Part shown: positions 1-64,000 of the stretch, piece after piece
Position numbering within the stretch: the first letter of the stretch is position 1
Layout of the letters: every line of letters starts with the position of its first letter
Virus record (IMG/VR): IMGVR_UViG_3300010429_002123
Length of the DNA stretch: 64,000 nt
DNA from: a virus
Lineage: Duplodnaviria > Caudoviricetes
Strand: one strand, 5' to 3'
Position numbers and translations under genes: made by a program
Notes under the pieces: generated by a model
The model's input: the letters and a program-made list of their open reading frames with translations, nothing else
The model's database searches: none
What the model was told of the DNA's origin: nothing

Positions 1-101
1 AGAGGAAGATAAAAAGCACGTCCTTTCTCTTTCTGTAGCTATAGCAACTCTTTCGAGACACTCTAAAATAGAGTTAGAAGACCTGGCTGAAGCTATTCAG
101 T

Positions 102-800
102 ATGAGAGTTATAAAAATGAGTATGTATGACTATTCTGAACACGATAGACCAAGAACCCTCACACAATTTGAAGAGGCTATGACCTCTGATGGAAAGCTG
201 TTTACGAGAGGAAATGACCTCTATTGTGCGTGGGTTCGTTGGTGTATTAAAAATGAAGAGGTAATTACATCAGACCTGGCAAGAGCTTCTCTTCACGAGA
301 ATACCTCTCGGTTTTCTCTTTATTATGACGAGTTCAGAAGGAGAAAGGAGCACATAAAAAAAGAGGATTTTAAATCCGTATACGCTTTTTATAAGGATTT
401 AGTAACCGCTTGGAAAGAAAAACAAGAAGAAAAGTTTTCTTTAGTCTTCCATAATGGGGACTTTCCCGCAGGTGTTTTGAACTCTTTTTTGCTCCCAGAG
501 GAACCCCAGCAGATAAAAACACTACTCTTACAGGCAAGGATTCTCCTTTTGTGGCATGAGCTTCAATTTCCTTTTTATTTACTGAACCCGCTGGAAAAAA
601 CGTTTAATAAATATAAGTTTACTTCTTTGGGGTTGGACGAACCTGCAGACGATGTTCTCACCCCTTTCACCGAAGAGGTGACTCTAAAGGGCATTTTTTC
701 GCTCTGTGATGAGTTAATAGAGTTAGAAGACCCAAAGTTCTTTCTTAAGCTTTTTCCTGCTTTAGACATCAAATCTTGCGTGTTTTGCGGGAGGTTTTAA
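102..800 (+). CDS. hypothetical protein
   Basis: 232-aa ORF in the + strand gene run; no motif recognised. Confidence 0.55.
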   Translation: MRVIKMSMYDYSEHDRPRTLTQFEEAMTSDGKLFTRGNDLYCAWVRWCIKNEEVITSDLARASLHENTSRFSLYYDEFRRRKEHIKKEDFKSVYAFYKDLVTAWKEKQEEKFSLVFHNGDFPAGVLNSFLLPEEPQQIKTLLLQARILLLWHELQFPFYLLNPLEKTFNKYKFTSLGLDEPADDVLTPFTEEVTLKGIFSLCDELIELEDPKFFLKLFPALDIKSCVFCGRF

Positions 801-801
801 A

Positions 802-1218
802 ATGTATCACATAATTTACACAACAAGCTCTCTGGCTATCTTCCCCCATGTGTTCAGTGAAATAGTTATTATTCTTCCGGTCTTTCCTGTTGGGTATGAA
901 AGCTATATGGCTGACAAACGCTTACGCATAGGCATAGAAATACAAACGTCTATATGGAAAAATGACCTTGCTGTCATTGATGTTTATGAGAGATGTTCAT
1001 GGTGCCTCTCAGCGGAAAACAAGGAGCAGAGTAACCCTCCCACCACGTCTATGTATGCTATCTATGTGGACTTAAAGTCAGGGGTGTGTGGTATGAACTC
1101 TGAAAAAGAAAGCCATACAAATTTATTCGGGGTATGCTCTTTTTGCGAGACCAATCACGCTTTAGAGAACTCTTTAGGACGAAGTATCACGCTGGAGGAG
1201 GTGAAAATAAATAGTTAA
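802..1218 (+). CDS. hypothetical protein (two CxxC pairs)
   Basis: ORF abuts the previous stop; CSWC and CSFC; start uncertain. Confidence 0.45.
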   Translation: MYHIIYTTSSLAIFPHVFSEIVIILPVFPVGYESYMADKRLRIGIEIQTSIWKNDLAVIDVYERCSWCLSAENKEQSNPPTTSMYAIYVDLKSGVCGMNSEKESHTNLFGVCSFCETNHALENSLGRSITLEEVKINS

Positions 1219-1237
1219 CTATTTTTTACAAAATGGC

Positions 1238-1266
1238 TTGACATAGTGAGGGAACTATGTTATACT
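1238..1266 (+). promoter_or_regulatory. sigma70/sigmaA-type promoter
   Basis: TTGACA-17-TATACT with extended -10 TG, preceded by TTTTTTACAAAA; SD AAGGAGG before the ATG at 1303. Confidence 0.85.
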
Positions 1267-1302
1267 TTAGGGAGTGAAAGAATTTTATAAGGAGGAGATA
1301 AG

Positions 1303-1815
1303 ATGTTAAATCAAAACGGAAAGCAGGCTGTGGAGGAAATAATAAGGATTTTAAGAGAGACTGGTGAGGGACTGGAGACCCCTCACCAACAGATACTCAT
1401 TAAGCAGGCCGAAAGACTCGAAACTATGCTCCCGGCCATGATAAGACCTATGCCCCCGCAAAAAGAGTTGCTTGCGAAGCGTTTTCCTGAGGCAGAACAC
1501 AAGACGAGAAAAGGTGCTCGTGGGAAACAGCTCACCTATGTAGAAACTGTAAATTACATAGACAGGTTAAATGAAATATTCGGCCTGCACTGGAGCTGGG
1601 AACTGACTGAGCAGGGTGCTGACGAAGTAGGTGTGTGGAGTCGTGGAAGGCTCACTATCGAGATAGACGGGAAAACGGTAGTTAAAGAGGCATACGGCGG
1701 GAACGACAAAAATGGAGAAATCGGGGACGCCCTGAAAGGTGCTTCTTCTGACGCCCTCAAAAAAGCCTGTTCACTGCTTGGTATGGGTCTTTACATGTAT
1801 AGAGATAAAAAGTAA
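1303..1815 (+). CDS. Rad52/Rad22-family (Sak-like) ssDNA annealing protein
   Basis: R-x-G-x-x-G-x-x-LTYV...IDRLNEIFG..WS and GDALKGASSDALKKACSLLGMGLYMY motifs. Confidence 0.85.
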   Translation: MLNQNGKQAVEEIIRILRETGEGLETPHQQILIKQAERLETMLPAMIRPMPPQKELLAKRFPEAEHKTRKGARGKQLTYVETVNYIDRLNEIFGLHWSWELTEQGADEVGVWSRGRLTIEIDGKTVVKEAYGGNDKNGEIGDALKGASSDALKKACSLLGMGLYMYRDKK

Positions 1816-2275
1816 AGAGAGAGAGGAGAAAACACTATGGATACCCTGCAGGAAAAGTCTTTGGAAATAATCTCAGGTTACACAGAAGAAGACATAAGAG
1901 ACCTGTGGGAGGAGAAATATCAGACTGCCTCTGGTAAAATAATTAAGTCCGGGGGCGGTCTGATGAGAAGGCTTCAAAAAGCTACTCCTCCCGGTGCGAA
2001 AAAAGAGTTACTGAAGGTTGAAGCTCACTGGGCAGGATACACGGGAAAAAGGGCAAGACAAAAGGTGCTTACGGGCACCTCTTCAGGAAAGTGCTTCAGA
2101 GTTTTTAGAAACGTTCACTCTTATATTTATTATTATCTTGTTATACAGGAGTAAAAAAATGCTTACTATTATATACATAGGAATAACTAGCCCTCTGACC
2201 CTCGGAATAGTGGGTTTGGGTATAGTTACATATTTAATCGAAAAGTTCGTTCCCGCCAGAGGACAAAAAGAATAA

Positions 2276-2713
2276 GTGTTAACAAAAACCCTGAAAAGGG
2301 TTTTTAATCATGAGATAAAAAGGAGAAAAGCCATGTTAAGAGACTTAGAAGACCCTGGAATACGAATACCCTTAGAAGACAGACGAAAGTATGTGAGACC
2401 TCCGGGACACGATAAGATGCTGTCATGGTTCGGCTACTCCGTGGAGGAGAAAAACGGAAAAACTGCATATAAAAAGGCAAAAGGAACCAGAGCTATAACT
2501 ATCACCCGAAAAAATACTGAGGAAAAACCTCTCTCTACAATCGGTCAGATAGACGTGAGGTTTTATGAAAAAGAAAAACTTCTCTTTAAAAGGGATTACT
2601 TATCCCTCCGGGTGTATCTCGCTCAGAGTAAATTTATAGAGAAGTTTTTAGAAGACGGCCAGACCGATAAAAGTTTGTATCATGAGCAGTATGGGGAGGT
2701 TGAAGAGTGGTGA
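2276..2713 (+). CDS. hypothetical protein
   Basis: 145-aa ORF coupled to its neighbours. Confidence 0.5.
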   Translation: MLTKTLKRVFNHEIKRRKAMLRDLEDPGIRIPLEDRRKYVRPPGHDKMLSWFGYSVEEKNGKTAYKKAKGTRAITITRKNTEEKPLSTIGQIDVRFYEKEKLLFKRDYLSLRVYLAQSKFIEKFLEDGQTDKSLYHEQYGEVEEW

Positions 2714-3411
2714 CAGCCTCTGGAGTCCCTATTATGTTAGAAGGAACTCCCCTTCGACCCGTAATGACAGAAAACCCTCGGCCTGTCGTGAGGGAACGTA
2801 ATCTCACTGACTTTGTTTCCCGTTACTTAAAATTTCCAGAAGGCTTAACTTCCTGGCAAAAAACTGTAGAGGAGCAGACCTGCAAGCACATGGTAAGAAC
2901 CTCCGGCAGAGGGGGAAGTTTTTGCTTTTGTCAGGGGTCTTCCTCGGAAGAAGGAAAGACTACTTATCTTCTTATGAAAGCTCTTTTTTTCTGCGTACGT
3001 TTCGGAGACTTTCACGCCCTCTTTGTAGCTGAAGAACGCGACAATAAAGTTTTCTCAGAGTTCTTTAGCCTGTTAAAATTCACTCCCCTTATGTCCTATC
3101 TTAAATGTCTGGAAGGTTATAGTAGGAAACTTTTTTTCACTAACGGCTCTTCTTTTACGGAGACGTGCACTATGGCTACACAAGGAAACTTCTGGTATAG
3201 GTTCTTTCAAAAGCAGATGTCCTTTGAGGCTGAAAAACTCGAGCAGGAATTTTTCACTAAGCCCAACGACGGTTCCCCCGATGGTAAAGTTTACAGTTTT
3301 ATTTGTGTTGACAGAAACCCTCAGATAGCTTTTTATATTAGAAACCCCTTTTTGTTGGGCTTGGAAGACCCGTGCGTCATAACAGAGATAGAGAGGAGGG
3401 AATTATTATGA
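2707..3411 (+). CDS. terminase-ATPase-like paralogue 1 (truncated P-loop-like domain)
   Basis: GKTTYLLMKALF, FTNGSS and C-terminal PCVITE shared with 3408..4151 and 37221..38096. Confidence 0.45.
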   Translation: MVTASGVPIMLEGTPLRPVMTENPRPVVRERNLTDFVSRYLKFPEGLTSWQKTVEEQTCKHMVRTSGRGGSFCFCQGSSSEEGKTTYLLMKALFFCVRFGDFHALFVAEERDNKVFSEFFSLLKFTPLMSYLKCLEGYSRKLFFTNGSSFTETCTMATQGNFWYRFFQKQMSFEAEKLEQEFFTKPNDGSPDGKVYSFICVDRNPQIAFYIRNPFLLGLEDPCVITEIERRELL

Positions 3412-4151
3412 CCCCGGGTGACTGCCCAGACTTTACGACGAGAACAGACACTTATGAAGAAAGGAAGGCTATGTTCAGACGTGACCTAATTTACGTAGAC
3501 GGTATACCTAAAACGTATGTCACCTTTCTCGGTCACCAGAAAATAACTCTTGATTCCTTTCCGGCTTATGTGGGAAACTATCTGTCTGCTACTTTTGGTT
3601 ACGGCCTAAACTTTTTTCAGAGAGAGTTAGATGCCCGCATTGAAGAAGCAAAAACTTTTCCTATTGTAATTTACGACAGAGAGTTAGACGTGAGTTATCT
3701 GGGACGCCCCGAAAGCCCGTGGGGGAAGACTGAATACATTGTTGCAAAATCTTTATTTTATTGTCTCACCAGCGAAAACCTCCGGGCAAGAATACTCGTT
3801 AACAGTGTATATTCAGATAGTTTTGATATTATCGAGACGGCTTACACCTTCCTTCTAAACTCCCCTCTGTTTCATCGGGTATCAAAAGTTAAAAAAACAA
3901 AAGACGTGTATCACCCCAGAACAGAGCCCTTTATTGTCTTTACTTCGAACTCCTCTCTGCACGCTTGTGAGGTTTGCTCTCATTCGTCAAGGTTTCTTGG
4001 GGGGTTTTCCGAGGGGTTACCTGAGCCTTTCCAAGAAGCACAGATAGACTTTTTTGTGCTGGTATCTCCTGACAAGACAGGAATATATAAGAGTCCGAAT
4101 ATTCTGCTAAGCGAAGAGAAAGCCTGTATCATCACGGGGCGTGACGAGTAA
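3408..4151 (+). CDS. terminase-ATPase-like paralogue 2
   Basis: WGKTEYIVAKSLFYCL, FTSNSSL, ACIITG; ATG at 3408 after GAGGAGG. Confidence 0.45.
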   Translation: MTPGDCPDFTTRTDTYEERKAMFRRDLIYVDGIPKTYVTFLGHQKITLDSFPAYVGNYLSATFGYGLNFFQRELDARIEEAKTFPIVIYDRELDVSYLGRPESPWGKTEYIVAKSLFYCLTSENLRARILVNSVYSDSFDIIETAYTFLLNSPLFHRVSKVKKTKDVYHPRTEPFIVFTSNSSLHACEVCSHSSRFLGGFSEGLPEPFQEAQIDFFVLVSPDKTGIYKSPNILLSEEKACIITGRDE

Positions 4152-4258
4152 ATTTCCCCAAAAGGTAAGCAAATTTTTAAAAAAAGGCTTGCCACAATCC
4201 GAAAAATGTAGTACAATAGTACACGAAAGAACAACACTCATAGAACGGAGGTAATTTT

Positions 4259-4774
4259 ATGCTGTGCATGAGGGAAAAGAGAAGAAGACTCCTTAAATTG
4301 AGGCAAGAAAAAGCCTCACAAAAAGCGGAAATTTCCGCAAAGTCCGAAGCCCTTGAGACAACCCAGGTAGAGGCACAGAACAGAGAACAGAAGGTAGTAA
4401 GGTGGAGAACTTACTACCGGGATAAAGAAAACTTAGTGGTAAGCAGAAATCAGAAGGGTCATTATTACGTAGTCACAAACACCCTCACAGTAAGGTGTTA
4501 TAAAGTGACAAAAAAAGAAGGCACAAATAAAGGTTCGTGCACCTGTGAAGACTACGTAAAAAACACAGAAAAAGGTAAAGACGTGGTGTGTAAACATATG
4601 CTGGCTGTAAAAAGAGGAGATGAGAAGAGAAAAGCTGAAGAAAACGGGTTACCTTTCCTGGACATTCCCCCGGTAGACTTACTGGGAGACGAGCTTTTTG
4701 AAAAACAGATATTAAAAGAAGGCTTCAAAAGAAGTCAAAGCCTTGTGGATGGGTGGAAAACTCTGAAAAAATAA
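4259..4774 (+). CDS. SWIM zinc-finger protein
   Basis: CTCEDY...CKH motif; own promoter (TTGCCA...TACAAT) and GGAGGT SD. Confidence 0.7.
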   Translation: MLCMREKRRRLLKLRQEKASQKAEISAKSEALETTQVEAQNREQKVVRWRTYYRDKENLVVSRNQKGHYYVVTNTLTVRCYKVTKKEGTNKGSCTCEDYVKNTEKGKDVVCKHMLAVKRGDEKRKAEENGLPFLDIPPVDLLGDELFEKQILKEGFKRSQSLVDGWKTLKK

Positions 4775-4799
4775 TGTTTGCTAATTTTTACAAAACGTA

Positions 4800-4828
4800 T
4801 TGACAAGTAGGGTCAGGTGTGCTACACT
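4800..4828 (+). promoter_or_regulatory. sigma70/sigmaA-type promoter
   Basis: TTTTTACAAAACGTA-TTGACA-17-TACACT. Confidence 0.8.
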
Positions 4829-4998
4829 AAAAGAAAAAGGAGGAAAAACTATGTTAGAACCAGTAGATAGATACCTAAGCACTCTGGAGGAAAGTTCCCC
4901 AGAGAAAGAAGAAAAAAGCCCCTCAGAAATGACTGAGGAAGAGTTTGTAAAATTTTTACTTACGGTTCCATTCTAGTTTTTCCAGATAGGAGGATATT

Positions 4999-5223
4999 AT
5001 GACCAGAGTTAAAAGACCCGGAAAGAGAATCGCCACAGTGGGCGAAAGAAGAAAAGATGATTTTATAGGAGTAAAAATGACTGAGGAACATAAGAGAGAA
5101 CTCAAAAAGAGAGCAAACTTGTTAGGACTCAGTCAGTCCGAGTATGTCGTGTGGAAAACCCTCGGACTTATGCCGGAAGACTACAATCGGGAGGTGCCTG
5201 GAAATGACCCCCAAGAAAGTTAA
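4999..5223 (+). CDS. ribbon-helix-helix (MobC-like) DNA-binding protein
   Basis: FIGVKMTEEHKRELKKRANLLGLSQSEYV pattern. Confidence 0.6.
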   Translation: MTRVKRPGKRIATVGERRKDDFIGVKMTEEHKRELKKRANLLGLSQSEYVVWKTLGLMPEDYNREVPGNDPQES

Positions 5224-5674
5224 AGAGAAGAATAAGAAAGGTACTGTAGTGAAGGGAACTAGATTGCCTGCTCACTACGTTGAAGATATATTCCAGAGGG
5301 CGAAGGAAGAAAACATGACAGTGTCAGATTTTATCCTGTCAAGATGTATGCCAGATATTTTTCTGGACAAAGCAAAAAAGACAAGGAGAAACTTCAAGAC
5401 ACTTGAAGAGAGGAGTGAAGACGACATGGGAAGAACTAAGACAAAAATGCTTGCCATACGAGTGATGGAAGAGCACGCGAAGGAGATAAAAAAACGTGCA
5501 GAAGAAGTAGGACTTACTCAGGCAGACTTTATCTTAACTAGATGTCTCGATTTGAAGATAAAAACGAGACAAGAGCAAAAGAGCTACGCAAATACAATAA
5601 GAGGTAAAGACTACGGCCAGAGTAGAATAAGAATTATAAAAGAGTATGTCCGAGCAGACGAAGATGTAGAGTAA
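5204..5674 (+). CDS. tandem ribbon-helix-helix DNA-binding protein
   Basis: Two RHH-like units (RAKEENMTVSDFIL; RAEEVGLTQADFIL); ATG at 5204 after GGAGGT. Confidence 0.55.
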   Translation: MTPKKVKEKNKKGTVVKGTRLPAHYVEDIFQRAKEENMTVSDFILSRCMPDIFLDKAKKTRRNFKTLEERSEDDMGRTKTKMLAIRVMEEHAKEIKKRAEEVGLTQADFILTRCLDLKIKTRQEQKSYANTIRGKDYGQSRIRIIKEYVRADEDVE

Positions 5675-6496
5675 AGACTGAAAAAAGTGAAAGAGCTAAG
5701 ATAAAAGGAAAAGAAGAGAGCCAGGAACACAGACCGGAAATCCTGAGCTTGAACGTTCCGGTCGTTTCATTCCGAAAAAGAGGTGATTTTATGCCAAAAT
5801 CTTTGCCTATGTTACAGGTAGGGACTGTCGTTCACGTAAAGAGAGAAATAGCCTTCCGAGGAGGAGATGTCATAGGTCCTGTGTATACGGAACATCAGAG
5901 TCCAAGAACGGGAGTGATAGCTGGGTATACAGTAAAAAGAGCAGGAAGATTTGTTCAAAAAAAGCCACCGAAAGATGCTAAATTCCTCCATGAGATTCTC
6001 ACAGATAGACAAGTTTTCAAAGTTAGAGATACTTACAAAGTCTATATCATAAAATATGCCCTGTGGGCTAAAGACGTCTATGCAGAAGAAGATGACCTCA
6101 TTGTCCTATATCGCCCGAAATACTTCGTCACTGAGGGTGACTTCCAAAGAGAAGTCTATTTTTTACTGCCCAGGCAGAATAAAACTCGAGGAAAAAGAGA
6201 AGACTTATAATGACAGAAGAGCAGAGATTACGCATAATAACTGAAGCCGGAGACGAAGCGGTGAACCTTCTGTATACAGTAACCCTTCCCGGAAAAGAGA
6301 CCTTTCTAAAAGCCCACTTACGAAACGGAGACTTAATAGTCATGATGTCAAAAAGAGAAAATCCCAGGCTTTTCGACGCAATAATGCTCTGGTGGGAAAA
6401 AAGAGATGCGAAGAAAACAAGACTTCAGTTTAGAGGTAAGGCCACTGTAAAGGAATTGTTAGAAAAATTCGGAGAATTAAGAAGGAGGATAGACTA

Positions 6497-7090
6497 ATGT
6501 TTGATTTAGTAAAAACTTGTGAGATGACGAGGGATAACATAGTAAAGCTTGAATGCGTAAAAAACCAGATAAAAACCATGTCTACTTCTGAGCTGGCACA
6601 TGGCTTTCAAGTCATAAACCCCGTGGAGAAAGGGATAGAACAGATATGTGACTTAGTAAAAGAAGAGTTAAAACAAAGAATGCAGGCTGACCACACAGGA
6701 GCAATAACCCAGGACGAAAAAGGTCATCTATACTTTACCCTGAAGCAGGGAAAGTTAAAAGCGGAAAAAAGGGAGAAAAAAGACTTTGACACCGGAATGG
6801 CCACAACTATTCTGGAAAAGAAAGGCTTATTAAAAGCCTGCCAGAGTGTAAGTTATGAAATACTTGACCCCGACACTTTCGCCCAGACTCTCTCAGAAGT
6901 GTTGGCGATTCTTCCCGAAGCTGAAAAAAAGACCTATGAAGCTAAATTAATGCAGACTCTTCGAGAAAAAAGGAAGTTATCCGAGGCTCTGATAGAAAGT
7001 GCGGTTGAAAAAGGTCAACTTTCTCTCGACGAAGTAGAAGAGATGCACTCTGTCAGGAAAACATACGCTTTAAAAATTGTGAAAGGATAG
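6497..7090 (+). CDS. hypothetical phage protein
   Basis: 197-aa ORF with AGGAGG SD. Confidence 0.6.
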   Translation: MFDLVKTCEMTRDNIVKLECVKNQIKTMSTSELAHGFQVINPVEKGIEQICDLVKEELKQRMQADHTGAITQDEKGHLYFTLKQGKLKAEKREKKDFDTGMATTILEKKGLLKACQSVSYEILDPDTFAQTLSEVLAILPEAEKKTYEAKLMQTLREKRKLSEALIESAVEKGQLSLDEVEEMHSVRKTYALKIVKG

Positions 7091-7102
7091 TTAAATATTC
7101 TC

Positions 7103-7131
7103 TTGACAACACGGTCGTTGTATGTTATACT
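7103..7131 (+). promoter_or_regulatory. sigma70/sigmaA-type promoter
   Basis: TTGACA-17-TATACT with extended -10; would read through towards array 1. Confidence 0.8.
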
Positions 7132-7168
7132 GCAAATAATGTAAAAAAGTCTTTATTGGAGAGGTTTT

Positions 7169-7747
7169 ATGCTGATTGAACTCGAAGAAGGCGTGAAAAG
7201 AGCACAAAGTATATATTTCAGGGACTGGTATGATACTCATAAAGATTCCTGGAACTCTGAAAGAAAAGAGAAAAGACAGAACCCCTCTTTCAAAGAACAG
7301 GAGAGAAAGAGAAGGATTCGAATGAAGTGGGGAAATTATATTCCGCCGGGAGACATCGACCCTACCCCACAGATAGAGACTTTTAAAAATCACACTGTTA
7401 CACTTTCTCTACCTGTCTCCAGAACAGAAGCCATTGATTTCCTTTGTGTTCCTATGAAGATTGTGACGAACAGCCTGGGTGTGTGCCACAGGACTTACCT
7501 ATACTGGGTCAGCAAAGGTCTGATAACAAATACAATGTTTAAGCAGGGAACTGAAAACTTTATGCCCCTTGAAATTGCAGAAGCCTTCCTCTTTAATCTG
7601 AAGTATAAAAGCTACCCCTACAAAGACATAAGAAACTGGGTGTTTCTAAGAAAAGTTAAACTTGCACAGGAAGATTTTTTAAAAAAATTAAAACCCTTTG
7701 GCCTATCCCAGAAGGTCTTCCAAAGGAAGACAGAGAAAAAGAAATAA
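7169..7747 (+). CDS. putative MerR/excisionase-like HTH protein
   Basis: LGVCHRTYLYWVSKGLI resembles a MerR-type HTH. Confidence 0.4.
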   Translation: MLIELEEGVKRAQSIYFRDWYDTHKDSWNSERKEKRQNPSFKEQERKRRIRMKWGNYIPPGDIDPTPQIETFKNHTVTLSLPVSRTEAIDFLCVPMKIVTNSLGVCHRTYLYWVSKGLITNTMFKQGTENFMPLEIAEAFLFNLKYKSYPYKDIRNWVFLRKVKLAQEDFLKKLKPFGLSQKVFQRKTEKKK

Positions 7748-7836
7748 GAAGAACTTACGTCAACAACCCACGACTGAAGTCACGGGAATTACCCTGGTTA
7801 AAATAAGATTTAAAATAAGATTTTGAACAAGAAGGA

Positions 7837-8199
7837 GTGGTAAGAGTGGACGAAACCGTCACAAAAGATACACAGACAGCTACGATGCAGACACGGGAAG
7901 GGTATAAAAAGGTTACTAAAATGTACACCTCAAAAGGCAAAGTCATCAGAGAAGACAGCCCCTTACAGGAGACTATCTTTGTTCGAGACTTCTTAGGAAC
8001 CTCAGGAAAAGTTTCCATTAACCTGGGAATGACTCTCTCCCTCGGAGAAGGCACCTATGAATTCGTAAGGGTTGACGTTGGGGTTGAACTTCCCTGTTAC
8101 CCGGAAGAACTAAAAGAAGCAAAAACCACCGCATACGAATTCGCAAAAAGTGAGTTATTTGCGAATGCTCAGGAAGTGAGAGAAAAAATACCAAAGTAA
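7837..8199 (+). CDS. hypothetical phage protein
   Basis: 120-aa ORF ending immediately before the array-1 scaffold. Confidence 0.55.
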   Translation: MVRVDETVTKDTQTATMQTREGYKKVTKMYTSKGKVIREDSPLQETIFVRDFLGTSGKVSINLGMTLSLGEGTYEFVRVDVGVELPCYPEELKEAKTTAYEFAKSELFANAQEVREKIPK

Positions 8200-8201
8200 A
8201 G

Positions 8202-8345
8202 ACATCGACGGAAAGTTAAAATACGTGACAAATCCAGTCACTGTCTCGGAGTTAACTTCTTTTTAGAAGTTTCTGAGACAAGGCTTAGAAAGTTTTCAGT
8301 GAGTCAGCCACTTAAAGAAAACGAGTAATTAAGCCAATCTAGCTG
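8202..8345 (+). ncRNA. conserved structured RNA scaffold fused to mini CRISPR array 1 (tracr/omegaRNA-like)
   Basis: Homologous to 9071-9204, 13558-13690 and 46505-46636(-); stems GTGAC/GTCAC, TGTCTCGGA/TCTGAGACA, AACTTC/GAAGTT, GGCTTA/TAAGCC covary between copies. Confidence 0.8.
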
Positions 8346-8510
8346 GTTTCCGAGGAAACATGGTTAGAGGGAAAGACGATAGGGGTGTTTTTGTCAACTT
8401 TTCCGAAGCTCAGTTTCTTAGGGAACATGTTTAGATGGAAAGTACGCCTCATACCTTTCACCTCGACTTCTCTTGAAAGTGTTTCTAAGGAAACATGGTT
8501 AGTTGAAAAG
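8346..8510 (+). CRISPR. mini CRISPR array 1 (3 repeats, spacers 37 and 38 bp)
   Basis: 30-bp repeats at 8346, 8413, 8481 (GTTTCCGAGGAAACATGGTTAGAGGGAAAG and variants). Confidence 0.9.
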
Positions 8511-8548
8511 GGAAAGGGAAAGCGTTCAGATGGAAAGGTGGAAAAGTA

Positions 8549-9088
8549 ATGAAAAGAGAAGAGAACGGAAAAATAAAGAAAAAACACGTGCCTGCTAAAG
8601 TATTCCCTCCAGGAGAGTTCCTTAAGGAAGAACTGGAAGAGAGAAACTGGACAAAGGAAGAACTCTCTCAAAAAACAGGGATACCCCAGCAGGTAATAGA
8701 AGACATATTAAATCACAAAGGTGAAGTGACAGAGGAAATAGCTTCTCTTCTCGCTAGAGCTCTGGACGAACCGGAAGATTACTGGGTATGTTTGAGCAGA
8801 AACTACTTCGAGAGAAAAAAAGTCATTGCCCTCGAAGAGTCAAATCCTTGTAGATGCGGGGGAAGGGTCAGACATACAGGAAAGGTATATTATACCGCCC
8901 CGGCTTATTATGAAATGAAGTGTGATGAGTGCGGGAGAATAAAAGACATAAAAGAGGCTCCCAGTATTCCTGTAATAGAGTGTACAGAGGAAGAACTCTT
9001 CAAAAGACATCCTGAGGTGAGAGAACTTTATGAGAAGTTTCCTCATTTACGAAGAAGTGAGTCCGAAAAGACATCGACGGAAAGTTAA
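8549..9088 (+). CDS. HigA-like XRE HTH protein with C-terminal zinc ribbon
   Basis: FPPGEFLKEELEERNWTKEELSQKTGI...LARAL..PEDYW is the HigA pattern; CRCGG...CDECG; C-terminus TSTES* lies inside scaffold 2. Confidence 0.75.
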   Translation: MKREENGKIKKKHVPAKVFPPGEFLKEELEERNWTKEELSQKTGIPQQVIEDILNHKGEVTEEIASLLARALDEPEDYWVCLSRNYFERKKVIALEESNPCRCGGRVRHTGKVYYTAPAYYEMKCDECGRIKDIKEAPSIPVIECTEEELFKRHPEVRELYEKFPHLRRSESEKTSTES

Positions 9089-9204
9089 AATAAACGACAA
9101 ATCCAGTCGTAGACTCGAAGTTAACTTCTTTTTAGAGGTTTTTGAGTCGAGGGCTTAGAAATCTTTCAGTTTATAGAAAGCAAGTAATCAAGCCCGGCTA
9201 ACGG
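9071..9204 (+). ncRNA. conserved structured RNA scaffold fused to mini CRISPR array 2
   Basis: ACGAC-AAATCCA-GTCGT; GACTCGAA/TTTGAGTC; GGGCTT/AAGCCC; 3' CCGGCTAAC pairs with GTTAGTTGG of repeat 1. Confidence 0.8.
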
Positions 9205-9347
9205 GTTTCTGAAGAAACATAGTTAGTTGGAAAGTTAATTGGAATACCCATTTCAGACAGTTTCGAGAGCACGGTTTCTGAAGAAACATGATTAGTTGGA
9301 AAGAAAAAGAAGGTCAAGGTTCTGAAGAAACATGATTAGTTGGAAAA
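9205..9347 (+). CRISPR. mini CRISPR array 2 (3 repeats, spacers 39 and 14 bp)
   Basis: Repeats at 9205, 9274, 9318 (GTTTCTGAAGAAACATGATTAGTTGGAAAG). Confidence 0.88.
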
Positions 9348-9392
9348 TAAAGAGTTAATAGAGAAATTACATAATAAAAAAGGAGAGAGTGT

Positions 9393-12053
9393 ATGAGCAG
9401 AAAAAAAGTATCCCTGGAGGAAACTCTGGCCGCTATTAACAAGAAGTTTGGAAAAGGAACTATAATGCCTGTGAGTGAAGCAAAAAGCCTGAATTACATC
9501 AGAATTCCCACAGGTATTTTTAGTTTAGACGTTGCTGTAGGGGCTGGTTATGGTCTTCCGAGGGGAAGAGTTTCTCTTATAATAGGAGAAAAGTCCACAG
9601 GGAAAACGACTATATGCATGAAGACGATTGCTACCTGGCAGAAATACTGTAGATTCTGCAATACGGAGATAAAAGACCGTATAATAGAAATAGAACCGAA
9701 GGAAGAAATAAAACCCGAAGTAAAAGAAGAGGTAAAACCTGCAGTAAAGGGAGGAAAAAACACCCCTGAACCGGTAAAAGGGAAAAAACCTCCCGAGCCA
9801 CCAAAAGGAAAGAAACCTCCCGAACCTCCGAAAGAAGAGAAAAAGAAAGTTCAAAAAATTGTCACTAAGTGTGAATGTGGTAAAAACAAACGTATGGTCT
9901 GTGTGTATCTCGACGGAGAGGGAACTTATGACCCTCTATGGGCAAGTCATCATGGCGTAGACAATACCTCAGTAATAATGTTACAGCCTGAGTTTGCGGA
10001 ACAGTGTGCTGACGTTGTAGAAGAGCTGATACGCACTGGGGATGTTGACTTAATCATCGTTGACAGTATCGCAGCCCTCGTACCTGCCTCTGAAATAGAA
10101 GCTAGTGCAGAAGACCAGCAAATGGGAACCCACGCGAAAATGGTGAATAGAATGTGCCTGGAAGGAAACCAAAGGGTAATAAACGAGCTTACTGGAGAAC
10201 TTATCCGAGTTAAAGACTTAAAGGCTGGAGTTACGCTTACTTCCGTGGGAGAAGACAATAAAATAAGAAAGAACGTGGTTACAGAAGTGTTTAAAACAGG
10301 TAGAAAAGACTGCCTGAGGATAAACAACACACTGGTTCTCACAAAAGACCACTTAGTTTTTACAGACTCTGGCTGGGTAGAGGCTGGTAAACTCACCCGT
10401 AATCATCTTATCGCAAGACCAAAAAACCTTCCAGTTTTTACCACAGGAACCTCGGACTTTTTTAATGTGGAAGCCCGTCTCCTCGGTTATGCCCTCTCTG
10501 CCGAAGGTAACCCGGAAGCCTGGAAACGCGGGGGTAAGCACGAAGTAGAAGATAAAAGAAGAGCCATAGAGTTCTTTGGAGAAAGACTTCCTCTTCTGAC
10601 CTTTGAAGACTACAGTCAAATACTTTCTTTAGACCTGGGAAAAGCTCCGCATTTGAGAAGGTATAGAGACTTGTTTATAAAACATAACCTGAGTAAAGAG
10701 ACTCTCGGGATTATTCCTAAGGCCATCTTTGGGGGAGATATAACCCAGATAAAAAACTTTATAGAAGCCATGTGGACAGGAGGAGGTCTGGTCAACCCCA
10801 CAGAAAAAACGTTGACTTACTTAACCGTTTCTGAGACCCTGGCTTATCAGTTAAGACATCTCTTATTAAGGTTTGGAGTATGGGCGTCACTCGGTGTAAG
10901 CGAGTTCTCCTCAAGGTCTTACCCCTATGGGAAAAGATACCTTCTTACCGTAGCGGGTAAACAAAATGTGAAGAGATTTTATGAAGCCTTCTCTCTCTTA
11001 GACGAGAAGCAAGACAGGTTAAAAAGAATAGTAGAAAGATGGAAAAATCAATCTGAATTACCTATTCCCGCACAGGAGCAATGCACTAAAAAAGAGGTGG
11101 AAACCTTAATAGCTCTCTTAAAGAAGAAGAAAATATCTGGAACAGATGTTTGTTGCTTCATAGGTCTTTGCCGGAATGCTTACCCGGAGCACAAGGTCTA
11201 CACCTATGAGATATTAAAAAACCTCGTAGTTAAGTTTGGTCTTCAGGAGTTAATTCCTATGCTTGAATCTGACCTCTGGTACGAGCCTATTATAAATATA
11301 GAAGAATATGGGACTGAAGAGGTCTATGACATTTCCATGAAAAATGAAGAAAACTTCCTGTGCGAAGAGTATGTGGTGCATAACTGCAGGGCTCTCAGTT
11401 CCTCTATGAACAGTCTTGGGATAGAGTGCGAGACAAAACCCCATGTAATTCTGATTAACCAGAAGAGAGACAAGCTGGGCTTTTTTGGAGGTACTACCAT
11501 ACCAGGTGGAAAAGGCCAGTGGTACACAGCAGGCATAATAGTAGACATGAGAACCCCCCATAAAATCGGAGAAAACGGAAAGTTAGACCCAAAACAAGAC
11601 AGCAGTGACTATTACAAGACCGTAGAAACAGTAGGCTCCCTTCATAACTTTGAGGTTGTGAAAAACAAGACTTATATCCCTTTTAAACGTGGGTCTTTCC
11701 GCATCTACGGCCAGACTTGTAATAATGAAAGCCTTTCTGTCAGAAAGGGAGAAATAAACACGGAAGAACAAATATTACGTGTAGGTTTAAATACTGGAGC
11801 TATTTTGCTGAGAGGAACCTCCTATGTATTTCAAGACGTTATCTTTGGGATAGGAAAAGAGAAGGCTCTACAGGCGTTAAAAAGTAACCCGGAGTTACAG
11901 GAGAAAATAAAGGTTGTTATTCTGGAAAATATAAAAAGTGAGCTGGCTTCAAGCAGGGATTTATTTGAGGCTAACCAGGACATGCCCGACGGAATAGACT
12001 CCCTGTCTTTTGAACTTATGTCTGAAGAGCCCACAGAAGACAGTGGAGAGTGA
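9393..12053 (+). CDS. recA: RecA recombinase with intein and Zn/Pro-rich insertion
   Basis: INKKFGKGTI, IPTGIFSLDVAVG, GEKSTGKTT (Walker A), LIIVDSIAAL, INQKRDK, TIPGGKG. Confidence 0.93.
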   Translation: MSRKKVSLEETLAAINKKFGKGTIMPVSEAKSLNYIRIPTGIFSLDVAVGAGYGLPRGRVSLIIGEKSTGKTTICMKTIATWQKYCRFCNTEIKDRIIEIEPKEEIKPEVKEEVKPAVKGGKNTPEPVKGKKPPEPPKGKKPPEPPKEEKKKVQKIVTKCECGKNKRMVCVYLDGEGTYDPLWASHHGVDNTSVIMLQPEFAEQCADVVEELIRTGDVDLIIVDSIAALVPASEIEASAEDQQMGTHAKMVNRMCLEGNQRVINELTGELIRVKDLKAGVTLTSVGEDNKIRKNVVTEVFKTGRKDCLRINNTLVLTKDHLVFTDSGWVEAGKLTRNHLIARPKNLPVFTTGTSDFFNVEARLLGYALSAEGNPEAWKRGGKHEVEDKRRAIEFFGERLPLLTFEDYSQILSLDLGKAPHLRRYRDLFIKHNLSKETLGIIPKAIFGGDITQIKNFIEAMWTGGGLVNPTEKTLTYLTVSETLAYQLRHLLLRFGVWASLGVSEFSSRSYPYGKRYLLTVAGKQNVKRFYEAFSLLDEKQDRLKRIVERWKNQSELPIPAQEQCTKKEVETLIALLKKKKISGTDVCCFIGLCRNAYPEHKVYTYEILKNLVVKFGLQELIPMLESDLWYEPIINIEEYGTEEVYDISMKNEENFLCEEYVVHNCRALSSSMNSLGIECETKPHVILINQKRDKLGFFGGTTIPGGKGQWYTAGIIVDMRTPHKIGENGKLDPKQDSSDYYKTVETVGSLHNFEVVKNKTYIPFKRGSFRIYGQTCNNESLSVRKGEINTEEQILRVGLNTGAILLRGTSYVFQDVIFGIGKEKALQALKSNPELQEKIKVVILENIKSELASSRDLFEANQDMPDGIDSLSFELMSEEPTEDSGE
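10155..11384 (+). mobile_element. intein in RecA (410 aa, degenerate LAGLIDADG-type endonuclease)
   Basis: CLEGNQRV...LTKDHLV...YVVHN followed by Cys; exteins rejoin as VNRM/CRAL. Confidence 0.9.
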
Positions 12054-12066
12054 AGGGGGTAACTAA

Positions 12067-12543
12067 ATGGAAATAGTAAACTTTAAACGTGTGAGAATAA
12101 AAGAAGAGGGAAGAGACAAGCCTAAATACATAGGTTTTATTTGTGACTCTTACTTTATCTCATCACGAATAGTGGAAAAACATATGTACCGAGGTGGAGT
12201 AGGAACCATAGAAGAATGCAGAGAAGAAGGTTTGGCAAGCTGGGGATTAGACAGAAAAGTAGCCGAAGGTCTTGAGGTCAATGGTGTGAAAGAAATTCTT
12301 TTAGTCACAGACAAAGGCTACTTTAAAATAGGTGTAGACACTTTTCTTGACGAAAGTTTTTCAAAAACCTTTCATAACTTTCGAGAGCAGTTCTTCGCCC
12401 GAGAAAAGTTTTTCTCAAAAGCAGAGGGGGACGAGACTTCTGAACAGTTTGTAGCTCTGTTTAGACCCGAAAGAAAAGACTTGGAACTTCTCCTTGACCG
12501 TATAAAAGAGCTATCCTTCAGAGGACAGGAGGACTTGTCTTGA
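12067..12543 (+). CDS. hypothetical phage protein
   Basis: 158-aa ORF with SD, coupled to the next gene. Confidence 0.6.
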   Translation: MEIVNFKRVRIKEEGRDKPKYIGFICDSYFISSRIVEKHMYRGGVGTIEECREEGLASWGLDRKVAEGLEVNGVKEILLVTDKGYFKIGVDTFLDESFSKTFHNFREQFFAREKFFSKAEGDETSEQFVALFRPERKDLELLLDRIKELSFRGQEDLS

Positions 12544-13070
12544 AAACAGAAGGACAAAAATTGAGTAAAAAGCAGGAGAAGCAAACAGAAAAAGCTCTAA
12601 AAAAACACGGTTTTGTTAACCCTACCAGAACTCCCGGAAGTGGGAACAAATCTTTAAAGGGAGACGTCATTACAGACACACTGATGATAGAGTGTAAAAT
12701 CACGTCTAAAGAGCAGATAGGAATAAAGAGGGATTACATAACGAAACTCATAGAGGAGAGTATAGAAGCAGAAAAAGAGCCTGTTTTTGAGTTCGGCTTT
12801 TCCGGTATTAGTAATTTTGTGGACTTTACATGGATGGCTGTCCCAAAAAGCCGTATGGAAGAGCTTTTTAAAGAAGAAAAGACTACCCCCTTTGTAGTAA
12901 AGGGCAGAGGAACTAAACAGGTATCTATAAAGTATGAGGTGTTAAAAACCCTCCTTACGCAAGCACAGGAGCCATTGTTAGAGTTCACTTTTTCCGGTCT
13001 AGAACCCTGGTGGGCAGTTCCGAGAGAGCAACTATTAAAACTCTTATTCTCAGAAAGGGGGGAGCGGTAA
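12540..13070 (+). CDS. PD-(D/E)XK nuclease, Holliday junction resolvase-like
   Basis: E...TPGSG...KGDV...IECK motif. Confidence 0.7.
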   Translation: MKTEGQKLSKKQEKQTEKALKKHGFVNPTRTPGSGNKSLKGDVITDTLMIECKITSKEQIGIKRDYITKLIEESIEAEKEPVFEFGFSGISNFVDFTWMAVPKSRMEELFKEEKTTPFVVKGRGTKQVSIKYEVLKTLLTQAQEPLLEFTFSGLEPWWAVPREQLLKLLFSERGER

Positions 13071-13203
13071 GTGGAAGACCTCTATGACAACTCCCTCTCT
13101 CTGGGGGAAAAGGTTCTTTACTTCTCTCTGGGAGTAATAACCTGTTGTATATCTGTAAGTATAGTCAAACGGTTGTATAAGGTGACAAAAAAGAGGAAGA
13201 TAT

Positions 13204-13575
13204 ATGGGGCTTATCGTTAGAGAAGACCTGGTTCAGGACTTAAAAAACACAGAACAGTTATTGGACAAGACCCTTTCTTTAGCCCGAACGCTTATACATA
13301 AGTATGAACAACCGGGTATGGGGCTGGGGGAAGAACTCCCTTACGAGTTCTGGAACTTGCTCAAAGAAGTAGACTGGACAACGACGTGGTTTCTTGAACA
13401 CGCCTTTGACAAAGAGGAAACCCCTCTTTACACAGACGGCTTACTTCTTTTTGAATCCTGTTGTCTGGGACTGGAAAAACATATGAGAGATACGAAAAAA
13501 CTCTGTGGGATATTTAAGATGATGGCCACACTCTTTCGAGATAAGACCTTAACTATAACATCGACAGAAAGTTAA
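13204..13575 (+). CDS. hypothetical protein
   Basis: 123-aa ORF; C-terminal TSTES* supplied by scaffold 3. Confidence 0.55.
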   Translation: MGLIVREDLVQDLKNTEQLLDKTLSLARTLIHKYEQPGMGLGEELPYEFWNLLKEVDWTTTWFLEHAFDKEETPLYTDGLLLFESCCLGLEKHMRDTKKLCGIFKMMATLFRDKTLTITSTES

Positions 13576-13690
13576 AATAAGCGACAAATCCAGTCGCAGT
13601 CCTGAAGTTAAGTCTTTTTTAAGACTTTTTGGGACAGGGCTTAGAAAACTTTCAGTTTATAGAAAGTGAGTAATCAAGCCAAACTAACGG
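13558..13690 (+). ncRNA. conserved structured RNA scaffold fused to mini CRISPR array 3
   Basis: GCGAC-AAATCCA-GTCGC; GTCCTGAA/TTTGGGAC; AAGTCT/AGACTT (compensatory versus AACTTC/GAAGTT); ACTTTC/GAAAGT. Confidence 0.8.
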
Positions 13691-13955
13691 GTTTCTAAAG
13701 GAACATGGTTAGATGGAAAGTATGTGGAGACCGTGCACTACATCGACCGGCTTAACGTTTCTAAAGAAACATGGTTAGATGGAAAGCATGGGCAACTTAC
13801 ATTAGTAGCTTCATTGGCAACAAGGTTTCTAAAGAAACATGGTTAGATGGAAAGGTTACTATGTTTCTAAGGAAACATGGTTAGTTGGAAAGATTCGAAA
13901 TAGTCTATATCTACTTTTTTATTGTGTTTTTGAATAAACATGGTTAGTTGGAAAG
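13691..13955 (+). CRISPR. mini CRISPR array 3 (5 repeats, spacers 36, 38, 8, 33 bp)
   Basis: Repeats at 13691, 13757, 13825, 13863, 13926; terminal repeat degenerate. Confidence 0.93.
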
Positions 13956-13988
13956 TGGTTATATAAAAAGATTAAAGGAGGAAAATTT

Positions 13989-14264
13989 ATGAAAAAGATT
14001 ATGTGTGAAACTTGTAAATTACAGATGGTACCAGACCGGTCTGTATGCTACACGAGTAACCCACCACAGTATGACTATAAGTGCTTTAAGTGTGGGCAGG
14101 TAAAGTTGGTGGCTGACGACCTCCCGTTAGAGGGGGAAGCCCTCTTTAGAAAGATAAACAACTTAGATGAAGGTATCACGCAGTTAAACGAGAGAAAAAG
14201 CGTGTGGCTGTCCGAAACAATGGACGGTATGGGAACTGAAAACTCAATCTTTTTGGAGGATTAA
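13989..14264 (+). CDS. small zinc-ribbon protein
   Basis: CETC...YTSNPPQYDYKCFKC, similar to the Zn ribbon of 8549..9088. Confidence 0.55.
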   Translation: MKKIMCETCKLQMVPDRSVCYTSNPPQYDYKCFKCGQVKLVADDLPLEGEALFRKINNLDEGITQLNERKSVWLSETMDGMGTENSIFLED

Positions 14265-14266
14265 CA

Positions 14267-14917
14267 ATGCAACTGATGAATAAACTATGCAAGACATGTG
14301 GGGAAAGAATCATAGGGGTTCGCCCGCAAAACAGTAACCGCATAGATAAGAAGACAGGGAAGTTTACTGACGGAGATTATCCCATGTGGGTATGTCCTAC
14401 CCTGATGGCTCAATGTGCCTGCACGGCAAAAGGAAAGAACCCCGTTGTAGCAGATTCTTATCAGGCACTCTGCAATATAAGAGTAGCTTACGAATTTTCT
14501 GCCCGTAACAAGTCTGTTTGTATGGGCTGTTATTACCCCGAAGATGACTGGGAAATAGTCGAATACGGGAACACTCTCGAAGAACTCGCGGACAAAGTAG
14601 CGAAAAAACTGGTAGAAACAGAGATAGAGATAGAAAATCCAGAACTGTCTAAAGTGAGACTTCTGACTTATGAAGACCAGGAGTTCAAACTGGGTTGGGA
14701 ATCTTTCGCGGAAGTAGAAACGGAACCCTTCATTCAGAGCGTAAAAGAATCAGAAACTTACAAAAACCTTATAGAAGCAAAGAGAGTAGAGGCAGAAAAA
14801 GAAAAAAAGGAAAAAGAAGAGCAGGCAAAAAAAGCTCTGGAAGAACGAGAAAGAGCCGAGTATGCGAGGTTAAAAGCAACATACGAGCTCATAGAAAGAG
14901 AAAATCAGGAAGAATAA
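14267..14917 (+). CDS. hypothetical Cys-rich protein
   Basis: 216-aa ORF with GGAGG SD. Confidence 0.55.
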   Translation: MQLMNKLCKTCGERIIGVRPQNSNRIDKKTGKFTDGDYPMWVCPTLMAQCACTAKGKNPVVADSYQALCNIRVAYEFSARNKSVCMGCYYPEDDWEIVEYGNTLEELADKVAKKLVETEIEIENPELSKVRLLTYEDQEFKLGWESFAEVETEPFIQSVKESETYKNLIEAKRVEAEKEKKEKEEQAKKALEERERAEYARLKATYELIERENQEE

Positions 14918-14929
14918 AGGAGTAAACTA

Positions 14930-15535
14930 ATGATTGCGGAAACATGCGAGATAATTGTCTTAGAGGGTATAGATGGCTCCGGGAAAACTACACAGGCCAA
15001 ACGGGTAAAAAAAGAGCTGGAAACAAAAGGTTACAGAGTGCACATGATAGCATTCCCCAACGAGGGGACTGATTACGGGTTTAAGCTGAGGTCATGGTTA
15101 CAGGGGGCAAGAAAATTAAGTCCACAAGCCCTGCAGTTACTCTTTGAATTGGATAAATACGTTTCTTTAAGCAATTTTGCTCAGGAGAGCCTTTATTATG
15201 ATATTTTACTGCTTGACCGCTACTGGCTCTCCGGGGTTGTTTACGGAGTAGCAAGGGGGCTTGACCTCGAATGGTGCAGAGCTCTGGTACAATACCTACC
15301 GAAAGAGAGCATGGGTTTTTTATTTGCACTGTCATTGGAGAAAAGCACAAAAAGAGCCCAGTTTGACCGAACAAGTAAAAAGGAGTTACAGGAAAAAGTT
15401 CATGAGTTTTACGCTTCTCTTACTCCCCCGTCCTACATAAGAATAAGTGCAGAGACTGCTGAGATAGAGGAAACAAGTTCTCTAATTGTCGAAAAGATAA
15501 CAGAAAGGTTTCCTTTACAGAGAAGAGCCTTTTGA
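14930..15535 (+). CDS. tmk: thymidylate kinase
   Basis: IVLEGIDGSGKTTQ P-loop, LLDRYWLSGVVYG. Confidence 0.9.
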   Translation: MIAETCEIIVLEGIDGSGKTTQAKRVKKELETKGYRVHMIAFPNEGTDYGFKLRSWLQGARKLSPQALQLLFELDKYVSLSNFAQESLYYDILLLDRYWLSGVVYGVARGLDLEWCRALVQYLPKESMGFLFALSLEKSTKRAQFDRTSKKELQEKVHEFYASLTPPSYIRISAETAEIEETSSLIVEKITERFPLQRRAF

Positions 15536-16129
15536 GTAAGTGAGAAAGGATAGACTGATATGAGTAACAAGGAGTCAAAAAACTACACAAGCAGTGGCAG
15601 AATCCCTAAGTGCACTAAACACGACTGCTTAATGATTGTCACCAGAATAAATGTGGCATGGGCGGGTTTTGTTGACTTCAAATGCCCTCTCTGCTCTCAG
15701 GAAAAACACGTTTATATCGAATCCAATAAAGACCCTGAAAGCTACATGTTAAGGCTTTACAACAGACTTGTAAAAAGAGCAAATGCTATAAAAACCATAG
15801 CATTAGAAAGCCCTCTGTGCATCACAGAGAACTTAAATACCCAAAATGCGGAGGAATAGATAACATGCCGAAAACTCTTTCAACAAGACAAATAGAGTGT
15901 CTTATAGCCTACCATTTAGGTATTGTACCCCTTACTATACAAAAAAGATTTGAGGGGGCACAAGAAATCTGTTCAATCGAGGTAGAGGAAAGAGACTTGA
16001 ACTTCTTAGACAAAACTAAGTTAGCCTGGTTTGAAGACGAGTTTTTCAGCCCTGTAAAAATAGAATTTTTTTATCTGAGCCCTGATACCGCTCAGACTTA
16101 AGGCGAAAAAGAAAGGACCGATAAAAAAG

Positions 16130-16633
16130 ATGACGTTAGACGGCTTAGTAAAAAAGCTAGAGAGAAACACAGAAAGAACGTGTATTATCTCTGCTATCAC
16201 TGTTAAATTAAAGTTACTAGAAAACTACCCCAAAGACATTCCTCTTCCTGTGTATAGTGCGGGAAACAGCGGTTTTGACCTGAGGGCTGTAGAGCCCGCA
16301 AAAATCCTCCCTTATGACAGGCGGGTAATAAAAACGGGTCTTGCCGTTGAAATACCTACCGGTTACGAAATACAAATAAGGCCACGTTCGGGTTTGGCTT
16401 TAAAACACGGAATTACAGTTTTGAACACCCCAGGAACTGCCGACGCTTCTTACAGAGGGGAGATACAAGTAATTCTCTTTAATACTTCCCGAGAACCTTT
16501 CCTTGTAAACATAGGTGACCGAATAGCTCAGGGTGTTCTGTCTAAAGTAGAATACCCAAGTTTTGAAATAGTAGAAGAACTTTCTGAAACCAAAAGAGGT
16601 GAGGGGGGTTTTGGCTCTACGGGGCTTTCCTAA
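16130..16633 (+). CDS. dut: trimeric dUTPase
   Basis: SGFDL, RPRSGLA, NTPGTADASYRGEI, GDRIAQ, RGEGGFGSTG. Confidence 0.96.
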   Translation: MTLDGLVKKLERNTERTCIISAITVKLKLLENYPKDIPLPVYSAGNSGFDLRAVEPAKILPYDRRVIKTGLAVEIPTGYEIQIRPRSGLALKHGITVLNTPGTADASYRGEIQVILFNTSREPFLVNIGDRIAQGVLSKVEYPSFEIVEELSETKRGEGGFGSTGLS

Positions 16634-16863
16634 GACCAAGATTGTCTCACTATACCGTAAGAAAGAAGGGTGAAAAAACTATGTCTATTACAGAGATAGC
16701 CATAAAGAACCGAAATGAGGCGAAAAACTTTCTCGATAACCTCCACATTAAACACAGAGAGACTCTTGTAAAAGAGGGGGCTCTCCGGGAGAACGAGAAG
16801 TTCTGGGGGTGTGATGAGTGTGGCTGTTATCTAAGAGAATTTCGCCCCGAAGAAAAAACAGAC

Positions 16864-16917
16864 CAGTATACTCAGGATACTCAGGATACTCAGGATACTC
16901 AGTATACTCAGTATACT
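16864..16917 (+). repeat. 9-bp tandem repeat (CAG[T/G]ATACT x6) in frame in ORF 16642..16992
   Basis: Encodes QYT/QDT repeats. Confidence 0.9.
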
Positions 16918-17444
16918 GCGGAAAAACACTATATAATTATACCAGAAAACGGAACCAGATTTTTTCACGAGAAAATCGCCTGCTTTATCTGACAGGAAAG
17001 AAGGGTAAGAAATGCCAGCAGACACTCAAAGTTCGGCTACATTAAGTCTGGGTGAGGGGACAGTGAGTTTTAACGGGCGTAGCATAGGCTACATTCAGGG
17101 TGAACTCACTGTGTCTTACCCCCCGTCCCCAAAAAACCGGGTGAGACTAGACTTTACCTGCCACGTGTGTGGGAAGTCTGTAAGGTGTAAGGGAGGACGG
17201 TACGCCCACGAAGGCGAAATAGTTACAACATATTGCCCAAACTGCAAGCGAACAACTCGGGGGAGACTCACCATAGTTTATTTTATGTCCGGGTCACCTC
17301 TGGGTAAGTTAAAAAGCAGTTATTATCTTGCGAAGCTCTCACCTATCGAGGAGAACCTTTCTCAGAAAAGTTCTTGCACGATAGAAGAGATAGAAAGAAC
17401 ATGATTTTTTCTTTATAAATTAGGGTTCTACATCAGGAAAAGAG

Positions 17445-17474
17445 TTGACTCAACCCCTACCTGTATGTTACAAT
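17445..17474 (+). promoter_or_regulatory. promoter of the ssb gene
   Basis: TTGACT-18-TACAAT with extended -10. Confidence 0.7.
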
Positions 17475-17549
17475 AAACATGTGATGAAAAGTCACAAGCC
17501 TCTGAAAGAGGCGAGGGATTAGAAGTCCCACATTAAAAGAAGGAGTGAT

Positions 17550-18242
17550 ATGATTATGTCATGGTTGGATGGCAAAAGAGGTTACGACGTAGCCGAAAAA
17601 ATCGAAAAACAAAAGGAAGAACAGAAGGCCAGTTATGTGCCGAGGTTCTGGTTAAAAGAAGGTACAACAACCCAGGTTATCTTCCTTGATGACAACCCCC
17701 CGGTGTTCCCCGAACATCAGCTAAAAATCAACGGAGACTGGAAAAACTGGTTTACATGCTCAACGGTTATAGGGGAAAACTGCTCCCACTGTCAGGCCGA
17801 CGATAAACCCGCTGTTACAGGATTTTATACTATTGTTGACTGCACAAGATGGGAAGACAAGAAAAAGAATGTCCACGTCAATGAGAAGAAAATTCTCGCT
17901 GCGAAGATGACCACACTAAAGAAGCTCAAAAGAGCCAGCCAAAAAGCGAAGGCGAGGGGATTGGCAAATGGTTTGGTCGGGTGTAAGTTTGAAGTGTGCA
18001 GAACCTCACAGGAAGCTCCGAACACAGGAGATGACTGGGAATTCATCGAACAGGTACCCGAAGAGGTTTTAAGAAGCATCGTAGCTAAAGGGGATATAGA
18101 GCCTTACGATTACGACAAACTCCTTAAACCTAAATCTCTTGAGACTATGGCAGAAGCTATAGCCAAAAATGAGAAAGACCGTGTGCCCATAGGAAAAGAA
18201 GAAGCTGAGGCTGTCTTCAAAGATAATGACATAGAATTCTAA
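17550..18242 (+). CDS. single-stranded DNA-binding protein (gp32-like, Zn-binding)
   Basis: RFWLKEG..VIFLDD, H...C...CxxC, acidic C-terminus DNDIEF; near the polymerase. Confidence 0.7.
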   Translation: MIMSWLDGKRGYDVAEKIEKQKEEQKASYVPRFWLKEGTTTQVIFLDDNPPVFPEHQLKINGDWKNWFTCSTVIGENCSHCQADDKPAVTGFYTIVDCTRWEDKKKNVHVNEKKILAAKMTTLKKLKRASQKAKARGLANGLVGCKFEVCRTSQEAPNTGDDWEFIEQVPEEVLRSIVAKGDIEPYDYDKLLKPKSLETMAEAIAKNEKDRVPIGKEEAEAVFKDNDIEF

Positions 18243-18249
18243 AAGAAAA

Positions 18250-18277
18250 AGAAGCCTGGGAGTTTCCCGGGCTTCTT
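18250..18277 (+). terminator. hairpin terminator after ssb
   Basis: AGAAGCCTGGGA-GTT-TCCCGGGCTTCT. Confidence 0.6.
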
Positions 18278-18881
18278 ACCTTGCGGGAGGAAAAGAAAAA
18301 GAGATGAGTCTATATAATAAGTTTGAAGAGATTATTACCCTATTAGAAACAGAAATTGAGTCTTTACGGAAAGAAATACAGGAAAGAGACACTGTTATTC
18401 AGAGACTGAAAGCCCACAAGAACACGTGCCAGAAGTGTGAGTGTAAACTTCTTGAGGAGAAAATAGACTTCCTTTTAAAAGTCTGGGATAAGAGTAACCC
18501 GGAAACAGAAGCATGGAGAAGTTTCTGGAGGGAAAGACAACCCTGGCACCCCTATGAGTCATATGAGGAGTTTAAAAAAGCCTGGGAAGATGAAGAAACC
18601 GGGGAGACACAAGAACCTTCGGAGATTTCTGCGGAGTCCGCCCTAGAAAAAGCGGAGAAACGCTGGGTTCAAATTCGAGAAAACATCGAAAGAGTCTTCG
18701 AAAAAGAAAAGTAGCACTTATAAACTTTGGTAGAATGAAAAACAGACAGTTTCGTGGGCTGTCTGTTTATTGTTGAACTTTTAAACTAATAGTTAACTTT
18801 TTTGTAAGCCTATTCTACCAAAGTTTAGAGGAAAAGTCAAGCCTTTAAGACAGGGTGAGAAAAAGTGTAGTAAAAAATGGC

Positions 18882-18911
18882 TTGACATACACTCACCCTT
18901 TTTGCTATACT
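18882..18911 (+). promoter_or_regulatory. promoter of the DNA polymerase gene
   Basis: TTGACA-18-TATACT. Confidence 0.75.
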
Positions 18912-18998
18912 TTAAAAAGAGTTTACCTAACTTAATTTTTACTGGAGAGGGGTTGATTTTTTATTATAATACGTACAGAGCGAGAGCTCGAACAAGTT

Positions 18999-20663
18999 GT
19001 GCAGATATTACAGACAAGACAGGTCATAGCATTTGATACAGAATACGTAGACCGTGACTTTCCTAACGTTGATGTAGTAGGAATGTCTCTTGCATGGAAA
19101 GAGAACGGCCACGTAGACGGTTGTTACATACCTGTTGGGCACACAACGGGGGAGTCACAGTTACCTATAGAACTCGTTGCCGGGGCTATGAAACCCATAC
19201 TAGAAGACCCCGAAAAATTGATAGTCATGCACAACATGAAAGCTGACATAAAAGCGTCCTGGCTTATGGGTATTTACATAGCGGACGCTCCTTACTGGAA
19301 CGCCCTTCTGAACGAGGGGATTACTATTCCTTACAAAAAAGCCATAAGAGAAACCCACTTATGGGACACCATGCTTGCCTCCTGGATACTCGAACCGGAA
19401 AGAGAAATTTCTCATAAGTTAAAAAAGCTTGTAAAAGAACTTCTCGGGTATGAGATGCAGGAGCTGACAGACTTTGCTCCCAGAGAAAAAGCCTTGTTTA
19501 CAAAAACAGGAAAACCAGTTAAGTTAAAAGCTAACGAAGTTGCCCCTGATGAAACGAAGGTTCAGATATTAAAAAAGAGCAAAAAAGCTCTTCTGAGAGT
19601 AGATAAAGTCCCCATAGCCTCCCTCGGCAGGTACGCCTGGGACGACGCCGTGTGGACTTATAAACTGTATGAATACTTCAAAAACATCATAGAAACCTCA
19701 AATGCGGGGAAGGATAACAAGATTTTCTATGAAGTTCAACTCCCCTTTGCTGTAGTGCTTACGGAAATGGAAATCATAGGCTCTCCCATAGACGTCGCTT
19801 TACTGAAAGACATGGAAACAAGAGCAAAAGCAGAACTGGTAACGATAGAGAATAGGATTTACGAGTTGGCAGGAAAAACCTTTAACATAAAGAGCACAAA
19901 ACAGTTAAATGAGGTGCTTTTTGACACTCTCGGCTTAAAGCCTGAGGGTGACATGAACAAAAAAGGGGAATACTGCACAGACAAAGACGTAATGAGAAAA
20001 TATAAGAGAGAGTATGATGCCTTTAAGGCAGGTCTGCAGAAAAAGGGGGCTGAATGTGAAATAGCCTACTGGATGCTAAAACAGAGAGAGCTTACTAAAC
20101 TCATCGGGACATATCTGGAAGGTCTCGTCCTGTTTGCCAAAAACGGCAGAATTCATACCAGTTTCAACCAGCTTTCAAAAGATGAGAGAACCGGAACAAA
20201 AACCGGGAGGTTGAGTTGCGTGGCTAAAGATACGTTACTCTATGTAAAGACCGGAAGAGGCCGGGGAAAACTTCAGGAAGTTGAAATATCCAAACTTGAC
20301 TTGACCATACCCACGAGAATTATGACATGTGAGGGAAGATATAAACCCATAAACAAACTGATTTTCAAGGGTGAGGACGACCTCTACGAAATAACCACAA
20401 CTGCCGGGTGGAGACTGGTATGCACAAAAGAGCATCAAATCCTAACCCCTCACGGATGGTGGGTATCTGTTGGAGGCTTATTCGTAGGGCAAGAGGTCTA
20501 CGGAAACAAGCATAGGTGCACTCCTACAAACTGCACAGGTTACAAAAGAAGCTTCATAACCGCTATACGTCCCTTTGGAAGAGGGGAAGTATGGGACATA
20601 GAGGTAGCAGAAGACCAGTCTTACTACGCCGGAGGCTTTTTAAACCATAACAGTTCGAATCCT
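18999..20663 (+). CDS. polA: family A DNA polymerase, exon 1 (3'-5' exonuclease, thumb, intein 1)
   Basis: AFDTEY, MHNMKAD, DTMLASW, YAWDDA, FNIKSTKQL, TKTGRLS|intein|SSNP. Confidence 0.92.
20217..20651 (+). mobile_element. mini-intein 1 in DNA polymerase (145 aa)
   Basis: CVAKDT...CTKEHQI...FLNHN followed by Ser. Confidence 0.9.
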
Positions 20664-21382
20664 CAAATGGGGCTACTTTCCGGTGACGGAAAGTTAGAAT
20701 CTCTGTTAACTCGGTGGAATCTAAGTTTCTCTCCAGAGGAATATGACAATACCGAGCCGAGCTTCGCAGGAATGCGAAGAAGGTGTAACGACTACCTTGA
20801 TGTAATCTAGAACAGATAGAAAAGGCACGAACACAGAGTATCTTAGGTTGATTACCAAGATTGACAAAATATTTCTCCCGTCTATAATAAGAGCGAGGTG
20901 AAGAAAAATGAGAAATGATTGGACTAAGTCTGAAATAGCGTGGTTCAGAGAAAACTACCCAAAACACGGGTTGCATTACTGTTCTGATATTTTAAAAAGA
21001 ACCACAAGTGCCATTCTAATGAAGGCACATTTATTAGGTTTAAAAAGACGAGGAAAAGGAAGAAAAGACAGGGTGTATACATACGACGGTTACATTACTG
21101 TTTCCTCTGAGGGTGATAGATACCAAGTGCACAGAAGAGTAATGGAAAACCATATAGGAAGGAAACTGTCAACAAAAGAGTTAGTTCATCACAAAGACGG
21201 AAACAGAAAAAACAATTCCATTGAAAACCTAGAAATTTTGTCAAGAAGTGAACACATGAAAATTCACTACCCGCAGAGAATGAGAAATTCAAAAGGTCAG
21301 TTCGCCTAAGATAAAGATATAGTCTGAACTTGCGGGAAACCGCAAGAATTTCAGGATAAAGAGCCTGAAAGGTAACAAAATG
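20664..21382 (+). mobile_element. group I intron 1 in polA
   Basis: Exon ends in U (CCT), intron ends in G; removal restores SSNP|NLQNI; R-like GTAACGACTA and S-like AAGATATAGTC elements. Confidence 0.9.
20908..21309 (+). CDS. intron-encoded HNH homing endonuclease
   Basis: VHRRVME...VHHKDGNRKNNSIENL...EH..IH; internal promoter TTGACA..TATAAT at 20861-20888. Confidence 0.9.
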   Translation: MRNDWTKSEIAWFRENYPKHGLHYCSDILKRTTSAILMKAHLLGLKRRGKGRKDRVYTYDGYITVSSEGDRYQVHRRVMENHIGRKLSTKELVHHKDGNRKNNSIENLEILSRSEHMKIHYPQRMRNSKGQFA

Positions 21383-21664
21383 AATTTGCAGAACATCTCA
21401 CATAAGTCAGACTATAAGGTAAGGAAAGCCTTTAGTTCTTCCGGGGAAGAGGGCTGGAAATGGCTGAGACTGGATTACTCACAACTGGAGTTAAGAGTGG
21501 GAACTCACTTCAGCAAAGACCCGGAGATGATGAAAGTCTACATGAACGATGGAGACATTCACAGCACCACGGCAAAAGGAAGTTTTAATCTAGACTGTGA
21601 GGCCAGCGAAGTCAAGGCAAAATATCCCGGTTTTCGGGACAAAGCAAAAGTCGTCAACTTCGGT
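21383..21664 (+). CDS. polA: family A DNA polymerase, exon 2 (motifs A and B)
   Basis: NLQNI, DYSQLELR (motif A), RDKAKVVNFG (motif B). Confidence 0.92.
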
Positions 21665-22443
21665 ATGGTAAAAAATGCCGAAGCGGGGGAAGATGTAATC
21701 CCCATTAAACCTGCTCAAAACGGGGGAATCCGAAACATAGGCCAAAATCAGCTAAGTTGTGGGCTATCCCGTGCTACTCTTAAGGACAAGCGTAGTGTAT
21801 CGACTTTGCTTACTCGGTGTAGGGTAAGCATAAATAAACCGTCTGTTCTCTACTAATTAGAGAATAAATCAATCGAGTTTATTTACACGGCAGGCAAAAT
21901 GTGCTAAAGTTAATATAAAGGAGTGGTATGGATGACTGACGGACAGAAACTTTGTAAAAAATGTAAACTACCTTTTATACTAACAGGAAATAATCAACAA
22001 TATTGTCTTTTTTGCAAAGAGGACAGAGCAAGGGAGAGAGGGAGACTTCGTTACAAAAATACCCGCGTAACCCCCGTAAAAAAGGAAAGATTGGTTGGGA
22101 AAAATCACCCGGGGTTTAAAACGGGCGTAGGTCGTAGTTACTATTGTAAACTCGCCTTCTCAACATATGGGAAAATTTGCTGTCTCTGTGGGGGGTTACA
22201 GAACTTATGTGTTCACCACAAAGACGAAAACAGGTTTAATAATGAGGTTGAGAACTTAGAGGTTATCTGCAGAAGATGTCATGCTAAAAAGCACAATCTT
22301 CATAAGTCTTTACCAAAAGGGAATCGGTTGTCAGAGTGCAAAAAAGAGCAAGTAAAAACTTTTAAGAGGGACGAAAACGGAAAATTTATTAAAAAGCACA
22401 TTTAAAGGTATAGTCACACTGTATAGAAATTTACAGAAAAAGG
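21665..22443 (+). mobile_element. group I intron 2 in polA
   Basis: P1 CTTCGGT/GCCGAAG with U.G at the splice site; terminal G; removal restores NFG|IFYGMG; GTATCGACT and GGTATAGTC elements. Confidence 0.9.
21923..22405 (+). CDS. intron-encoded HNH endonuclease with zinc fingers
   Basis: CCLCGG..LCVHHKDENRFNNEVENLEVICRRCH..KH. Confidence 0.88.
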   Translation: MVWMTDGQKLCKKCKLPFILTGNNQQYCLFCKEDRARERGRLRYKNTRVTPVKKERLVGKNHPGFKTGVGRSYYCKLAFSTYGKICCLCGGLQNLCVHHKDENRFNNEVENLEVICRRCHAKKHNLHKSLPKGNRLSECKKEQVKTFKRDENGKFIKKHI

Positions 22444-24930
22444 ATTTTTTACGGAATGGGACCAAGTTCTCTTGCAGAAACCATAAACAAAGAACTTGAC
22501 GACCCAAGAGACTTTTTAACGGAGGAAGAAGCTAAAAAAGCTATTTCAAACTTTATGGCTACTTACAAAGGCGTTTCACGTTATATTGAAAAATATAAAG
22601 ACATAGCCAGAGAAGTCGGGGTTGTAAAAACCCTGACAGGAAGAGCTCGCCCCTTACCCGCAGCGATGGTTAAGGCTCCCTGGAAAATAGCCGACCCGAA
22701 GGAGAGAAAAAAAGCTATTGAGGAAAAAGGACACGCCGAAAGGGCTGCGGTAAACTGCTTCGACGAAGAAACAGAGGTGCTTTCCCAAAGAGGCTGGCTT
22801 TCTTACAAGAACTTAACTGCCTCAGATGTGTTAGCCACAATAACGGGGGAAGGTGTTTTAGAATGGGACACTCTAATAGCTGTCAGTATGTTCCCGGGCT
22901 ATGATGAACCATGCATAGAGTTCTCTCACCCGGAAATAAGTGCCCTTACAACCAAAAATCACAGGTGGCTTGTATATGACAGAGTAGAAGCCAAAAACTT
23001 TTTTGTAACTACTGAAAATCTTTGTGCCCGGCACGAGATATTAAAAACTGCTACAAACCCACAGAAAGAAGCAGGTATTTCAGACATGGAACTTCTGAAA
23101 CACCCCCTTTCTCTGGAGTTTCTACTAAATCTGTCCCAAAGACAGTGCAGACTTCTTTTAGAAACCCTGATAGGAACAGGGTCTACTTCAATAAGCCCTG
23201 ACCTCTACCAGATACTGTGCTTTTTATCTGGGAAGAGCTATGAACTCTCCTTTAGAAACCTGTCTTCATACGCTGGATACACTCCCGGAAAGGACAGAGT
23301 TTATCTCCTCCCTGAGCACAAAAAAGAGAAAACAGTCTCTTTTGTCTGGTGCCCTACTGTAAAAAACGGGACGGTTGTGGTCAGAAGAAAGGGCACGGTT
23401 TATATCACCGGTCAAAGCCCCATTCAGGGGTGTCTCCCATCTTCCGCTCGAATTCTAACCCTTGAGGGATACAAGACTATAGACAACTTGATAAAGAGTT
23501 ATCCCGGAGAGAGACTGCAGGTATGGACGGGTTTTAACTGGAAACCAGCAAAAGTTCTCCCTATGGGTAAGGCTCCACTCATGAAAGTGACTTTTAAAAA
23601 CGGCTATAGTGTAAAGTGTGACAACCGTCACAACTTTAAAGTCCTTTCCGACAAACTGGAGTGGAAAAATATCTTGTCTCTTAAAGAGGGGGATATGGTC
23701 GCCACTCCTTACGGAGAGCAACACTTCGGGCAATACAACGCGAGAAACCTGGACATCTACAGGGGTAGAAATATTTGTGAACGGAGGTTTGACTATAATC
23801 TTCTCTTTTACCTCTCAGGTTTTCTGCTTTCGAGGGGAGAAATCATAGATGAGGGTGAGAAAACTCACATAAAGATTAGATTTACAACTTCTCTTCTTTC
23901 TAGTCGGGTCATAACCCTTGAAGAAAAAGTAAGAAACGTGCTTGTTAAATCTCTCTTAGAGAATGGAATCCTCTTTACCTGTGAGAGCAGGCGAAGAGAC
24001 GTGGGGACATCCCCCCATTCAGTTGTTGACCTTATAATAACTGACCAGCAGTTGCTTAAAGTTTTCTTAAGAGAGTTTGACGTCAGGAGTGGAAAAGTCC
24101 CTGAGCACATTTATAAGAGTGTCCACCCCTTACGCAGGCTGTTCTTAAAAGGTCTCGTGGAGGGAGGAGGACAACTCGACGGGAATAAAGTAATTCTTAC
24201 TTTTTCTGAACGTAATCTGGCTGAAGAGATAGCCTTTCTCTTAACCTCCGGGGGTTTTGTCTTCGAGGTAAAGAACTCTCCTAAGCTATCTCTATACCAG
24301 ATAACAATACAGCACAAACACGCCTTCCTGGCCTGGATTGGAATTTTCTCCGGCTCTTTCTACAACAGGACGAAGAAAAAATGTCCCGATGTATACATAA
24401 AAGAGTTTTTTGAAAAATTCACCCGAAACGCCAGAGGAAGGGTTACTCCCGGAATAACCCGCCAGTCCTACAGATACAAAGAACTGTTAGAGAAAAGACC
24501 AGAAAAATGCCATTTACATTTCCTGTACAAAATGGCAAGAGATTTCGGAATTGTCTTTGACGAAAAGTATGACTACCTTATAGTAGATAAAATTGAGTAT
24601 CTCGGTGAGGAACAGGAGATGTACACCCTTTCTGTTGACGACGACTTACATCAATTCGTAGCAGACGGGGTAATAGCCAAGAATAGTGCCGCCGACATAG
24701 TCTCAATAGCTATGAGAAACATTCGCCTGAAGCTCATGGAGACCGGAGACTGGTGGAAAAATTGCCAGCTCTTAATCCAGGTGCACGATGAGCTCAATTT
24801 TTTGATAAAGGAAACAGAGATAGAAAGGTTAGTTCCTCTCATAAAAAGTGAGATGGAAAGTGCGGTTAAGCTAAGAATACCCCTGGTGGTGGATTACCTT
24901 GTTGGGGTGAACTGGTTTGAGTGCAAGTAG
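22444..24930 (+). CDS. polA: family A DNA polymerase, exon 3 (inteins 2 and 3, motif C)
   Basis: IFYGMG, TLTGRAR, ERAAVN|intein|SPIQG|intein|SAADI, QVHDEL. Confidence 0.92.
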   Translation: MFYGMGPSSLAETINKELDDPRDFLTEEEAKKAISNFMATYKGVSRYIEKYKDIAREVGVVKTLTGRARPLPAAMVKAPWKIADPKERKKAIEEKGHAERAAVNCFDEETEVLSQRGWLSYKNLTASDVLATITGEGVLEWDTLIAVSMFPGYDEPCIEFSHPEISALTTKNHRWLVYDRVEAKNFFVTTENLCARHEILKTATNPQKEAGISDMELLKHPLSLEFLLNLSQRQCRLLLETLIGTGSTSISPDLYQILCFLSGKSYELSFRNLSSYAGYTPGKDRVYLLPEHKKEKTVSFVWCPTVKNGTVVVRRKGTVYITGQSPIQGCLPSSARILTLEGYKTIDNLIKSYPGERLQVWTGFNWKPAKVLPMGKAPLMKVTFKNGYSVKCDNRHNFKVLSDKLEWKNILSLKEGDMVATPYGEQHFGQYNARNLDIYRGRNICERRFDYNLLFYLSGFLLSRGEIIDEGEKTHIKIRFTTSLLSSRVITLEEKVRNVLVKSLLENGILFTCESRRRDVGTSPHSVVDLIITDQQLLKVFLREFDVRSGKVPEHIYKSVHPLRRLFLKGLVEGGGQLDGNKVILTFSERNLAEEIAFLLTSGGFVFEVKNSPKLSLYQITIQHKHAFLAWIGIFSGSFYNRTKKKCPDVYIKEFFEKFTRNARGRVTPGITRQSYRYKELLEKRPEKCHLHFLYKMARDFGIVFDEKYDYLIVDKIEYLGEEQEMYTLSVDDDLHQFVADGVIAKNSAADIVSIAMRNIRLKLMETGDWWKNCQLLIQVHDELNFLIKETEIERLVPLIKSEMESAVKLRIPLVVDYLVGVNWFECK
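22756..23415 (+). mobile_element. intein 2 in DNA polymerase (220 aa, ends Gly-Gln)
   Basis: CFDEETEVL...TTKNHRW...VWCPTV..GT...YITGQ followed by Ser. Confidence 0.85.
23431..24684 (+). mobile_element. intein 3 in DNA polymerase (418 aa, LAGLIDADG-like)
   Basis: CLPSSARIL...CDNRHNF...LKGLVEGGG...GVIAKN followed by Ser. Confidence 0.88.
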
Positions 24931-24938
24931 GGAAAACA

Positions 24939-24966
24939 ATTATCCCGTCGAAACCGGCGGGATAAT
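24939..24966 (+). terminator. hairpin after polA
   Basis: ATTATCCCGTCG-AAAC-CGGCGGGATAAT. Confidence 0.6.
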
Positions 24967-24993
24967 CTTCCCGTAAAAAGAAAGGAAAAAAGT

Positions 24994-25503
24994 ATGTTAA
25001 TGAAAGCTAAAATATTAGGTGTGGACACACCCCCTGGAACAGTAACTTACGGGGTGAGGTGTACAGAGTGTGAAAAAGGACATGAGATTTCAGTCCCGAA
25101 AGAAGAGGGTTTTCCAGCAAAACTTGGAGATACTTTTGATAAAAGCGAGATACTGCAACACCCAAAAGGAAAAATAATCTGGCCTGTCAGGGAGCTGTGT
25201 CGCTCTTGCTTTAAGGCGAAAACAAGATGGTGTTATGACTGTGAGAAAAAGATGGAATTTGAGAAAAGTTACCCTGTGATGATAGAAAAAGAGTTAGTAA
25301 TTTTATGCGAAACGTGCAAAAAAGCGAGGGAAGACTGGAAAGAAAAAGGGGAAACCTGCCACCATTGTAAGGAACCCTTAAAGTATATGGACTATTGGAA
25401 AGTAGTAGAGGACATAACTAATACTGGTAAACCTTTTGAGCCTTATTTCCTCTGCAATGAGTGTAGAGACAGACAAGAAGAGGAGATTTTATCAAAATGC
25501 TGA
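24994..25503 (+). CDS. multi-CxxC zinc-binding protein
   Basis: Six CxxC motifs. Confidence 0.55.
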   Translation: MLMKAKILGVDTPPGTVTYGVRCTECEKGHEISVPKEEGFPAKLGDTFDKSEILQHPKGKIIWPVRELCRSCFKAKTRWCYDCEKKMEFEKSYPVMIEKELVILCETCKKAREDWKEKGETCHHCKEPLKYMDYWKVVEDITNTGKPFEPYFLCNECRDRQEEEILSKC

Positions 25504-25785
25504 TGAAAGAGGTAGTCAAACTCCAGTCCGTTTCTTTTGTAGCAAAAGGAAGAGTAATTTGTGTGGGTGACGCTCCCGGAGCTTATAAAATTCAAATACT
25601 ACCTCCCCCACTGAATATACTCAGAGCACTGGGCAACATGTTTTTCAGTGCGGGGGGAATAAACATGTGGCCTTACATGCCAATACCCTTTCTCTTTTGT
25701 GAACTTCTGGGTTTTCCTAGAGAGCATCTGAAGTTACTGCACGCCGGTCTCGCCAGAGAAAAAGCCTGTGTCCTTACGGGAGACA

Positions 25786-25862
25786 CTGAAAAGGATTTTC
25801 GTTATCACGAAAAGGAGTCTCGTTGCCACGAAAAGGATTTTCGTGATAACGAAAAGGAGGAG
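25786..25862 (+). promoter_or_regulatory. tandem 21-nt GGA-loop hairpin repeat ending in the SD
   Basis: CACGAAAA-GGA-TTTTCGTG-type units; last unit is AAAAGGAGG before the ATG at 25867. Confidence 0.75.
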
Positions 25863-25866
25863 AACT

Positions 25867-26388
25867 ATGTTTTCAGAACTTGAAGGGGCACTTTCAGAAC
25901 TTGAATTTTACTCGGAAGAAGGCAAAATAAAAGGCTCAGCTTTAAAGGCGGGGAGAATCAATGCCAATAATAGAATCTACCCGGAAGAAGTAGTAAGGGA
26001 GGCTGTTAACAAGGCCAGAGAAAAGGGGGGTATCCCTGTGGTCTTTGCTGATTCTTCAATTGAAATTCCCACACCCATATCTTCTTTCTGTGGGGTAGTC
26101 ACAGACCTATCCATAGACGAGGGGTCTAACCTTATATTCGAGGCGAGCATTTTAGACTCTCCAAAAGGTCACCTACTGGCTGAGTCTTTACGAAGTGGTA
26201 TGTCTTTCACTGCATCTGTAAGCGGTTATGGTAGGGTTGAAGACCTCGATGGCCTAGTTCTTGTATCCGAGGGGTATGAACTAGAAGCCGTGCACCTTAC
26301 TCCCACGCGAGGGACACAGGTGCGAAAGCTGACAGAATTAGAAAAGAAACTGCTGGAAGAAAAAGCCTGTTTGTTCTACAGCGAGTAA
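25867..26388 (+). CDS. prohead protease-like protein
   Basis: INANNRIYPEEV, ILDSPKGHLL, SVSGYG resemble T4 gp21-like maturation proteases. Confidence 0.6.
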   Translation: MFSELEGALSELEFYSEEGKIKGSALKAGRINANNRIYPEEVVREAVNKAREKGGIPVVFADSSIEIPTPISSFCGVVTDLSIDEGSNLIFEASILDSPKGHLLAESLRSGMSFTASVSGYGRVEDLDGLVLVSEGYELEAVHLTPTRGTQVRKLTELEKKLLEEKACLFYSE

Positions 26389-26393
26389 AAGGC

Positions 26394-26423
26394 TTGACAA
26401 TTTATACAACTTTATGATAGAAT
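26394..26423 (+). promoter_or_regulatory. sigma70/sigmaA-type promoter
   Basis: TTGACA-18-TAGAAT. Confidence 0.6.
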
Positions 26424-27387
26424 TTTAGAAAAAGAGAGGAGTTTAGCAATGACTTTATCTTTATGGGTGCTGTCCGTCTCTGGTCTGATTCTTTTCACTC
26501 TCGGTGTAACCGTGGGAAGTGTGGCCATGCTGGCTTATATTTTTGTACAGGTTGGCTTAAGGGATAAAAAACCCGCACCGAGAGTTACCCCCAGACCCAA
26601 AGTAGACAAAGACCTGGAGGAACTGTTATGACACTTAAAAGACATTTTCAGAAGTTTATTTATGAGCATTTAAAACAGCGAACAAAAACAGACGAGGAAA
26701 GAACCCAACTAAGGGTCGCTCTTCGTGTGTTAGACACGGCTTCTACAATAGCCTTAGGTGCTCAACTAAATAGATTTCTAACCGGAGATGAGAACCAGCA
26801 CAAAAAAGCAAAAGAAACGGGGATATAATCATATGGATAAACCATATTGGTGTCATGTCTGTGAAGAGACATTTTTACCGGAACATTCCACGGCACAAAA
26901 CAATGAAGAATTCTGCTCAGGGGCGTGTGAACTGGTAATATTTCAAATGAATGTAGTTAAACAGTGTGAGCATTGTTGGCAAGACTACTGCACTTGTTGT
27001 TCTAAGGCCGAAAAAGCATTTGTATACTGCAGTAAAGAATGTGAGGACAAAGATAACCCAAGAAGCGAGCGGGGATTACAAATACAGACTGACTCTGTTA
27101 TCAGAAGAAACGGAGAAAAAAGATGATTGCTCTGTGTGACTGGTTCAGCAACTCCACCTCTTGTGCGAGTCTAACAGGACTTAATACCACCTTTACTACG
27201 AATACTGTCCATAATCTAGGTGATAACACTGTACCAAGTTGTTTTTCTGCCCGTGCTCTGCAGGTAATGTATCCTTCATGTCACTTAGACTCCGGCGATT
27301 ACGGGCGAAATATGCGAAAAAATGAAAAACGAAAAGTTACCTTCGTAAAGAAGCTAAAAATAAAAGAAACTAAGGAGAGAACTAACT

Positions 27388-30300
27388 ATGCAAGTAAACG
27401 GATATTTCAGATTAAAGAAGGACCACCCCCTCGTCCCAGAATTCAAAAAAGACTGTGTCCTTCCAAACCCTGAGTATTTAAACAACTTAAAGATGGGAAT
27501 ATCTACAAAGGGTCTTTCCCCCACAGACTTACTCTACGAGCAGGAAGGAGACGAAATTCTCTTTCCCAGAGGAATGGCCAACCGGCTAAAAGGAACAGAA
27601 GACATCAGGGACTCCATGTCTTACGGTAAGGCCGTAAACTTCAAAGAAAGAATAACCCTTCGACCAGGTCAAAAATCTTTTTATGAAAAGTTTGTAAAGG
27701 GTGTTACTGACCTTTATGGTGCCAGTGCTCAGGCCGGGTGCGGACAAGGAAAATGTCAGACACTTTCTACTCCTGTCCTTACGCCAGAGGGGTTCAAAAC
27801 TCTTGGAAACATTCTTCCCGGTGACATGGTAATAGGCCGGGACGGAAAACCCACGAGGGTGTTGCAGACTTTCAGAAACGGAGAAAAAGACTGCTTCAGA
27901 GTAACCTTTAGTGACGGAAGTTTCGTAGACTGTGATGATGACCAGCTATTTCAGCTAAAGAATTCGGAAGCTCCTGTCACTCTTAAGAAAATACGGAACA
28001 GTCCCCCGGAAAAATTGGAAGTCCCTTTGTGTGAACCTGTAGACTTACCGGAAAAAGAGCAGGTGTTCTCTCCTTACTTACTTGGACTTTTGCTCTCAGG
28101 AGGGGCTTTTAAAGAGGGAAAACTCTATCTGTATGACAAGAATGAGCAAGCTAAAAACACGGCAAAAAGTGCCCTTTTAAAAACCCACAAATTAACAGGT
28201 CTTCCGCTGGGAAACAGCAGAACTTTGATATTTGAAAGATTAAAAAATGTTTCGGAGGAACTTGACAAACTCCTCCAAGATTCCCTGTCTTCGCCGGAGC
28301 AACTCAAGAGTGTAGGAGGCTCTTCTTCTAAAATACCTTACAATTACTTATTCGGGAGTAAAAGCCAGAGAAAAGCTCTTCTTCAGGGTGCTCTCGACAT
28401 GGGAGGAAGGGGAAAAGCAAATGTCTGGGACTTCAAAACACAGTCAAGAACCCTGGCAAGAGGGTTAACCTTTCTGGTAAGCTCTCTCGGTGGTACTTGC
28501 ACAAGTTTTTCCAGAGAAAAAACCTACCATCTCAGAATTGTCCTTCCTGAGGACTTCTCCTCCCCGGAAGGCTGCGGGGAAACTCCCCATAAAAAAATAA
28601 AAACAATAGAGCCCATAGGAAAGAAAGAAGTAGGATGTCTATTGGTAGACAATAAAGACCATCTTTATTTAGTAACTGAAACCTGTACAGTAATACACAA
28701 TACAGTGGTGTGTCTAAAAGTAATAGCGTCCCTGCAGAAAACAGCTCTGGTAATTGTGCATAAGACCTTTCTTGTAAACCAGTGGATAGAACGCATACAG
28801 GAATTCTATAATATAGAAGATAAAGACATAGGAATACTCTCAGGAGATGACATAGACTGGGCAGACAAAAAGATAAGTGTGGCCTTAGTACAAACACTCC
28901 TGGCTAAAGACCTCCCAAAAGAGTTCTATAACTACTATGGAACAATCTGTGTTGACGAGGAGCACAGGTTCGGGGCAGGAACCTTCAGAACAGTGATATG
29001 GAGATTTCCCGCAAGATACCGCCTGGGGGTCACGGCAACGCCCACCAGAAACGACTGTCAGGAAAAGGTATTCTTTACACACATAGGAAAAATAGTCTCT
29101 GTAATGTCTGACAGCAGAAAACAGCAGGTGGACGTCCACATGGTAAAAACAAATATTCCTCCCATTACTAACGAGAGACCCTTCTATGACTTCAGAAAAA
29201 AGATAAATCTCACTAAGGTTGTATCCTTCTTAATAGAATGCGAGTCTCGAAACCTTCAAATACTCAACTACCTCGTCAAGGCTGCGGAGAAAGGCCGAAA
29301 AATATTAGTATTAAGTGATAGAAGAGGACATCTGGAAACATTATCTTCTTTATTAAAAGCCTATTGTAAAGCAAATGAACACAAAAACATAAACATTTCT
29401 CAAGGGTATTACATGGGAGGAATGAAGCAGGAAGACTTAGACATTTCTACAACAAAAGACGTGATATTCGGCACTTTTGCAATGGCCTGTATAAGCGAAG
29501 AACAGGACTTTATTGACTACGTGACAGGGGAAACACAGAAATTTAAAAACCTTGTCGGAAAAAGCGTAAACTGCATTACCCATTCAGGAAAGATAACACA
29601 GTCGGGAAAAGTCATTTCTTCAGGTAAAAAAGAGTGCTTTAAACTGACACATTCCTTTGGGGACGTCTTAGCTACGGCAGACCACAAAGTCTTAACCGAA
29701 AAAGGCTGGGAAGAAGTCGCTAAGCTATCTTTACAGAGCCATCTGAGCCTCCCCAAAAAATTGGAAATAGAACAGGTCATAGACACTCCTATAAAAACCA
29801 GCGAACTCTGGCTATTAGGCTGTTTCATAGGTGACGGAAGCATGAGCCAGTATAAAAAAGGGGTCTTGTCGTTCATTTCCGCAGACGAAGACGTCCTAAG
29901 AAACGTGAAAAGCATTTTAGAAACACATAACATGACCCTTAAAAAAGTGCGAAAATACCGTTACAGAGTCTGTGGGGAGGGAAAAAACGGAAAGGGAGTA
30001 AAAACATGGTTAAGACATCAGATAGAAAACCTCGGACTCGGGGTCACGGCACGCAGTAAAGAAATCCCTCAGCCCTTTCTACTTCTCCCGGAACAGAAAA
30101 TAGGAAGTCTGCTCGCTGGACTGTTCGACACAGACGGGTGCGTAACTAAAAGAGGAGAGATACTTTTCTCTTCATCTTCTCAAAAATTAGTAACACAAAT
30201 TAAGTTTTTACTCTGGAGGCTGGGTATTTTTTCAACCCTCTACCCGTCGGCGGAGAATATGATGTTTGTCCTAAGCATCTCCCGGAATTTTAGCGAGCAG

Positions 30301-30915
30301 TTTTTAAAAACTGTCCCGTTAAAACTAAGAAGAAGAAAACAAAGAATAGAAGACTCTATGAGTAAAGGAAGAAGAGTCACAAAAAGCCCTACCAACTATA
30401 TCCCAACGTATTTTACAAAACTTCTTTTTTCTGAACTGAAAAGAAGAAAAATCCGAAAAACGGACATAGTGAGCCTGCTGAAAGAACAAAAAATGTCCTT
30501 TTCATGGGTTAACCACAACAAGGCAGCGGAAAAACAGAGCTTTAGCTTTCTTATTAACTTCTTTCAAATACCGGAGTTAGCAAAAGCCTTAGACTATATC
30601 TGGGCAAAAGTACAAAGCATTGAAAACATGGGGGAACAAAAAGTAGTAGATATGTCAGTGCCTGCTGATAACTCTTTTTTAGCGGGCGAAGCTCTCGTAC
30701 ATAACTGTGAGGGCTTAGATATACCCTCTATAGATACGGTAATCCTCGCCACACCTAAGGGAAGTGTCCAGCAGGCAGTCGGGAGAATAGTCCGGGAAAA
30801 AGCAGATAAAAAAGTATCTAAGGTAGTAGACATGATAGATGAGATAAGTATCTGTAAAGCCCTTTCTTTTAAGAGACTGAAGGAGTATAAAAAGCTAAAG
30901 TATGACATACACTAA
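27388..30915 (+). CDS. SF2 DNA helicase (XPB/UvsW-like) with two inteins
   Basis: LRPGQ, GCGQGK|intein|T, DEEH, GVTATPTRND, MA|intein|CEGLDIPSID, QQAVGRIVR. Confidence 0.92.
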   Translation: MQVNGYFRLKKDHPLVPEFKKDCVLPNPEYLNNLKMGISTKGLSPTDLLYEQEGDEILFPRGMANRLKGTEDIRDSMSYGKAVNFKERITLRPGQKSFYEKFVKGVTDLYGASAQAGCGQGKCQTLSTPVLTPEGFKTLGNILPGDMVIGRDGKPTRVLQTFRNGEKDCFRVTFSDGSFVDCDDDQLFQLKNSEAPVTLKKIRNSPPEKLEVPLCEPVDLPEKEQVFSPYLLGLLLSGGAFKEGKLYLYDKNEQAKNTAKSALLKTHKLTGLPLGNSRTLIFERLKNVSEELDKLLQDSLSSPEQLKSVGGSSSKIPYNYLFGSKSQRKALLQGALDMGGRGKANVWDFKTQSRTLARGLTFLVSSLGGTCTSFSREKTYHLRIVLPEDFSSPEGCGETPHKKIKTIEPIGKKEVGCLLVDNKDHLYLVTETCTVIHNTVVCLKVIASLQKTALVIVHKTFLVNQWIERIQEFYNIEDKDIGILSGDDIDWADKKISVALVQTLLAKDLPKEFYNYYGTICVDEEHRFGAGTFRTVIWRFPARYRLGVTATPTRNDCQEKVFFTHIGKIVSVMSDSRKQQVDVHMVKTNIPPITNERPFYDFRKKINLTKVVSFLIECESRNLQILNYLVKAAEKGRKILVLSDRRGHLETLSSLLKAYCKANEHKNINISQGYYMGGMKQEDLDISTTKDVIFGTFAMACISEEQDFIDYVTGETQKFKNLVGKSVNCITHSGKITQSGKVISSGKKECFKLTHSFGDVLATADHKVLTEKGWEEVAKLSLQSHLSLPKKLEIEQVIDTPIKTSELWLLGCFIGDGSMSQYKKGVLSFISADEDVLRNVKSILETHNMTLKKVRKYRYRVCGEGKNGKGVKTWLRHQIENLGLGVTARSKEIPQPFLLLPEQKIGSLLAGLFDTDGCVTKRGEILFSSSSQKLVTQIKFLLWRLGIFSTLYPSAENMMFVLSISRNFSEQFLKTVPLKLRRRKQRIEDSMSKGRRVTKSPTNYIPTYFTKLLFSELKRRKIRKTDIVSLLKEQKMSFSWVNHNKAAEKQSFSFLINFFQIPELAKALDYIWAKVQSIENMGEQKVVDMSVPADNSFLAGEALVHNCEGLDIPSIDTVILATPKGSVQQAVGRIVREKADKKVSKVVDMIDEISICKALSFKRLKEYKKLKYDIH
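27754..28701 (+). mobile_element. intein 1 in helicase Walker A (316 aa)
   Basis: CQTLSTPVLTPEG...LQGALDMGG...TVIHN followed by Thr. Confidence 0.88.
29488..30705 (+). mobile_element. intein 2 in helicase (406 aa, LAGLIDADG)
   Basis: CISEEQ...ATADHKV...LLGCFIGDG...LAGLFDTDG...LVHN followed by Cys. Confidence 0.92.
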
Positions 30916-30966
30916 TCCTGAGGAAACAATCTTGACATGCCACATTAAATATGCTACTATATAAAT

Positions 30967-31045
30967 ACGTTCTCTTCTTCGTTCAGGACAGGGGTAACGA
31001 GTAGAGTTCTTTCACTAAAAACGACCTTTCTCCGAGGTCGTTTTT
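30967..31045 (+). ncRNA. candidate ~80-nt small RNA
   Basis: TTGACA-17-TACTAT at 30932-30960, internal hairpin, terminator AAAAACGACCT/AGGTCGTTTTT, no ORF. Confidence 0.5.
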
Positions 31046-31059
31046 GCATTTTCTCCCAT

Positions 31060-31111
31060 AAAAAGAAGGGAAAAAGAAGGGAAAAAGAAGGGAAAAAGAA
31101 GGGAAAAAGAA
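31060..31111 (+). repeat. 11-bp tandem repeat (AAAAAGAAGGG x4-5)
   Basis: Read directly from the sequence. Confidence 0.85.
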
Positions 31112-31136
31112 AGTTAAATAATTTTTACAAAAAGTA

Positions 31137-31165
31137 TTGACAACTATCTTCACCCGTGCTATAAT
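31137..31165 (+). promoter_or_regulatory. sigma70/sigmaA-type promoter with shared UP motif
   Basis: TTTTTACAAAAAGTA-TTGACA-17-TATAAT. Confidence 0.88.
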
Positions 31166-31258
31166 AATTTTAGTGAAAGAACCAAACAGACGAAAATGCT
31201 ACCACGAAAAAGATTTTCGTTACCACGAACTGTTATCGCAAAAAGGAGGAAAAATAAC

Positions 31259-31579
31259 ATGAAAATGAATATAGACCCAAGAACGAAAGAAAAACTTATG
31301 GAGGAATATTCCTCCATGTCCATAGTAAACATAGAGGGTGAGACTGGAAGCCTCACCTACTCCGTGTCTAATTATAACTCCTGGAATGGAGACAGGTTTA
31401 ATACCTACAGGATAAAGAAAAATCAGGAAGGCCATATCACCTGTGACTGCCCTCACTACGAAAAACGGCTCAGTGTAAGGAATCAGGGCAAAGAAGCAGA
31501 CAGTGCCTATGTTTGTAAGCACGGCGGATATGTCATTATGAGAATGACAGAGATAATAAGAAAAAAGGGAAAAAATTAA
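31259..31579 (+). CDS. SWIM zinc-finger protein
   Basis: TCDCPHY...CKH; ATG at 31259 after AAGGAGG. Confidence 0.7.
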   Translation: MKMNIDPRTKEKLMEEYSSMSIVNIEGETGSLTYSVSNYNSWNGDRFNTYRIKKNQEGHITCDCPHYEKRLSVRNQGKEADSAYVCKHGGYVIMRMTEIIRKKGKN

Positions 31580-32501
31580 AATAACGCAAAAAAATAAGGT
31601 AGTTCCCAGATTGTGCAATTTGGACTAAGAGGACAAAAGTGCCCAATTACGAGAAGCCCTACAGGTCGTGTTCTCCGCATAGTTTGAAAGGGTCCAAACT
31701 TCCCAAAAACTGAAGAACACGACAGGGCTTGACTCCCAGCGAATTTTGTGGTAGTATAGATTGTATAGCCATTTTCTGCTTATTTTGACACGGCATGCAG
31801 GATAGGTTGATAACTTTAGTAGACTTTTCCGACTTTTGGTAAAAGTAGCCCATTTTTGAAGAGCCAGGACTGGTGGGCGTTTTACGATTTTTGGATTTTT
31901 CAGACCTTGAGTTTGTCATGGAGGGAAACGCACTTTTAGAGAAAGTCAAAAAAGGTGATGTTGACAACTTTAGTCAACTAGAAAAATGGCCTCTCGGAAA
32001 GTGGCTCTGTGTAAGGGTTCAGAAAAATGGTGAATATTTGTTGACCGCAGATAGTCAACAATTCAGGGAAACCGAGGAGAAGAAAAATGAGGAGGGAAGA
32101 AATTTTGAAGAGGCAGAAAAATAAAGAAGCTGACAGAGTAACACTTCATAATTTTCACTTTCCTCGAAAGGACAAGTTTGTCATGGCTGGGAAAAATTTG
32201 ATGAAAATTTTTCTGTTGTAAGAAGCGTCCAGCCACTGCCTGGTGTGCAGGTCAACAATTATTCAAGGCTCAGAAGGCAGAAAGTCACAATTAGGGTGAA
32301 TTTTTGTTTAGTAAAGAAGAACAAATTCTAAAGAGGAGGATTTAAAAAATGAAAAGTTCAATGAAGACACAGGTTGTCTTCATTATACCCAGAATTTTCG
32401 TGTTTTAGACCTTTTTTCGAAAAAATAACTGATACATTATTTACAAACTAAAAGACAACAATACTAACCAAACTAACAACTAGCGAAGGAAGTGATAGCA
32501 T

Positions 32502-32852
32502 ATGACCCAGAGAGACCTCGAGAGCCTAACAGAGCACATAACAACCTGTGAAGAAAGGATAGAAGAAATAAGAGATGAAATAGAAGGGCTACAAAAAGAA
32601 ATTGAACGTGAGTTCAAAAAGGGAACCAGATTTGTCCTCAAGAGTAGCCCGGATGACGTGTGCATAATGGAAAGAATTCGTTACAATGTACACACCAACG
32701 CTTTCATAATGGACTTCAGAAAGGAGGGCTCGGAAAAACTGTTGGGTGATAATTACGGTCAGTTAAACAGAATTACAATTTTAGACAACCAGGATTTGAC
32801 CTGTCTGGATACCCGCCCTGCTGAGGCCAGCCCGGGACACGAACAAGAATAA
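32502..32852 (+). CDS. hypothetical protein
   Basis: 116-aa ORF with N-terminal coiled coil. Confidence 0.55.
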   Translation: MTQRDLESLTEHITTCEERIEEIRDEIEGLQKEIEREFKKGTRFVLKSSPDDVCIMERIRYNVHTNAFIMDFRKEGSEKLLGDNYGQLNRITILDNQDLTCLDTRPAEASPGHEQE

Positions 32853-32876
32853 TTCCACAAAGGAGAGAATGATTAC

Positions 32877-34154
32877 ATGCACATACTAAAAGAACGAACC
32901 AAAAAGATTATCAAAGAACAAGCAGAAGGAAAGTATTATGGAGTATCCCCTAAGAAGAAAGAGGAAGTTAGAACTAAACTCTTTCACGTAGCTATAAGAA
33001 AAGGAAGTCCCTTTGCTATGAGATACGGTTCCAAAAGGGATATGGAGGAGTTTGAGGGGCAGTTAAATGCCACAGCTATAAACAGTTGCTTGAGAGGAAT
33101 AATAGAAGAAGGAATATTTACAAAAGAGAGTAAGCCCGGAAAAAGAAACCAGTGGTTGTATACCTTTCACAAAGAAAAGCTCTCCGCCGATGAACTAAAG
33201 TCTTTGGAAACGTTCACCAGAGAATGGGATAGAGAGCGAGACGAAAAGCTCGCCCGGTCTATACGGGAAAGTGAGGAAGGTAACAAAGAACTAATAGCCT
33301 TTCTCAAAGCCGAAGAAGAGAAAGAGTTCAAAGAAAGAGAGGCGAGAAGAAAAAAGAGAGAGGATGCAGAAAGAGAGAACAAACTAAAGGAGAGAGAGAA
33401 GAAGTATGCTGAACTCTTCTCTTCAATCCCCGGAAGTCACGAAGGCCAGGAGAGTGCTGAGAGCTCAAAGGAGACGGAGACTCTGGAGAGTTCAGAGAGT
33501 TCAGAGAGTTCCGACACTAAAGCCAAGCTGGAAGTTTTAGCGAGCACTAATGGTTTGTTGGATATTTACCTTCCTTCTGAAAAGCCTGTTCAAGTTTCTT
33601 TAGGGGTCTCTTCCCCGCAGCCTCTGGGGGAGGTTTTGAAAGACCTTACCTGCTCTATCGTGGAGATGGTAGCTTCGGCCAAGCAAAGTAATCTGGAAGT
33701 GTTCAAATTCTTCATAGGAGAAGACAGAAAAACTAGAGACAAAGAATACTGGGCTACTTTAGAAAAGTTTACTAAAGATAACCAGGCAAAGACTGAGGAG
33801 ATAAAGAAACTAAAAGAAAAACAGCTTTTTTTAGAGGAGGAGGTAAGAACCCTGAGGAGCAATCTTTCTAAAGAAAGGGAACAGAGGGAAACCAAAACTA
33901 AAGAATCTGAAACTCTGAGGGAAAACATCGTAAAAACCAATAAGGTTGTTCACCAACTCACACAGAAGCTCCAGGACTTAGAGAACCGGGGAGAGCAAAC
34001 CCCTGTGTTCACGACAGGGAGTCTGGAGAACTTTAACAGCAGGTTAAAGAAAGACTCTCTGGGTGTCACCCATGCGGACTTAATAGAGTTAATGAGAAAC
34101 AAGGTATCAGACAAGTCTCCGGTTAGTGTCCCAGGTAAGAATGGGTCGAAATGA
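32877..34154 (+). CDS. coiled-coil protein, possible N-terminal winged helix
   Basis: Long E/K/R heptad regions; AINSCLRGIIEEGIFTK...NQWLYTF. Confidence 0.55.
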   Translation: MHILKERTKKIIKEQAEGKYYGVSPKKKEEVRTKLFHVAIRKGSPFAMRYGSKRDMEEFEGQLNATAINSCLRGIIEEGIFTKESKPGKRNQWLYTFHKEKLSADELKSLETFTREWDRERDEKLARSIRESEEGNKELIAFLKAEEEKEFKEREARRKKREDAERENKLKEREKKYAELFSSIPGSHEGQESAESSKETETLESSESSESSDTKAKLEVLASTNGLLDIYLPSEKPVQVSLGVSSPQPLGEVLKDLTCSIVEMVASAKQSNLEVFKFFIGEDRKTRDKEYWATLEKFTKDNQAKTEEIKKLKEKQLFLEEEVRTLRSNLSKEREQRETKTKESETLRENIVKTNKVVHQLTQKLQDLENRGEQTPVFTTGSLENFNSRLKKDSLGVTHADLIELMRNKVSDKSPVSVPGKNGSK

Positions 34155-34269
34155 AATACTTTAAATTGTAGTATAAATTGTATTGACATTTTTTACAAGC
34201 TATGGTATGATATGGACTGAAGAATACTTACAGGCTTTAAACTGGCCTGATAACGGAAGGAGCACAAGT

Positions 34270-34464
34270 ATGAAAGAAATGAAGTTAAAAATCACCCGGA
34301 AGGGTGAAGTAAAGATTGAAGGGATAAAAGGCACGGTAGGTGCCGAGTGCCTTGAACTAACTAAAAAACTGGAACAGGCTATAGGTCAGACAGAGAGCAG
34401 GGAGCTCACTGAAGATTACTACAAAGAAAAGGAGAACGAGTATGAATACAACAAAAACGCTTGA
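34270..34464 (+). CDS. DUF2997-like small protein
   Basis: KITRKGEVKIEG..G.EC.ELTKKLEQAIG...TEDYY; usual partner of Ycf46-like AAA genes; promoter at 34183-34211. Confidence 0.7.
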   Translation: MKEMKLKITRKGEVKIEGIKGTVGAECLELTKKLEQAIGQTESRELTEDYYKEKENEYEYNKNA

Positions 34465-35467
34465 GGAATTAGACCTGCTCATAAGAGCCAGATACCCTTT
34501 GATAAACATTATTTCTCCAGAAACGGCAAGGGTTACTTCTGCTCTGGAGACCATTCTTAAAGACCACGAAGACAAGAAGATGTTTTCATGGGTATTCGGA
34601 GAAGGTATGACCTGCCTGGGAGAAAGAAAAAACCTGACTGTAGACGAAAAAGGGATGCTGGGTAAAGAGCTTGACCCGCTGTTAGTTCTGGATAAAATAG
34701 AAATCTTTGGAAAAAACTCTCTGTTTATTCTAAACGACTTTCACTTGTTCCTGAAAGACACAAGGGTTCTAATCAAATTAAAATCAGTGACTTCCCGGAT
34801 TAGAATGAAAAGGTCTACTTTAGTATTTATTTCTCCCTGTTCTTTCCCGGTTCCTCCCGAACTGAGAGACCATATAACAACTATCTCTTTCCCTCTTCCC
34901 GGAAGTGACGAAATGGAAGGTCTTTACCAAAATACGTTAAGCAGGGTGTGTATTCCGGGACAAAAACTCGATAACATCAGCGACACACTGAAAGAAAAGA
35001 TAGTCAACTCTGCTCTTGGCCTGACTTTTAACCAGGCAGAAAGGGTGCTGTTTAAAGCTCTGACAAAAAACGGAAAGATTTCTGAAGAGGCCATAGACCG
35101 AATATTAGAGGAGAAAAAGCAGTTAATTTCCCTCTCTTCAGCCCTGCAGTTCTTTCCTGCTACGGAGACAATAAAGAACGTAGGAGGTTTATACTCTCTC
35201 AAAGAATGGGTGAGAAGCAGAGAAAAAGTCTTCTCTAAAGAGGCAAGAGAGTATGGTCTGCCCGTTCCTAAGGGTGTGCTTCTCGCAGGAATACCAGGCA
35301 CAGGAAAAAGCCTTGTGGCCAAAGCCGTAGCGGGTATGTGGAAAATGCCTCTTCTAAGACTCGACGTGGGGGCAATTTTCGGCGGACTTGTCGGCCAGTC
35401 TGAAGAAAATGTCAGGACTGCTATAGCTATAAGTGAGGCGGTAGCTCCGTGTTGTTTGTGGGTGGAT
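34442..35467 (+). CDS. Ycf46/SpoVK-like AAA+ ATPase, exon 1
   Basis: LIRARYPLI, VGGLYSLKEW, PKGVLLAGIPGTGKSL, GQSEENVR, APCCLWVD. Confidence 0.9.
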
Positions 35468-36577
35468 TAACCCCTAGTAGGTGTGAAAGTTTCTGCTTGA
35501 CTTTACACAAAGAAAGATTGTATACTATTGGAAAAAGGAGACAAGAAAATGAAAACCTGTAAAATGTGCAAAACAGAACTCAAAAAAGAGAAAAATACTT
35601 TTTGCAGTCTGAGTTGCTCAACAAAGTATAGAAATCTTTCTAAGTGTATAAGAGTCAAGAAAGAATGTAAGATGTGTGGCAAAGTGTTAGAACTAACCGA
35701 ATCTTCTTTAAAAGGGAAATTAAATGTCTTTTGTAGTAATGAGTGCAGGCAGGCTTTCTTGAAAAGAAATAACAGGTATGAACCCTGTGAAAACTGTGGC
35801 AAAATTATTGAGATAAACTGGAAAAGAAACAAAGTAAAAACTCCTTTTTGCTCTGTAAGTTGCCATAATGAAAAGGTGAGTAATAAAGTAGAGACAACAT
35901 GTGCTGGTTGTGGGGGCAAAATGATTACCCACAAGTCTCGACTCAGCTATTACAAGAATGTCTACTGCTCTCAAAATTGTTACACTAAAACTGTTCTTGG
36001 GAAGAGAGGAAATCTTCAGGAAAAGTATGAGTTGGTAAGACATAGATTAATGGATTCAGACAATTTCCGACTCTGGAGAATAGGAGTTCTCTCTAAAAAG
36101 CACAGATGTGAGGTGTGTGGGAGTAAAAAGGGTCTTGTGGTTCACCATGTTATCTCGCTCTTTACTCTAGTTTCCACTTACAATAGAGAGTTTTCCCTTT
36201 CAAAAGAAAGTATCGAAAAAGTTATAAGCTCGAAGGAGTTTAATGACGTGTCAAACGGTAAAGTTCTGTGTAAATCATGCCACGTATTAGAACACCGAAA
36301 AATAGTCCCTTATGGAAGTAATTCCATAGAGCAAATCCCGTTAATTGCTGGAAACCCGTTAGAGCCTTCAGTACCTATAAACGGTGACAATCTGAAGGAT
36401 TCGGCAACCAGCAGCGAAGCCTTGAAAAAGGAACGTTCAACGACTAACCCGGAAGGGTGTAGGGTCTAAGTAGACTCGAAAAACGGGACTTCCTAGACGA
36501 AAAGGAAGATGATATAGTCTGGACTCATACGAAAGTATGAGAGGTTACACGGAAACGGTGTAATTGCAACACAATCG
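35468..36577 (+). mobile_element. group I intron splitting Walker B of the AAA ATPase
   Basis: Removal restores WVD|EIEKG; exon ends in U, intron ends in G; P AATTGCTGGAAA, Q AACCAGCAG, R GTTCAACGACTA, S GATATAGTCT. Confidence 0.9.
35549..36469 (+). CDS. intron-encoded HNH endonuclease with repeated CxxC...FCS..C zinc fingers
   Basis: CEVCGS...VVHHV...NGKVLCKSCH; 3' end overlaps the intron core. Confidence 0.85.
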   Translation: MKTCKMCKTELKKEKNTFCSLSCSTKYRNLSKCIRVKKECKMCGKVLELTESSLKGKLNVFCSNECRQAFLKRNNRYEPCENCGKIIEINWKRNKVKTPFCSVSCHNEKVSNKVETTCAGCGGKMITHKSRLSYYKNVYCSQNCYTKTVLGKRGNLQEKYELVRHRLMDSDNFRLWRIGVLSKKHRCEVCGSKKGLVVHHVISLFTLVSTYNREFSLSKESIEKVISSKEFNDVSNGKVLCKSCHVLEHRKIVPYGSNSIEQIPLIAGNPLEPSVPINGDNLKDSATSSEALKKERSTTNPEGCRV

Positions 36578-37147
36578 GAAATAGAAAAAGGACTCTTTGG
36601 GGCGAGTGCCCGTCTCTCCGTCGGTGACAGCGGAGTAAGTGCCCGAGTAGCTTCTACTATGCTTACGTGGATGCAGGAAAAAACCTCTCCCGTATTTGTA
36701 GTAGCCACGGCTAATGACCTTACAGGGTTCAGCCCGGAGGAAATTCGCATGGGAAGATTTGATGCTGTGTTCTTCCTTGACTTCCCCGACGAAATAGAAA
36801 GAATGGAAATCTTTAAAGTCCATCTCGAAAAGAGAAGACCTGTCATTCATAAGTACGACCTGAAACTTCTGGCTAAACTCACAGAAGGTTTCACAGGAGC
36901 TGAAATAGAACAGGTTATCATAGAAAGTATGCACAACGCCTTTTATGATACGGGCAGAGACTTCACTATGGGTGACATCGAAAAAGTCATAAAGGAAACA
37001 GTTCCCTCCTCTGAAATGATGAGAGATAAAATAGACAAGTTAAGAGAATGGGTCAAGTCAAACAGAGTAAGGACTGCTTCTGCAAGGGAACCGGAAAAAG
37101 TCATGCCCAGTTATATAAAACTTGAACCTTTAAACTTAAGGAACTGA
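36578..37147 (+). CDS. Ycf46/SpoVK-like AAA+ ATPase, exon 2
   Basis: EIEKG, LTWMQEKTSPVFVVATAN, GRFDAVFFLDFP, GFTGAEIEQ. Confidence 0.9.
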   Translation, partial: EIEKGLFGASARLSVGDSGVSARVASTMLTWMQEKTSPVFVVATANDLTGFSPEEIRMGRFDAVFFLDFPDEIERMEIFKVHLEKRRPVIHKYDLKLLAKLTEGFTGAEIEQVIIESMHNAFYDTGRDFTMGDIEKVIKETVPSSEMMRDKIDKLREWVKSNRVRTASAREPEKVMPSYIKLEPLNLRN

Positions 37148-37220
37148 CACGAAGAGTAAACAGGGATAGGAGGTTGAACTAACCTCTTATTTCTGTTTAC
37201 AGAAAGGAAGAGTTATTCTT

Positions 37221-38096
37221 ATGGATTTATACTTTACACACAGGAGAAACTTTCCCACGTCACCCGCAACCGGAGCTTCTCTCAGCGTTTCCAGACCTAT
37301 TCCCGGATTTATTCCTCCCGAAGAGTGTAAGATTGAGGGGTTTACCTTTCCGAGAAGAGTTTCAAACAGCTCTTTCCTGACCTCAGGCACAGACTTTAGA
37401 AACAGAGAGGAAAAAGATTTTATAGATTACGCAAATCCTGTTGAATCTATCACTATTCCCGAAAGGACACTGGACAGCTTTGTGAGAAATTACTTTTCCA
37501 CACTTTTCCCGGAGGGTCTCCTCCCGGCTCAAAGAAGAGCAGAGTTAGAACCCCCGGATGAGTTGGGACTAGCCACACCCTCTATGACAACGGGCGAAGG
37601 AAAAACTACCTTCCTGTGTCTGAAGTCTTTATTTCTCTGTCTTAAATTTCCCGATTTTAACATTCTTATTTTCACATCGAGCATTGCTCCCAGCGAACCC
37701 CAGAGGGTGATGTCCGTTCTCTTATCTCTGCTCTATGAACCAAAAATGAGCAAGATAGGACAGGTAAAAAAACGGCTCTGGTCAGAAAGTGACTTTCTTA
37801 TCTTTGCAAATAATTCAAGCATAAGAGTCCTCCCTTTGTTCGGAACACTGAACAGTTACGTTAAAAGAGAAGAAGAGGGTGAAATTGACTGGGAGACGCC
37901 TCCGTGTCCAGACCCTCTCAGAACTCACACCCCCTCAGCAGACCGTAACTCCTTTAGTAACTTTATTAACACTATGAGAACTTTATGCCAGTTTCTCTGC
38001 ATAGAGAGACCCGATTGTGTGGCCTTGTTCTATCCCCCCAACTTCCATCTCAGAATGGATTCTCCTCCGGTCATAACGGAGATAGTAAGACCATGA
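37221..38096 (+). CDS. terminase-ATPase-like paralogue 3
   Basis: GLLPAQ, GEGKTTFLCLKSLFLCL, FANNSSIRVLP, PPVITE. Confidence 0.45.
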   Translation: MDLYFTHRRNFPTSPATGASLSVSRPIPGFIPPEECKIEGFTFPRRVSNSSFLTSGTDFRNREEKDFIDYANPVESITIPERTLDSFVRNYFSTLFPEGLLPAQRRAELEPPDELGLATPSMTTGEGKTTFLCLKSLFLCLKFPDFNILIFTSSIAPSEPQRVMSVLLSLLYEPKMSKIGQVKKRLWSESDFLIFANNSSIRVLPLFGTLNSYVKREEEGEIDWETPPCPDPLRTHTPSADRNSFSNFINTMRTLCQFLCIERPDCVALFYPPNFHLRMDSPPVITEIVRP

Positions 38097-46771: not shown

Positions 46772-47593
46772 ATGCAAGAACCCTTAAAAGAAAAATCTAA
46801 AGTACAAAAGTTTGAAATACAGCAAATAAACAGAGCGGATATAAAAAACGCTCCTTATAACCCTAGAAAAATATCAAAACATGCCAAGAGAAAACTAAAA
46901 GATAACCTCGAAAGAGTGGGTCTCTTAGAACCCGTGGTAATAAACAAAAACACAGGAAACCTTGTGTCAGGTCATCAACGCCTGGCGTGTATAGATATAA
47001 TAGAAGGTTCCCCCGGATACTCTCTGGACGTCAGTCTGGTTAATCTAACCGAGCAGGAAGAAAAAGAGCAAAACATCTTCTTTAATAATACCTTTGTCAT
47101 GGGAGACTGGGACTTAGAAGTGCTCTCTACCATGTTCAAAGACCCGGACTTTTCTATAGAAAAAACTGGATTTGACAAACTGGACTTGCAGATTGTCTTT
47201 CCCGAACTTGTGCCCACAGAACAAAATCTGTTCGCCACGGAAAATATGCCGGAGGAGACAAAGGAAGACTTAAAAGAAATATCTCGTATGAAAGAGGAAA
47301 GAAAAAAGCACAAAGAAAAAGTAAGAAAAAGAGACGACACAGAGTTTTATCTGGTGGCTGTCTTTGCGAGCAGAGAGAGAAAAGAAGAGTTTCTGATGAG
47401 TATAGACTATGACCCAACTATGAAGTATGTTGACGGAGAGATTTTGTTCACCGCTGTAGACCCGATGGTAAAAGCTGAAAGACTCTCCGAACAAAAAGAG
47501 ACTGACAGAAAAATGACACAGGAACAGTACGAAGCACTTGTTAACTCCGTCGAAGAACCTGCGAGAGAAGAAGCAACAGTTGAAGAGTATTAG
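46772..47593 (+). CDS. ParB/Srx N-terminal domain protein
   Basis: APYNPRKI...GLLEPVVIN..TGNLVSGHQRL...EKEQNI..N...GDWD. Confidence 0.85.
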   Translation: MQEPLKEKSKVQKFEIQQINRADIKNAPYNPRKISKHAKRKLKDNLERVGLLEPVVINKNTGNLVSGHQRLACIDIIEGSPGYSLDVSLVNLTEQEEKEQNIFFNNTFVMGDWDLEVLSTMFKDPDFSIEKTGFDKLDLQIVFPELVPTEQNLFATENMPEETKEDLKEISRMKEERKKHKEKVRKRDDTEFYLVAVFASRERKEEFLMSIDYDPTMKYVDGEILFTAVDPMVKAERLSEQKETDRKMTQEQYEALVNSVEEPAREEATVEEY

Positions 47594-48255
47594 AGAGAGG
47601 TGTATTACCTATGAAACCTGTAGGGGAACTCAAGGCTCCAGCCGGAAAAAACACAAGACATCTATTTAATAACAGAATCTGGACAGGAATAAACTTCCAG
47701 GTAAACTGTGACCCTAAAAGTTATGATGAAAAAATAGTTCTCATTTACGGTTTAGAGGATACTCAGTTCTCTTCTTCTCTTTTCCGGGCACTCTCCGAAA
47801 TGAAAGAAGACAGTTTATTTATAGCTGTAAGCAGAAGAAAAACGTGGGACGTGTATAAGATAGACAGGTTCGAGTTTTCCCCCGACGGACAGCACATAGT
47901 CTTAAGGGGAAAACTCGCCAACTGGGATTTATAAATTCAGGAAAAAGATGTCTCTGTAATGACTGGGGTAGTCATGGGAAGAAGGTCTTTCGGTCTGAAA
48001 TTCCAACAGTCCAGGTGGTCTTCTTCTGTTCCTATACGTAAGTCATCAAACAGGACTTTAATGGGATAACTAAAACCTTTCGTAACCTCCTGCACGGTGC
48101 CAAGTTCGTTGTTAAAAAAGACAAAATCTACCATGTGTGAGATAACCATTACTCTTGTTCCCACGGGAAACATATCTACCGTGTTGTTAACTGTCTCGTA
48201 TTTCTTTCTGTCAAGTTCACTCGCCTCTCCCAGACTTATACTTTTCTTACTCATG

Positions 48256-48642
48256 TTATACCTCCTCTCTTTCCGGGGGGATTGGCCATATCTTTGGAAT
48301 ACCACCCCCACAGGAAAATGCAGAATCTTCAGTGGGTTCTGCTAACCCTTTTTTATTACGCCCAAGATACTCTTTTCTAAACTTAATAAAATAAATATTA
48401 GAGGCTTGCTTACCTCCCACCCTACGATGTCTTGTCAGAAGGTATCCCTTCTCTTCCAGAGACTTAAGGATTTTTAAAAGGGTTGTCTTTGACATTTTGA
48501 ACATTTCTGCGTAAGATTTCAAGTTTGGGGGTTTGCAGACACCCTTTTCATTATAAGAAAAAAGAGAGGTCATCACACCCACCTCCTCAAGGGTTAAACC
48601 CCCCTCTGCTAAGCTATTAGGTACGTAAAAAACATCTTTCAT
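48256..48642 (-). CDS. winged-HTH (HTH_36-like) replication-initiator-like protein
   Basis: FYVPNSL...MSKTTLLKILKSLEEKGYL...QASNIY; paralogue of 48659..49219. Confidence 0.6.
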   Translation of the reverse strand: MKDVFYVPNSLAEGGLTLEEVGVMTSLFSYNEKGVCKPPNLKSYAEMFKMSKTTLLKILKSLEEKGYLLTRHRRVGGKQASNIYFIKFRKEYLGRNKKGLAEPTEDSAFSCGGGIPKIWPIPPEREEV

Positions 48643-48658
48643 GCGTATGTTCCTCCTT

Positions 48659-49219
48659 CTAAAATTCATTTTCGTTTTCTATTACGATTTCTTCGGCAGT
48701 CTTTGGGAGGTCAAATCTGTTTTTTATTATAGAAATAGTATAGGCTATTTTATCCCGTATGCCTCTCCGTTTGTTACGAGGGTCGCCGAGGGTTATCTTA
48801 AAAGCCTGTTCAAGCACTTCCTGGGGGGAAGTTTCCGGGTATAACTTTTTGTATTTAACGGCTGTATTATATAAGGTTCGAAACTCGCTTTCCTTCAAAT
48901 GTTTCTGAAGAAACTCTGAGGGGGTTGGGTATATGGTGCTTTCCCAGTCCAGTATCGTATACTTATTAGAAGTTTGTCTCCCTCTTACCCATCTTTTCTC
49001 TGCTTGAATGTATCCTTTCTTTTCGAGGGAATGTAAAATTGCTCTTAGCTTGCGTTCACTTATGAACAACTCTTCGCTGAGAGTTTCTATTTTTGGCCAG
49101 CAGTATTTTTTGTTTCTGGAGTAAGTATAGAGAGACAACATTACCAAGATTTCAAAAGGGAGCAGGTCTTTCTTTCTATTTTTGCTCAGACTATTAGGCA
49201 CGATGGTAAAATCTTTCAA
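48659..49219 (-). CDS. winged-HTH (HTH_36-like) replication-initiator-like protein
   Basis: FTIVPNSL...CWPKIETLSEEL.ISERK...LEKKGYI...TSNKY; TTG start after GAGGTGA. Confidence 0.7.
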   Translation of the reverse strand: MKDFTIVPNSLSKNRKKDLLPFEILVMLSLYTYSRNKKYCWPKIETLSEELFISERKLRAILHSLEKKGYIQAEKRWVRGRQTSNKYTILDWESTIYPTPSEFLQKHLKESEFRTLYNTAVKYKKLYPETSPQEVLEQAFKITLGDPRNKRRGIRDKIAYTISIIKNRFDLPKTAEEIVIENENEF

Positions 49220-49234
49220 ATATTCTCACCTCGC

Positions 49235-49263
49235 TTGACAAGTCCCGCTTGGTATGTTACCTT
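49235..49263 (+). promoter_or_regulatory. promoter for a putative antisense RNA
   Basis: TTGACA-17-TACCTT with extended -10; faces the minus-strand promoter. Confidence 0.6.
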
Positions 49264-49349
49264 ATAGGTGTTATTTAAAGCTCTCTGCCTCTGGGCTTCT
49301 AGCTCTTTGGCCGAGAGTTTCTATTTTTTAAAACTTGTCATTTTTTTAT

Positions 49350-49378
49350 AGTCTACTTCAAAACAATCCTCTTGTCAA
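49350..49378 (-). promoter_or_regulatory. promoter for the HTH/rep-like operon
   Basis: TTGACA-17-TAGACT on the minus strand. Confidence 0.65.
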
Positions 49379-49453
49379 TAACCCACAATAAAGAGATTAC
49401 CGTGCTTTTCGCTTTATCTTCAAAACCGAGCAAGTGCCTGCATCCAAAGAAAA

Positions 49454-49811
49454 TATAGACTGCATATCGTGCAGTCTATAAAAACCCGTAAGTAGCGGGG
49501 CTAACCTTGCTTTTTTCTCCCCCATTTTCAAAAATAGACTGCACGCCGTGCAGTCTATAAGAATGGCGGTATATATAGGTTTTCCTTCTTTTTAGGGCTT
49601 TTTTAGCCTATTATAGACTGCATATCGTGCAGTCTATAATGCCATTATAGACTGCATATCGTGCAGTCTATATGTCAAAATAGACTGCATATCGTGCAGT
49701 CTATAAAAAGTAAAAAGTAAAAAATGTTTTGTAAAAATTAGTAAAGAGAAACCGTTACGGTGTAAGGAGAAGAACTCTCTTTTTATAAAAATATAGACTG
49801 CACGCTGTGCA
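49454..49811. repeat. palindromic iteron-like repeats TATAGACTGCA-N5-TGCAGTCTATA (5 full, 1 partial); candidate replication origin
   Basis: Copies at 49454, 49534, 49612, 49646, 49680, 49792 in an ORF-free AT-rich interval. Confidence 0.85.
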
Positions 49812-50030
49812 CCCTAAGGATAATTAAAAAGAATAAATGAAAAAGATTCTAAAAAGAAGCAATGATAATTGAATAAAACATTGATTCAAGAATAAGAACA
49901 CATTGTGAGAGGGGGGAAAATTTTTTTCGGGAACCCGATACCCACCCCGTGCCCCCGCATAAGGGTAGGGGAGCAACTCGCGTCAAATGCTGGAGGTGCT
50001 GACAAAGTTAACTTATTTTTACAAAAAGTA

Positions 50031-50059
50031 TTGACATTTACAAAACACTGTAGTATACT
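50031..50059 (+). promoter_or_regulatory. promoter with shared UP motif
   Basis: TTTTTACAAAAAGTA-TTGACA-17-TATACT. Confidence 0.85.
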
Positions 50060-50377
50060 GATTGTAGTGAAAGAAACAAAACTGAATGGAGGAACGTAAA
50101 ATGTTTGAAGAAGAAAGAGAAAATAGATTTAAAGATGAGAGAACCTGTGCGTGTGGTCTTCCCACACGCAAAAGGGAAGAATACACCAATCACCTGGTGG
50201 GAAAAACCGAACACACCGGCCTCTATGAGTGTCAGTGTGGCCAGACCACCGTGGTAACTGAAACTTTAGACGCGACAAGAGAAAGAAAGGTCTCTGTAGA
50301 GACCATAGAATAAAAAGAAGGGCTTTCGCCCTTTCTTAGTTTGGAGGAAAAAACATGAATAAAAGGGGGAAATGTAA

Positions 50378-50845
50378 ATGAGATACTTCGCAAAGTTTGA
50401 ACTCGGAACAGAGAACGTCCTTTCTGAAATGGGAGGACAATTTGAAATAGTGGCAGAAACCGCCACGTGTGTTGTGTTCGACCTTGAAAACGAAATGTCA
50501 GGTCTGCAGGAACAGAATCTTAACGCAAAAGCTGGAGTTCTGGAATACGGGCAGAACCCGGACGAGATTACTCTTTACTTCAACCTTGATGAAAAGGCTG
50601 AGGAACCATCAGAAGTAACAGGGAGTGAGGACTTCTCAAGTGAAGACCTGATAGAAAGAGGTGTGTGGTCTCAAGAAGACAGGGCTTATAAAGTTCTGTT
50701 CACCCGTGAGCCTGACTTTTTCTGTGAGTGCGGAGGATTTTCCTATGGTTGGGGCGCCTCAATGTGTCCGGTGTGCTTTTCAAAAAATCTTCTCCGTGAC
50801 TCCAGGATAAAGAACTTCTGGTTTGAAGGGCTACAAAATATATAG
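50378..50845 (+). CDS. hypothetical protein with C-terminal Zn ribbon
   Basis: CECGG...CPVC; SD AAGGGGG. Confidence 0.55.
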   Translation: MRYFAKFELGTENVLSEMGGQFEIVAETATCVVFDLENEMSGLQEQNLNAKAGVLEYGQNPDEITLYFNLDEKAEEPSEVTGSEDFSSEDLIERGVWSQEDRAYKVLFTREPDFFCECGGFSYGWGASMCPVCFSKNLLRDSRIKNFWFEGLQNI

Positions 50846-50864
50846 CCATTTTTTACAAAAAGTA

Positions 50865-50894
50865 TTGACAACTGCTACCCACACGTGGTATAAT
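50865..50894 (+). promoter_or_regulatory. promoter with shared UP motif, followed by GGA hairpins (50910-50966)
   Basis: TTGACA-18-TATAAT. Confidence 0.85.
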
Positions 50895-50973
50895 ATAAAA
50901 AGTGAAAGAAACAAAAAGGATTTTTGTTGACACAAAAAGGATTTTTGTTGACACAAAAAGGAGGAGAACGTAT

Positions 50974-52113
50974 ATGGAGGAGACATTCACAGCTACAACG
51001 GAGAAGGGTGAGGAGGAACTCACCCGGCAATTAGGAGAGGCCAAAGAGCCTCGATACACCCCCAGAAATATATTCGAATTCCAAGAGGGAGAAAAAATAG
51101 CAGGTATGAACTCCCTTATGGAACTGGCAAAAAATTACACAACCGATTGCAAAGACATTACTATCCCGGCAGATTCACTCCGGGTTATGACGACAGAGGA
51201 TAACAAACTTCTCATAACAGACACTTTCCCAGAAGAAGAAACTCAGGTTATGTCCAGCCTGAGTAGATGGTCTTTAGACCAGCTCTGTAACCGCTACGGA
51301 ATTCCGGTAAGATACATGAGAAAATGTATGCTGGCAAAAAGACTTGACCTATTAAAAGGAAACATAAATGGCTGGCTATCGAGGGATACAAAACCAGTAT
51401 TTCTCCGTTCCTACAGAGACAGAGTAAGAGGGTTTCTTTCCTCGAAATTCGTCCCGTTCGACAGTATAGACGTTCTGAACTGCCTGCAGGAATTACCCCA
51501 AATTCCTTACCAGAGGTTTTCTGTGCAGGCCAGCTATCTTGATGAAGAAAGAATAAACCTTCGTCTGGTAGATGTGGTTCCTCTGAACCTGGAAAACGAC
51601 AAATTATATGTAGGGCTGAACATAAGAGACAGTGACGTGGGAAAGTCAAGTTTTGAGGCGGGTATCTATATTTTCAGACTGGTGTGTCAGAATGGCCTTA
51701 TGACTAAAAACAGTGAGGGTTACTGCTGGACACGAAAACACGTGGGGCTAAGTCGGGAAATGTTCTTTGAAAACCTCGGCAGAATAGTAACTAATATGAA
51801 TCAGGTAAGGCATATAATAGAATATCACTACAAAAACCTTCAAAAACCAATAACCAAAATCGAGATGTCTGACCTGATTACCGGAGCTATACAAAAGCTG
51901 GAACTCGCTGAAGAAAAAGCCTTCGAGATAGAAACCTTAACAGAAGAGAAATACACTGTAAGTACATACGGATTTATAAATGCTCTTACAGAGATAGCTC
52001 AGACCTACGCTATCGAAAAAAGAGAAAGGATAGAGACTTACGCCGGGACATTCTTGCCGATGTCTGCCCCGGAAAAACCAGAGGAGGAACTTGTGTATGA
52101 AATGGTAAGCTAA
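50974..52113 (+). CDS. DUF932-like protein
   Basis: QLCNRYGIP..Y, RGFLSSKF, DSDVGKSS, FRLVCQNGL, RKH. Confidence 0.7.
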   Translation: MEETFTATTEKGEEELTRQLGEAKEPRYTPRNIFEFQEGEKIAGMNSLMELAKNYTTDCKDITIPADSLRVMTTEDNKLLITDTFPEEETQVMSSLSRWSLDQLCNRYGIPVRYMRKCMLAKRLDLLKGNINGWLSRDTKPVFLRSYRDRVRGFLSSKFVPFDSIDVLNCLQELPQIPYQRFSVQASYLDEERINLRLVDVVPLNLENDKLYVGLNIRDSDVGKSSFEAGIYIFRLVCQNGLMTKNSEGYCWTRKHVGLSREMFFENLGRIVTNMNQVRHIIEYHYKNLQKPITKIEMSDLITGAIQKLELAEEKAFEIETLTEEKYTVSTYGFINALTEIAQTYAIEKRERIETYAGTFLPMSAPEKPEEELVYEMVS

Positions 52114-52125
52114 TAAAAAACAAAA

Positions 52126-52159
52126 GAAGGGTTACCTACAGCAGGTAACCCTCTTCTTA
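52126..52159 (+). terminator. intrinsic terminator
   Basis: AGGGTTACCT-ACAGC-AGGTAACCCT followed by CTTCTT. Confidence 0.65.
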
Positions 52160-52706
52160 TTAAGGAGTGTGCCTACGTTATGGATACAGAAAATCCTATG
52201 AGCTCGCGGGTTATAGACGGGCGAAAAAGAAAGGAAATGAAAAAGAAGGGAAAACCTCCGGTCTTTGACAAAGAAAAACTAAAGAAGTTTCTTTTAGACC
52301 TTGACTCTTTCTTTGAAACCCACAGAGACGTTCTTCTTGATAACAACGGAAGGTTTTCTTTTAAAATAAGAGGTTTAAAAAACTGCGGGTTTACCCACAT
52401 AAACAACCCGGAGGACGTCTGTGACCTTGTAGAGATGACAGTGGAAAATTACTTTGATGAAATTCATATCTCTTATTATTACACCTCAAGGGGTGACAAA
52501 AAGAAAATAAGGTATCACAATTACATAGATGAGTCTTTAAAGGAGATATGCTTTCTGGAAGGGGGAGGAATAACTGACAAAAAAACCCGAACCCAAAAGG
52601 AAGGTTCGACAAACGAAGACCTAAAAAAAGAGGTGGATAAACTCATAGACTCATGTTACAGGGTTTCTTCAGAACCCTTTTGACAAAAAGAAAGAGAGGA
52701 AATATT

Positions 52707-53879
52707 ATGGCGAGAGACAAATCCAAAAAACTGGAAGAGTTCATACAGACCCTAAGGGTCTCTTCCTTTACCGTGGAAGAACTGCTGGCCTACCCGGAAG
52801 TAAAAAAGATAGGTCTTGTGAGGGGAAGTGTCATACACCTTCTTACTTCCCTGATGAAGAAGGGCATTATTTCAAAAAGTCCTATGCGGGCTACGGACGG
52901 AGAAGGAAGGAAAAGAACTCTGACTTACTTAATACGAAGAGAGAGAGAAGAGAAAGAGGAGAGAGAAGAGAAAGAGGAGAGAGAAGAGAGAGAAGTAACC
53001 GACGAACCCCTGCAGACTGAGGAAGAAAAAACAGATTCTATGGTTTCTTACAGCGGATACTTGCTTGGCCAGGAGTTTAATGAATCTTCATTAAAATCTC
53101 TGAAAGAACTTGCTGGCAACTTTAATGAGGGTGTGAAAGAGGCCACAAAAAACTTTTGTGAGAAAGAAAAGAAAGATACATTGCTATTTCCCCCGTCTTC
53201 TGTCTCCTTTGGAGGAAGTTCCGGGCTCTTACAGCAACTCGGAGAAGCCTTAGAGGAGATAGTAAAAAGGGAAAGCAATGCTCTTCTTACCTCTGCCGAG
53301 CGTGTTCACGCCTATGAAATAGGGTGTGTAAAGGAAGACTTAAAAAGTAAAGAAGAAGAGTTACTGGCTTTAAAAACAGAGTTAGAGAAACTGAAAAACT
53401 CTCTGTCTCTCTCAGAGGAGAAGACAAAACTAACAGAGGCTGGTTACACTGATGTCGAGGAAGTTCTTTCTGCCCTGAGGAAAAACCGGGAGGAAAATCT
53501 TTCTCTATCAGCGGAGAAAGACAAACTTCTGGCTGAGATAAAAAAGATGGTTGACCTGGGAAAACAAACCGCCGAAGGCTGGGAAGAAGCGGAGAGTTCT
53601 CGGAAGTCTATTAAACTTACCCTTAAGAGTCTCGAAAAAGAAAAAACAAAACTTCAGAAAGAACTTGACGAAGCAAAAAACCTTTTACAAAAAAGTCAAG
53701 AAGAGATAAAAACTATGAAGAATGACAGGTTGGCTCTTATTGCGAAAAAACAGAAGGACGTCGCCACGGTCGAATTTGTAACTAAAAATAACTTTAAAAT
53801 CGAGATGGAAAAGATTACTACATATTACGAAGAGAAAATCAGAGTTCTTCAAAAAACTCTGGAAGAACGGGGGAGGTAG
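52707..53879 (+). CDS. coiled-coil protein with N-terminal winged-helix-like region
   Basis: LVRGSVIHLLTSLMKKGIISK; long heptad region; architecture like 32877..34154. Confidence 0.55.
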   Translation: MARDKSKKLEEFIQTLRVSSFTVEELLAYPEVKKIGLVRGSVIHLLTSLMKKGIISKSPMRATDGEGRKRTLTYLIRREREEKEEREEKEEREEREVTDEPLQTEEEKTDSMVSYSGYLLGQEFNESSLKSLKELAGNFNEGVKEATKNFCEKEKKDTLLFPPSSVSFGGSSGLLQQLGEALEEIVKRESNALLTSAERVHAYEIGCVKEDLKSKEEELLALKTELEKLKNSLSLSEEKTKLTEAGYTDVEEVLSALRKNREENLSLSAEKDKLLAEIKKMVDLGKQTAEGWEEAESSRKSIKLTLKSLEKEKTKLQKELDEAKNLLQKSQEEIKTMKNDRLALIAKKQKDVATVEFVTKNNFKIEMEKITTYYEEKIRVLQKTLEERGR

Positions 53880-54628
53880 AAAATGAACAGGTCGCAGGTT
53901 AAAAAATCTCTTGATTTCAGTCAAATTATCTTTAAAGATTACAGTGCTTTTAGAGACTTACTCAGAGAACGAACGAGAGAAGTAGAAGCGGGAGAAACTA
54001 TTTGTATAAATAAGCAGACACATAGTCTTATCTACAGAGACTCCCTTCTTTCGTGTCCTCATATAAACTTTGATAACTCCTGGGAGTATGAGTTCAATCC
54101 CCTCGGAAGTGTGGCAAAAGTGTTTACCCAGGACAGGGAGTGTAAGAAAACCGGTTACAATGTTATCGTGTGTGAAGACCCTTCGTATAAAGACAGTATG
54201 ATAGGCTACTCTTCTTCAGACACTACGGGGGCTCTTATGCTACTGGAGAAGTATGAAGACTTGACTACAAAACCTCTGGCTCAAAAACCGGAAGACCTCG
54301 CACGGGAGTTTGAAGAATACCTGAGAGTAAACACCGCTTTGAAGAACACTATAGCAAGTTTGTTAACCCTTATGGAGTGTTCAAAAAAAGATAACTCTTA
54401 ACCGGGGAGGGATGGCTATGTCCTATTTAAAAAACTGATAGACTCCGAGTTCTGTGAAGAGCGGGAACTTCTGGAGGAAGACCTGTTGGAGATACGAAGA
54501 ATATTAAAAAAGCTCTTCAAAAAAGCCGAAGAGAAAGCAAAGGCGGATATAAATAACCTGTCTGTTTCCCTGAAGGCTTTCGACACTTCCTGGGTGGAAG
54601 ACCGCCTATAGTATTTGTAAAAAATGGC

Positions 54629-54657
54629 TTGACATTTTGTCTGAAAAAGCGTATAAT
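54629..54657 (+). promoter_or_regulatory. sigma70/sigmaA-type promoter
   Basis: TTGACA-17-TATAAT. Confidence 0.85.
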
Positions 54658-54688
54658 AAAACAGTAGTGAAAAAGAAAGGAGCCCCAT

Positions 54689-55606
54689 ATGAGTCTTAAA
54701 GAACTGCTTTGCCTGCGGAAGTTGCATTCCTCAGAAGAAGGCACCCTGAGAGTAAGGTTTTTTAAATACCTTGAAAGTCTGAATAAAAAACCACGAACCC
54801 GCTCAATAAATGAACTGCACCCCTCGGAAATCGCAAAAGGTTTTTGTCCGAGAGAGTGGTGTATTCTTCAGTCTCACATAGACCTGTATAACTTTCACGT
54901 GCCTCCGAAAACCCGAATAGCCTTTGACGTAGGCTCAGCTCTGCATGAAATGATGCAGAACTACCTGGCAGACATGGGTGTTCTAATAGGTTACTACAGA
55001 TGCAAAGAGTGCAGGCATGTTACACAGAGTATAGGGAAAAAACCTGGGGTGTGCTCAAAATGTGACTGCCACGTTTTCGAATATAAAGAAATCACAATAG
55101 TAAACAAGCTCTGGAACATCTTTGGTCACTGTGATGGGCTGGTTGAAATGGACGGAAAACTTTACCTGTTTGAGTTTAAGACCAGCAGGTCTGACGTGTT
55201 AAGAGGCATGGTAAAACCTCTGGACTGGCATGTAAACCAGGCCAGAATTTACATGTGGTCTTATAACATTATGCGTCAGGAACAGAGAGAGCTTTATGAA
55301 CAAAATACCTCAGACATCACCGAGGAAACCTATTACTTCTATAGAAGACCTATCGAAGGAATGATTATCTGGTATTTAGACAAAAATTACTCGGACATTG
55401 TAGACTTCAATGGTTCAATCATTCGTTTTGATATGGAGGCCGAAACTTATATAGAAAGTTTAAAAGTCCAGATATTAAAATGTCTTGACTTTATAAAAAC
55501 AGGAGTTCTTCCCGAACCCTGTTGCAGTAAGAGAAATCTGGCAGAAGGTTTAGCTTTTATGGGTTCTTCCGGTAGCAAATGCCGGGTAAGTGATTACTGT
55601 GTTTAG
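54689..55606 (+). CDS. Cas4-like / PD-(D/E)XK exonuclease
   Basis: HPSE..FCPR, G.ALHE, GHCDG, FEFKT, QARIYM, C-terminal cysteines. Confidence 0.8.
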   Translation: MSLKELLCLRKLHSSEEGTLRVRFFKYLESLNKKPRTRSINELHPSEIAKGFCPREWCILQSHIDLYNFHVPPKTRIAFDVGSALHEMMQNYLADMGVLIGYYRCKECRHVTQSIGKKPGVCSKCDCHVFEYKEITIVNKLWNIFGHCDGLVEMDGKLYLFEFKTSRSDVLRGMVKPLDWHVNQARIYMWSYNIMRQEQRELYEQNTSDITEETYYFYRRPIEGMIIWYLDKNYSDIVDFNGSIIRFDMEAETYIESLKVQILKCLDFIKTGVLPEPCCSKRNLAEGLAFMGSSGSKCRVSDYCV

Positions 55607-55630
55607 AATGTCACCTAAGATTTTATTTAA

Positions 55631-55700
55631 GAGGATTTTTGTTACCACAAAAAGGATTTTTGTTACCACAAAAAGGATTTTTGTTACCACAAAAAGGAGG
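55631..55700 (+). promoter_or_regulatory. tandem GGA-loop hairpins ending in the SD
   Basis: ACAAAAA-GGA-TTTTTGT units; ATG at 55708. Confidence 0.78.
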
Positions 55701-57415
55701 AAGTAAAATGGCTCATGTAGAATTTTTAAACAGACAAAACCGGGCAGAGGTTTTAACCCCCCAGTCAGACACGGAAAAGGCGAAATGTCTTTTCTGCAGA
55801 GATAACTTTTCTCTTGTCAGAGAAATAATTACAGGTTTTTTCGGCATAGAAGAAACCCCAACTGTCTCTTCCCGAAAGGGGCAAAGGTCAGAGATTCTGA
55901 CGGAAGAATAGAGGTGTAAAGATGGGATGTAGAAACGTGCACAGGCAAAAAAACTATAAGGGTTCAAGCACAAATCTTAGCCCTGACCCGGACAAAGGCC
56001 GGAAGGTTCTGCACTTGATAAACAATCAGATGTTTTCTAACGTAGGGTTTAGAGAAGTTCGCACAGGAAACCTCGAAGACAAACCCTATGACTGGAGATT
56101 AATATACTGCTATGACGAACAGAATATAAGTTCAAAAGTGTTCTTCTCTGAGATGGAGAAACTACTCGAACAGGTACATAGGGCAGAGTGCCCCTTAATC
56201 TATATAGCGGTCTGTCATAAGGTTAACTGGCACTTATTTGAAGTGCAAGAGTATGAGTATGAAAAAGAAAAACAGATAATTCTTCATTGCAGGCTCTGGA
56301 GTTAAAATCATGTTTGAAATAGGAAAAACCTACAAACACCTTTTTACAGGCGAGCTTCTCCTGGTTATAGGAATAGGTATGCCTGACTTAACTGACCCGG
56401 CAAAAAATAAGTATTTTGGAAGAACGGGAGAAGGAGAAATAAAAAAACTCACAGGGGGTAACTACTTACAATGGGAGTATTTTCCCGAGATTGAGGGAGT
56501 TCCTCAGCACACTGTAGACACCTACGGTACCTATGGAAAAAGAGAGGGCTCCCTTTTGGGTTCTGATATTGAGCGAATATGTACGGAAGTTTTAATAATA
56601 GATGTGTCACTGAGTGTGAACTAGAGAAACTGAGAGGTGTGTTATTGTGCTTTTCTGGACAAAAACTGTATATTTGTCCTCTTCCCCGGAAGACAGGCTG
56701 ACCCTAAGGGAAGTAGAGGGTGAGTGTTTTCGTATGGAGCCCTGTTCTCCCGGAGAGGGAGCAGATGCTCAAATTACCCGTGCTCTGGGACACATACCAA
56801 GAGAAAAAAAGCGTCTGAGAAAGCGGAAAAGAAACGACAAGAAAAAAGCGAAGTATATCTTACTTTTCTCAGAAACAAAAGGGGAATTTGAACCCTTTAC
56901 CCTGCTAAGAAAAAAATCAGACGTCGCTTTTAACTTAAAGCCCCATATTCTCCAGCTCTTAGGAGACCCCACAGGTTCTTACGTTTTCCTTTCTTTAAAC
57001 GAGGCTGAAAACTTTGTCTCCTCTATCATATGTCCCCACGGTTGGGTGAACTGTGGAACCTGCAGGAACATAAAACCTGATGAGTATAAAGTAACCCCTG
57101 AGTTCGTGGCGAGAGCGAGGGGAGCGAAGAAACTCCAGAGACAAATCCGAAGTTTACCGGAAATAACTGAAGTTCCGGTGAAAAAGAGGTGAATATAACC
57201 TGTTTCCATTTCTTCTGTCCCTTTTATTCCAACAGGTCATTACCCACACCGAAGTCAATAAGTTTCTTTATTGCAGGATTTTAAATAACCCTGAAGAAAG
57301 CTACTAAAAAGAGTTAGACGCTTGATGATAAAAAGTGAAACCGTAAAATAGTAAGACAGCAAACTAATAAGACAGTAAAATAGTAAAATAGTAAAAAAGA
57401 AAGAGAGGAACATAA

Positions 57416-58570
57416 ATGGTTCACACGTTTGAAAGCTTATCAGAAAAGATAAAAGAATGCGAGGCTTGCCCTCTGCATGAGCACACAGGAAACAAGGTTA
57501 CGTTTGAGGGTCACAAGCAAGCAAAAATACTTATAGTCGGAGAAGCCCCAGCGAAAACCGAGGTGGCCGAAGGAAGACCCTTCGTGGGAGAGTCCGGGAA
57601 GTTTCTTGAAGAGTGTCTCGGAAAAGCGGGGATACAAAGGTCTCAGTGCTTTGTAACAAATACAGTGAAGTGCTGGCCTGTCAGTCCTGACACTAATACC
57701 ACTTTTACTCCCACAGACGAAACCGTTGCAACCTGTGCCTACAACTTCCTTGAGGAAGAAATATACCTGGTTGACCCTGTAATTATTCTGGCTCTGGGAA
57801 ACACAGCCTTTCACTTCTTCTTTCCGGGAAAGGGTGGTATAGTCGCCGAAGTAGATTCAGGTCAGATTTTAATTACCGATATAAAGGACAGAAACTATCC
57901 AGTCATTCCCCTCTACCACCCCAGATATGTGAGAGAAAAACAGTCTACCGAGTTAATGGCAAAGTTCCTCGGCGGTCTCAGGAGAGCTGTCGCTTACGTA
58001 GAAAATGTTGATGCCAATGGAAGAGAAGCCTGTCTTGAGGAATTGGAAGAGTTAAAAGCTAAAAAACCTGAGGTGACAGCCCAGACGCTCTCCGCCGAAG
58101 CAAACACACAGGCATTAAAAGAAAGTCTAAGTTTTGTGGCAGGTAAAAAGTTCCCGCTCCCTTTCCTCGAGGTCGGAGAAACTATGAAAGAAGTTGAGTT
58201 CCCAAAGGACATTGCAGGTTACCCTGACGCTGAACTAATAAATCTTATGGGAACTTACACGCAGATAATAAATTATGTGTCTTTCGAATGTTCAAAACTC
58301 TCTGTGGAGAAAACAGCCAAGCAAAATAAATATGGGTGGAAAAAAGCGTGTAAGCACCAGCTAGTAAGAAACGCTACCCCCAAACCTTCTATAGATGATG
58401 TTAAAATGCAACTCGACAGCGATAACGAACTCGCTGGAATGAAAAGAGACTTTGAGTTTTCCCAGGCAAAATATACTCTGACAGAAGGCTTGCTTCAGTC
58501 CTACTCCCGATATTACCAGGTGTTAAGCAGGGAACTTTCCAGACGAGGATATGAAAATGGGCGTATGTAA
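57416..58570 (+). CDS. family 4 uracil-DNA glycosylase fused to a C-terminal helical domain
   Basis: CEACPL, IVGEAP..E...GRPFVGESG, TNTVKC.P, LALGNTA, LYHP. Confidence 0.9.
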   Translation: MVHTFESLSEKIKECEACPLHEHTGNKVTFEGHKQAKILIVGEAPAKTEVAEGRPFVGESGKFLEECLGKAGIQRSQCFVTNTVKCWPVSPDTNTTFTPTDETVATCAYNFLEEEIYLVDPVIILALGNTAFHFFFPGKGGIVAEVDSGQILITDIKDRNYPVIPLYHPRYVREKQSTELMAKFLGGLRRAVAYVENVDANGREACLEELEELKAKKPEVTAQTLSAEANTQALKESLSFVAGKKFPLPFLEVGETMKEVEFPKDIAGYPDAELINLMGTYTQIINYVSFECSKLSVEKTAKQNKYGWKKACKHQLVRNATPKPSIDDVKMQLDSDNELAGMKRDFEFSQAKYTLTEGLLQSYSRYYQVLSRELSRRGYENGRM

Positions 58571-58661
58571 AGTCCGGCACTTCGAATGATTTAGTATTGA
58601 AAGCCACTTCAGAATGTGGTATACTAAAAAATAGACTTTTTGTCTGGAAAGTGAGTTAGAA

Positions 58662-59336
58662 ATGGCTATATTTCACAAAATTGTAGGCAAGGGCTCAAAC
58701 AGAAAAGCCCTTGATGTTTACGCTACTCCTCCAGAAGCTATAATAGGTCTTCTGGAGAAAGAAGTTTTCGAGGGAAACATCCTTGACCCTGCCGTGGGTG
58801 AAGGGAACATTCTTATAACTTTAAAATGGTGGTTTGAGAAAAACAAAGGGTATACCCCCCTTTGCTACGGTTATGACCTGAGAGAAGATGACTCTATCTA
58901 TGGAAAAAAAGGTGTAGACTTCTTATCCTCAGACTCAAAATACCCACAGATTATGAACATAATAGCAAACCCTCCGTTCTGCGTGGCAACAGAGTTTATC
59001 TTGAAAGCAAAAAGTTTGGCTACCCACAAAGTTGCTATTCTTTTAAAGCTCGACGCTATGACCGGAGGAGACCGTTACGACCGTGTCTGGTCAGATACTG
59101 CTTTCCCTTTAAAAAAGGTAATCTGTTTTTCTAAAAGACTGGACTTCGAAAAAAAGGGAGCTCCTACAATGGAGCATATGTGGCTCATCTTTGACAAGAG
59201 TCACAGGGGGGAACCGACAGTCACGTGGTTTGATAACAGAGTTGTAGATACTGAGGGTATTCCTCTGGTAGAAAGAGTCATAAAAAACACCGAAATACCT
59301 TCTGATAAAGAGGTGGACGTCCCGGATGGTCAGTGA
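58662..59336 (+). CDS. DNA amino-methyltransferase
   Basis: DVYATP, ILDPAVGEG, IIANPPF. Confidence 0.85.
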   Translation: MAIFHKIVGKGSNRKALDVYATPPEAIIGLLEKEVFEGNILDPAVGEGNILITLKWWFEKNKGYTPLCYGYDLREDDSIYGKKGVDFLSSDSKYPQIMNIIANPPFCVATEFILKAKSLATHKVAILLKLDAMTGGDRYDRVWSDTAFPLKKVICFSKRLDFEKKGAPTMEHMWLIFDKSHRGEPTVTWFDNRVVDTEGIPLVERVIKNTEIPSDKEVDVPDGQ

Positions 59337-59940
59337 AAACAAATTTAGCATAGTCCTTGCTGACCCTCCGTGGCTGTATAATGACACGAAGGGTAATTTA
59401 CCTTCTTGCGGGGGAAAGACTTATCCGGTGATGACTCTTGAGGACATTCAAAAAATTCCCGTAGCAGAACTTTGCGATAAAAAAAGTTGTGCTTTGTTTC
59501 TGTGGGCAACTTCCCCGAAACTCCCCGAAGCCCTCAGTGTTATGAGTGCATGGGGATTTAAGTTTGTTACCACGGTGTTTGTATGGGTGAAGACTAACCC
59601 GACAAATCCGAAAATTTATTCTGGCCTGGGTCACTATACTAACCAGAACGCCGAGTTTGTTCTCCTCGGAAAAAAAGGCCGACTCTTTCGCAAAGAAAGA
59701 AACGTAAAACAAATAGTTATAGCACCCAGAGGGAAACACTCAGCAAAACCTCCCGAAGTAAAAGAAAGAATAGTAAGACTTCTGGGAGACATTCCTCGCA
59801 TAGAGCTTTTTGCCCGCGAAAAGATAAAAGACGGGTGGTCTTACTGGGGAAATGAAGTCCCTTGCGACATACCAGAAAACTGGGTGGACTGGAAATCCTT
59901 TACTATAGAGGAAAGAGAAGGTGCTACTGTTGGCTACTAA
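59326..59940 (+). CDS. MT-A70 family adenine methyltransferase
   Basis: LADPPW.Y, LFLWAT, WGFKF, N.EFVLLG, HSAKP, IELFAR, WGNE. Confidence 0.92.
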   Translation: MVSENKFSIVLADPPWLYNDTKGNLPSCGGKTYPVMTLEDIQKIPVAELCDKKSCALFLWATSPKLPEALSVMSAWGFKFVTTVFVWVKTNPTNPKIYSGLGHYTNQNAEFVLLGKKGRLFRKERNVKQIVIAPRGKHSAKPPEVKERIVRLLGDIPRIELFAREKIKDGWSYWGNEVPCDIPENWVDWKSFTIEEREGATVGY

Positions 59941-60409
59941 TTACCAGCGGGGAAGAACCCGCGAATATTATGTAATGCAGAACTTAAGAAAAAAGGGTTA
60001 CCATTGTATTCGTTCTGCAAGCAGTAAGGGTTACTTTGATGTCATAGCTATAGGAGAGAAGGACATTCTTCTTATCCAAGTAAAACTCTCCAAAGACGGT
60101 AAGTTAAAAAGAGACGAAAATTATAAACTGTCCCTCACACTTAAAGTTCCAACAAATACCAAAAAACAATTATGGCTTTTTGCCCCTGGAAGTACAACCC
60201 CAGAAATTCTTGAGTTATCAGGTATTTCAACACTTCCAGAAGTTCTTGAACCTCAGAGTGATAGACCGCCTGACGTTTCGAGTAATTTAAAACGGAAGGA
60301 ACAAAAAGATGGAGGAAATACTATTCAGAGTGAACAAAAACACGGACGAGAAAAAACTGTCGGGGGCGATAGTAAAAACTCTGGAGGAAGGAAAGCGAAT
60401 AAGAATTAA
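59921..60409 (+). CDS. Hjc-like Holliday junction resolvase
   Basis: RG...E....L..KGY..IRSASSKG.FDVIA.....LIQVK. Confidence 0.8.
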   Translation: MLLLATNYQRGRTREYYVMQNLRKKGYHCIRSASSKGYFDVIAIGEKDILLIQVKLSKDGKLKRDENYKLSLTLKVPTNTKKQLWLFAPGSTTPEILELSGISTLPEVLEPQSDRPPDVSSNLKRKEQKDGGNTIQSEQKHGREKTVGGDSKNSGGRKANKN

Positions 60410-60569
60410 CAGTATAGGTTCAAAATGCAACTATATTGTGACTAAGAGTTTGATTATTGCCAGAAGTCTCCTCGCCGGAAACGCCAGGGATATAAAAATC
60501 ATTCCCGGGTTCGAGAAAAAAGAACAGGAAGACGTGCTTGTCATCGTCTATGTTGTGACTTTGCTTTAA
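60309..60569 (+). CDS. spoVS: SpoVS-family protein
   Basis: ILFRV....D...LSGAI......I.SIG......TKSLIIARSLLA....I..IPGF aligns with SpoVS. Confidence 0.7.
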   Translation: MEEILFRVNKNTDEKKLSGAIVKTLEEGKRIRINSIGSKCNYIVTKSLIIARSLLAGNARDIKIIPGFEKKEQEDVLVIVYVVTLL

Positions 60570-60629
60570 ATACTGCTGAGAGCTTGAAGGCTCAAAAACT
60601 TAAAAACCTAAAAATGGGAGGTAAGTTCC

Positions 60630-61181
60630 ATGACTGCTAAATTACTACTATTTCTACTGCTGACTCTGAGCCTGCTTTTGTTTGCTCAGAGTCATTTTAT
60701 TGTTGCTGAAGAAGTAGCTGATTCTCTTATCCCCGCTAAGTGTGTGAAGGTTCTTGACGGGGATACTGCGGAGATTTCCTTTCGAGGGTTTCCTGTAAGA
60801 ATAAGACTGGCTAACATTGACGCCCCGGAGAAAAAACAAAAGTTTGGAAAAGAGTCTCTGGCTTTCTTACAGAACCTTCTTCTCGGAAAAGAGGTATGGG
60901 TAAACCCTAATGGAAGTTCTCTTGACAAATATAATAGAACTATTTGCGAGCTCTTCATAGAAAAAGAAGGGAGCTTACTCTGTGTAAACACAGAGATGGT
61001 AAAAAAAGGCTACGCTATGGTGTACAATAAATACTGTAATAAACAGGTATTTGAAATCTTAAAAGGTCTGGAGGAAACTGCCCGGCTGGAAAAGAAAGGG
61101 CTGTGGCAGGAAACAAACCCACAAACTCCGTGGGACTTCCGGGCTGAAGAAGCCAAAAAAACCGAAAAGGAGAAAAAATAA
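60630..61181 (+). CDS. thermonuclease (SNase) with signal peptide
   Basis: VLDGDT, IRLANIDAPE, DKYNRT, EMVKKGYA, KKGLW...PWDFR; hydrophobic N-terminus. Confidence 0.92.
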   Translation: MTAKLLLFLLLTLSLLLFAQSHFIVAEEVADSLIPAKCVKVLDGDTAEISFRGFPVRIRLANIDAPEKKQKFGKESLAFLQNLLLGKEVWVNPNGSSLDKYNRTICELFIEKEGSLLCVNTEMVKKGYAMVYNKYCNKQVFEILKGLEETARLEKKGLWQETNPQTPWDFRAEEAKKTEKEKK

Positions 61182-61187
61182 GAAAGT

Positions 61188-62069
61188 ATGACTTTTAGAG
61201 TTGGAAAAATTTCTGGAATAGATGACGCAATAGTGTCCCTTCTCATGAGCAAAAGAACCCATACGGAAGCAAAAGAGAAGGGGATACGGGAGTTGGTAAG
61301 TGTCTTTACAAATAAAGATGGATTTTATTCAGAGGAATGTAAATTCTGTGGTATCACTGACTATAAAGAAAAAAAGCAAGAGTTTTTTGACTGGTTGTAT
61401 AAGTTGAGACATTACGGGTTGGAACTTGGTCATGAGACTCTCCTCAGATTCATAGACATCACAGTAATTGTGAAAGGCTTACACAGAGGTGCGGGTGATG
61501 ATTTAGACGCACACTCCTGTAGAATGAACAATAGAATAGTAAGGTCTTCAACAAGACTGTCTAAAAAGTATGCGAAAAAGGTGGAAAGAAGTGACTGGTA
61601 TGAAGGAAAAATTCTAACCTTTGAAGAAATAATAGACAAAGTGTCTGTTGGTTCAGACGTTGACCTGAGCTTTAAGGACAAAGTAACCCTTATTAACGGG
61701 GAAGAATGGGTGAAAACACCTTACGGCTACGTTAAAAAAGGGTACGAAGAAGATAATGATGTGCTTCGAGGACTCTATCCTCTGTCTGTCCCGTGGGACT
61801 GTATATTCAAGTGTAACTATGTTGACCTCCGGCACATTTACAGGGTAAGAGGTGAGCACTCTTCGGCTAACCCGGAGTTACGTTCGGGAGCAGAACAGAT
61901 GGCTGGAGATTTAAAAGAAAAACTTCCCGTGTTGGGAGAAGTCATAGACAAGGAGTTTGTTCTTACTGGTTACGCAGGAGACACCCCGGATTACGGGTGG
62001 GTAAAGGTCTCTGAAGTGAAAAAAGTGAGCCTGGACTATTTCGAAGAGCGAAAAGGCTTTTCGGCATAG
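61188..62069 (+). CDS. divergent ThyX-like flavoprotein
   Basis: GHETLLRF, HR...D.H, SSTR, LRHIYRVR...ANPE resemble ThyX motifs. Confidence 0.5.
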   Translation: MTFRVGKISGIDDAIVSLLMSKRTHTEAKEKGIRELVSVFTNKDGFYSEECKFCGITDYKEKKQEFFDWLYKLRHYGLELGHETLLRFIDITVIVKGLHRGAGDDLDAHSCRMNNRIVRSSTRLSKKYAKKVERSDWYEGKILTFEEIIDKVSVGSDVDLSFKDKVTLINGEEWVKTPYGYVKKGYEEDNDVLRGLYPLSVPWDCIFKCNYVDLRHIYRVRGEHSSANPELRSGAEQMAGDLKEKLPVLGEVIDKEFVLTGYAGDTPDYGWVKVSEVKKVSLDYFEERKGFSA

Positions 62070-62123
62070 CAAGAAGGATTTTTGTTACCGCAAAATACCA
62101 ACGCAAAAAGGGGGAGACGTTCA

Positions 62124-62390
62124 ATGAGTGCAGAAAAACTTGCGAAGGAACTGTTTGAAGCGTATGAAGAAAAAGAGCTTTTGGAGAAGAAAATAACAGG
62201 TATAAAAAACGCTCTTGCCACGGAACTGATGAAGAGTGGGGCAATTGTCTCCCAGGATTCAAAACTCTGTGGTCTCGTAAAAATAAATACGGATAAAGGA
62301 GAAAAAACTTACAAGTGTGAGGTCGAATTTGATTTTTATGAGCCTCATGGTGAAGAAGATGAGGAGGATAACTGGACGTACTTATGGTAA
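62124..62390 (+). CDS. hypothetical protein
   Basis: ATG at 62124, preceded by degenerate GGA hairpin units. Confidence 0.5.
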   Translation: MSAEKLAKELFEAYEEKELLEKKITGIKNALATELMKSGAIVSQDSKLCGLVKINTDKGEKTYKCEVEFDFYEPHGEEDEEDNWTYLW

Positions 62391-63034
62391 CTTATGATGT
62401 GATAGAAAGGATGACTAATGTTATGTTGTTTGGTCTTGAAGGAAATGTTGGCGTTGGGAAAAGCAGAGCTATAGATGTGTTACGAGAAGCCTCGAAAAAT
62501 GACCTGCAAGTCATCAGCGAGCCTCTGGAAGACATCTTACCTACATTAGAGAGGTTTTATTCGAACCCCTCTTACTACGCTTTCCCGTTTCAGGTCTCTA
62601 TGCTTTTGAGAAGAGCCAGAATTCATTTCTATGAACTCAGGCACAGCACAAAATCTTTTATAGTAGAAAGAACTATTTACACAGACAGAAATGTTTTTGC
62701 TCTTGCTGTAAAAGACAGTGGGTTCATAGACGACATTCAGTTTAAAGAATATCTCGGAATGTTTGATGAGCTTTCACACTTTGTTAAAGAGCCAGATGTT
62801 TATGTGTATCTTCGTGGAGACGTTGACTTCTTGCTTGAGAGAATCCATCGGAGAGGGAGAAAAGGTGAAGAGAAGATAACCAGAGATTACCTTTTGACCT
62901 TGCAGGACTTTTATGACCGGTGGCTTTTAGAAAACCCAAGAAGCCATTGTGTGAAGATAGATAGAGACTTGTCTAACGAAGAACTGCTTGAAGTAATTTC
63001 CAGTGCTACTGGACTTTCTTTCGGAAAAAACTGA
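62384..63034 (+). CDS. deoxynucleoside kinase
   Basis: LEGNVGVGKS, ISEP, FYSNP..YAFPFQ, ERTIYTD..VF, RIHRRGRKGE. Confidence 0.92.
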   Translation: MVTYDVIERMTNVMLFGLEGNVGVGKSRAIDVLREASKNDLQVISEPLEDILPTLERFYSNPSYYAFPFQVSMLLRRARIHFYELRHSTKSFIVERTIYTDRNVFALAVKDSGFIDDIQFKEYLGMFDELSHFVKEPDVYVYLRGDVDFLLERIHRRGRKGEEKITRDYLLTLQDFYDRWLLENPRSHCVKIDRDLSNEELLEVISSATGLSFGKN

Positions 63035-63045
63035 TAAAAAGTCTC

Positions 63046-63074
63046 TTGACACAACGGTCATTGTATGGTATGAT
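63046..63074 (+). promoter_or_regulatory. sigma70/sigmaA-type promoter
   Basis: TTGACA-17-TATGAT. Confidence 0.75.
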
Positions 63075-63162
63075 AAAAAATAGTCGAAAAACTCAGTAAA
63101 GACAAGGGCTTTTTGAGAAAGAAGCAAGGTAAACGAAAAAGGTAAGAAAGGGTAAGAACATT

Positions 63163-63969
63163 TTGGAAGAAATACTGATAGAACCCACAGAAACCCTCGG
63201 AGAGTTCATAGAACGCTGGGTAAGGGAAAGACCCACCCCCGTGGTTGGTTCCGTTAAAAATGACGTGAGTATTTATGTAGGGCAGAATAAAAAACGTCTC
63301 ATGTCTCTTCTTTCCGCCTCGGTAATAGAAAAAGATTTAGAGAGAACGTTATACCTGGGAAGTTCTTTGATTCTTGGCGGAGTGTGCAAAGAGACACTCG
63401 GGAGAAAGTTTTTGATGCTGGCCGGAAAAGCTCCCTGTTTGGACATAGACACTTTAGAAAATGTCTTTTCCTTATACCAGCAGGAAAAAACGGGGAAAAA
63501 CCTCCTGCTGATGTTAGCTTCTATCTGTCTTCGGGGAGAACACCCGCATAAGCATTACTATCATGAAGCTCTCAAGGACACTACTCATTCTGCCGTTAGT
63601 TCCACACTAATAGCAAGGTGGCTTATCGAAGGAGGCATGGAGGATTTCCCAAACTTTATGCGTTCAAGATATGAATTTCTTGTCTGGAGCGGTTCAATCC
63701 GAATGTATGCCCTTTATATAAAAGACCTTCTTTCTCAAAAAGCTCTTTCTGAGCGACTAAAAAATCTTATAGGAAAAATAAATCTTATAGCAAAAGACCT
63801 TGAGGACTGTCAAGACCCTTCTTTGGTGAATATCTTAGTGTTTCTCTCTTATTACGGAGAACACTCCGGCAATACTCTCCAGACTGTTACGGAACTATGC
63901 AGTCAAAAAATAGAGGGAGTAAAAACAAGAGTAAAACGAGACCTCTGCAATCGCCTGTTGGAGTTCTGA
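63163..63969 (+). CDS. hypothetical protein
   Basis: 268-aa ORF. Confidence 0.55.
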   Translation: MEEILIEPTETLGEFIERWVRERPTPVVGSVKNDVSIYVGQNKKRLMSLLSASVIEKDLERTLYLGSSLILGGVCKETLGRKFLMLAGKAPCLDIDTLENVFSLYQQEKTGKNLLLMLASICLRGEHPHKHYYHEALKDTTHSAVSSTLIARWLIEGGMEDFPNFMRSRYEFLVWSGSIRMYALYIKDLLSQKALSERLKNLIGKINLIAKDLEDCQDPSLVNILVFLSYYGEHSGNTLQTVTELCSQKIEGVKTRVKRDLCNRLLEF

Positions 63970-64000
63970 AGTTCCTCACACGAGACACAAAATACCAGAA

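What the first reader, a model, noticed from the sequence alone, without database searches (positions are those of the whole stretch)
9190..9234. Scaffold 3' end is an anti-repeat and the invariant loop can pseudoknot with the repeat end (natural single-guide geometry)
Seen: each repeat begins with a GTTTC-N4-GAAAC hairpin. The bases just before repeat 1 extend it by pairing with the repeat's GTTAG segment, and vary with it: CCGGCTAAC/GTTAGTTGG (array 2), TCTAGCTG/TGGTTAGA (array 1), CTAAC/GTTAG (array 3), CTAACTG/TGGTTAG (array 4). The invariant loop AAATCCA is complementary (TCCA/TGGA) to the TGGAAAG next to most spacers. Known: Cas12f sgRNAs and TnpB reRNAs form a pseudoknot between an upstream loop and guide-proximal bases. 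Inference: possibly an intermediate in which the omegaRNA terminal hairpin was duplicated into a CRISPR array. Caveat: the pseudoknot is only 4 bp, and the first repeats of arrays 1 and 4 carry GGGA/TGGG variants.
Basis: partly seen in the sequence, partly recalled or inferred. Interest (0 to 1): 0.8.

Follow-up and report, generated by a model that had tools for sequence, protein, structure and literature searches.

The report
Phage TnpB guide RNA joined to mini-array
This stretch is where a folded guide-RNA scaffold of a phage's own TnpB/Cas12f-like DNA cutter runs straight into the first repeat of a tiny CRISPR-like array; the proposed loop-to-repeat pseudoknot holds up well, while the "co-varying anti-repeat" shrinks to a constant 5-base pairing, so this is a new example of the recently described transposon-to-CRISPR intermediates.

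Summary
Window 9190-9234 holds AAGCC (3' arm of scaffold stem 3), CGG, CTAAC and repeat 1 (hairpin GTTTC-TGAA-GAAAC, ATA, GTTAG, T, TGGAAA, G).

By walking along the same contig I reached ten such cassettes and the likely effector. This is a 765-aa TnpB-family RuvC protein 21 kb upstream of the window. It has about 1,500 homologues, invariant D435/E551/D646 and a Cas12f/TnpB fold.

- **Pseudoknot: supported.** Loop and repeat end are invariant within this phage. Across 21 distinct homologous guide RNAs they co-vary in one fixed register (positions -7 to -2 before the guide). 111 of 126 cells pair, against 73.5±5.1 in shuffles (0 of 20,000 reach the observed value).
- **Anti-repeat: only partly supported.** The CTAAC:GTTAG core is conserved in 10 of 10 cassettes and sits where ordinary omegaRNAs have the base of their terminal hairpin. 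It shows no compensatory change and is not significant by shuffling.
- **Extensions said to "vary with it": not supported.** They pair in 43% of cells, which is chance level. The array-2 extension uses bases that the pseudoknot needs.

The repeat therefore corresponds to the 3' part of an ancestral omegaRNA terminal hairpin plus the pseudoknot strand. The closest known kind is TranC (Jin et al. 2025). The scan has already noted this system on other windows of this genome, and a natural single-guide layout in another phage.

The parts
9071..9084 (+). Conserved 5' box of the scaffold (ACATCGACGGAAAG)
   Evidence: Conserved at the 5' end of the cassettes. A related box, TCGACAGAAA(G), lies at the 3' end of the effector genes of L031 and L043.
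9094..9110 (+). Stem 1 (ACGAC/GTCGT) with the 7-nt loop AAATCCA at 9099-9105. Loop bases TCCA (9102-9105) form the 5' strand of the pseudoknot.
   Evidence: The stem has two pairs with compensatory changes among ten copies and 100% of cells pair. The loop co-varies with the guide-proximal strand across the family.
9112..9148 (+). Stem 2, a long hairpin with outer and inner helices
   Evidence: Eight pairs have changes on both sides; 99-100% of cells pair. RNAfold z = -3.65 for the whole unit.
9152..9194 (+). Stem 3: GGCTT/AAGCC enclosing TCTTTC/GAAAGC
   Evidence: The inner helix has four pairs with compensatory changes; the outer helix is invariant. It corresponds to the GTCTTA...TAAGA(A)C boxes of ordinary omegaRNAs.
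9198..9202 (+). Anti-repeat core CTAAC (5' arm of the base of the terminal hairpin)
   Evidence: CTA(A/G)C is present in 10 of 10 cassettes and 98% of cells pair with GTTAG. There is no compensatory change, and it is not significant by shuffling.
9204..9234 (+). Repeat 1. Its parts are: hairpin GTTTC-TGAA-GAAAC (9205-9218), GTTAG (9222-9226, pairs with the anti-repeat), the pseudoknot 3' strand TGGA within TGGAAA (9228-9233), and G at -1 (9234).
   Evidence: Of 30 repeats, the hairpin has 5 pairs in 23 and 4 pairs in the other 7, and TGGA is present in 26.
9235..9272 (+). Spacer 1 (38 nt), the guide of the contiguous single-guide unit
   Evidence: Unique sequence. No other copy in 93 kb of the genome and no match in the phage collection.
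9273..9347 (+). Repeat 2, a truncated 13-nt spacer, and a degenerate repeat 3
8202..8510 (+). Cassette 'array 1': scaffold 8202-8344, repeat 1 at 8345-8375, three repeats in all
13558..13955 (+). Cassette 'array 3': scaffold 13558-13689, repeat 1 at 13690-13720, five repeats in all
46343..46640 (-). Cassette 'array 4': scaffold 46640 down to 46506, repeat 1 at 46505-46475, three repeats in all
46648..46676 (-). Sigma-70-like promoter (TTGACA, 17 nt, TG-TAACAT) reading into cassette 4 in the scaffold-to-array direction
   Evidence: 10 of 12 consensus positions, extended -10.

Best explanation
Window 9190-9234 is the 3' module of a TnpB-type guide-RNA scaffold (omegaRNA/reRNA-like), fused without a gap to the first repeat of a mini CRISPR-like array.

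In the transcript, read scaffold first and then array, the fold is as follows:
- AAGCC closes stem 3.
- CTAAC pairs with GTTAG of the repeat and forms the base of a terminal hairpin. The top of that hairpin is the repeat's own GTTTC-N4-GAAAC stem.
- After one unpaired base, TGGA pairs with TCCA in the stem-1 loop. This is the TnpB/Cas12 pseudoknot, lying 4-7 nt before the guide.
- G(-1) follows, then the spacer, which is the guide.

The RNA is most likely loaded into the phage's own 765-aa TnpB/Cas12f-like RuvC nuclease, encoded 21 kb upstream of the window. It would direct DNA cleavage at sites complementary to the spacer.

The repeat unit equals the 3' two-thirds of the ancestral terminal hairpin plus the pseudoknot strand. 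Each later repeat+spacer therefore lacks only what the scaffold supplies. It can be completed by a scaffold in trans (tracrRNA-like) or by an alternative fold in cis.

Shown here: the sequences, the scaffold fold, the family-wide pseudoknot covariation, the effector's family and fold, and presence in RNA libraries. Inferred: the 5-bp anti-repeat pairing, RNP formation, cleavage, RNA processing, and the use of spacers after the first.
For: 1. **Scaffold is a structured RNA.** Among ten cassettes, 15 pairs change on both sides and 94.7% of cells pair, against 87.0% in shuffles. No shuffle of 500 reaches the observed covariation, and slid registers pair in 31-49% of cells.
2. **Pseudoknot.** Across 21 distinct loop/3'-strand combinations from homologous loci, 111 of 126 cells pair, against 73.5±5.1 in shuffles (0 of 20,000). 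Each of loop positions 2-6 shows two to six standard pair types (three or more at positions 3-6). The five array-bearing systems keep the register with different letters: TCCA:TGGA (this phage), TTCCA:TGGAA (L031), TCACA:TGTGA (L043), GGCA:TGCC (L088/L100), GTCA:TGAC (L040). They score 22 of 30 cells, and only 2 of 120 permutations do as well. The register matches ISDra2 at -6 to -2 (PMC10097598).
3. **Same order of modules as ordinary omegaRNAs of the family**.
4. **Model search.** A covariance model of the phage cassettes finds L031:6675-6869, directly downstream of that locus's effector gene and ending at its first repeat (23.5 bits, E 0.0019 in 510 kb).
5. **Sister loci have their own scaffold-to-repeat pairings.** L031 has CGTCTTAGT:ACTAGGATG, matched by 13 of 5000 shuffles. 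L043 has CGACTAAG:CTTGGTTG, matched by 277 of 5000.
6. **Effector.**
   - 1,536 homologues; one cluster carries the NCBI name 'RNA-guided endonuclease TnpB family'.
   - D435/E551/D646 are invariant.
   - Foldseek best hits are AsCas12f (1e-12), ISFba1 TnpB (TM 0.66 by target), ISDra2 TnpB and LaTranC.
   - It forms a clade with the L031 and L043 proteins, support 96/92.
7. **Direction.** A promoter reads into cassette 4 in the scaffold-to-array direction.
8. **Expression hint.** A metatranscriptome contig covers 7725-9312 at depth 31.6, against about 7 on both sides (weak, contigs only).
Against: - The anti-repeat pairing is 5 bp, has no compensatory change in ten copies and is not beyond chance by shuffling. 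One cassette has a C-A mismatch in it.
- The phage pseudoknot is only 4 bp. It drops to 3 bp in the first repeat of array 1, and the two guide-proximal positions that pair in ordinary relatives are A-A here.
- The cassettes in this window lie 29-68 kb from the effector gene.
- No target, TAM, processing site or RNA end was found.
- Three cassettes near the effector have first 'spacers' of only 6-8 nt. There the contiguous single-guide unit cannot be the working form.
- The phage protein sits on a very long branch (2.1 changes per column).
Confidence: 0.75

Rival explanations
1. The pseudoknot is real, but CTAAC and GTTAG do not pair. The terminal hairpin is only GTTTC-N4-GAAAC. The two 5-mers are conserved because the protein reads them, or for processing. 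'Anti-repeat' would then be a misnomer.
For: There is no compensatory change in ten copies. Shuffles match the helix in 4-19% of trials. The flanking extension pairs at chance level. In L031 the positionally equivalent bases give only a weak 4-bp helix with two G-U pairs.
Against: With the pairing, the hairpin ends exactly one base before the pseudoknot strand, as in ordinary omegaRNAs of the family. The only variation in CTAAC (A to G, twice) keeps a G-U pair. L031 and L043 each have a longer scaffold-to-repeat helix of their own.
Confidence: 0.17
2. The conserved upstream element is a CRISPR leader acting at the DNA level, and the arrays are served by a host Cas system rather than by a phage nuclease.
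For: It lies directly upstream of every array. No effector lies in the window itself.
Against: Compensatory changes show an RNA fold. The element is homologous to the RNA downstream of a TnpB-family gene in L031. A TnpB-family gene flanked by three cassettes lies in the same genome. No host array with this repeat was found in 185,579 species genomes or in the metagenome collection.
Confidence: 0.03
3. The cassettes are decaying relics or decoys: duplicated omegaRNA ends with no guide function, or RNA mimics that soak up a competitor's nuclease.
For: Many spacers are truncated (0, 6, 7, 7, 8, 13, 21 and 24 nt) and the end repeats are degenerate. No spacer target was found.
Against: The scaffold fold is kept by compensatory change in all ten copies. 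Most spacers are unique and 32-39 nt long. The effector keeps its catalytic triad. The region is present in RNA libraries.
Confidence: 0.05

Closest known systems
TranC, transposon-CRISPR intermediates (Jin et al., Cell 2025; known here through PMC13639567, PMC13565253 and bioRxiv 10.64898/2026.03.27.714800)
   Same: A TnpB-derived RuvC effector with short CRISPR arrays and no adaptation genes nearby. The guide RNA is an reRNA whose 3' part has become the repeat and whose 5' part acts as the tracrRNA. Some TranC systems are phage-borne (CauTranC9). Reported arrays have a median of 4.5-5 repeats (medians given for clades 3, 11 and 20).
   Different: Here the scaffold is not separate. It abuts repeat 1, so the first unit is an unsplit single guide. 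There are at least ten scaffold+array cassettes scattered over 70 kb instead of one locus. The effector is long (765 aa) and no Pfam family reaches its cut-off. Placement in a published TranC clade was not tested. The structural match to LaTranC (E 3.6e-8) is weaker than to Cas12f or ISFba1 TnpB.
ISDra2 TnpB omegaRNA/reRNA (Nakagawa et al. 2023, PMC10097598)
   Same: One RNA with the scaffold 5' and the guide 3'. A pseudoknot forms between a 5' hairpin region and bases -6 to -2 before the guide, stacking on stem 1. The effector fold is similar.
   Different: ISDra2 has one guide per element, set by the transposon's right end. Here there are arrays of repeats with unique spacers. No TnpA or transposon ends were seen, and there is no detectable sequence similarity.
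Cas12f (type V-F) tracrRNA:crRNA and engineered sgRNAs
   Same: Best structural matches of the effector (AsCas12f E 1e-12). The guide RNA has two repeat:anti-repeat contacts, one of which is the pseudoknot next to the guide (PMC10097598, Extended Data Fig. 7 legend).
   Different: In Cas12f the tracrRNA is a separate RNA, with a longer repeat:anti-repeat duplex (from memory, not checked here). Here the first contact is 5 bp and the joint is natural.

Membership tests
TnpB omegaRNA/reRNA-type guide RNA | Scaffold 5' of the guide, guide at the 3' end of the conserved RNA | tested here: met
   The order of modules equals that of ordinary omegaRNAs of the family. A promoter reads from scaffold to array.
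TnpB omegaRNA/reRNA-type guide RNA | Pseudoknot between a 5' hairpin loop and the bases just before the guide | tested here: met
   111 of 126 cells pair across 21 distinct systems; 0 of 20,000 shuffles reach this. The phage version is 4 bp and invariant.
TnpB omegaRNA/reRNA-type guide RNA | Encoded at or overlapping the 3' end of tnpB, one guide per element, within IS200/IS605 or IS607 ends | tested here: not met
   The window's cassettes lie 29-68 kb from the gene and each carries 3-5 repeats with spacers (2-5 across the genome's ten cassettes). No TnpA or transposon ends were noted in the stretches read.
TranC / type V CRISPR-Cas | TnpB-derived effector with an intact RuvC triad | tested here: met
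   D435/E551/D646 are invariant in 38 sequences. The fold matches Cas12f, TnpB and LaTranC. The family carries an NCBI TnpB name.
TranC / type V CRISPR-Cas | Array of direct repeats separated by unique spacers, with the guide 3' of the repeat | tested here: met
   30 repeats in ten cassettes; most spacers are 32-39 nt and unique.
TranC / type V CRISPR-Cas | [quoted passage not shown] | tested here: inconclusive
   The 5-bp CTAAC:GTTAG pairing is conserved but shows no covariation. The first unit is unsplit. Use in trans is not testable with these tools.
TranC / type V CRISPR-Cas | Placement of the effector in a published TranC clade or Cas12 subtype | not tested
   No reference sequences of the clades were on hand. 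A profile search of PDB sequences finds only 9j09 (called Cas12n in bioRxiv 10.64898/2026.03.27.714800) at E 1.9e-5.
CRISPR leader (DNA element) | Conserved upstream sequence without a selected RNA structure | tested here: not met
   15 pairs have compensatory changes.

The most novel reading that the evidence does not exclude
The cassettes record a stage before efficient RNA splitting. The split interface is only 5+4 bp, so a scaffold may work mainly with repeats on its own transcript: the first by direct folding, the later ones by looping out the earlier units. That would explain why the phage keeps one scaffold for every 2-5 repeats (ten or more copies) instead of a single tracrRNA. This one TnpB family would then show all three steps side by side: a single omegaRNA, scaffold plus array at the gene, and dispersed scaffold+array cassettes.
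Probability: 0.3. Interest if true: 0.7.

Novelty: new variant of a known kind. Interest (0 to 1): 0.55.

Why it matters
This TnpB family contains ordinary single omegaRNAs and at least two separate array-bearing lineages. The position where the repeat begins can therefore be read base by base against the ancestral RNA: inside the 5' arm of the terminal hairpin, with the pseudoknot strand kept at the repeat's 3' end. This is a natural case of the published idea that type V arrays arose by duplicating the 3' part of the omegaRNA, and of the 'RNA splitting' step, here in a phage.

For practice, it gives a ready-made single-guide design (scaffold + repeat + spacer) for an unstudied 765-aa nuclease. 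It also gives a clear set of compensatory mutants to test.

Tried and rejected
- **Pattern scans.** Scans for the repeat and for the scaffold gave only single chance matches or nothing. The repeat scans covered IMG/VR, 185,579 species genomes and JGI metagenomes; the scaffold scans covered IMG/VR and the metagenomes. Two hits lay inside coding or unrelated sequence.
- **Phage collection.** blastn of 8195-9400 against 50,697 phage records gave no match.
- **Whole genome.** None is held for this window, and ENA loci cannot be searched as records. I walked upstream with four exact-protein look-ups instead. A first look-up with ORF 102-800 found nothing.
- **650-aa ORF downstream of array 4.** It is an HTH/anti-repressor-like regulator, not the effector.
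- **Effector by sequence.** No Pfam family reaches its cut-off and there is no PDB sequence match.
- **Spacer targets.** No second copy in 93 kb of the phage. No exact match in IMG/VR for the first 21-22 nt of three spacers.
- **Covariance model of the phage cassettes.** It does not reach ordinary omegaRNAs (best E 0.44). The correspondence with them rests on the order of modules and short boxes read by eye.
- **An alternative pairing for the repeat.** TAATCA:TGGTTA scores as well as CTAAC:GTTAG in one cassette. It breaks in other cassettes and clashes with stem 3, so I rejected it.
- **RNA runs.** They are contigs only, so no RNA ends, strand or processing sites could be read.

Full report
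**1. What is at the coordinates**

Window 9190-9234 reads AAGCC CGG CTAAC G, followed by repeat 1. Repeat 1 is G GTTTC TGAA GAAAC ATA GTTAG T TGGAAA G.

- The repeat motif occurs 20 times in the window, against 0.32 expected.
- It forms four mini-arrays: 8345-8510, 9204-9347 and 13690-13955 on the + strand, and 46505-46343 on the - strand.
- Each array is preceded by a conserved element of about 135 nt.
- Rfam has no family for it.

**2. Finding the rest of the system**

No effector lies in the window. The 650-aa ORF after array 4 is an HTH/anti-repressor-like protein. Pattern scans of IMG/VR, species genomes and JGI metagenomes found no relatives.

I checked this by walking along the same contig with exact-protein look-ups.

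- The fetched loci are 100% identical to the window where they overlap. They extend it by 29 kb.
- In the resulting 93 kb there are ten cassettes.
- Three of them flank a 765-aa ORF at L029:7384-9681, which is 21 kb before the window's start.

Evidence on that protein:
- No Pfam family reaches its cut-off, and there is no PDB sequence match.
- It has 1,536 homologues. Most are about 500 aa long and match its C-terminal half.
- Some homologues give weak OrfB_IS605 hits. One cluster is named 'RNA-guided endonuclease TnpB family protein' by NCBI.
- D435, E551 and D646 are invariant in 38 aligned sequences.
- An AlphaFold model (pLDDT 76) matches AsCas12f (E 1e-12), ISFba1 TnpB (TM 0.66 by target), ISDra2 TnpB and LaTranC.

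The DNA comes from anaerobic-digester and activated-sludge samples.

**3. The scaffold is a folded RNA**

I counted a hand-written structure on the alignment of the ten cassettes.

- 94.7% of cells pair, against 87.0% in shuffles.
- 15 pairs change on both sides.
- No shuffle of 500 reaches the observed covariation.
- Slid registers pair in only 31-49% of cells.
- Stems 1, 2 (outer and inner) and 3b carry the compensatory changes.

**4. The pseudoknot**

Within the phage the four pairs TCCA:TGGA are almost invariant (97.5% of cells pair). The two positions nearest the guide never pair (A-A). The phage alone therefore says nothing either way.

I fetched 80 viral loci that encode homologues, plus three loci from assemblies. 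Most carry an ordinary omegaRNA downstream of the gene. It ends ...TAAGAAC-C-[hairpin]-A-[GNNNCA]-G.

Its first hairpin has a 6-nt loop. I located that loop by a motif that does not use complementarity to the 3' end. The loop is the reverse complement of the GNNNCA strand:

| Loop | 3' strand |
|---|---|
| TGAAAC | GTTTCA |
| TGACAC | GTGTCA |
| TGATAC | GTATCA |
| TGAACC | GGTTCA |
| TGAATT | GATTCA |
| TGATGC | GCATCA |

The five array-bearing systems keep the same register. This means the six loop bases next to the 3' arm of stem 1, paired with positions -7 to -2 before the guide:

| System | Loop strand : 3' strand |
|---|---|
| This phage | TCCA:TGGA |
| L031 | TTCCA:TGGAA |
| L043 | TCACA:TGTGA |
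| L088/L100 | GGCA:TGCC |
| L040 | GTCA:TGAC |

Over 21 distinct combinations, 111 of 126 cells pair. Shuffled partners give 73.5±5.1, and 0 of 20,000 shuffles reach the observed value. Among the five array-bearing systems alone, 22 of 30 cells pair and 2 of 120 permutations do as well.

ISDra2 TnpB forms its pseudoknot with bases -6 to -2, stacked on stem 1. The authors state that a pseudoknot is conserved in Cas12 guide RNAs (PMC10097598).

**5. The anti-repeat**

- CTA(A/G)C:GTTAG is present in all ten cassettes and 98% of cells pair. Three pairs never vary. One changes on one side only (A-U to G-U, twice). One is broken once.
- No pair changes on both sides.
- Shuffling the scaffold's 3' end gives an equal or better helix in 941 of 5000 trials for one cassette and 203 of 5000 for another.
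- The array-2 extension CCGG:TTGG uses the TGG of the pseudoknot strand, so it competes with the pseudoknot.

What speaks for the core is position. With CTAAC:GTTAG formed, the hairpin ends one base before the 6-nt pseudoknot strand, just as the terminal hairpin does in ordinary relatives.

The sister loci have their own scaffold-to-repeat helices in minimum-energy folds:
- L031 has CGTCTTAGT:ACTAGGATG, matched by 13 of 5000 shuffles.
- L043 has CGACTAAG:CTTGGTTG, matched by 277 of 5000 shuffles.

A covariance model of the phage cassettes finds the L031 element over its full length (23.5 bits, E 0.0019 in 510 kb). It aligns CTGTC/GATGA to CTAAC/GTTAG, which is a weak 4-bp helix.

I rate the 5-bp pairing as likely but not shown.

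**6. Evolutionary reading**

On a protein tree the phage effector groups with L031 and L043, all three array-bearing and phage-borne (support 96/92). The phage branch is long. A second array-bearing group (L040, L088, L100) lies elsewhere among omegaRNA-type members.

In the phage and L031 the repeat starts inside the 5' arm of the terminal hairpin and ends at G(-1). The repeat therefore equals the 3' part of the old omegaRNA, including the pseudoknot strand.

This agrees with two published ideas:
- Arrays arise by serial duplication of omegaRNA segments (PMC10691335).
[quoted passage not shown] 2025, as cited in PMC13639567 and PMC13565253; see also bioRxiv 10.64898/2026.03.27.714800).

**7. 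How it most likely works**

- **Transcription.** It runs from scaffold to array. A promoter with 10 of 12 consensus positions reads into cassette 4.
- **First unit.** It is a contiguous single guide.
- **Later repeats.** 26 of 30 keep TGGA and 22 of 30 keep all five anti-repeat pairs. They need a scaffold in trans or an alternative cis fold.
- **Short first spacers.** Three cassettes next to the effector gene have first spacers of only 6-8 nt. The contiguous form cannot be the only working form.
- **Expression.** A metatranscriptome contig covers 7725-9312 at depth 31.6, against about 7 on either side. This is a weak sign, because contigs give no RNA ends.
- **Targets.** None were found.

**8. 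Verdict**

- The pseudoknot is supported.
- The anti-repeat is a plausible constant 5-bp helix, without the claimed covariation.
- The system is a phage-borne, multi-cassette variant of the TranC kind.
- Other windows of this genome have already been noted by the scan (e1-5466754, e1-5466773, e1-5481652, e1-5481653). A natural single-guide layout was noted in another phage (e1-5375081).

Noticed in passing
window 13720 and 9234 (tables 5c and 7): DNA and RNA run contigs continue after a first repeat into other spacers. One starts GTGGGGAGAAAAAAACAGAG and the other GAGAAGTTCTGTAAAAAGAA. They are either further cassettes elsewhere in the genome or population variants with a different scaffold-proximal spacer.
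   Followed up: no
L040:4160-4400, L088:4125-4225, L100:4124-4420, L109:4125-4360: A second array-bearing lineage lies in the same TnpB family, separate on the protein tree. It has 32-nt repeats ending GTTGCCAG or GTTGACGG and its own in-register pseudoknot letters.
   Followed up: partly
window 8202-8215, 9071-9084, 13558-13571; L031:6663-6676; L043:4356-4368: A 5' box, (A)CATCGAC(G/A)GAAAG, starts most cassettes. A related box, TCGACAGAAA(G), lies inside the 3' end of the effector ORFs of L031 and L043. The dispersed cassettes seem to keep a piece of what was once the coding 3' end.
   Followed up: partly
L029:9905-9925 and window 8443-8479: The spacer-repeat junction CTTCTCTTGAAAG|TGTTTC is shared by two different cassettes (a 13-nt identity at the spacers' ends). 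This suggests recombination between cassettes or a common origin.
   Followed up: no
L029:6144-6262, 7205-7273, 15016-15151: The cassettes nearest the effector gene have first 'spacers' of only 6, 7 and 8 nt. One cassette has two repeats with no spacer between them (L029:15937-15997). Array ends carry half repeats such as GATGGAAAG without the hairpin.
   Followed up: partly
window 36266-36541: A group I intron (Rfam RF00028, 90 bits). Inteins lie in RecA (9393-12053), in the DNA polymerase A pieces (18999-20810, 22456-24930) and in a helicase (27388-30915).
   Followed up: no
window 25788-25858, 38782-38916, 39597-39670, 41694-41742, 50911-50962, 55632-55698: A 21-nt tandem repeat containing AAAGGATTTT recurs in six places in the window. 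It may be a phage regulatory or iteron-like motif.
   Followed up: no
window 49610-49706: Three tandem copies of a 33-nt unit that holds an inverted repeat (ATTATAGACTGCA...TGCAGTCTATAAT).
   Followed up: no
window 7725-9312: In one metatranscriptome this stretch (a small ORF, cassette 1, the HTH gene and cassette 2 up to its third repeat) is one contig at 4-5 times the depth of its neighbours.
   Followed up: partly

Follow-up and report, generated by a model that had tools for sequence, protein, structure and literature searches.

The leader-proximal spacer of a small CRISPR array in a phage-like genome, here called spacer 3a, encodes a 12-residue stretch of a Rad52-family single-strand annealing protein, and its derivation from a foreign Rad52 homologue is well supported by sequence comparison. 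The array is one of four dispersed mini-arrays in the window, by which is meant the whole 64,000-nucleotide stretch of DNA that was analysed. On balance, we lean towards the view that the cas-less mini-arrays of this genome use host Cas proteins against competitors and that spacer 3a was captured from the Rad52 gene of another phage lineage.

Spacer 3a and the Rad52 gene of the carrier

Spacer 3a occupies positions 13721-13756 on the + strand, is 36 nt long and lies between two 30-nt repeats (13691-13720 and 13757-13786). Its translation in frame 1 is YVETVHYIDRLN, its GC content is 53%, and 10 of its 12 third codon positions are G or C. The homologous site in the carrier's own gene, at 1537-1572, lies in frame within ORF 1303-1815 (+ strand, 170 aa) and translates to YVETVNYIDRLN. 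Spacer and site are identical, in frame, at 25/36 nucleotides and 11/12 amino acids, and the two stretches quoted in the preliminary description are exact, as is its count of a single non-synonymous codon, which changes His to Asn. The 11 mismatches fall at spacer positions 6, 9, 12, 15, 16, 18, 24, 28, 31, 33 and 36, comprising eight third and three first codon positions, and two of the latter leave the amino acid unchanged (CGG/AGG and CTT/TTA); the longest exact run is 5 nt.

The match between spacer 3a and the carrier's own gene is well beyond chance. When 300 shuffled spacers were compared with the window after masking of the arrays, the top match was 24/36 and most lay at 20-22, against 25/36 for the real spacer. 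At the peptide level the match scores 58 BLOSUM62 units, compared with 200 shuffles that average 30 (sd 3.3) and reach at most 39. The seven remaining full-length spacers are without a comparable match in the window, and neither the other spacers nor the spacer of a fifth cassette described below gave a protein or nucleotide match above the shuffle range (maximum 39 for shuffles of 3a) in the window and the fetched loci, where the best of the remaining spacers was 3d at 37-40, to be read against that same maximum of 39.

The matched gene belongs to the Rad52 family, as the preliminary description had proposed. ORF 1303-1815 matches the Pfam domain Rad52_Rad22 (PF04098) with an E-value of 4e-13 and 49.9 bits, above the curated cut-off of 20.3, and also matches PHROG 1097, an Erf-like annealing protein. 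A profile built from 14 relatives (the carrier protein and 13 others) recovers structures of the human RAD52 N-terminal DNA-binding domain (5xrz, 1h2i and 1kn0) at an E-value of 5e-6. The block that is most conserved in the Rad52 alignment is the region spanned by spacer 3a, and the resemblance of the carrier's own gene to the spacer is probably due only to this coverage of the family's most conserved motif.

CRISPR mini-arrays and neighbouring genes

The four mini-arrays contain 14 repeats in total (3, 3, 5 and 3 in arrays 1 to 4), and shuffled windows gave no repeat matches. They have a common 30-nt repeat, GTTTCTAAAGAAACATGGTTAGATGGAAAG, which ends in GGAAAG at its 3' end, and hold eight spacers of 33-39 nt together with two truncated spacers of 14 and 8 nt. 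The units have the make-up of CRISPR arrays, with at least three near-identical direct repeats in the 23-50 nt range, unique spacers of similar length, a leader, and degenerate terminal repeats, the leader-distal repeats carrying 3-5 mismatches to the reference repeat.

Array 1 (8346-8510, + strand, spacers of 37 and 38 nt) forms unit 1 (8200-8510) together with its leader at 8200-8345 and is followed by a gene encoding an HTH plus zinc-ribbon protein (8549-9088). Array 2 (9205-9347, + strand, one spacer of 39 nt and the truncated spacer of 14 nt) forms unit 2 (9069-9347) with its leader at 9069-9204 and is followed by an intein-containing recA gene (9393-12053). Array 3, the third on the + strand (13691-13955), has spacers of 36, 38, 8 (truncated) and 33 nt; its repeats R2 and R3 are exact copies of the reference repeat, R1 is 1 nt off, and the last two are degenerate. 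Array 4 lies on the - strand (46504-46343, spacers of 37 and 35 nt) in unit 4 (46343-46676), where a promoter (46676-46648) and a leader (46641-46505) precede the array and a gene for a 650-aa HTH protein (46278-44326) follows it. The side on which the leaders lie, the degenerate distal repeats and the promoter of array 4 set the orientation as leader then array, with GGAAAG at the 3' end of the repeat, and it is this orientation that makes 3a the leader-proximal spacer of array 3.

The repeat sequence differs between arrays, including in the last 8 nt, and this variation together with the two truncated spacers suggests partial decay. The single-base difference between R1 and R2 of array 3 is unexpected straight after an acquisition in place.

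Two of the cassettes are followed by genes of regulator type. HTH_3 regulators lie directly 3' of arrays 1 and 4 (8549-9088, and 44326-46278 on the - strand), the former in fusion with a zinc ribbon, and a small zinc-ribbon protein encoded after array 3 (13989-14264) weakly resembles the C-terminus of the protein encoded after array 1 (29% identity over 59 aa). It may be that each cassette was copied along with the gene that follows it, or that the cassettes form part of the 5' untranslated regions of regulatory genes. A search of 5.8 billion proteins returned no homologue for the ORF that lies before array 3.

Contigs that carry the arrays are present in four further assemblies (ENA ERZ795055, Logan SRR5007150, Logan SRR6960540 and JGI 3300019210). 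Every one of these contigs is 100% identical to the window, and no spacer turnover is seen among them. One additional contig carries a fifth cassette, consisting of a repeat identical to R1 of array 3, a 35-nt spacer not present in the window, a repeat like R1 of array 2, and 255 nt of unknown sequence. This contig has a depth of 55, compared with 58 for the phage and 58.5 for the path through spacer 3a, and these near-equal depths indicate that the fifth cassette and the 3a path are separate loci rather than alleles. The repeat-spacer junction of the fifth cassette recurs in an RNA library of another study, and the combined observations suggest a fifth array beyond the window. Two metatranscriptomic libraries contain contigs that span arrays 1 and 2 as well as the R1-3a-R2-3b-R3 stretch of array 3, which hints at expression of the arrays, with DNA carry-over in RNA libraries being possible; coverage gaps and depth differences in these RNA-library contigs were left out as evidence.

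A conserved structured leader

A conserved element of about 135 nt precedes all four arrays, with a pairwise divergence of 17-23% between copies. The copy in front of array 3 (13556-13690, + strand) contains three conserved hairpins, and its start overlaps the end of ORF 13204-13575. RNAalifold analysis of the four leader copies gives 46 pairs, of which 11 have compensatory double changes; none of 500 column shuffles reaches 11 compensated pairs, and slid controls give 0-1. Each of the four leaders folds more stably than its shuffled versions (z from -2.9 to -4.3). Several leader pairs are G-U when taken on the array sense strand, and in two variants of the repeat its 5' hairpin is likewise preserved by G-U pairing, which favours a leader that acts as RNA and is transcribed in the orientation of the array. 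The maintenance of pairing in spite of 17-23% divergence, with 11 compensated pairs, points to selection on the leaders after duplication. Pairing is predicted between the 3' bases of the leader, CTAAC, and GTTAG within the first repeat (helix 8), and this helix is invariant in all copies. Neither the leader nor the repeat matches any Rfam family, even at E-values up to 10, and the leader motif was not found in IMG/VR.

Array 4 is preceded by a sigma-70-type promoter, TTGACA-17-TAACAT with an extended -10, which scores 10/12 and ends about 7 nt before its leader, and cassettes 1-3 are placed within gene runs on the + strand.

In the preliminary description, spacer 3a was called the scaffold-proximal spacer of array 3. 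The position is correct in that this spacer is the one nearest the conserved upstream element, and the term scaffold is better replaced by structured leader RNA, as distinct from a tracrRNA-like partner of the repeat. A tracrRNA-type scaffold was considered and rejected: in all four units the leader-repeat duplexes, at -9 to -17 kcal/mol, are not better than those formed with shuffled repeats (means of -12 to -15).

Origin of spacer 3a

The exact 12-residue peptide occurs in four Rad52 clusters at 90% identity (P0007, P0016, P0017 and P0019), in whose proteins it is the most conserved motif. Nucleotide identity to spacer 3a rises from 25/36 in the carrier's own gene to 26/36 in the P0007 contigs (L001-L004), 28/36 in L010/L030 and L028, and 30/36 in L022-L026, which comprise three lineages, and in the genes with the exact peptide every nucleotide difference from the spacer is synonymous. 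These genes reside in small temperate-type phages or prophages from sludge and digester samples, next to an integrase or large serine recombinase, Prim-Pol and DUF669, a gene neighbourhood that is unlike the surroundings of the carrier's Rad52 gene. L022 has a tyrosine integrase, and in L028 and L033 a large serine recombinase borders directly on genes of the chromosome that encode an M17 aminopeptidase and an FHIPEP (FlhA-type) export protein, on a 91-kb contig recorded as a Vulcanimicrobiota MAG.

The different neighbours and the temperate-phage context place the source in a homologue from a different phage group rather than in an orthologue from a sister phage. The preliminary description had traced the spacer to the orthologous gene of a related phage; the foreign Rad52 homologue is borne out by the exact peptide and by identities of up to 30/36, and the relatedness is not, since the bearers are small temperate elements with different gene neighbours. 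A sister-phage orthologue also finds no support in the sole syntenic relative of the carrier that was found, which has no arrays.

An exact protospacer of 3a was absent from IMG/VR, JGI metagenome contigs, GTDB genomes, INPHARED and PLSDB, and from the DNA of the six sampled Rad52 lineages that encode the exact peptide. A codon-degenerate form of 3a gave three inexact matches, two among JGI metagenome contigs and the third in GTDB genomes, all of them in Rad52 genes at 26-28/36, and IMG/VR yielded no match to 3a, to its codon-degenerate form, or to 28-nt cores of spacers 3b, 4a and 1b. With blastn, all matches of array 3 and of spacer 3a in INPHARED and PLSDB had E-values of at least 0.1; the best of these, gp96 of Arthrobacter phage SilentRX, is not a Rad52 gene and was rejected as a target. 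As no exact protospacer was found, no PAM or TAM is derivable, and a PAM read from the flanks of the homologous sites (GCA, GCC and GCT, with ACC in the own gene) was dropped, none of these sites being the true protospacer.

The sampled Rad52 homologues all lie on contigs of 35-39% GC, in contrast to the predominance of G or C at the third codon positions of 3a (10/12). The true source of the spacer may therefore be an unsampled genome of higher GC content, which need not share the host.

The carrier and the target type share their habitat: contigs of both were assembled from anaerobic digesters and activated sludge, and two of the assemblies belong to one ENA series (ERZ795055 and ERZ795025). 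The public runs that contain stretches of the window are labelled as anaerobic digester and activated sludge metagenomes, together with two metatranscriptomic libraries. An 8.1-Mb MAG (G001) that is the source of a 28/36 match contains four different Rad52-family genes on four contigs (L030, L031, L034 and L035, on C3, C147, C43 and C115), which suggests several prophages or a composite bin.

The carrier genome and the search for cas genes

The window is the part of a phage-like genome of about 234 kb in which genes for replication and nucleotide metabolism lie, the longest recorded contig with the Rad52 protein being 233,966 bp. It encodes an intein-containing recA, an Hjc-type resolvase, a split or intein-containing PolA, an intein-containing SNF2 helicase, ThyX, UDG, methyltransferases, thymidylate and nucleoside kinases (dNK), a dUTPase and many ORFans. 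We infer from gene content that the carrier is a phage: PolA, recA, Rad52, Hjc, ThyX, dNK, dUTPase, inteins, a group I intron and PHROG matches are present, and the only relatives are distant phages. Capsid, terminase and other structural genes were not found within the 64-kb window.

Searches with Pfam, PADLOC, PHROGs and NCBIfam identified no cas effector or adaptation genes among the larger and array-adjacent ORFs of the window, and none were found in the flanks, which extend 8.7 kb upstream and 10 kb downstream on other contigs of the same phage (including L006 and L019). The window also encodes a Cas4-like PD-(D/E)xK nuclease (54689-55606, + strand) that has Fe-S-type cysteines and a zinc-ribbon insertion and that matches phrog_1706, annotated as CRISPR/Cas system associated, at an E-value of 9e-24, TIGR00372 at 17.5 bits against a cut-off of 65, and PDB 4ic1 at 1.5e-4. 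Cas4-like Fe-S nucleases often partner phage annealing proteins, and in view of this pairing the protein is probably a recombination exonuclease partner of Rad52 and is not counted as a CRISPR component.

A host array with the 30-nt repeat was not found in IMG/VR, PLSDB, INPHARED, G001 or 401 genomes of the phylum of G001, where the repeat pattern gave one match with 2 mismatches and a backwards control pattern gave a similar number. Close relatives of the carrier were likewise not found by a search for Hjc in IMG/VR or by megablast of 25 kb of the window against INPHARED. The sole syntenic relative found is distant and has 31% GC (L036, positions 8185-12813 of an 86.9-kb contig of JGI 3300033519), with an Hjc that is 53% identical and the gene order recA, two small ORFs, Hjc, two small ORFs, thymidylate kinase, two small ORFs and dUTPase. 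Its gene junctions are tight, with no repeat, leader or CRISPR cassette at the corresponding positions, and its recA is without an intein. The absence of the cassettes from this syntenic locus indicates that they were gained by the carrier lineage.

Proposed mechanism and self-targeting

In the proposed mechanism, transcription of each cassette would yield an RNA whose repeats end in GGAAAG, with cassette 4 read from its own phage-type promoter, and host Cas proteins would process the transcripts and load the resulting crRNAs. The effector is taken to be of class 1 with Cas6 processing because of the 30-nt repeat, its 8-nt tail ending in GGAAAG, and the lack of an anti-repeat partner. Spacer 3a would have been captured from a Rad52-family gene of another phage lineage, most like the small temperate phages and prophages of sludge and digesters, and once the large phage has infected a cell, the crRNA of 3a would guide the host effector to a co-infecting competitor or resident prophage, which would be destroyed. 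The outcome would be heterotypic superinfection exclusion, an effect already reported of virus-borne mini-arrays. The 3a crRNA has the same sense as the rad52 mRNA, so that DNA rather than the transcript would be its target, which argues against transcript-dependent targeting here. Transcription and processing, the use of host Cas proteins, the class of the effector, interference and immunity of the own gene are in this scheme steps that we infer.

Inter-phage competition and self-protection by divergence, both put forward in the preliminary description, are reasonable readings by analogy with the viral mini-arrays already described. Cascade-like class 1 effectors do not read every sixth spacer position. 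Spacer 3a starts on a codon boundary, with the result that half of its wobble positions coincide with the positions that a class 1 effector leaves unread. If the effector is of this class, the effective mismatches to 3a number one in L025, two in L026, three in L022 and six in the carrier's own gene, and the sampled temperate phages could still be hit by the 3a crRNA. Under the same assumption, 5 of the 11 mismatches in the own gene lie at unread every-sixth positions and the seed (positions 1-5 and 7-8) is intact, which makes self-protection less clear-cut than the preliminary description had stated. Immunity of the carrier to 3a is plausible, is not guaranteed by the sequence alone, and may also depend on the PAM.

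Alternative explanations

Several other explanations of the cassettes have to be weighed against targeting by host Cas proteins. The cassettes could act as RNA decoys of anti-CRISPR type that soak up host Cas6/Cas7-type proteins in the style of Racr RNAs or non-targeting crRNAs and thereby shield the phage, with the content of the spacers being incidental. Such a role, which is compatible with targeting and which we regard as rather unlikely, is suggested by the presence of at least five copies of a promoter/leader/repeat cassette, by the truncated spacers of 14 and 8 nt that leave near-solitary repeats, and by the HTH_3 genes right after arrays 1 and 4, an arrangement resembling acr-aca operons. 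In a published type I-F system, a non-targeting crRNA lowered interference as Racr did (PMC10651486). However, eight spacers have normal lengths of 33-39 nt and 3a is of clear foreign phage-gene origin, Racr candidates are by definition solitary repeat units whereas these cassettes are arrays, and no acr gene was recognised. Alternatively, the arrays could be served by a complete or partial CRISPR-Cas system elsewhere in the phage genome, in which case the meaning of the spacers would be unchanged and the machinery would be the phage's own. The 64 kb of the window and about 19 kb of flanks represent the examined part of 233,966 bp, the fifth array lies outside the window, the repeat occurs in none of the viral, plasmid and genome collections searched, and huge phages frequently bear CRISPR systems (PMC11656645). 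Nevertheless, there is no cas gene beside any of the four arrays, the Cas4-like nuclease falls far under the NCBIfam cut-off, and the arrays are dispersed among replication genes instead of being grouped at a cas operon, and a phage-encoded machinery appears to us a little less credible than a decoy.

It is improbable that the cassettes are passive relics, that is, fragments of host arrays that included a spacer against a temperate phage and that were recombined into the phage, duplicated and left functionless. Leaderless phage mini-arrays have been suggested to arise via recombination with host arrays (PMC6858448), and the degenerate terminal repeats, the two truncated spacers, the variable last 8 nt of the repeat and the lack of spacer turnover among samples are in keeping with this origin. 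A relic is not readily reconciled with leaders that have diverged by 17-23% and have kept their pairing through 11 compensated pairs, with a strong phage-type promoter at the start of one leader, or with array sequences in RNA-library contigs. Least credible, to a degree that makes it highly improbable, is a regulatory role in which a host effector, led there by the imperfectly matching crRNA, would occupy the carrier's own rad52 without cutting it. Viruses have been described to encode crRNA-like regulators (bioRxiv 10.1101/2024.10.29.618823), the PAM-proximal positions 1-5 and 7-8 of a class 1 spacer match the own gene, and 5/11 mismatches fall at every-sixth positions; yet the mismatch pattern is fully accounted for by degenerate codons in a conserved motif, the genes of other phages match 3a better than the own gene does, and the site is in mid-gene rather than at a promoter, with a longest exact run of 5 nt.

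Relation to known systems

The reading of the cassettes as guides for host Cas proteins against other phages has a precedent in the virus-borne mini-arrays of the portogloboviruses SPV1 and SPV2, which have leaders, no cas genes, spacers against other viruses and a mutated homologous locus in the carrier (Medvedeva et al. 2019, PMC6858448). Mini-arrays of phages and prophages in interviral conflict have also been reviewed (PMC11656645). Like the SPV1/SPV2 mini-arrays, the cassettes described here are short arrays with a promoter-bearing leader and no nearby cas genes in a genome that is viral to judge by its gene content, and contain a spacer that probably comes from the gene of another virus, with point differences at the carrier's own homologous site. 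In contrast to SPV1/SPV2, they occur in a bacterial phage-like genome of about 234 kb in at least five cassettes, no exact target was found, and the genes that match best are those of an unrelated group of temperate phages and not of a sister strain. The leader is conserved as a structured RNA here, which is not reported for the SPV arrays. Taken together, the cassettes fit an instance of the already known virus-borne mini-CRISPR arrays in interviral conflict.

As in the CRISPR systems of huge phages, some of which are without adaptation or interference genes (review PMC11656645), the arrays are found in a genome larger than 200 kb; unlike those systems, they are tiny and dispersed, each has its own leader, and there is no cas effector in the examined part. 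With Racr (PMC10651486) and viral crRNA-like regulators they share the organisation of cas-less, repeat-bearing small RNA cassettes in multiple copies downstream of promoters, here beside HTH genes. They differ in holding full-length spacers, one of clear foreign origin, and the units are arrays with such spacers, as opposed to the solitary repeat unit, without a functional spacer and mimicking the host repeat, that defines Racr.

The leader of the cassettes resembles the leader-repeat hairpin of type VI systems (PMC13187072) in being structured and presumably transcribed, with predicted pairing to the first repeat, and differs from it in that the well-supported hairpins lie further upstream and the system type is another. 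The structured leader is the one feature without a described counterpart among virus-borne mini-arrays. It is conceivable, albeit speculative and on present evidence doubtful, that the cassettes constitute a crRNA delivery module evolved by the phage, in which a structured leader is present in at least five copies ahead of regulator and recombination genes and which would attack resident prophages or temperate competitors at their recombination gene while possibly swamping host immunity. The leader RNA of such a module could stabilise the transcript or improve loading into host class 1 Cas proteins. Conserved in all four cassettes of the window, the leader is a testable candidate for a viral adaptation that helps to hijack Cas proteins.

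If the proposed function is true, the cassettes would represent a clean bacterial case of a very large phage armed with host-dependent CRISPR guides against phages, and would extend a mechanism shown in archaeal viruses to the phage communities of wastewater and digesters. Since the carrier has its own diverged copy of the conserved recombination motif on which spacer 3a lies, this copy and the target are open to codon-by-codon comparison. The ecological claim hinges on the identity of the host and its Cas type.

Other features of the window

Several further repeated elements are found in the window. Tandem 21-nt units (consensus about CCACAAAAAGGATTTTTGTTA) that form small hairpins occur in 2-7 copies directly upstream of many ribosome-binding sites (25782-25860, 31200-31250, 38777-38927, 39594-39680, 41689-41753, 50909-50973 and 55624-55709) and have the appearance of an operator or translational control element used throughout the phage. 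A conserved phage promoter with a T-rich upstream element, TTGACA, a spacing of 17 nt and a TATAAT-like element with TG is present in about 10 copies (1209-1280, 4771-4842, 31108-31179, 41623-41698, 42616-42687, 50002-50073, 50836-50870 and others), which indicates a bacterial host that uses sigma-70. Selfish elements are dense, with inteins in recA, PolA (as two ORFs), the SNF2 helicase and ribonucleotide reductase, and with a group I intron that scores 90 bits in Rfam; they are located at 9393-12053, 18999-24930, 27388-30915 and 36266-36541 of the window and at 13451-15397 of the flanking contig L019. A perfect palindrome of 33 nt (core TAGACTGCA...TGCAGTCTA) is present six times at 49452-49822, in a non-coding, divergently oriented region, and the copies may form an operator or origin cluster. 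Between ORFs at 16855-16933, a 9-nt repeat, CAGGATACT / CAGTATACT, is found in about eight tandem copies.

What the first reader, a model, noticed from the sequence alone, without database searches (positions are those of the whole stretch)
13721..13756. Scaffold-proximal spacer of array 3 is a synonymously diverged match to this phage's own Rad52/Sak gene
Seen: the spacer TAT GTG GAG ACC GTG CAC TAC ATC GAC CGG CTT AAC encodes YVETVHYIDRLN, while 1537-1572 reads TAT GTA GAA ACT GTA AAT TAC ATA GAC AGG TTA AAT = YVETVNYIDRLN. That is 11/12 amino acids but only 25/36 nt identical, with one non-synonymous codon. Inference: the spacer came from the orthologous gene of a related phage, so the arrays likely serve inter-phage competition, and divergence protects this genome from self-targeting.
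Basis: partly seen in the sequence, partly recalled or inferred. Interest (0 to 1): 0.88.

Follow-up and report, generated by a model that had tools for sequence, protein, structure and literature searches.

The report
Jumbo phage multi-cassette TnpB-CRISPR guide
This spacer is one guide of a bacterial virus's own RNA-guided DNA-cutting system, built from one TnpB-like enzyme and at least ten scattered guide cassettes, and it most likely came from a rival mobile element's copy of a recombination gene that merely resembles the virus's own copy.

Summary
The match is real: 25/36 nt and 11/12 aa, far above shuffles. It is not special to this phage's gene, though. Rad52-like genes on other digester elements match as well or better (12/12 aa; up to 27/36 nt), and 25/36 is what random codon choice gives, so self-avoiding recoding is not shown. 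No exact source was found.

Context is the larger result. The ~135-nt block before each array is a covarying RNA that pairs with the first repeat into a natural single guide with a 3' spacer. The same phage carries a 765-aa TnpB/Cas12-like protein with an intact RuvC triad about 20 kb upstream of the window, flanked by such cassettes. Ten cassettes lie in 121 kb, and more exist. Another scaffold-proximal spacer matches 36/36 a serine-recombinase/ArdC element that itself carries a Rad52 homolog.

Best reading: a phage-encoded CRISPR-associated TnpB (TranC-like) aimed at co-resident integrative elements or temperate phages. A related large phage remains a possible source of this spacer. Activity and TAM are untested. 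New variant of a known kind.

The parts
13721..13756 (+). Scaffold-proximal spacer (36 nt), sense strand of a Rad52-like gene, GC at 10 of 12 third positions
1537..1572 (+). Homologous site in the phage's own Rad52-like gene; mismatches to the spacer at 6,9,12,15,16,18,24,28,31,33,36
1303..1815 (+). Rad52/Rad22-family single-strand annealing protein gene (170 aa, P0001)
13556..13690 (+). Structured RNA scaffold of array 3: three hairpin domains, then anti-repeat CUAAC at 13684-13688
13691..13955 (+). Array 3: 30-nt repeats at 13691, 13757, 13825, 13863, 13926; spacers 36, 38, 8, 33 nt; first repeat holds a 5-bp hairpin and GUUAG (13708-13712) that pairs with the anti-repeat
8200..8510 (+). Cassette (array 1): scaffold 8200-8345, repeats at 8346, 8413, 8481; spacers 37, 38 nt
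9069..9347 (+). Cassette (array 2): scaffold 9069-9204, repeats at 9205, 9274, 9318; spacers 39, 14 nt
46343..46639 (-). Cassette (array 4): scaffold 46639-46505, repeats from 46504, 46437, 46372; spacers 37, 35 nt
46648..46676 (-). Sigma70-type promoter (TTGACA, 17 nt, extended -10) whose expected start falls at the 5' edge of the scaffold
   Evidence: the same layout precedes the cassette in front of the effector gene

Best explanation
The spacer is the guide of one cassette of a phage-encoded, TnpB-derived type V-like system. Shown from sequence: each cassette is a ~135-nt structured RNA joined directly to 2-5 repeats of 30 nt. The scaffold's 3' CUAAC pairs with GUUAG in the first repeat, so scaffold, first repeat and first spacer form one omegaRNA-like single guide with a 3' spacer. 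One 765-aa RuvC protein (P0185, triad D435/E551/D646 intact) lies about 20 kb upstream of the window, between cassettes. Inferred: P0185 loads these guides in cis and in trans and cuts dsDNA next to a 5' TAM in competing elements of the same host. This spacer was taken from a GC3-rich, His-type Rad52-like gene of an unsampled element: more likely an integrative element or temperate phage (about 0.6) than a related large phage (about 0.3). The phage's own gene escapes because the family has drifted at synonymous sites (3 mismatches in the seed), not because it was recoded. With no cas1/cas2 seen in 121 kb, acquisition probably borrows a host adaptation module. Copying the whole cassette may be how the phage gives many spacers their own scaffold.
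For: Scaffold: 99% of cells paired, 15 of 41 pairs with two-sided changes, 0/500 shuffles as high, conserved G-U pairs; the sense strand folds better than the antisense. Effector: TnpB model E 2e-14; Cas12u4/Cas12f models E about 1e-8; Foldseek top hits AsCas12f and ISFba1 TnpB; triad invariant in 37 homologs; scaffolds on both sides of the gene; same 233,925-bp contig as a window protein. Homologous TnpBs carry a similar RNA at their 3' end (L228, weak: E 0.002-0.02), and four of 63 have an array just downstream. Target: a 36/36 match of another scaffold-proximal spacer to element L015-L017, which shares nothing else with the phage except Rad52. Source.
Against: No exact protospacer for this spacer was found. 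Only one of about 15 full-length spacers has a target, so no TAM can be called. No cleavage or RNA-binding data exist. Three scaffold-proximal spacers are only 7-9 nt, so some cassettes look decayed. The anti-repeat helix is nearly invariant, so it lacks covariation of its own. About half of the genome was not read, so cas genes or a second effector could lie there. The ten scaffolds are related copies, which inflates shuffle-based scores.
Confidence: 0.75

Rival explanations
1. Same system, but this spacer came from the orthologous Rad52-like gene of a related large phage.
For: P0002 shares the N-terminal extension of the phage protein (51% identity over 96%), has His at the site and 8/12 GC3, and matches 26/36; P0005, also extended, lies on a terminase-bearing contig. 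Virus-borne mini-arrays mostly target related viruses (PMC11656645).
Against: Two proteins of the phage gene's own tree clade (P0005, P0018) read Tyr, not His, at that site. The only 12/12 match and the only exact protospacer are on small elements. P0002 lies on a 1.2-kb contig of unknown type.
Confidence: 0.3
2. The cassettes are leader plus mini-array units that feed a host class 1 (type I-B/III) Cas complex, and P0185 is an unrelated passenger.
For: 30-nt repeats ending GAAAG with 33-40-nt spacers resemble class 1 dimensions (own knowledge); this mode is known (PMC11656645).
Against: No array with this repeat turned up in 185,579 genomes, JGI metagenomes or viral contigs. The source run's listed contigs with the repeat are all at phage depth. 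The upstream block covaries as RNA, sits where the omegaRNA sits behind P0185, and the gene-scaffold-array layout recurs with related TnpBs.
Confidence: 0.07
3. The guide tunes the phage's own Rad52 gene by partial pairing, as nuclease-dead TldR repressors do.
For: It is the best match within the phage.
Against: The catalytic triad is intact; 6 mismatches in the first 20 nt; foreign genes match equally; another spacer has a perfect foreign target.
Confidence: 0.04
4. The system mainly breaks the host chromosome at integrated elements or removes their defence cargo (counter-defence), rather than competing with excised elements.
For: The hit element carries GmrSD and Macro/NADAR genes and recombinases, so it is probably integrated.
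Against: No spacer is matched to core host DNA; the host genome is not available; this differs from the best explanation in purpose, not in mechanism.
Confidence: 0.15

Closest known systems
TranC / V-U CRISPR-associated TnpB (Jin 2025 as cited in PMC13639567; PMC10691335; CauTranC9 in 10.64898/2026.03.27.714800)
   Same: TnpB-like RuvC effector, short array downstream, no cas1/cas2 nearby, omegaRNA-like scaffold; phage-borne cases are known.
   Different: TranC is described as having the RNA split into tracrRNA and crRNA; here scaffold and first repeat are contiguous and pair in cis. The whole unit is copied at least 10 times across the genome. The protein is 765 aa against about 490 aa in its family. 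No assignment to a numbered clade could be made.
Cas12r of Thermus Lalka phages (10.64898/2026.04.20.719267)
   Same: Phage TnpB-derived effector, degenerate ~30-nt repeats, occasional very short spacers, no adaptation genes, spacers against integrative elements with primase-polymerase genes.
   Different: Cas12r needs no tracrRNA and has one array beside the gene; this system has a large covarying scaffold in every cassette. Sequence kinship with Cas12r was not tested.
Standalone omegaRNAs and omegaRNA arrays (PMC10691335)
   Same: Extra scaffold copies away from the effector that can work in trans.
   Different: Here each copy carries its own CRISPR-type repeat-spacer array, on a jumbo phage, with an intact nuclease.
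Virus-borne CRISPR mini-arrays (PMC6858448, PMC11656645)
   Same: Short arrays in a virus used against other elements.
   Different: Those copy the host repeat and use host Cas; here no host repeat was found and the phage has its own effector.

Membership tests
CRISPR-associated TnpB (TranC / V-U) | TnpB-like RuvC protein with intact D-E-D | tested here: met
CRISPR-associated TnpB (TranC / V-U) | CRISPR array directly downstream of the gene | tested here: met
   scaffold starts about 60 nt after the stop, then two repeats; four homologs alike
CRISPR-associated TnpB (TranC / V-U) | No transposase or cas1/cas2 beside it | tested here: inconclusive
   none among neighbours; about half of the genome unread
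CRISPR-associated TnpB (TranC / V-U) | [quoted passage not shown] | not testable with these tools
   sequence shows a contiguous unit for the first spacer; processing unknown
CRISPR-associated TnpB (TranC / V-U) | Placement in a named TranC or V-U clade | not tested
   reference sets not at hand; the family profile does not hit the LaTranC structure, only 9j09 weakly
CRISPR-associated TnpB (TranC / V-U) | Programmable TAM-dependent DNA cleavage | not testable with these tools
   needs an assay
IS200/605/607 TnpB (OMEGA) | Single omegaRNA at the gene's 3' end with the guide taken from flanking DNA | tested here: not met
   guides are spacers between repeats, in at least 10 cassettes
Cas12r | No tracrRNA or scaffold | tested here: not met
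   covarying scaffold in all 10 cassettes
Cas12f (V-F) | Strong profile match, 400-700 aa | tested here: not met
   765 aa; only E 2e-8 over the RuvC part; no phmmer hit in PDB
Virus-borne mini-array using host Cas | Repeat identical to a host CRISPR repeat | tested here: inconclusive
   not found, but the host genome is unknown
Rad52/Rad22 (Sak-like) annealase | Pfam PF04098 above gathering score | tested here: met
   49.9 bits against 20.3; 'Sak' as a specific subfamily was not tested

The most novel reading that the evidence does not exclude
A jumbo phage holds an unsplit stage between TnpB and type V CRISPR: natural single guides made of omegaRNA plus first repeat, multiplexed by copying the entire scaffold-array cassette a dozen times around the genome, served in trans by one enlarged nuclease and still acquiring spacers against co-resident elements.
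Probability: 0.45. Interest if true: 0.85.

Novelty: new variant of a known kind. Interest (0 to 1): 0.72.

Why it matters
How CRISPR arrays arose from TnpB omegaRNA ends is an open question. Here scaffold, repeat duplication and a confirmed foreign spacer sit in one testable locus, with ten natural scaffold variants that already give the structure. It adds a second case, beside Cas12r, of phage TnpB-CRISPR aimed at integrative elements, with a different RNA design. A natural single guide is also a ready tool lead. The self-like spacer itself is a by-product of phage and targets sharing a gene family.

Tried and rejected
Whole genome: none held. Exact and degenerate protospacer scans of viral and metagenome contigs gave only diverged homologs. 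Repeat scans of genomes, metagenomes and viruses gave single chance hits only. A loose scaffold pattern gave chance hits, none confirmed by the RNA model; a stricter one gave none. No Rfam, phage or plasmid match for the scaffold. The 650-aa gene behind array 4 was considered as effector and rejected: it is HTH/antirepressor-like. The IscB-like gene at L147:18903 was rejected: no scaffold near it, and IscB uses a 5' guide. Pairing of scaffold CUUUC with the repeat end was rejected: that motif covaries with an internal partner. Host identification failed. A SWIM-family scan for more target elements found none. Metatranscriptome contigs cover the cassettes, but contigs cannot show strand, ends or level. 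The effector tree has a long-branch join and was not used to claim one origin. A TAM from the single flank (ends GACA) is not claimed.

Full report
Observation. The window is part of a 234-kb contig held by anaerobic-digester and sludge runs. Spacer 13721-13756 follows the first repeat of a five-repeat array. It matches 1537-1572 of a Rad52-family gene at 25/36 nt and 11/12 aa. The peptide score of 58 stands against a shuffle mean of 30 and maximum of 41, so the homology is real.

Is the phage's own gene the relevant match? No. Homologs were collected and their DNA read. P0007, on a contig with resolvase, DUF669 and Prim-Pol genes, has all 12 residues and 26/36 nt. A 37-kb temperate phage with terminase, portal, capsid and serine integrase matches 27/36. 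An ArdC/RadC element matches 27/36, an ArdC/GmrSD/serine-recombinase element 26/36, and P0002 26/36. The spacer is the compositional outlier: 10 of 12 third positions are G or C, against 3 in the phage gene and 1-8 in homologs. Back-translating the phage peptide with the phage's codon usage gives a mean of 26.6/36, with 26% of trials at or below 25. So the phage gene shows no sign of recoding to escape. [quoted passage not shown] No exact source was found.

The cassette. Four arrays in the window share a ~135-nt upstream block. It folds at z -3.3 to -5.3 on the sense strand; with repeat and spacer included, sense gives -3.3 and antisense -1.3. Walking an overlapping assembly of the same phage gave six more copies, ten in 121 kb. 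Laid contigs show at least two further arrays at phage depth. Across ten copies, 99% of cells pair and 15 of 41 pairs change on both sides, with conserved G-U pairs; the copies are related, so the shuffle test is only indicative. The scaffold's last helix pairs CUAAC with GUUAG of the first repeat around a 5-bp hairpin. This gives a single RNA with a 3' guide, as in TnpB and type V systems. Promoters end right at the scaffold's 5' edge for array 4 and for the cassette in front of the effector gene.

The effector. No candidate was found among the window proteins tested. About 19-22 kb upstream lies a 765-aa gene, P0185 (L144:6579-8876), with scaffolds just before and just after it. It is on the same 233,925-bp contig as a window protein. 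It hits the RNA-guided TnpB model and Cas12u4/Cas12f models weakly. Its predicted fold matches AsCas12f, TnpB and LaTranC, and D435, E551 and D646 are invariant in 37 homologs. It belongs to a ~490-aa TnpB clade of Bacillota, Fusobacteriota and their phages and is longer by N- and C-terminal additions. The scaffold model weakly finds the 3' ends of related tnpB genes with the same helix order. Four of 63 related viral genes have a short array downstream; the three records checked hold only one scaffold each. This fits arrays arising by duplication of omegaRNA ends (PMC10691335).

The targets. The scaffold-proximal spacer of a cassette 13 kb upstream of the window matches element L015-L017 at 36/36. 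That element and the phage share only this 36-mer and a 69%-identical piece of Rad52. So the system has sampled an element family that carries Rad52-like genes, which is the simplest origin for the spacer in question. Phage and elements also share SWIM and methyltransferase genes, which points to one host gene pool. The host is unidentified; one Rad52 relative is named from Ca. Eremiobacterota, a lead only.

Mechanism. Shown: cassette anatomy, RNA structure, an intact RuvC protein at the same locus, one exact foreign target, homology of the spacer to Rad52 genes. Inferred: RNP formation, trans use of distant cassettes, cleavage at a 5' TAM, acquisition by host Cas1-Cas2, and benefit through inter-element competition as proposed for Cas12r. 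Both informative spacers are scaffold-proximal, which suggests that only the first spacer gets a scaffold in cis and that cassette copying is the route to many guides; two cases do not prove it.

Verdict. Observation confirmed, interpretation partly supported. It works like a CRISPR-associated TnpB (TranC/V-U), but membership of a named clade is untested. The literature searches here found no description of dispersed fused scaffold-array cassettes, though the library is incomplete. New variant of a known kind; interest 0.72, owed to the system more than to the self-like match.

Noticed in passing
L144:6579-8876 (about 19.4-21.7 kb upstream of window position 1): 765-aa TnpB/Cas12-like effector P0185 with cassettes on both sides; it lies outside the window, so it is not in the parts list.
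   Followed up: yes
L144:15097-15132 against L015:6489-6524: Exact 36/36 protospacer in an ArdC/GmrSD/Macro-NADAR/serine-recombinase element, near a weak phage-Rep-O-like gene; 5' flank ends in GACA.
   Followed up: partly
L208:5946-6693, L223:5895-6221, L159:5892-6400, L162:4410-4661: Other viral contigs with the same TnpB clade followed by a structured region and a short CRISPR array with different repeats.
   Followed up: partly
L144 arrays and window 9304-9317, 13855-13862: Many spacers are only 0-25 nt, three of them scaffold-proximal; one 22-nt spacer shares its last 14 nt with window spacer 8443-8480, which suggests recombination between cassettes.
   Followed up: partly
loose ends at window 8230-8243: In an RNA run a short piece like the scaffold's first hairpin lies between what look like tRNA ends, elsewhere in some genome.
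   Followed up: no
L147:18903-20501: IscB-like RRXRR-HNH gene behind a strong phage promoter, with no cassette nearby.
   Followed up: partly
window 25765-25869, 38739-38927, 39577-39702, 41689-41753, 50909-50973, 55605-55719: Tandem 21-nt repeats running into ribosome-binding sites; possible operator or regulatory elements.
   Followed up: no
window 1205, 4767, 31104, 41623, 42612, 49998, 50836: A family of near-identical strong sigma70-type promoters with an AT-rich upstream part.
   Followed up: no
window 49452-49822: Six palindromic 33-nt repeats beside HTH_36/DnaD-like genes; possible replication origin.
   Followed up: no
window 36266-36541, 9393-12053, 18999-24930, 27388-30915: Group I intron within a split AAA ATPase region; inteins in RecA, DNA polymerase A and a helicase.
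   Followed up: no
window 54689-55606: PD-(D/E)xK-like nuclease with cysteine clusters that looks Cas4-like by eye; no Pfam hit.
   Followed up: partly
window 44326-46278 (-): 650-aa double-HTH, antirepressor-like gene directly downstream of array 4.
   Followed up: partly

What the first reader, a model, noticed from the sequence alone, without database searches (positions are those of the whole stretch)
13721..13756. Scaffold-proximal spacer of array 3 is a synonymously diverged match to this phage's own Rad52/Sak gene
Seen: the spacer TAT GTG GAG ACC GTG CAC TAC ATC GAC CGG CTT AAC encodes YVETVHYIDRLN, while 1537-1572 reads TAT GTA GAA ACT GTA AAT TAC ATA GAC AGG TTA AAT = YVETVNYIDRLN. 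That is 11/12 amino acids but only 25/36 nt identical, with one non-synonymous codon. Inference: the spacer came from the orthologous gene of a related phage, so the arrays likely serve inter-phage competition, and divergence protects this genome from self-targeting.
Basis: partly seen in the sequence, partly recalled or inferred. Interest (0 to 1): 0.88.

Follow-up and report, generated by a model that had tools for sequence, protein, structure and literature searches.

The report
Phage CRISPR guide against rival recombinase
A roughly 234-kb phage-like element from anaerobic digesters carries at least ten tiny CRISPR arrays and its own TnpB/Cas12-like nuclease; the first guide of one array was copied from the Rad52-type recombinase gene of other phages, and the element's own copy of that gene is too different to be hit.

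Summary
Spacer 13721-13756 matches 1537-1572 at 25/36 nt and 11/12 aa, in frame with a Pfam-confirmed Rad52/Rad22 gene, far above chance.

The spacer lies inside a cloud of synonymous alleles of a Rad52-family annealing-protein gene found on other, partly temperate, phage contigs. The best alleles match at 30/36 nt, and 19/20 over the repeat-proximal 20 nt, with every difference synonymous. No exact protospacer was found. The carrier's own gene is a distant homologue (43% aa), not a recently diverged orthologue, so the resemblance reflects the family's most conserved block.

The context is the more interesting part.
- The window is the replication module of a ~234-kb phage-like element.
- The element holds at least 10 mini-arrays, 4 of them in the window.
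- Each array is fused downstream of a ~133-nt RNA whose structure is well supported by covariation.
- About 20 kb upstream of the window, a 765-aa TnpB/Cas12f-like RuvC nuclease sits between two such modules.

Most likely this is a phage-borne type V-like system that fights competing phages or prophages. The phenomenon is known (virus-borne mini-arrays); the architecture looks like a new variant. No function was tested.

The parts
13721..13756 (+). Spacer A3S1, the first (scaffold-proximal) spacer of array 3. It has the same sense as the Rad52 coding strand.
1537..1572 (+). Self-like site in the element's own Rad52-family gene: 25/36 nt, 11/12 aa, and 14/20 over the first 20 nt.
1303..1815 (+). 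Rad52/Rad22-family single-strand annealing protein gene (170 aa, P0001).
   Evidence: Pfam PF04098 at E 4.3e-13 and PHROG Erf-like SSAP.
13557..13690 (+). Structured ~133-nt upstream RNA element ('scaffold' or leader) of array 3.
   Evidence: CM score 163.6 bits; covariation; fold z-score -4.2.
13691..13955 (+). Array 3: five 30-nt repeats with spacers of 36, 38, 8 and 33 nt.
8201..8345 (+). Scaffold element of array 1.
8346..8510 (+). Array 1: three repeats with spacers of 37 and 38 nt.
9070..9204 (+). Scaffold element of array 2.
9205..9347 (+). Array 2: three repeats with spacers of 39 and 14 nt.
46505..46638 (-). Scaffold element of array 4.
46343..46504 (-). Array 4: three repeats with spacers of 37 and 35 nt. 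It lies upstream of, and is co-oriented with, the 650-aa HTH gene 46278-44326.
46648..46676 (-). Sigma-70-like promoter (TTGACA, 17 nt, TAACAT) placed so that transcription would start at the 5' end of scaffold 4.
   Evidence: Read directly. Analogous promoters lie before two modules in L035.

Best explanation
Position 13721-13756 is the first guide of one of at least ten mini-CRISPR modules carried by a ~234-kb phage-like element from anaerobic digesters. Each module consists of an occasional sigma-70-type promoter, a ~133-nt structured RNA, and then 30-nt repeats with one to three full-length (33-39 nt) spacers.

The spacer was taken from the most conserved block of a Rad52-family annealing-protein gene belonging to other, partly temperate, phages of similar habitats.

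The element encodes its own TnpB/Cas12f-like RuvC nuclease (P0199, L035:6579-8876, about 20 kb upstream of the window), flanked by two modules. I infer that this nuclease, loaded with scaffold-repeat-spacer RNAs, cuts the DNA of competing phages or resident prophages that carry the matching allele.

The carrier's own Rad52 homologue escapes because it is a distant family member: 43% aa, 6 mismatches in the first 20 nt, and a different 5' flank.

Shown: the arrays, the RNA structure, the nuclease family, and the Rad52 origin of the spacer. Inferred: that the nuclease uses these RNAs, that targeting happens, and that its role is inter-phage conflict.
For: Origin of the spacer:
- Peptide-level match far above chance.
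- Among 163 family members drawn from 1.84 billion representatives, only 3 have at least 11/12 aa.
- Alleles encoding the identical peptide reach 26-30/36 nt, with every difference synonymous. L034 matches 19/20 over the repeat-proximal 20 nt.
- These alleles lie on phage-like DNA: an integrase on L030, and a terminase (E 5.5e-112) and portal on contig C3.

Support from other spacers:
- A second spacer of the same repeat family (X3, recovered from reads at the element's depth) matches a Zn-ribbon gene 7 kb from the Rad52 gene on C3. Its BLOSUM score is 51, against a null maximum of 42.
- Spacers A1S1 and U1 look like homologous coding sites (p about 0.02).

Arrays and scaffold:
- Ten scaffold-plus-array modules were found.
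- The scaffold has 31 pairs, 99% of cells paired, and 14 pairs with compensatory changes, against 0-3 in slid controls. Its G-U pairs fix the strand.
- The arrays are identical in four independent assemblies.
- Contigs of an RNA library cover them unevenly, whereas the DNA run is flat.

Nuclease:
- PADLOC Cas12u4 at E 7e-9 and Cas12f at 2e-8; NCBIfam guided_TnpB at 2e-14.
- D435/E551/D646 are invariant.
- Every top fold match is a TnpB/Cas12-family RNA-guided nuclease (Cas12f, TnpB, TranC, Cas12m; E down to 3e-12).
- No TnpA was found nearby.
- The protein is 765 aa, against about 490 aa for its relatives.

Precedent: PMC6858448, PMC7162821, PMC10691335.
Against: - No exact protospacer was found in IMG/VR, JGI metagenome contigs, GTDB genomes or the protein-derived contigs. 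The best match is 83%.
- The arrays are invariant across samples, and many units are truncated (spacers of 0-25 nt), so there is no sign of ongoing acquisition.
- The link between P0199 and the arrays rests on adjacency only. P0199 could be an ordinary IS605-type passenger.
- The scaffold model does not hit the omega-RNA regions of two relatives.
- The scaffold has no extended anti-repeat.
- The 30-nt repeats ending in ATGGAAAG resemble, from memory, Cas6-processed class 1 repeats.
- Only about 119 of the ~234 kb were surveyed, and no structural genes were seen there, so 'phage' is itself an inference.
Confidence: 0.55

Rival explanations
1. The arrays are orphan mini-arrays that borrow the host's class 1 (Cas6 plus type I/III) machinery, as in Sulfolobales viruses. 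P0199 would then be an unrelated transposon gene.
For: - The repeats are 30 nt, start with GTTTC and end with ATGGAAAG, and the spacers are 33-39 nt. By my recollection this resembles type I-B/III repeats.
- Precedents exist in PMC6858448 and PMC7162821.
- No adaptation genes were seen in the 119 kb surveyed.
Against: - A paired-repeat pattern found no such array in 185,579 species genomes.
- A3S1 has the sense of the mRNA, so it would be useless to an RNA-sensing type III complex.
- A TnpB/Cas12-like nuclease sits between two of the modules.
- A conserved structured RNA fused to every array is not a feature of class 1 leaders.
Confidence: 0.2
2. The modules are anti-defence RNAs: decoy repeats (Racr) or crRNA-like regulators (Cracr/crlRNA). 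They would soak up or reprogram host Cas proteins, and the Rad52-like spacer would be a passenger.
For: - Many copies, some with their own promoters and truncated 'spacers'.
- Multiplexed viral crlRNA units are described in PMC10651486 and bioRxiv 10.1101/2024.10.29.618823.
Against: - Fourteen spacers have full canonical length (34-39 nt).
- Two match phage coding genes with a synonymous-substitution pattern.
- No host cas promoter or host repeat is known to compare with.
Confidence: 0.1
3. The arrays are decaying relics with no present function.
For: - The arrays are identical in all samples.
- Distal repeats are degenerate and spacers are truncated.
- No exact target was found.
Against: - Compensatory changes preserve the scaffold structure in ten diverged copies, which implies selection.
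- Promoters are conserved.
- Coverage in an RNA library is uneven.
Confidence: 0.1
4. The partial match is a designed self-regulator: the guide binds the element's own Rad52 gene without cutting it.
For: Partially matching guides regulate genes in other systems (bioRxiv 10.1101/2024.10.29.618823). The first 5 nt and 14 of the first 20 nt match.
Against: - The mismatches fall on synonymous positions, which is the signature of homologous descent.
- Foreign alleles match much better (up to 19/20).
- The 5' flank differs (TCACC against TTGCA).
Confidence: 0.03

Closest known systems
Virus-borne mini-CRISPR arrays in interviral conflict (Medvedeva et al. 2019, PMC6858448; review PMC11656645)
   Same: - Arrays of one to a few spacers with a leader, lying in intergenic regions of a viral genome.
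- Spacers derive from other viruses' genes.
- The carrier's own homologous locus is mismatched.
   Different: - In the known cases the repeats equal the host's, no effector is encoded, and the targets are near-identical relatives.
- Here no host repeat is known, a TnpB/Cas12-like gene is present, there are at least ten modules, the leader is a structured RNA, and the best target allele is 83% identical.
CRISPR loci of huge phages (Al-Shayeb et al. 2020, PMC7162821)
   Same: - A genome above 200 kb with compact arrays and no Cas1/Cas2.
- Spacers directed against genes of other phages.
- Type V-like effectors occur in such phages.
   Different: The arrays are dispersed across at least 70 kb as separate promoter-scaffold-array units, rather than forming one locus next to the effector.
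TnpB-derived type V systems: Cas12f, V-U variants and TranC intermediates (PMC10691335; Jin et al. 2025 as cited in PMC13565253)
   Same: - A RuvC D-E-D nuclease with a TnpB/Cas12f fold.
- Larger than its TnpB relatives.
- Associated with arrays but with no adaptation genes.
- A ~130-nt structured RNA lies 5' of the repeat and guide, comparable in size to an omega-RNA or tracrRNA.
   Different: - The scaffold is fused in cis to each array and amplified at least tenfold.
- No long anti-repeat is present.
- No Zn-finger cysteines occur in this clade.
- RNA use is untested.
RNA anti-CRISPRs and viral crlRNAs (PMC10651486; bioRxiv 10.1101/2024.10.29.618823)
   Same: Phage-encoded repeat-bearing small transcription units, present in multiple copies.
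   Different: Racrs are solitary repeats without real spacers. These arrays carry full-length spacers derived from phage genes.

Membership tests
Rad52/Rad22 annealing proteins (ORF 1303-1815) | A match to Pfam PF04098 above the gathering score. | tested here: met
   49.9 bits against a cut-off of 20.3, E 4.3e-13. 2584 relatives at E <= 0.001.
CRISPR array | Regularly spaced near-identical repeats separated by unique spacers of similar length. | tested here: met
   The 30-nt repeat gives 9 matches at <=3 mismatches (0 expected by chance) and 14 copies at <=5 mismatches. Spacers are 33-39 nt, with degenerate distal units.
CRISPR array | The repeat belongs to a curated Rfam CRISPR-DR family. | tested here: not met
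   No Rfam match at gathering score or at E <= 5.
Virus-borne mini-arrays (Medvedeva type) | Repeats identical or near-identical to those of the host's arrays, so that the host's Cas proteins can be used. | tested here: inconclusive
   The host is unknown. The paired-repeat pattern found nothing in the GTDB species genomes or in IMG/VR.
Virus-borne mini-arrays (Medvedeva type) | The virus itself encodes no cas effector. | tested here: not met
   P0199, a TnpB/Cas12f-like protein, lies between two modules.
Virus-borne mini-arrays (Medvedeva type) | Spacers match other viruses at or near 100% identity. | tested here: not met
   Best match 30/36 overall and 19/20 in the first 20 nt. Three other spacers had no exact 30-nt core match in IMG/VR.
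Virus-borne mini-arrays (Medvedeva type) | The carrier's own homologous locus is mutated, so it is not targeted. | tested here: met
   11 mismatches in 36.
Type V effector / TnpB family (P0199) | A RuvC-like domain with the catalytic D, E, D triad. | tested here: met
   D435, E551 and D646 are invariant in 33 homologues.
Type V effector / TnpB family (P0199) | Sequence or fold membership in the family. | tested here: met
   PADLOC Cas12u4 and Cas12f at E about 1e-8. NCBIfam guided_TnpB at E 2e-14, but below its curated cut-off. Foldseek top hits are all TnpB/Cas12-family nucleases (Cas12f, TnpB, TranC, Cas12m) at probability 1.00, on a model with pLDDT 70.
Type V effector / TnpB family (P0199) | Uses the adjacent repeat-spacer RNA as a guide, with a defined PAM or TAM. 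| not testable with these tools
   Only adjacency is shown. The 5' flank of the nearest alleles is CTTGCA, against CTCACC in the carrier's own gene; this is a hint, not a test.
tracrRNA | An extended anti-repeat complementary to the repeat. | tested here: not met
   Scaffold-repeat duplex energies of -9 to -14.5 kcal/mol are no better than those of shuffled repeats (mean -12). Only a 5-bp CUAAC/GUUAG pairing with the first repeat is possible, and it shows no covariation.
RNA anti-CRISPR (Racr) | A solitary repeat unit without a bona fide spacer. | tested here: not met
   Fourteen recovered spacers of 34-39 nt, plus one AT-rich 33-nt unit.

The most novel reading that the evidence does not exclude
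A huge phage has domesticated a TnpB into a Cas12-like weapon whose omega-RNA-like scaffold stays fused in cis to short multi-spacer arrays. It has amplified this unit into at least ten promoter-driven modules scattered through its early genes. This would be a natural multiplexed single-guide arrangement, and a living intermediate between one-guide TnpB and tracrRNA-plus-array type V systems, used against competing phages and prophages.
Probability: 0.35. Interest if true: 0.8.

Novelty: new variant of a known kind. Interest (0 to 1): 0.6.

Why it matters
The spacer-versus-own-gene pattern is a further example, in a bacterial huge phage, of virus-borne arrays aimed at other viruses.

What would matter more is the architecture. 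A covariation-supported ~133-nt RNA is fused to every mini-array, there are at least ten dispersed copies, and a TnpB/Cas12f-like nuclease lies among them. If the nuclease uses these RNAs, the system would be a compact, naturally multiplexed RNA-guided nuclease. It would also be a testable snapshot of how arrays arise from omega-RNA, which PMC10691335 and the TranC work propose.

It would further show a phage targeting the recombination gene of rivals while keeping a diverged homologue for itself.

Tried and rejected
Searches for the protospacer:
- The exact spacer, and a codon-degenerate version, in IMG/VR gave 0 hits.
- Rad52 relatives in IMG/VR gave none.
- The window is not in INPHARED. 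Only distant Rad52 relatives are there.
- The degenerate pattern in JGI metagenome contigs gave two contigs with the same peptide at 26/36 nt. In the GTDB genomes it gave one contig at 28/36 nt.
- Exact 30-nt cores of spacers A4S1, A2S1 and A3S2 in IMG/VR gave 0 hits.

Searches for the host and for related arrays:
- The paired-repeat pattern in the GTDB genomes gave 0 hits.
- A looser hairpin-repeat pattern and a scaffold pattern in IMG/VR gave 0 hits.
- The MAG that holds contig C3 has neither the repeats nor the scaffold.
- No whole genome is held for the window, and the metagenome records could not be searched whole.

Identity of the scaffold and repeat:
- Rfam gave nothing for either.
- The scaffold covariance model did not hit the 3' regions of TnpB relatives in Geobacillus virus E3 or on a Cetobacterium plasmid.
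- No long anti-repeat is present.
- The repeat sequence does not appear in the literature library.

Other negatives:
- No cas genes appear in the precomputed Pfam annotation from window -28 kb to +90 kb, apart from P0199, which Pfam itself misses.
- P0199 has no sequence hit to PDB chains.
- Depth figures of RNA-library contigs cannot prove transcription or processing.
- A3S4's peptide hit on C3 was rejected as a non-coding-frame artefact.

Full report
OBSERVATION. Spacer 13721-13756 and site 1537-1572 share 25/36 nt and 11/12 aa. The site is in frame with ORF 1303-1815, which matches Pfam Rad52_Rad22 at E 4.3e-13 and a PHROG Erf-like annealing protein. The nucleotide identity alone is not striking, since the other spacers reach 22-24 by chance. 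The peptide match is. Its six-frame BLOSUM62 score is 58, against a mean of 30 and a maximum of 39 for 200 shuffles. None of the other seven full-length spacers in the window has a comparable self-like hit.

THE ARRAYS. The window holds four mini-arrays of a 30-nt repeat (consensus GTTTCTAAAGAAACATGGTTAGATGGAAAG):
- Array 1, 8346-8510.
- Array 2, 9205-9347.
- Array 3, 13691-13955.
- Array 4, 46504-46343 on the minus strand.

Their spacers are 33-39 nt, and the units farthest from the upstream element are degenerate or truncated. Each array sits just upstream of a gene and is co-oriented with it: an HTH gene at 8549, intein-bearing RecA at 9393, a Zn-ribbon ORF at 13989, and a 650-aa HTH gene starting at 46278 on the minus strand.

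THE UPSTREAM ELEMENT. A conserved ~133-nt element precedes every array. Across seven copies it forms five helices with 31 pairs. 99.1% of cells are paired, and 14 pairs show compensatory double changes, against 0-3 in slid controls. Invariant G-U pairs place the structure on the array-sense strand. The fold z-score is -4.2. Rfam has no match for the element or the repeat. Sigma-70-like promoters lie immediately 5' of the element at array 4 (46676-46648) and at two modules outside the window. The transcript therefore starts with the element and runs into the array. The element begins with a repeat-like stretch (ACATCGACGGAAAG; compare the repeat's 3' end). It has no extended anti-repeat. A 5-bp pairing with the first repeat is possible but invariant, so it cannot be tested by covariation.

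WHAT THE WINDOW IS. The window is not in INPHARED or IMG/VR. Identical proteins occur on contigs of up to 233,966 bp, on two ~67-kb ENA contigs, and on Logan and JGI contigs. Sequencing runs that hold it are labelled anaerobic digester and activated sludge. The window carries:
- RecA with an intein.
- Family A DNA polymerase in two pieces with an intein.
- An SNF2-like helicase with an intein.
- Hjc-type resolvases, ParB-like proteins, ThyX, kinases and a group I intron.

This is a replication and nucleotide-metabolism module typical of huge phages. No structural gene was seen in the ~119 kb surveyed, so 'phage' remains an inference. The arrays are letter-for-letter identical in four independent assemblies.

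MORE MODULES AND A NUCLEASE. Walking upstream found six more element-plus-array modules, making ten in total. Laid contigs of a DNA run and an RNA run revealed further repeat-flanked spacers (X1-X4) at the element's depth. One of them, X4, was then located in the upstream flank, which supports assigning the others to the same genome.

Between two of the upstream modules lies a 765-aa ORF (P0199, L035:6579-8876, about 19.4-21.7 kb upstream of window position 1).
- Pfam and PDB sequence searches miss it.
- PADLOC matches Cas12u4 (E 7e-9) and Cas12f (E 2e-8).
- NCBIfam matches guided_TnpB (E 2e-14, below its curated cut-off).
- Its many ~490-aa relatives are annotated as IS605 OrfB transposases in Clostridium, Geobacillus phage and Cetobacterium.
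- D435, E551 and D646 are invariant.
- The AlphaFold model (pLDDT 70) hits only TnpB/Cas12-family structures at the top of the PDB search, led by Cas12f, TnpB, TranC and Cas12m, with E down to 3e-12.
- No TnpA-like neighbour was found.

The element therefore carries its own candidate type V-like effector. That this effector uses the modules is inferred from adjacency alone.

WHERE THE SPACER CAME FROM. No exact protospacer exists in IMG/VR, JGI metagenome contigs or the GTDB species genomes. The peptide YVETVHYIDRLN is restricted to a narrow subfamily. Of 163 relatives, including the 150 best from 1.84 billion representatives, only three have at least 11/12 aa, and one of those is the element's own protein. 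A second protein search added three more exact-peptide members.

DNA of these alleles matches the spacer as follows, with all differences synonymous wherever the peptide is identical:

| Locus | Identity over 36 nt | Identity over the repeat-proximal 20 nt |
|---|---|---|
| L002, L013 | 26/36 | 16/20, 14/20 |
| L014 | 27/36 | 15/20 |
| C3 | 28/36 | 17/20 |
| L030-L032 | 30/36 | 18/20 |
| L033 | 30/36 | 17/20 |
| L034 | 30/36 | 19/20 |
| The element's own gene | 25/36 | 14/20 |

The first 20 nt are the part a TnpB/Cas12f-type enzyme would use. The nearest alleles share the 5' flank CTTGCA, whereas the element's own gene has CTCACC.

The carriers of these alleles are phage-like. L030 has a phage integrase. 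The 91-kb contig C3, binned in a MAG, has a terminase and a portal. C3 shares only three genes with the window. The nearest-allele protein is 43% identical to the element's own. The spacer's GC3 (10/12) is unlike the element's (0.44; P = 0.006). The source is therefore another phage group that shares this annealing-protein family, and not a close relative of the carrier. The self-resemblance reflects the family's most conserved block.

SUPPORT FROM OTHER SPACERS. Spacer X3 matches, in antisense, a Zn-ribbon ORF 7 kb from the Rad52 gene on C3. The peptides are RLFNGEWTDYY and RYLNGEWEDYY, with a score of 51 against a null maximum of 42. Spacers A1S1 and U1, from different arrays, encode related peptides with conserved second codon positions (p about 0.02). 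This looks like two alleles of one target site.

MECHANISM AND RIVALS. The best-supported reading is phage-encoded, RNA-guided targeting of competing phages or resident prophages. The concept is established for virus-borne mini-arrays (PMC6858448; review PMC11656645) and for huge phages (PMC7162821). TnpB-to-Cas12 recruitments with arrays but without adaptation genes are common (PMC10691335), and TranC intermediates have been described (Jin et al. 2025, cited in PMC13565253).

The rivals are:
- Use of a host class 1 system.
- Decoy or regulatory RNAs (PMC10651486; bioRxiv 10.1101/2024.10.29.618823).
- Relic arrays with no present function.
- Self-regulation of the element's own Rad52 gene.

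Because A3S1 has mRNA sense, it could not serve a transcript-sensing type III complex, which favours a DNA-targeting effector. RNA-library contigs cover the region unevenly, with depths from about 4 to 136 per contig, while the DNA run is flat at about 58. This is compatible with transcription but does not prove it.

VERDICT. The spacer phenomenon is a new instance of a known kind. The scaffold-fused, multi-copy modules beside a TnpB/Cas12f-like gene look like a new variant of type V-like phage systems and deserve follow-up.

Noticed in passing
L035:6579-8876 (about 19.4-21.7 kb upstream of window position 1): A 765-aa TnpB/Cas12f-like RuvC nuclease (P0199) with an intact D-E-D triad and no Zn-finger cysteines. 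It is flanked by two scaffold-plus-array modules and has no TnpA nearby.
   Followed up: yes
window 8201-8345, 9070-9204, 13557-13690, 46505-46638(-); L035 5206, 6267, 8936, 14078, 14934, 18758: A ~133-nt RNA element fused upstream of every array. It has strong covariation support, no Rfam family, and a repeat-like 5' end (ACATCGACGGAAAG).
   Followed up: yes
window 8376-8412 and L017:4526-4561: Spacers A1S1 and U1, from different arrays, encode related peptides (DRGVFVNFSEA and NYGVFVHFADT) with conserved second codon positions. They look like two alleles of one unknown target gene.
   Followed up: partly
window 36266-36541: A group I intron (Rfam RF00028, 90 bits). It overlaps the 3' end of mechanical ORF 35528-36469 and runs past it.
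   Followed up: no
window 9393-12053, 18999-20810 + 22456-24930, 27388-30915: Inteins (some with LAGLIDADG domains) in RecA, in family A DNA polymerase (which appears in two ORFs 1.6 kb apart) and in an SNF2-like helicase. Further inteins occur in RNR and a DNA methylase in the downstream flank.
   Followed up: no
window 54689-55606: A 305-aa protein that matches PHROG 1706 'CRISPR/Cas system associated' (E 9e-24) and an exonuclease PHROG, but no Pfam family. It may be a Cas4-like PD-(D/E)XK nuclease.
   Followed up: partly
window 8549-9088, 13989-14264, 14267-14917: Small ORFs directly downstream of the arrays carry paired Cys-x2-Cys (Zn-ribbon-like) motifs. Spacer X3's homologue on contig C3 is also a Zn-ribbon ORF.
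   Followed up: no
window about 38826-38857: By coordinate arithmetic, the two ENA contigs (NODE_210 and NODE_212) that cover the element meet here with about 30 nt of overlap. This is an assembly break of unknown cause.
   Followed up: no
window 12540-13070 and about 59921-60409: Two separate Hjc-like (archaeal-type) Holliday junction resolvase genes in one element, alongside RecA and Rad52.
   Followed up: no

Follow-up and report, generated by a model that had tools for sequence, protein, structure and literature searches.

Why do eight genes of a single phage begin behind tandem 21-nt repeats whose last copy runs into the Shine-Dalgarno (SD) sequence, and what could read these repeats? The repeats lie in the window, that is the whole stretch of 64 kb that was analysed, which derives from an uncultivated phage of ~234 kb. 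The original prediction, made from the letters alone, saw in them GGA-loop hairpins that constitute a CsrA/RsmA-like translational regulon.

Eight arrays, their promoters and the join to the Shine-Dalgarno sequence

Hairpin units are indeed present at all eight loci that had been named. The arrays and their neighbouring genes are as follows:

25786..25860, + strand: array 1, three ACGAAAA/TTTTCGT units (3' arm of the middle unit broken) and the SD half-unit ACGAAAAGGAGG; inside the 3' end of the ORF 25497-25883 and upstream of a prohead-protease-like gene (25867-26388)
31190..31249, + strand: array 2, decayed, with an intact unit (31204-31224) carrying an AGA loop, two flanking truncated units and then GCAAAAAGGAGG; precedes a 106-aa gene (31259-31579) with a weak SWIM-like match
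38781..38918, + strand: array 3, six ACAAAAA or GCAAAAA/TTTTTG units plus the SD half-unit; upstream of the uridine-kinase gene (38926-39537)
39598..39672, + strand: array 4, three units plus the SD half-unit, two units being ACGAAAA/TTTTCGT and one a junction unit, ACGAAAA/TTTTTGT, with a G.U pair; upstream of a Cys-rich 67-aa gene (39682-39885)
41691..41742, + strand: array 5, two ATGGAAA/TTTCTAT units, the actual SD being just AAAGGA; each unit contains an ATG (41712, 41733) that shares the frame of the main start (41751) of a 285-aa gene
50911..50964, + strand: array 6, two perfect units plus the SD half-unit, then a DUF932-like gene (50974-52113)
55626..55700, + strand: array 7, three units (5' arm of the first degenerate) and the SD half-unit; between an exonuclease-like gene (end at 55606) and a 67-aa gene (55708-55911)
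62048..62116, + strand: array 8, decayed, with a GGC-loop unit that overlaps the last codons and the stop of a ThyX-like gene, a unit with two G.U pairs, a truncated unit and then GCAAAAAGGGGGAG; upstream of an 88-aa gene (62124-62390)

The eight loci hold 22 full 21-nt units, all on the + strand and at most 150 nt 5' of a start codon. Full units number 3, 1, 6, 3, 2, 2, 3 and 2 at 25786, 31201, 38780, 39597, 41691, 50910, 55631 and 62049, respectively, in agreement with the one to six units per gene that had been claimed, and two of the arrays overlap the end of an upstream coding sequence. Tandem Repeats Finder called a period of 21 at six of the eight loci, 31201 and 62049 being the two without a call. 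Matches to AAAAGGATTTT with at most one mismatch amounted to 31 as compared to 6.9 expected, a number reached in none of 100 shuffles. Among perfect + strand hairpins with 3-nt loops and stems of 6 or more, GGA was the loop in 21 cases and the runner-up loop in 4, nested 6- and 7-bp calls both being counted. A weight matrix derived from the units recovered the 22 units on the + strand and, on the - strand, 10 mirror images of the same palindromic units together with two unrelated weak matches (3320, 10428); no other site in the window exceeded the threshold, and 20 shuffles gave 0-2 matches each.

Each unit consists of a 7-nt arm, GGA, the complementary 7-nt arm and a 4-nt linker, with AAA on the 5' and UUU on the 3' side of GGA. 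Even the divergent ATGGAAA-type unit (type iii) shares this 7-3-7-4 geometry. The most conserved element across loci is GGA, which occurs in 20 of the 22 units, and the linker exists in 8 forms; the loop variants AGA (31201) and GGC (62049) are found as described previously. That the last unit forms the ribosome binding site (RBS) also holds: a half-unit provides the SD, AAAAGGAGG at six of the eight loci, the remaining RBSs being AAAGGAAAA at 41737 and AAAAGGGGGAG at 62106, and ATG follows 6-9 nt 3' of GGAGG or an equivalent purine run. The final GGA is the GGA of the SD at all eight loci, and spacing between sites is 21 nt throughout; the distance from the last full unit to the SD GGA is exactly one 21-nt period at six loci and 34 nt at two decayed arrays. 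The core AAAGGA of the units equals the first six bases of the phage consensus SD AAAGGAGG. Upstream units read GGAU and never GGAG, one broken unit excepted.

A recurrent promoter cassette precedes three of the arrays:

31125..31181, + strand: conserved sigma-70-like promoter cassette, TTACAAAAAGTATTGAC and then TATAAT, with the likewise conserved leader start AGTGAAAGAA; upstream of array 2
41644..41690, + strand: the same promoter cassette, upstream of array 5, which begins at about the predicted transcript start
50853..50910, + strand: the same promoter cassette with the AGTGAAAGAA leader start, immediately upstream of array 6

The promoter is present in seven copies in the window, five of them perfect, and arrays are found on just these three, where they begin 0-30 nt from the predicted 5' end. 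Another three of the eight arrays lie between genes and have no recognisable promoter. Terminator-like hairpins are located 5' of the promoter copies at 31125 and 50853; the hairpin arrays themselves are not terminators. At the promoter at 50019, the leader carries no array and resembles an unexpanded form.

Pairing within and between the units

Covariation of the stems had been claimed and is borne out by three arm types, ACAAAAA, ACGAAAA and ATGGAAA (types i to iii), among which pairing is kept by compensatory changes: the types differ at 1-3 of 7 positions, and the partner arm is changed to match. In register A, which places GGA in the loop, both sides are changed in three of the seven pairs, and 92% of 112 cells are paired as compared to 87.3% in shuffles (reached in 0 of 500) and 38-63% in slid controls. 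Non-Watson-Crick cells in this register comprise 8 G.U versus 1 A.C (two-sided binomial p = 0.039), a count that takes in some cells at array edges. No relatives of the phage were found in any collection searched, and therefore all covariation derives from a single genome with about three independent arm types.

Register B, in which a 3' arm pairs across the linker with the next 5' arm, fits equally well, with 90.5% of cells paired and three doubly changed pairs; it is slightly more stable than register A and places GGA in 3-nt junctions rather than in loops. Computation of the minimum-energy fold yields a long nested rod whose internal loops are of the GGA/GGA type. A GGA triloop on an A.U-rich stem of 6-7 bp is formed in register A by 14 of the 16 distinct units, at -1.5 to -3.3 kcal/mol, whereas register B and the nested fold differ. 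Single hairpins are weak, with computed energies of -1.5 to -3.8 kcal/mol, and the SD is unpaired in every predicted fold. Since the SD is free and the hairpins are weak, any repression would need a trans-acting factor.

Judged by their sequence, the units look more like RNA hairpins than like half-sites for a protein on DNA, because the arms vary and yet stay complementary, with GGA, geometry and SD register all being kept. A DNA-binding protein is disfavoured, because one sequence-specific binder would need conserved arms.

Candidate readers of the arrays

The best reading, albeit a tentative one, is that each array is a multivalent platform at the mRNA level, on which a factor reading GGA competes with the ribosome. 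That is, the repeats would belong to the mRNA leader and act at translation initiation. With the units arranged head to tail and the true SD GGA taking the next lattice position, a trans-acting GGA reader could bind along the array cooperatively, its last copy sitting on the SD and competing with the 30S subunit, as CsrA/RsmA dimers do. Slippage may add or remove units in 21-nt steps, and unit number would set the strength of the hold on the gene or, equally, the amount of factor soaked up by abundant phage leaders. Candidates for this factor are CsrA of the host and, on the phage side, a CsrA-like or another RNA-binding protein. In support of a platform, the arrays are placed in leaders only and all in mRNA sense, including the three promoterless intergenic sites; array 5, whose units are complete SD-plus-ATG modules, is not predicted by a protein platform and speaks against it. 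We infer that the arrays act as RNA, that a protein and not the ribosome is the reader and that the effect is repression; they probably tune translation via a trans-acting reader. A more far-reaching version, according to which the GGA hairpins of a jumbo phage would form an expandable translational rheostat, serving both as graded operators for a GGA-reading regulator, be it host CsrA or a phage protein not described before, and as its sponge in the manner of CsrB, is unlikely. If true, it would represent the first phage-borne multi-gene Csr-type regulon and likewise the first example from nature in which the copy number of a tandem repeat sets translational control, and 21-nt slippage would let each gene's setting evolve fast.

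CsrA sites are described as GGA motifs in loops of weak hairpins, one of them over the SD, and bridging by CsrA as involving sites 10-63 nt apart with an optimum above 18 (PMC7652899). At the sequence level, the layout of the phage arrays resembles that of such sites, with GGA in the loop if register A applies; the sites are 21 nt apart, with the last one on the SD at all eight loci. In the same account, the CsrA-controlled leaders of glgC, cstA and Bacillus subtilis hag likewise have several GGAs in the loops of weak hairpins, a spacing inside the 10-63 nt range and the last site on the SD, and sponge RNAs of the CsrB/RsmZ type have a similar many-hairpin layout (PMC7652899). In contrast to these leaders and sponges, the phage arrays are perfect tandem copies with a fixed 21-nt period, and they are set in a phage in front of eight genes and have no Rfam Csr/Rsm match. 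Unlike in the leaders, the stems have 6-7 A.U-rich pairs and a 3-nt loop, ACA and GU do not adjoin GGA, and no csrA was found in the window. The flanks of the SELEX consensus RUACARGGAUGU are accordingly not matched, and A-GGA-U alone agrees; ACA and GU are displaced outward by 3-4 A.U pairs in type i units and are absent in types ii and iii.

The CsrA/RsmA-like regulon of the original prediction is partly supported, namely in its site layout at the sequence level; its presumed regulator gene does not appear in the window. The suggested search for csrA gave no PF02599 match at E <= 1e-3 among 91 predicted window proteins, spurious antisense ORFs being left out, and none when 15 small or unassigned window proteins were re-scanned at E <= 5. 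No other recognisable RNA-binding regulator is encoded within the 64-kb window, and an Rfam scan of the whole window at gathering thresholds returned no Csr/Rsm RNA but only a group I intron.

The AAAGGA core is the 5' part of the phage SD, and therefore the 30S subunit is an equally obvious reader. The units could be auxiliary SD pads, that is truncated RBS copies in breathing hairpins to which the 30S subunit binds without any dedicated protein, either feeding the real SD from an upstream docking site (standby or landing pad) or shielding the 5' region from 5'-to-3' decay in a STAB-SD-like manner. We regard this possibility as rather doubtful. The calculated pairing with 16S rRNA amounts to -6.0 kcal/mol for type i and ii units and -10.0 kcal/mol for type iii, and to -10.2 to -12.2 kcal/mol for the real SDs, all on the basis of a Bacillus-type tail motif that may not be that of the host; it contrasts with just -1.5 to -3.8 kcal/mol for self-folding of a unit. 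In array 5, the upstream copies are at least as strong as the actual SD, and an in-frame ATG lies 11 nt 3' of each copy; the start of the three promoter-proximal arrays within 30 nt of the predicted 5' end is also in line with such pads. As a precedent, STAB-SD is reported to block RNase J1 via 30S binding and is described as an SD-like site in the 5'-UTR that is not a start (PMC4113751); the upstream units may likewise hold a 30S subunit. However, STAB-SD is a single full-strength SD-like site without a hairpin, whereas 1-6 partial copies are present here, each paired to its own complement. The complementary 3' arm, which is kept by selection, sequesters AAA and constrains GGA, opposing 30S docking; every upstream unit carries GGAU and not GGAG, one broken unit excepted, and one SD-like copy suffices in the known stabiliser. 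Polypurine 5' mRNA stabilisers also occur in Gram-positive bacteria and their phages, and to our knowledge there is no natural tandem standby array.

Spread of the units, operator models and related phage elements

The arrays may also have arisen by non-adaptive, self-propagating expansion, which we consider an unlikely explanation. In this scenario, an RBS-adjacent hairpin in a shared promoter-leader cassette slips during replication and grows by 21 nt, and cassette recombination spreads it, as for PeSL of T4-type phages, with little or no regulatory role; GGA would be kept because the SD-proximal unit, which is under selection, serves again and again as the source of new copies. Several features fit. 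Units are alike within an array and arrays differ, so that the 22 units reduce to 12-16 distinct rows, and copy number varies from 1 to 6. Three arrays have decayed and contain truncated units, so that any selection on single units is not strong. Several loci share identical units and RBS tails, the final unit of array 3 being that of array 4. Just three of the seven promoter copies carry an array, and the leader at 50019 looks like an unexpanded one. PeSL cassettes provide a precedent: near-identical strong sigma-70-like promoters with hairpins, likely to be recombination substrates, are reported to be repeated in non-essential regions of a large lytic phage (PMC2839356). However, the PeSL stem-loops are described as terminators 5' of the promoter (PMC2839356), whereas the hairpins studied here are 3' of the promoter, tandem and weak and merge with the SD, and three of the eight arrays have no such promoter. 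Moreover, selection for sense-strand pairing is indicated by 2-3 compensatory arm changes together with G.U cells that outnumber A.C cells 8:1; type iii units have retained the common geometry, and no unit occurs outside the SD register. Scans for 21-nt periods in three collections likewise revealed no other phage or genome with a palindromic RBS stutter of this kind.

An action as dsDNA operator or roadblock arrays appears improbable. Here, a phage repressor would bind the 17-bp palindromes cooperatively and on one helix face, since 21 bp correspond to two turns, and block initiation or elongation before the gene, as in met-box or Arc-type arrays or at mycobacteriophage stoperators. The period of exactly 21 bp in all arrays, the perfect palindromes and the position of three arrays at +1 to +30 of a strong promoter would suit such a mode of action, and several HTH and RHH/Arc-like proteins are encoded in the window at 4999, 5144 and 8549 and, on the - strand, at 44326, 48256 and 48659. 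DNA binding was also preferred for the inverted repeats of the SAS/ESAS elements by the authors who described them (PMC3203893). However, it is the arms, the part read by a protein, that vary with compensation, while the asymmetric central GGA is kept (20/22) and always faces in mRNA sense. G.U is tolerated over A.C, and arrays occur without a recognisable promoter (three) or across the end of an upstream coding sequence (two); a DNA roadblock would also have no need for the fixed register of the lattice with the SD. One half-site shared by all units was considered as the hallmark of a dsDNA operator and was rejected in view of the three arm types with their matching partner changes.

It is highly improbable that the units are targets or decoys of a GGA-specific endoribonuclease of the T4 RegB kind, silencing early mRNAs by cutting in the SD: RegB with S1 is described as recognising a single-stranded 11-mer with an invariant GGA first, then G or sometimes U and then an A-rich tract (PMC1702504), and although the actual SDs of the phage are GGAGG followed by an A-rich spacer, the units contain GGAU and then a paired tract rich in U, as do the sites that resist cleavage in T4 (PMC1702504), no RegB family match was obtained in the window, and the polymerase encoded there is of family A and not of T4 type.

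Elements comparable in kind are the Start-Associated Sequences and extended SAS (SAS/ESAS) of Cluster K mycobacteriophages. In the description given for them, SAS is likewise a phage-specific conserved SD-containing sequence a few bases 5' of the start; it is characterised as an asymmetric box 3-7 bp before the start of many genes, non-structural ones, in one orientation, about half of the copies having inverted repeats just upstream, and its function is stated to be unknown (PMC3203893). In the present phage, ACRAAAAGGAGG or GCAAAAAGGAGG is found at six of the eight loci, always in mRNA sense. The likeness is of kind only, since the sequence is unrelated; SAS is a single 13-bp GC-rich box (PMC3203893) and not a tandem array, and the host phylum differs. 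For departures from the ESAS repeat, its authors report no support for RNA pairing (PMC3203893), whereas the departures observed here are compensatory or G.U.

If read on mRNA, the arrays would represent a compact, modular and naturally tunable translation-control element, a 21-nt unit with copy number as the dial, used across functionally unrelated early and metabolic genes. Post-transcriptional control of the Csr type, or an analogous one, would then reach into large lytic phages, and the start-associated repeats of other phages, long unexplained, would gain a working model.

As regards the downstream genes, the label udk was confirmed (PF00485, 1.7e-27), and the other labels that had been assigned turned out to be weak. 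The DUF932-like and prohead-protease-like matches (8.6e-5 and 9.2e-5) are both under the Pfam cut-offs, PHROGs supporting both, and the SWIM match of the gene at 31259 has an E value of only 0.023. Even if the arrays were mere slippage products, annotation would still be affected by false N-terminal extensions at seven of the eight genes and by the extension of two upstream ORFs. Such false extensions had been anticipated, and indeed the mechanically called ORF starts inside or upstream of the array at seven of the eight loci; direct reading of the common unit reveals that all three of its frames are open.

Anatomy and distribution of the 21-nt units

Cutting the sequence in a 21-nt register backwards from the Shine-Dalgarno sequence (SD) yielded 22 full units at eight loci. 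Each unit consists of an A-rich 7-nt arm, a GGA triplet, a T-rich complementary 7-nt arm and a 4-nt linker, mostly TACC or TATC, but also TGAC, GATA, TAAA, TACT, TGCC or CATA.

Arrays of 21-nt units, numbered 1 to 8 in this order
25786, + strand: three full units
31201, + strand: one full unit and two remnants
38780, + strand: six full units
39597, + strand: three full units
41691, + strand: two full units
50910, + strand: two full units
55631, + strand: three full units
62049, + strand: two full units and one remnant

Each array is closed by a half-unit, comprising arm and GGA, which runs on as GGAGG, and thus the SD takes the lattice position that follows the last unit. The previous GGA is exactly 21 nt away from the SD at six of the eight loci, while at the decayed arrays 31201 and 62049 the SD is located 34 nt past the previous GGA, with a truncated unit of 13–14 nt in between. 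Tandem Repeats Finder reported a period of 21 at six loci.

The unit motif occurs far above chance. Its core, when at most one mismatch is allowed, was found 31 times as compared to 6.9 expected occurrences, a count reached in none of 100 shuffles. Perfect hairpins with a 3-nt loop on the + strand carried GGA in 21 cases and any other loop in at most four. In a weight-matrix scan of the 64 kb, the 22 units and the mirror images that arise from their palindromic form were accompanied by only two weak unrelated matches (0–2 matches in shuffled sequence). These counts confirm the original prediction in so far as it placed hairpin units at eight loci. Every unit is oriented in the sense of the + strand genes, and the few genes on the – strand carry none. 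The part that is invariant across loci is AAAGGAUUU; GGA itself is kept in 20 of the 22 units, and the two exceptions, AGA and GGC, both belong to decayed arrays.

Coding heptad repeats were rejected as an explanation, as the frame of the array relative to the ATG varies by locus and a strong SD and an ATG follow each array; array 5 is ambiguous in this respect. Here (41712–41753), the array contains two ATGs, at 41712 and 41733, that share the reading frame of the main start at 41751. Both have an upstream AAAGGA at usable spacing, so that alternative products extended N-terminally in steps of 7 aa are possible. Array 1 is read through by a 128-aa ORF (25497–25883), whose last ~30 residues are unit-encoded charged heptad repeats; gain or loss of repeats would alter the tail of its product.

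Compensated arms and predicted folds

The arms vary by locus (ACAAAAA, ACGAAAA or ATGGAAA), whereas their complementarity is retained. Pairing extends to 92% of the 112 cells in 16 distinct units, and both sides change in three of the seven pairs. This paired fraction was reached in none of 500 shuffles, and slid controls gave 38–63%. A single DNA-binding protein would require conserved rather than compensated arms, which points to the transcript as the probable level at which the arrays operate. The non-Watson-Crick cells comprise eight G.U, one A.C and eight others. On the opposite strand the ratio of G.U to A.C would be reversed, which favours the sense strand (p = 0.039), but several of these cells lie at array edges and the G.U excess is thus a weak pointer. 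The share of sampled sequence words present was 0.99 in one DNA sequencing run, probably the source, 0.54 in one metatranscriptome run, a value not used as evidence here, and 0.08 in one further run.

Alternation of the arms also allows a second register, in which the 3' arm pairs across the linker with the next 5' arm (register B) rather than enclosing GGA in a hairpin loop (register A). Register B is 90.5% paired with three doubly changed pairs, which represents equal support, and is slightly more stable. In junction units, the downstream arm is a perfect match for the 3' arm, and the upstream arm matches it via G.U. Single hairpins are predicted to be marginal (-1.5 to -3.8 kcal/mol), and the thermodynamically best fold (-8.5 to -27 kcal/mol) is a nested rod whose internal loops are GGA/GGA. 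As the SD is unpaired in every predicted fold, the arrays by themselves would leave the ribosome binding site unmasked, and SD masking as well as a fourU-type thermometer were rejected.

Relatives were sought in several collections. In viral_contigs, a strict two-unit pattern had no match, and a looser three-copy pattern gave 83 loci; the best 40 of its 127 matches, ranked by hairpin potential, had no GGA-loop hairpin array before an SD. A three-copy pattern detected 53 loci in metagenome_contigs, all of them unrelated 21-nt tandem repeats, and none of the 27 loci matching a two-copy pattern in genome_contigs was related. Likewise, 8 kb of sequence had no blastn match among 50,697 phage records, and tblastn with the N-terminus of PolA reached 30% identity at best. 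A search for related loci yielded one 40% match in a giant-virus bin for Udk, one 30% fragment for PolA and none for the DUF932-like protein, for which a protein search returned only its own cluster (two contigs, the longest of 233,925 bp) and one 29% homologue. No relative turned up in any collection searched, so that covariation could be assessed within this genome only, and all inference draws on roughly three independent types of arm together with thermodynamic prediction.

Candidate readers of the arrays

CsrA sites present GGA in the loops of weak hairpins, are bridged at distances of 10–63 nt with an optimum above 18, and include one site on the SD, according to a review (PMC7652899). 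Bridging distance and SD overlap are both present here at the sequence level, as is, in register A, the GGA loop of a weak hairpin. The arrays might tentatively be regarded as a platform for a GGA-binding protein acting like CsrA, which would read the units on the mRNA. The ACA and GU flanks of CsrA sites do not adjoin the GGA in the units, and no encoded CsrA was found in the 64-kb window of this ~234-kb phage. The CsrA/RsmA-like translational regulon originally proposed may serve as a reasonable working model, only partly supported, whose key element, the protein, was not found in the window.

Somewhat less probable is that the 30S subunit itself reads the units as ribosome pads. The phage's own SD has AAAGGA as its first half, upstream copies pair with the 16S tail at -6.0 to -10.0 kcal/mol, albeit for a Bacillus-type tail motif that may not be the host's, and every unit of array 5 constitutes a full SD plus in-frame ATG module. 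However, the complementary arm is selected and conceals part of the SD-like tract, and for this reason we prefer a protein reader over the 30S subunit. Non-adaptive expansion combined with cassette recombination would account for identity within arrays, their decay and units common to several loci, but it leaves compensation and fixed geometry unexplained and appears unlikely. A duplex DNA operator, for which a period of exactly two helical turns and the presence of HTH and RHH genes in the window could speak, is improbable given that the arms are compensated. Targets of a RegB-like nuclease are highly improbable, as the real SDs fit but the U-rich, paired upstream units do not (PMC1702504). 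CRISPR, tRNA and known RNA families were rejected for the arrays after scans; nut/boxB-type antitermination hairpins and RNase III sites seem less apt on reasoning, since neither would have to be phased with the SD and the helices here are short, with interruptions.

Among known systems, Csr/Rsm control is the nearest mechanism, and the SAS/ESAS elements of Cluster K mycobacteriophages are the nearest phage phenomenon described. These consist of a conserved SD-containing box of unknown function that precedes many non-structural genes, with inverted repeats upstream in half of the cases; unlike the GGA arrays, they are single, GC-rich and lack RNA-type compensation (PMC3203893). STAB-SD (PMC4113751) and PeSL cassettes (PMC2839356) each have one aspect in common with the GGA arrays. 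No description of tandem GGA hairpins in register with an SD was found in the literature searched, whose coverage excludes most subscription journals.

Genomic setting and neighbouring elements

According to Pfam, the window covers the part of a large phage genome devoted to replication and nucleotide metabolism, with genes for dUTPase, thymidylate kinase, uridine kinase, UDG, a ThyX-like protein, a deoxynucleoside kinase and two DNA methyltransferases. It contains seven near-identical copies of a strong sigma-70-like promoter, five of them perfect, followed by the conserved leader start AGTGAAAGAA. For the three copies upstream of arrays, transcripts are predicted to start at about 31172, 41691 and 50901.

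Copies of the sigma-70-like promoter cassette
1226: copy
4788: copy without array
31125: perfect copy upstream of an array
41644: perfect copy upstream of an array
42633: perfect copy without array
50019: perfect copy without array, leader resembling an unexpanded form
50853: perfect copy upstream of an array

No promoter could be recognised for arrays 25786, 55631 and 62049, two of which overlap the end of the ORF that precedes them. Arrays 38780 and 39597 are preceded by another repeated hairpin motif. This second element (38660–38775, 39520–39590 and 39979–39997) is a hairpin, AAATACATAAG-TTG-CTTATGTATTT, followed by TTTGARAGAA; two to three copies lie upstream of these arrays and a single one precedes gene 40061. 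A second class of promoter or a signal for RNA processing are possible roles. Positions 38528–38925 form ~400 nt of non-coding, in part pyrimidine-rich sequence.

At 50827–50853, a terminator-like hairpin with a T-run overlaps the promoter start, resulting in a PeSL-like composite. A perfect 11-nt tandem repeat, AAAAAGAAGGG (4.7 copies, 31060–31111), sits between a terminator-like hairpin (31016–31046) and the conserved promoter at 31125. Across three regions (9393–12050; 18999–24927; 27388–30912), LAGLIDADG-domain inteins are present in a RecA-like protein and a SNF2-type helicase, and the family A DNA polymerase is divided among ORFs 18999, 21380 and 22456, between which lie an HNH endonuclease gene (20908) and remnants of inteins. 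A group I intron (36266–36541, + strand; RF00028, 90.2 bits, E = 9e-22) splits an AAA+ ATPase gene into halves encoding the AAA domain (34442–35467) and the AAA lid (36659–37144). Finally, 2.9 copies of a 33-nt palindromic unit (92% matches) occupy 49610–49706, in the gap beside two divergently transcribed DnaD/replication-initiator-like genes (48256–49216, – strand), and form a candidate origin or operator.
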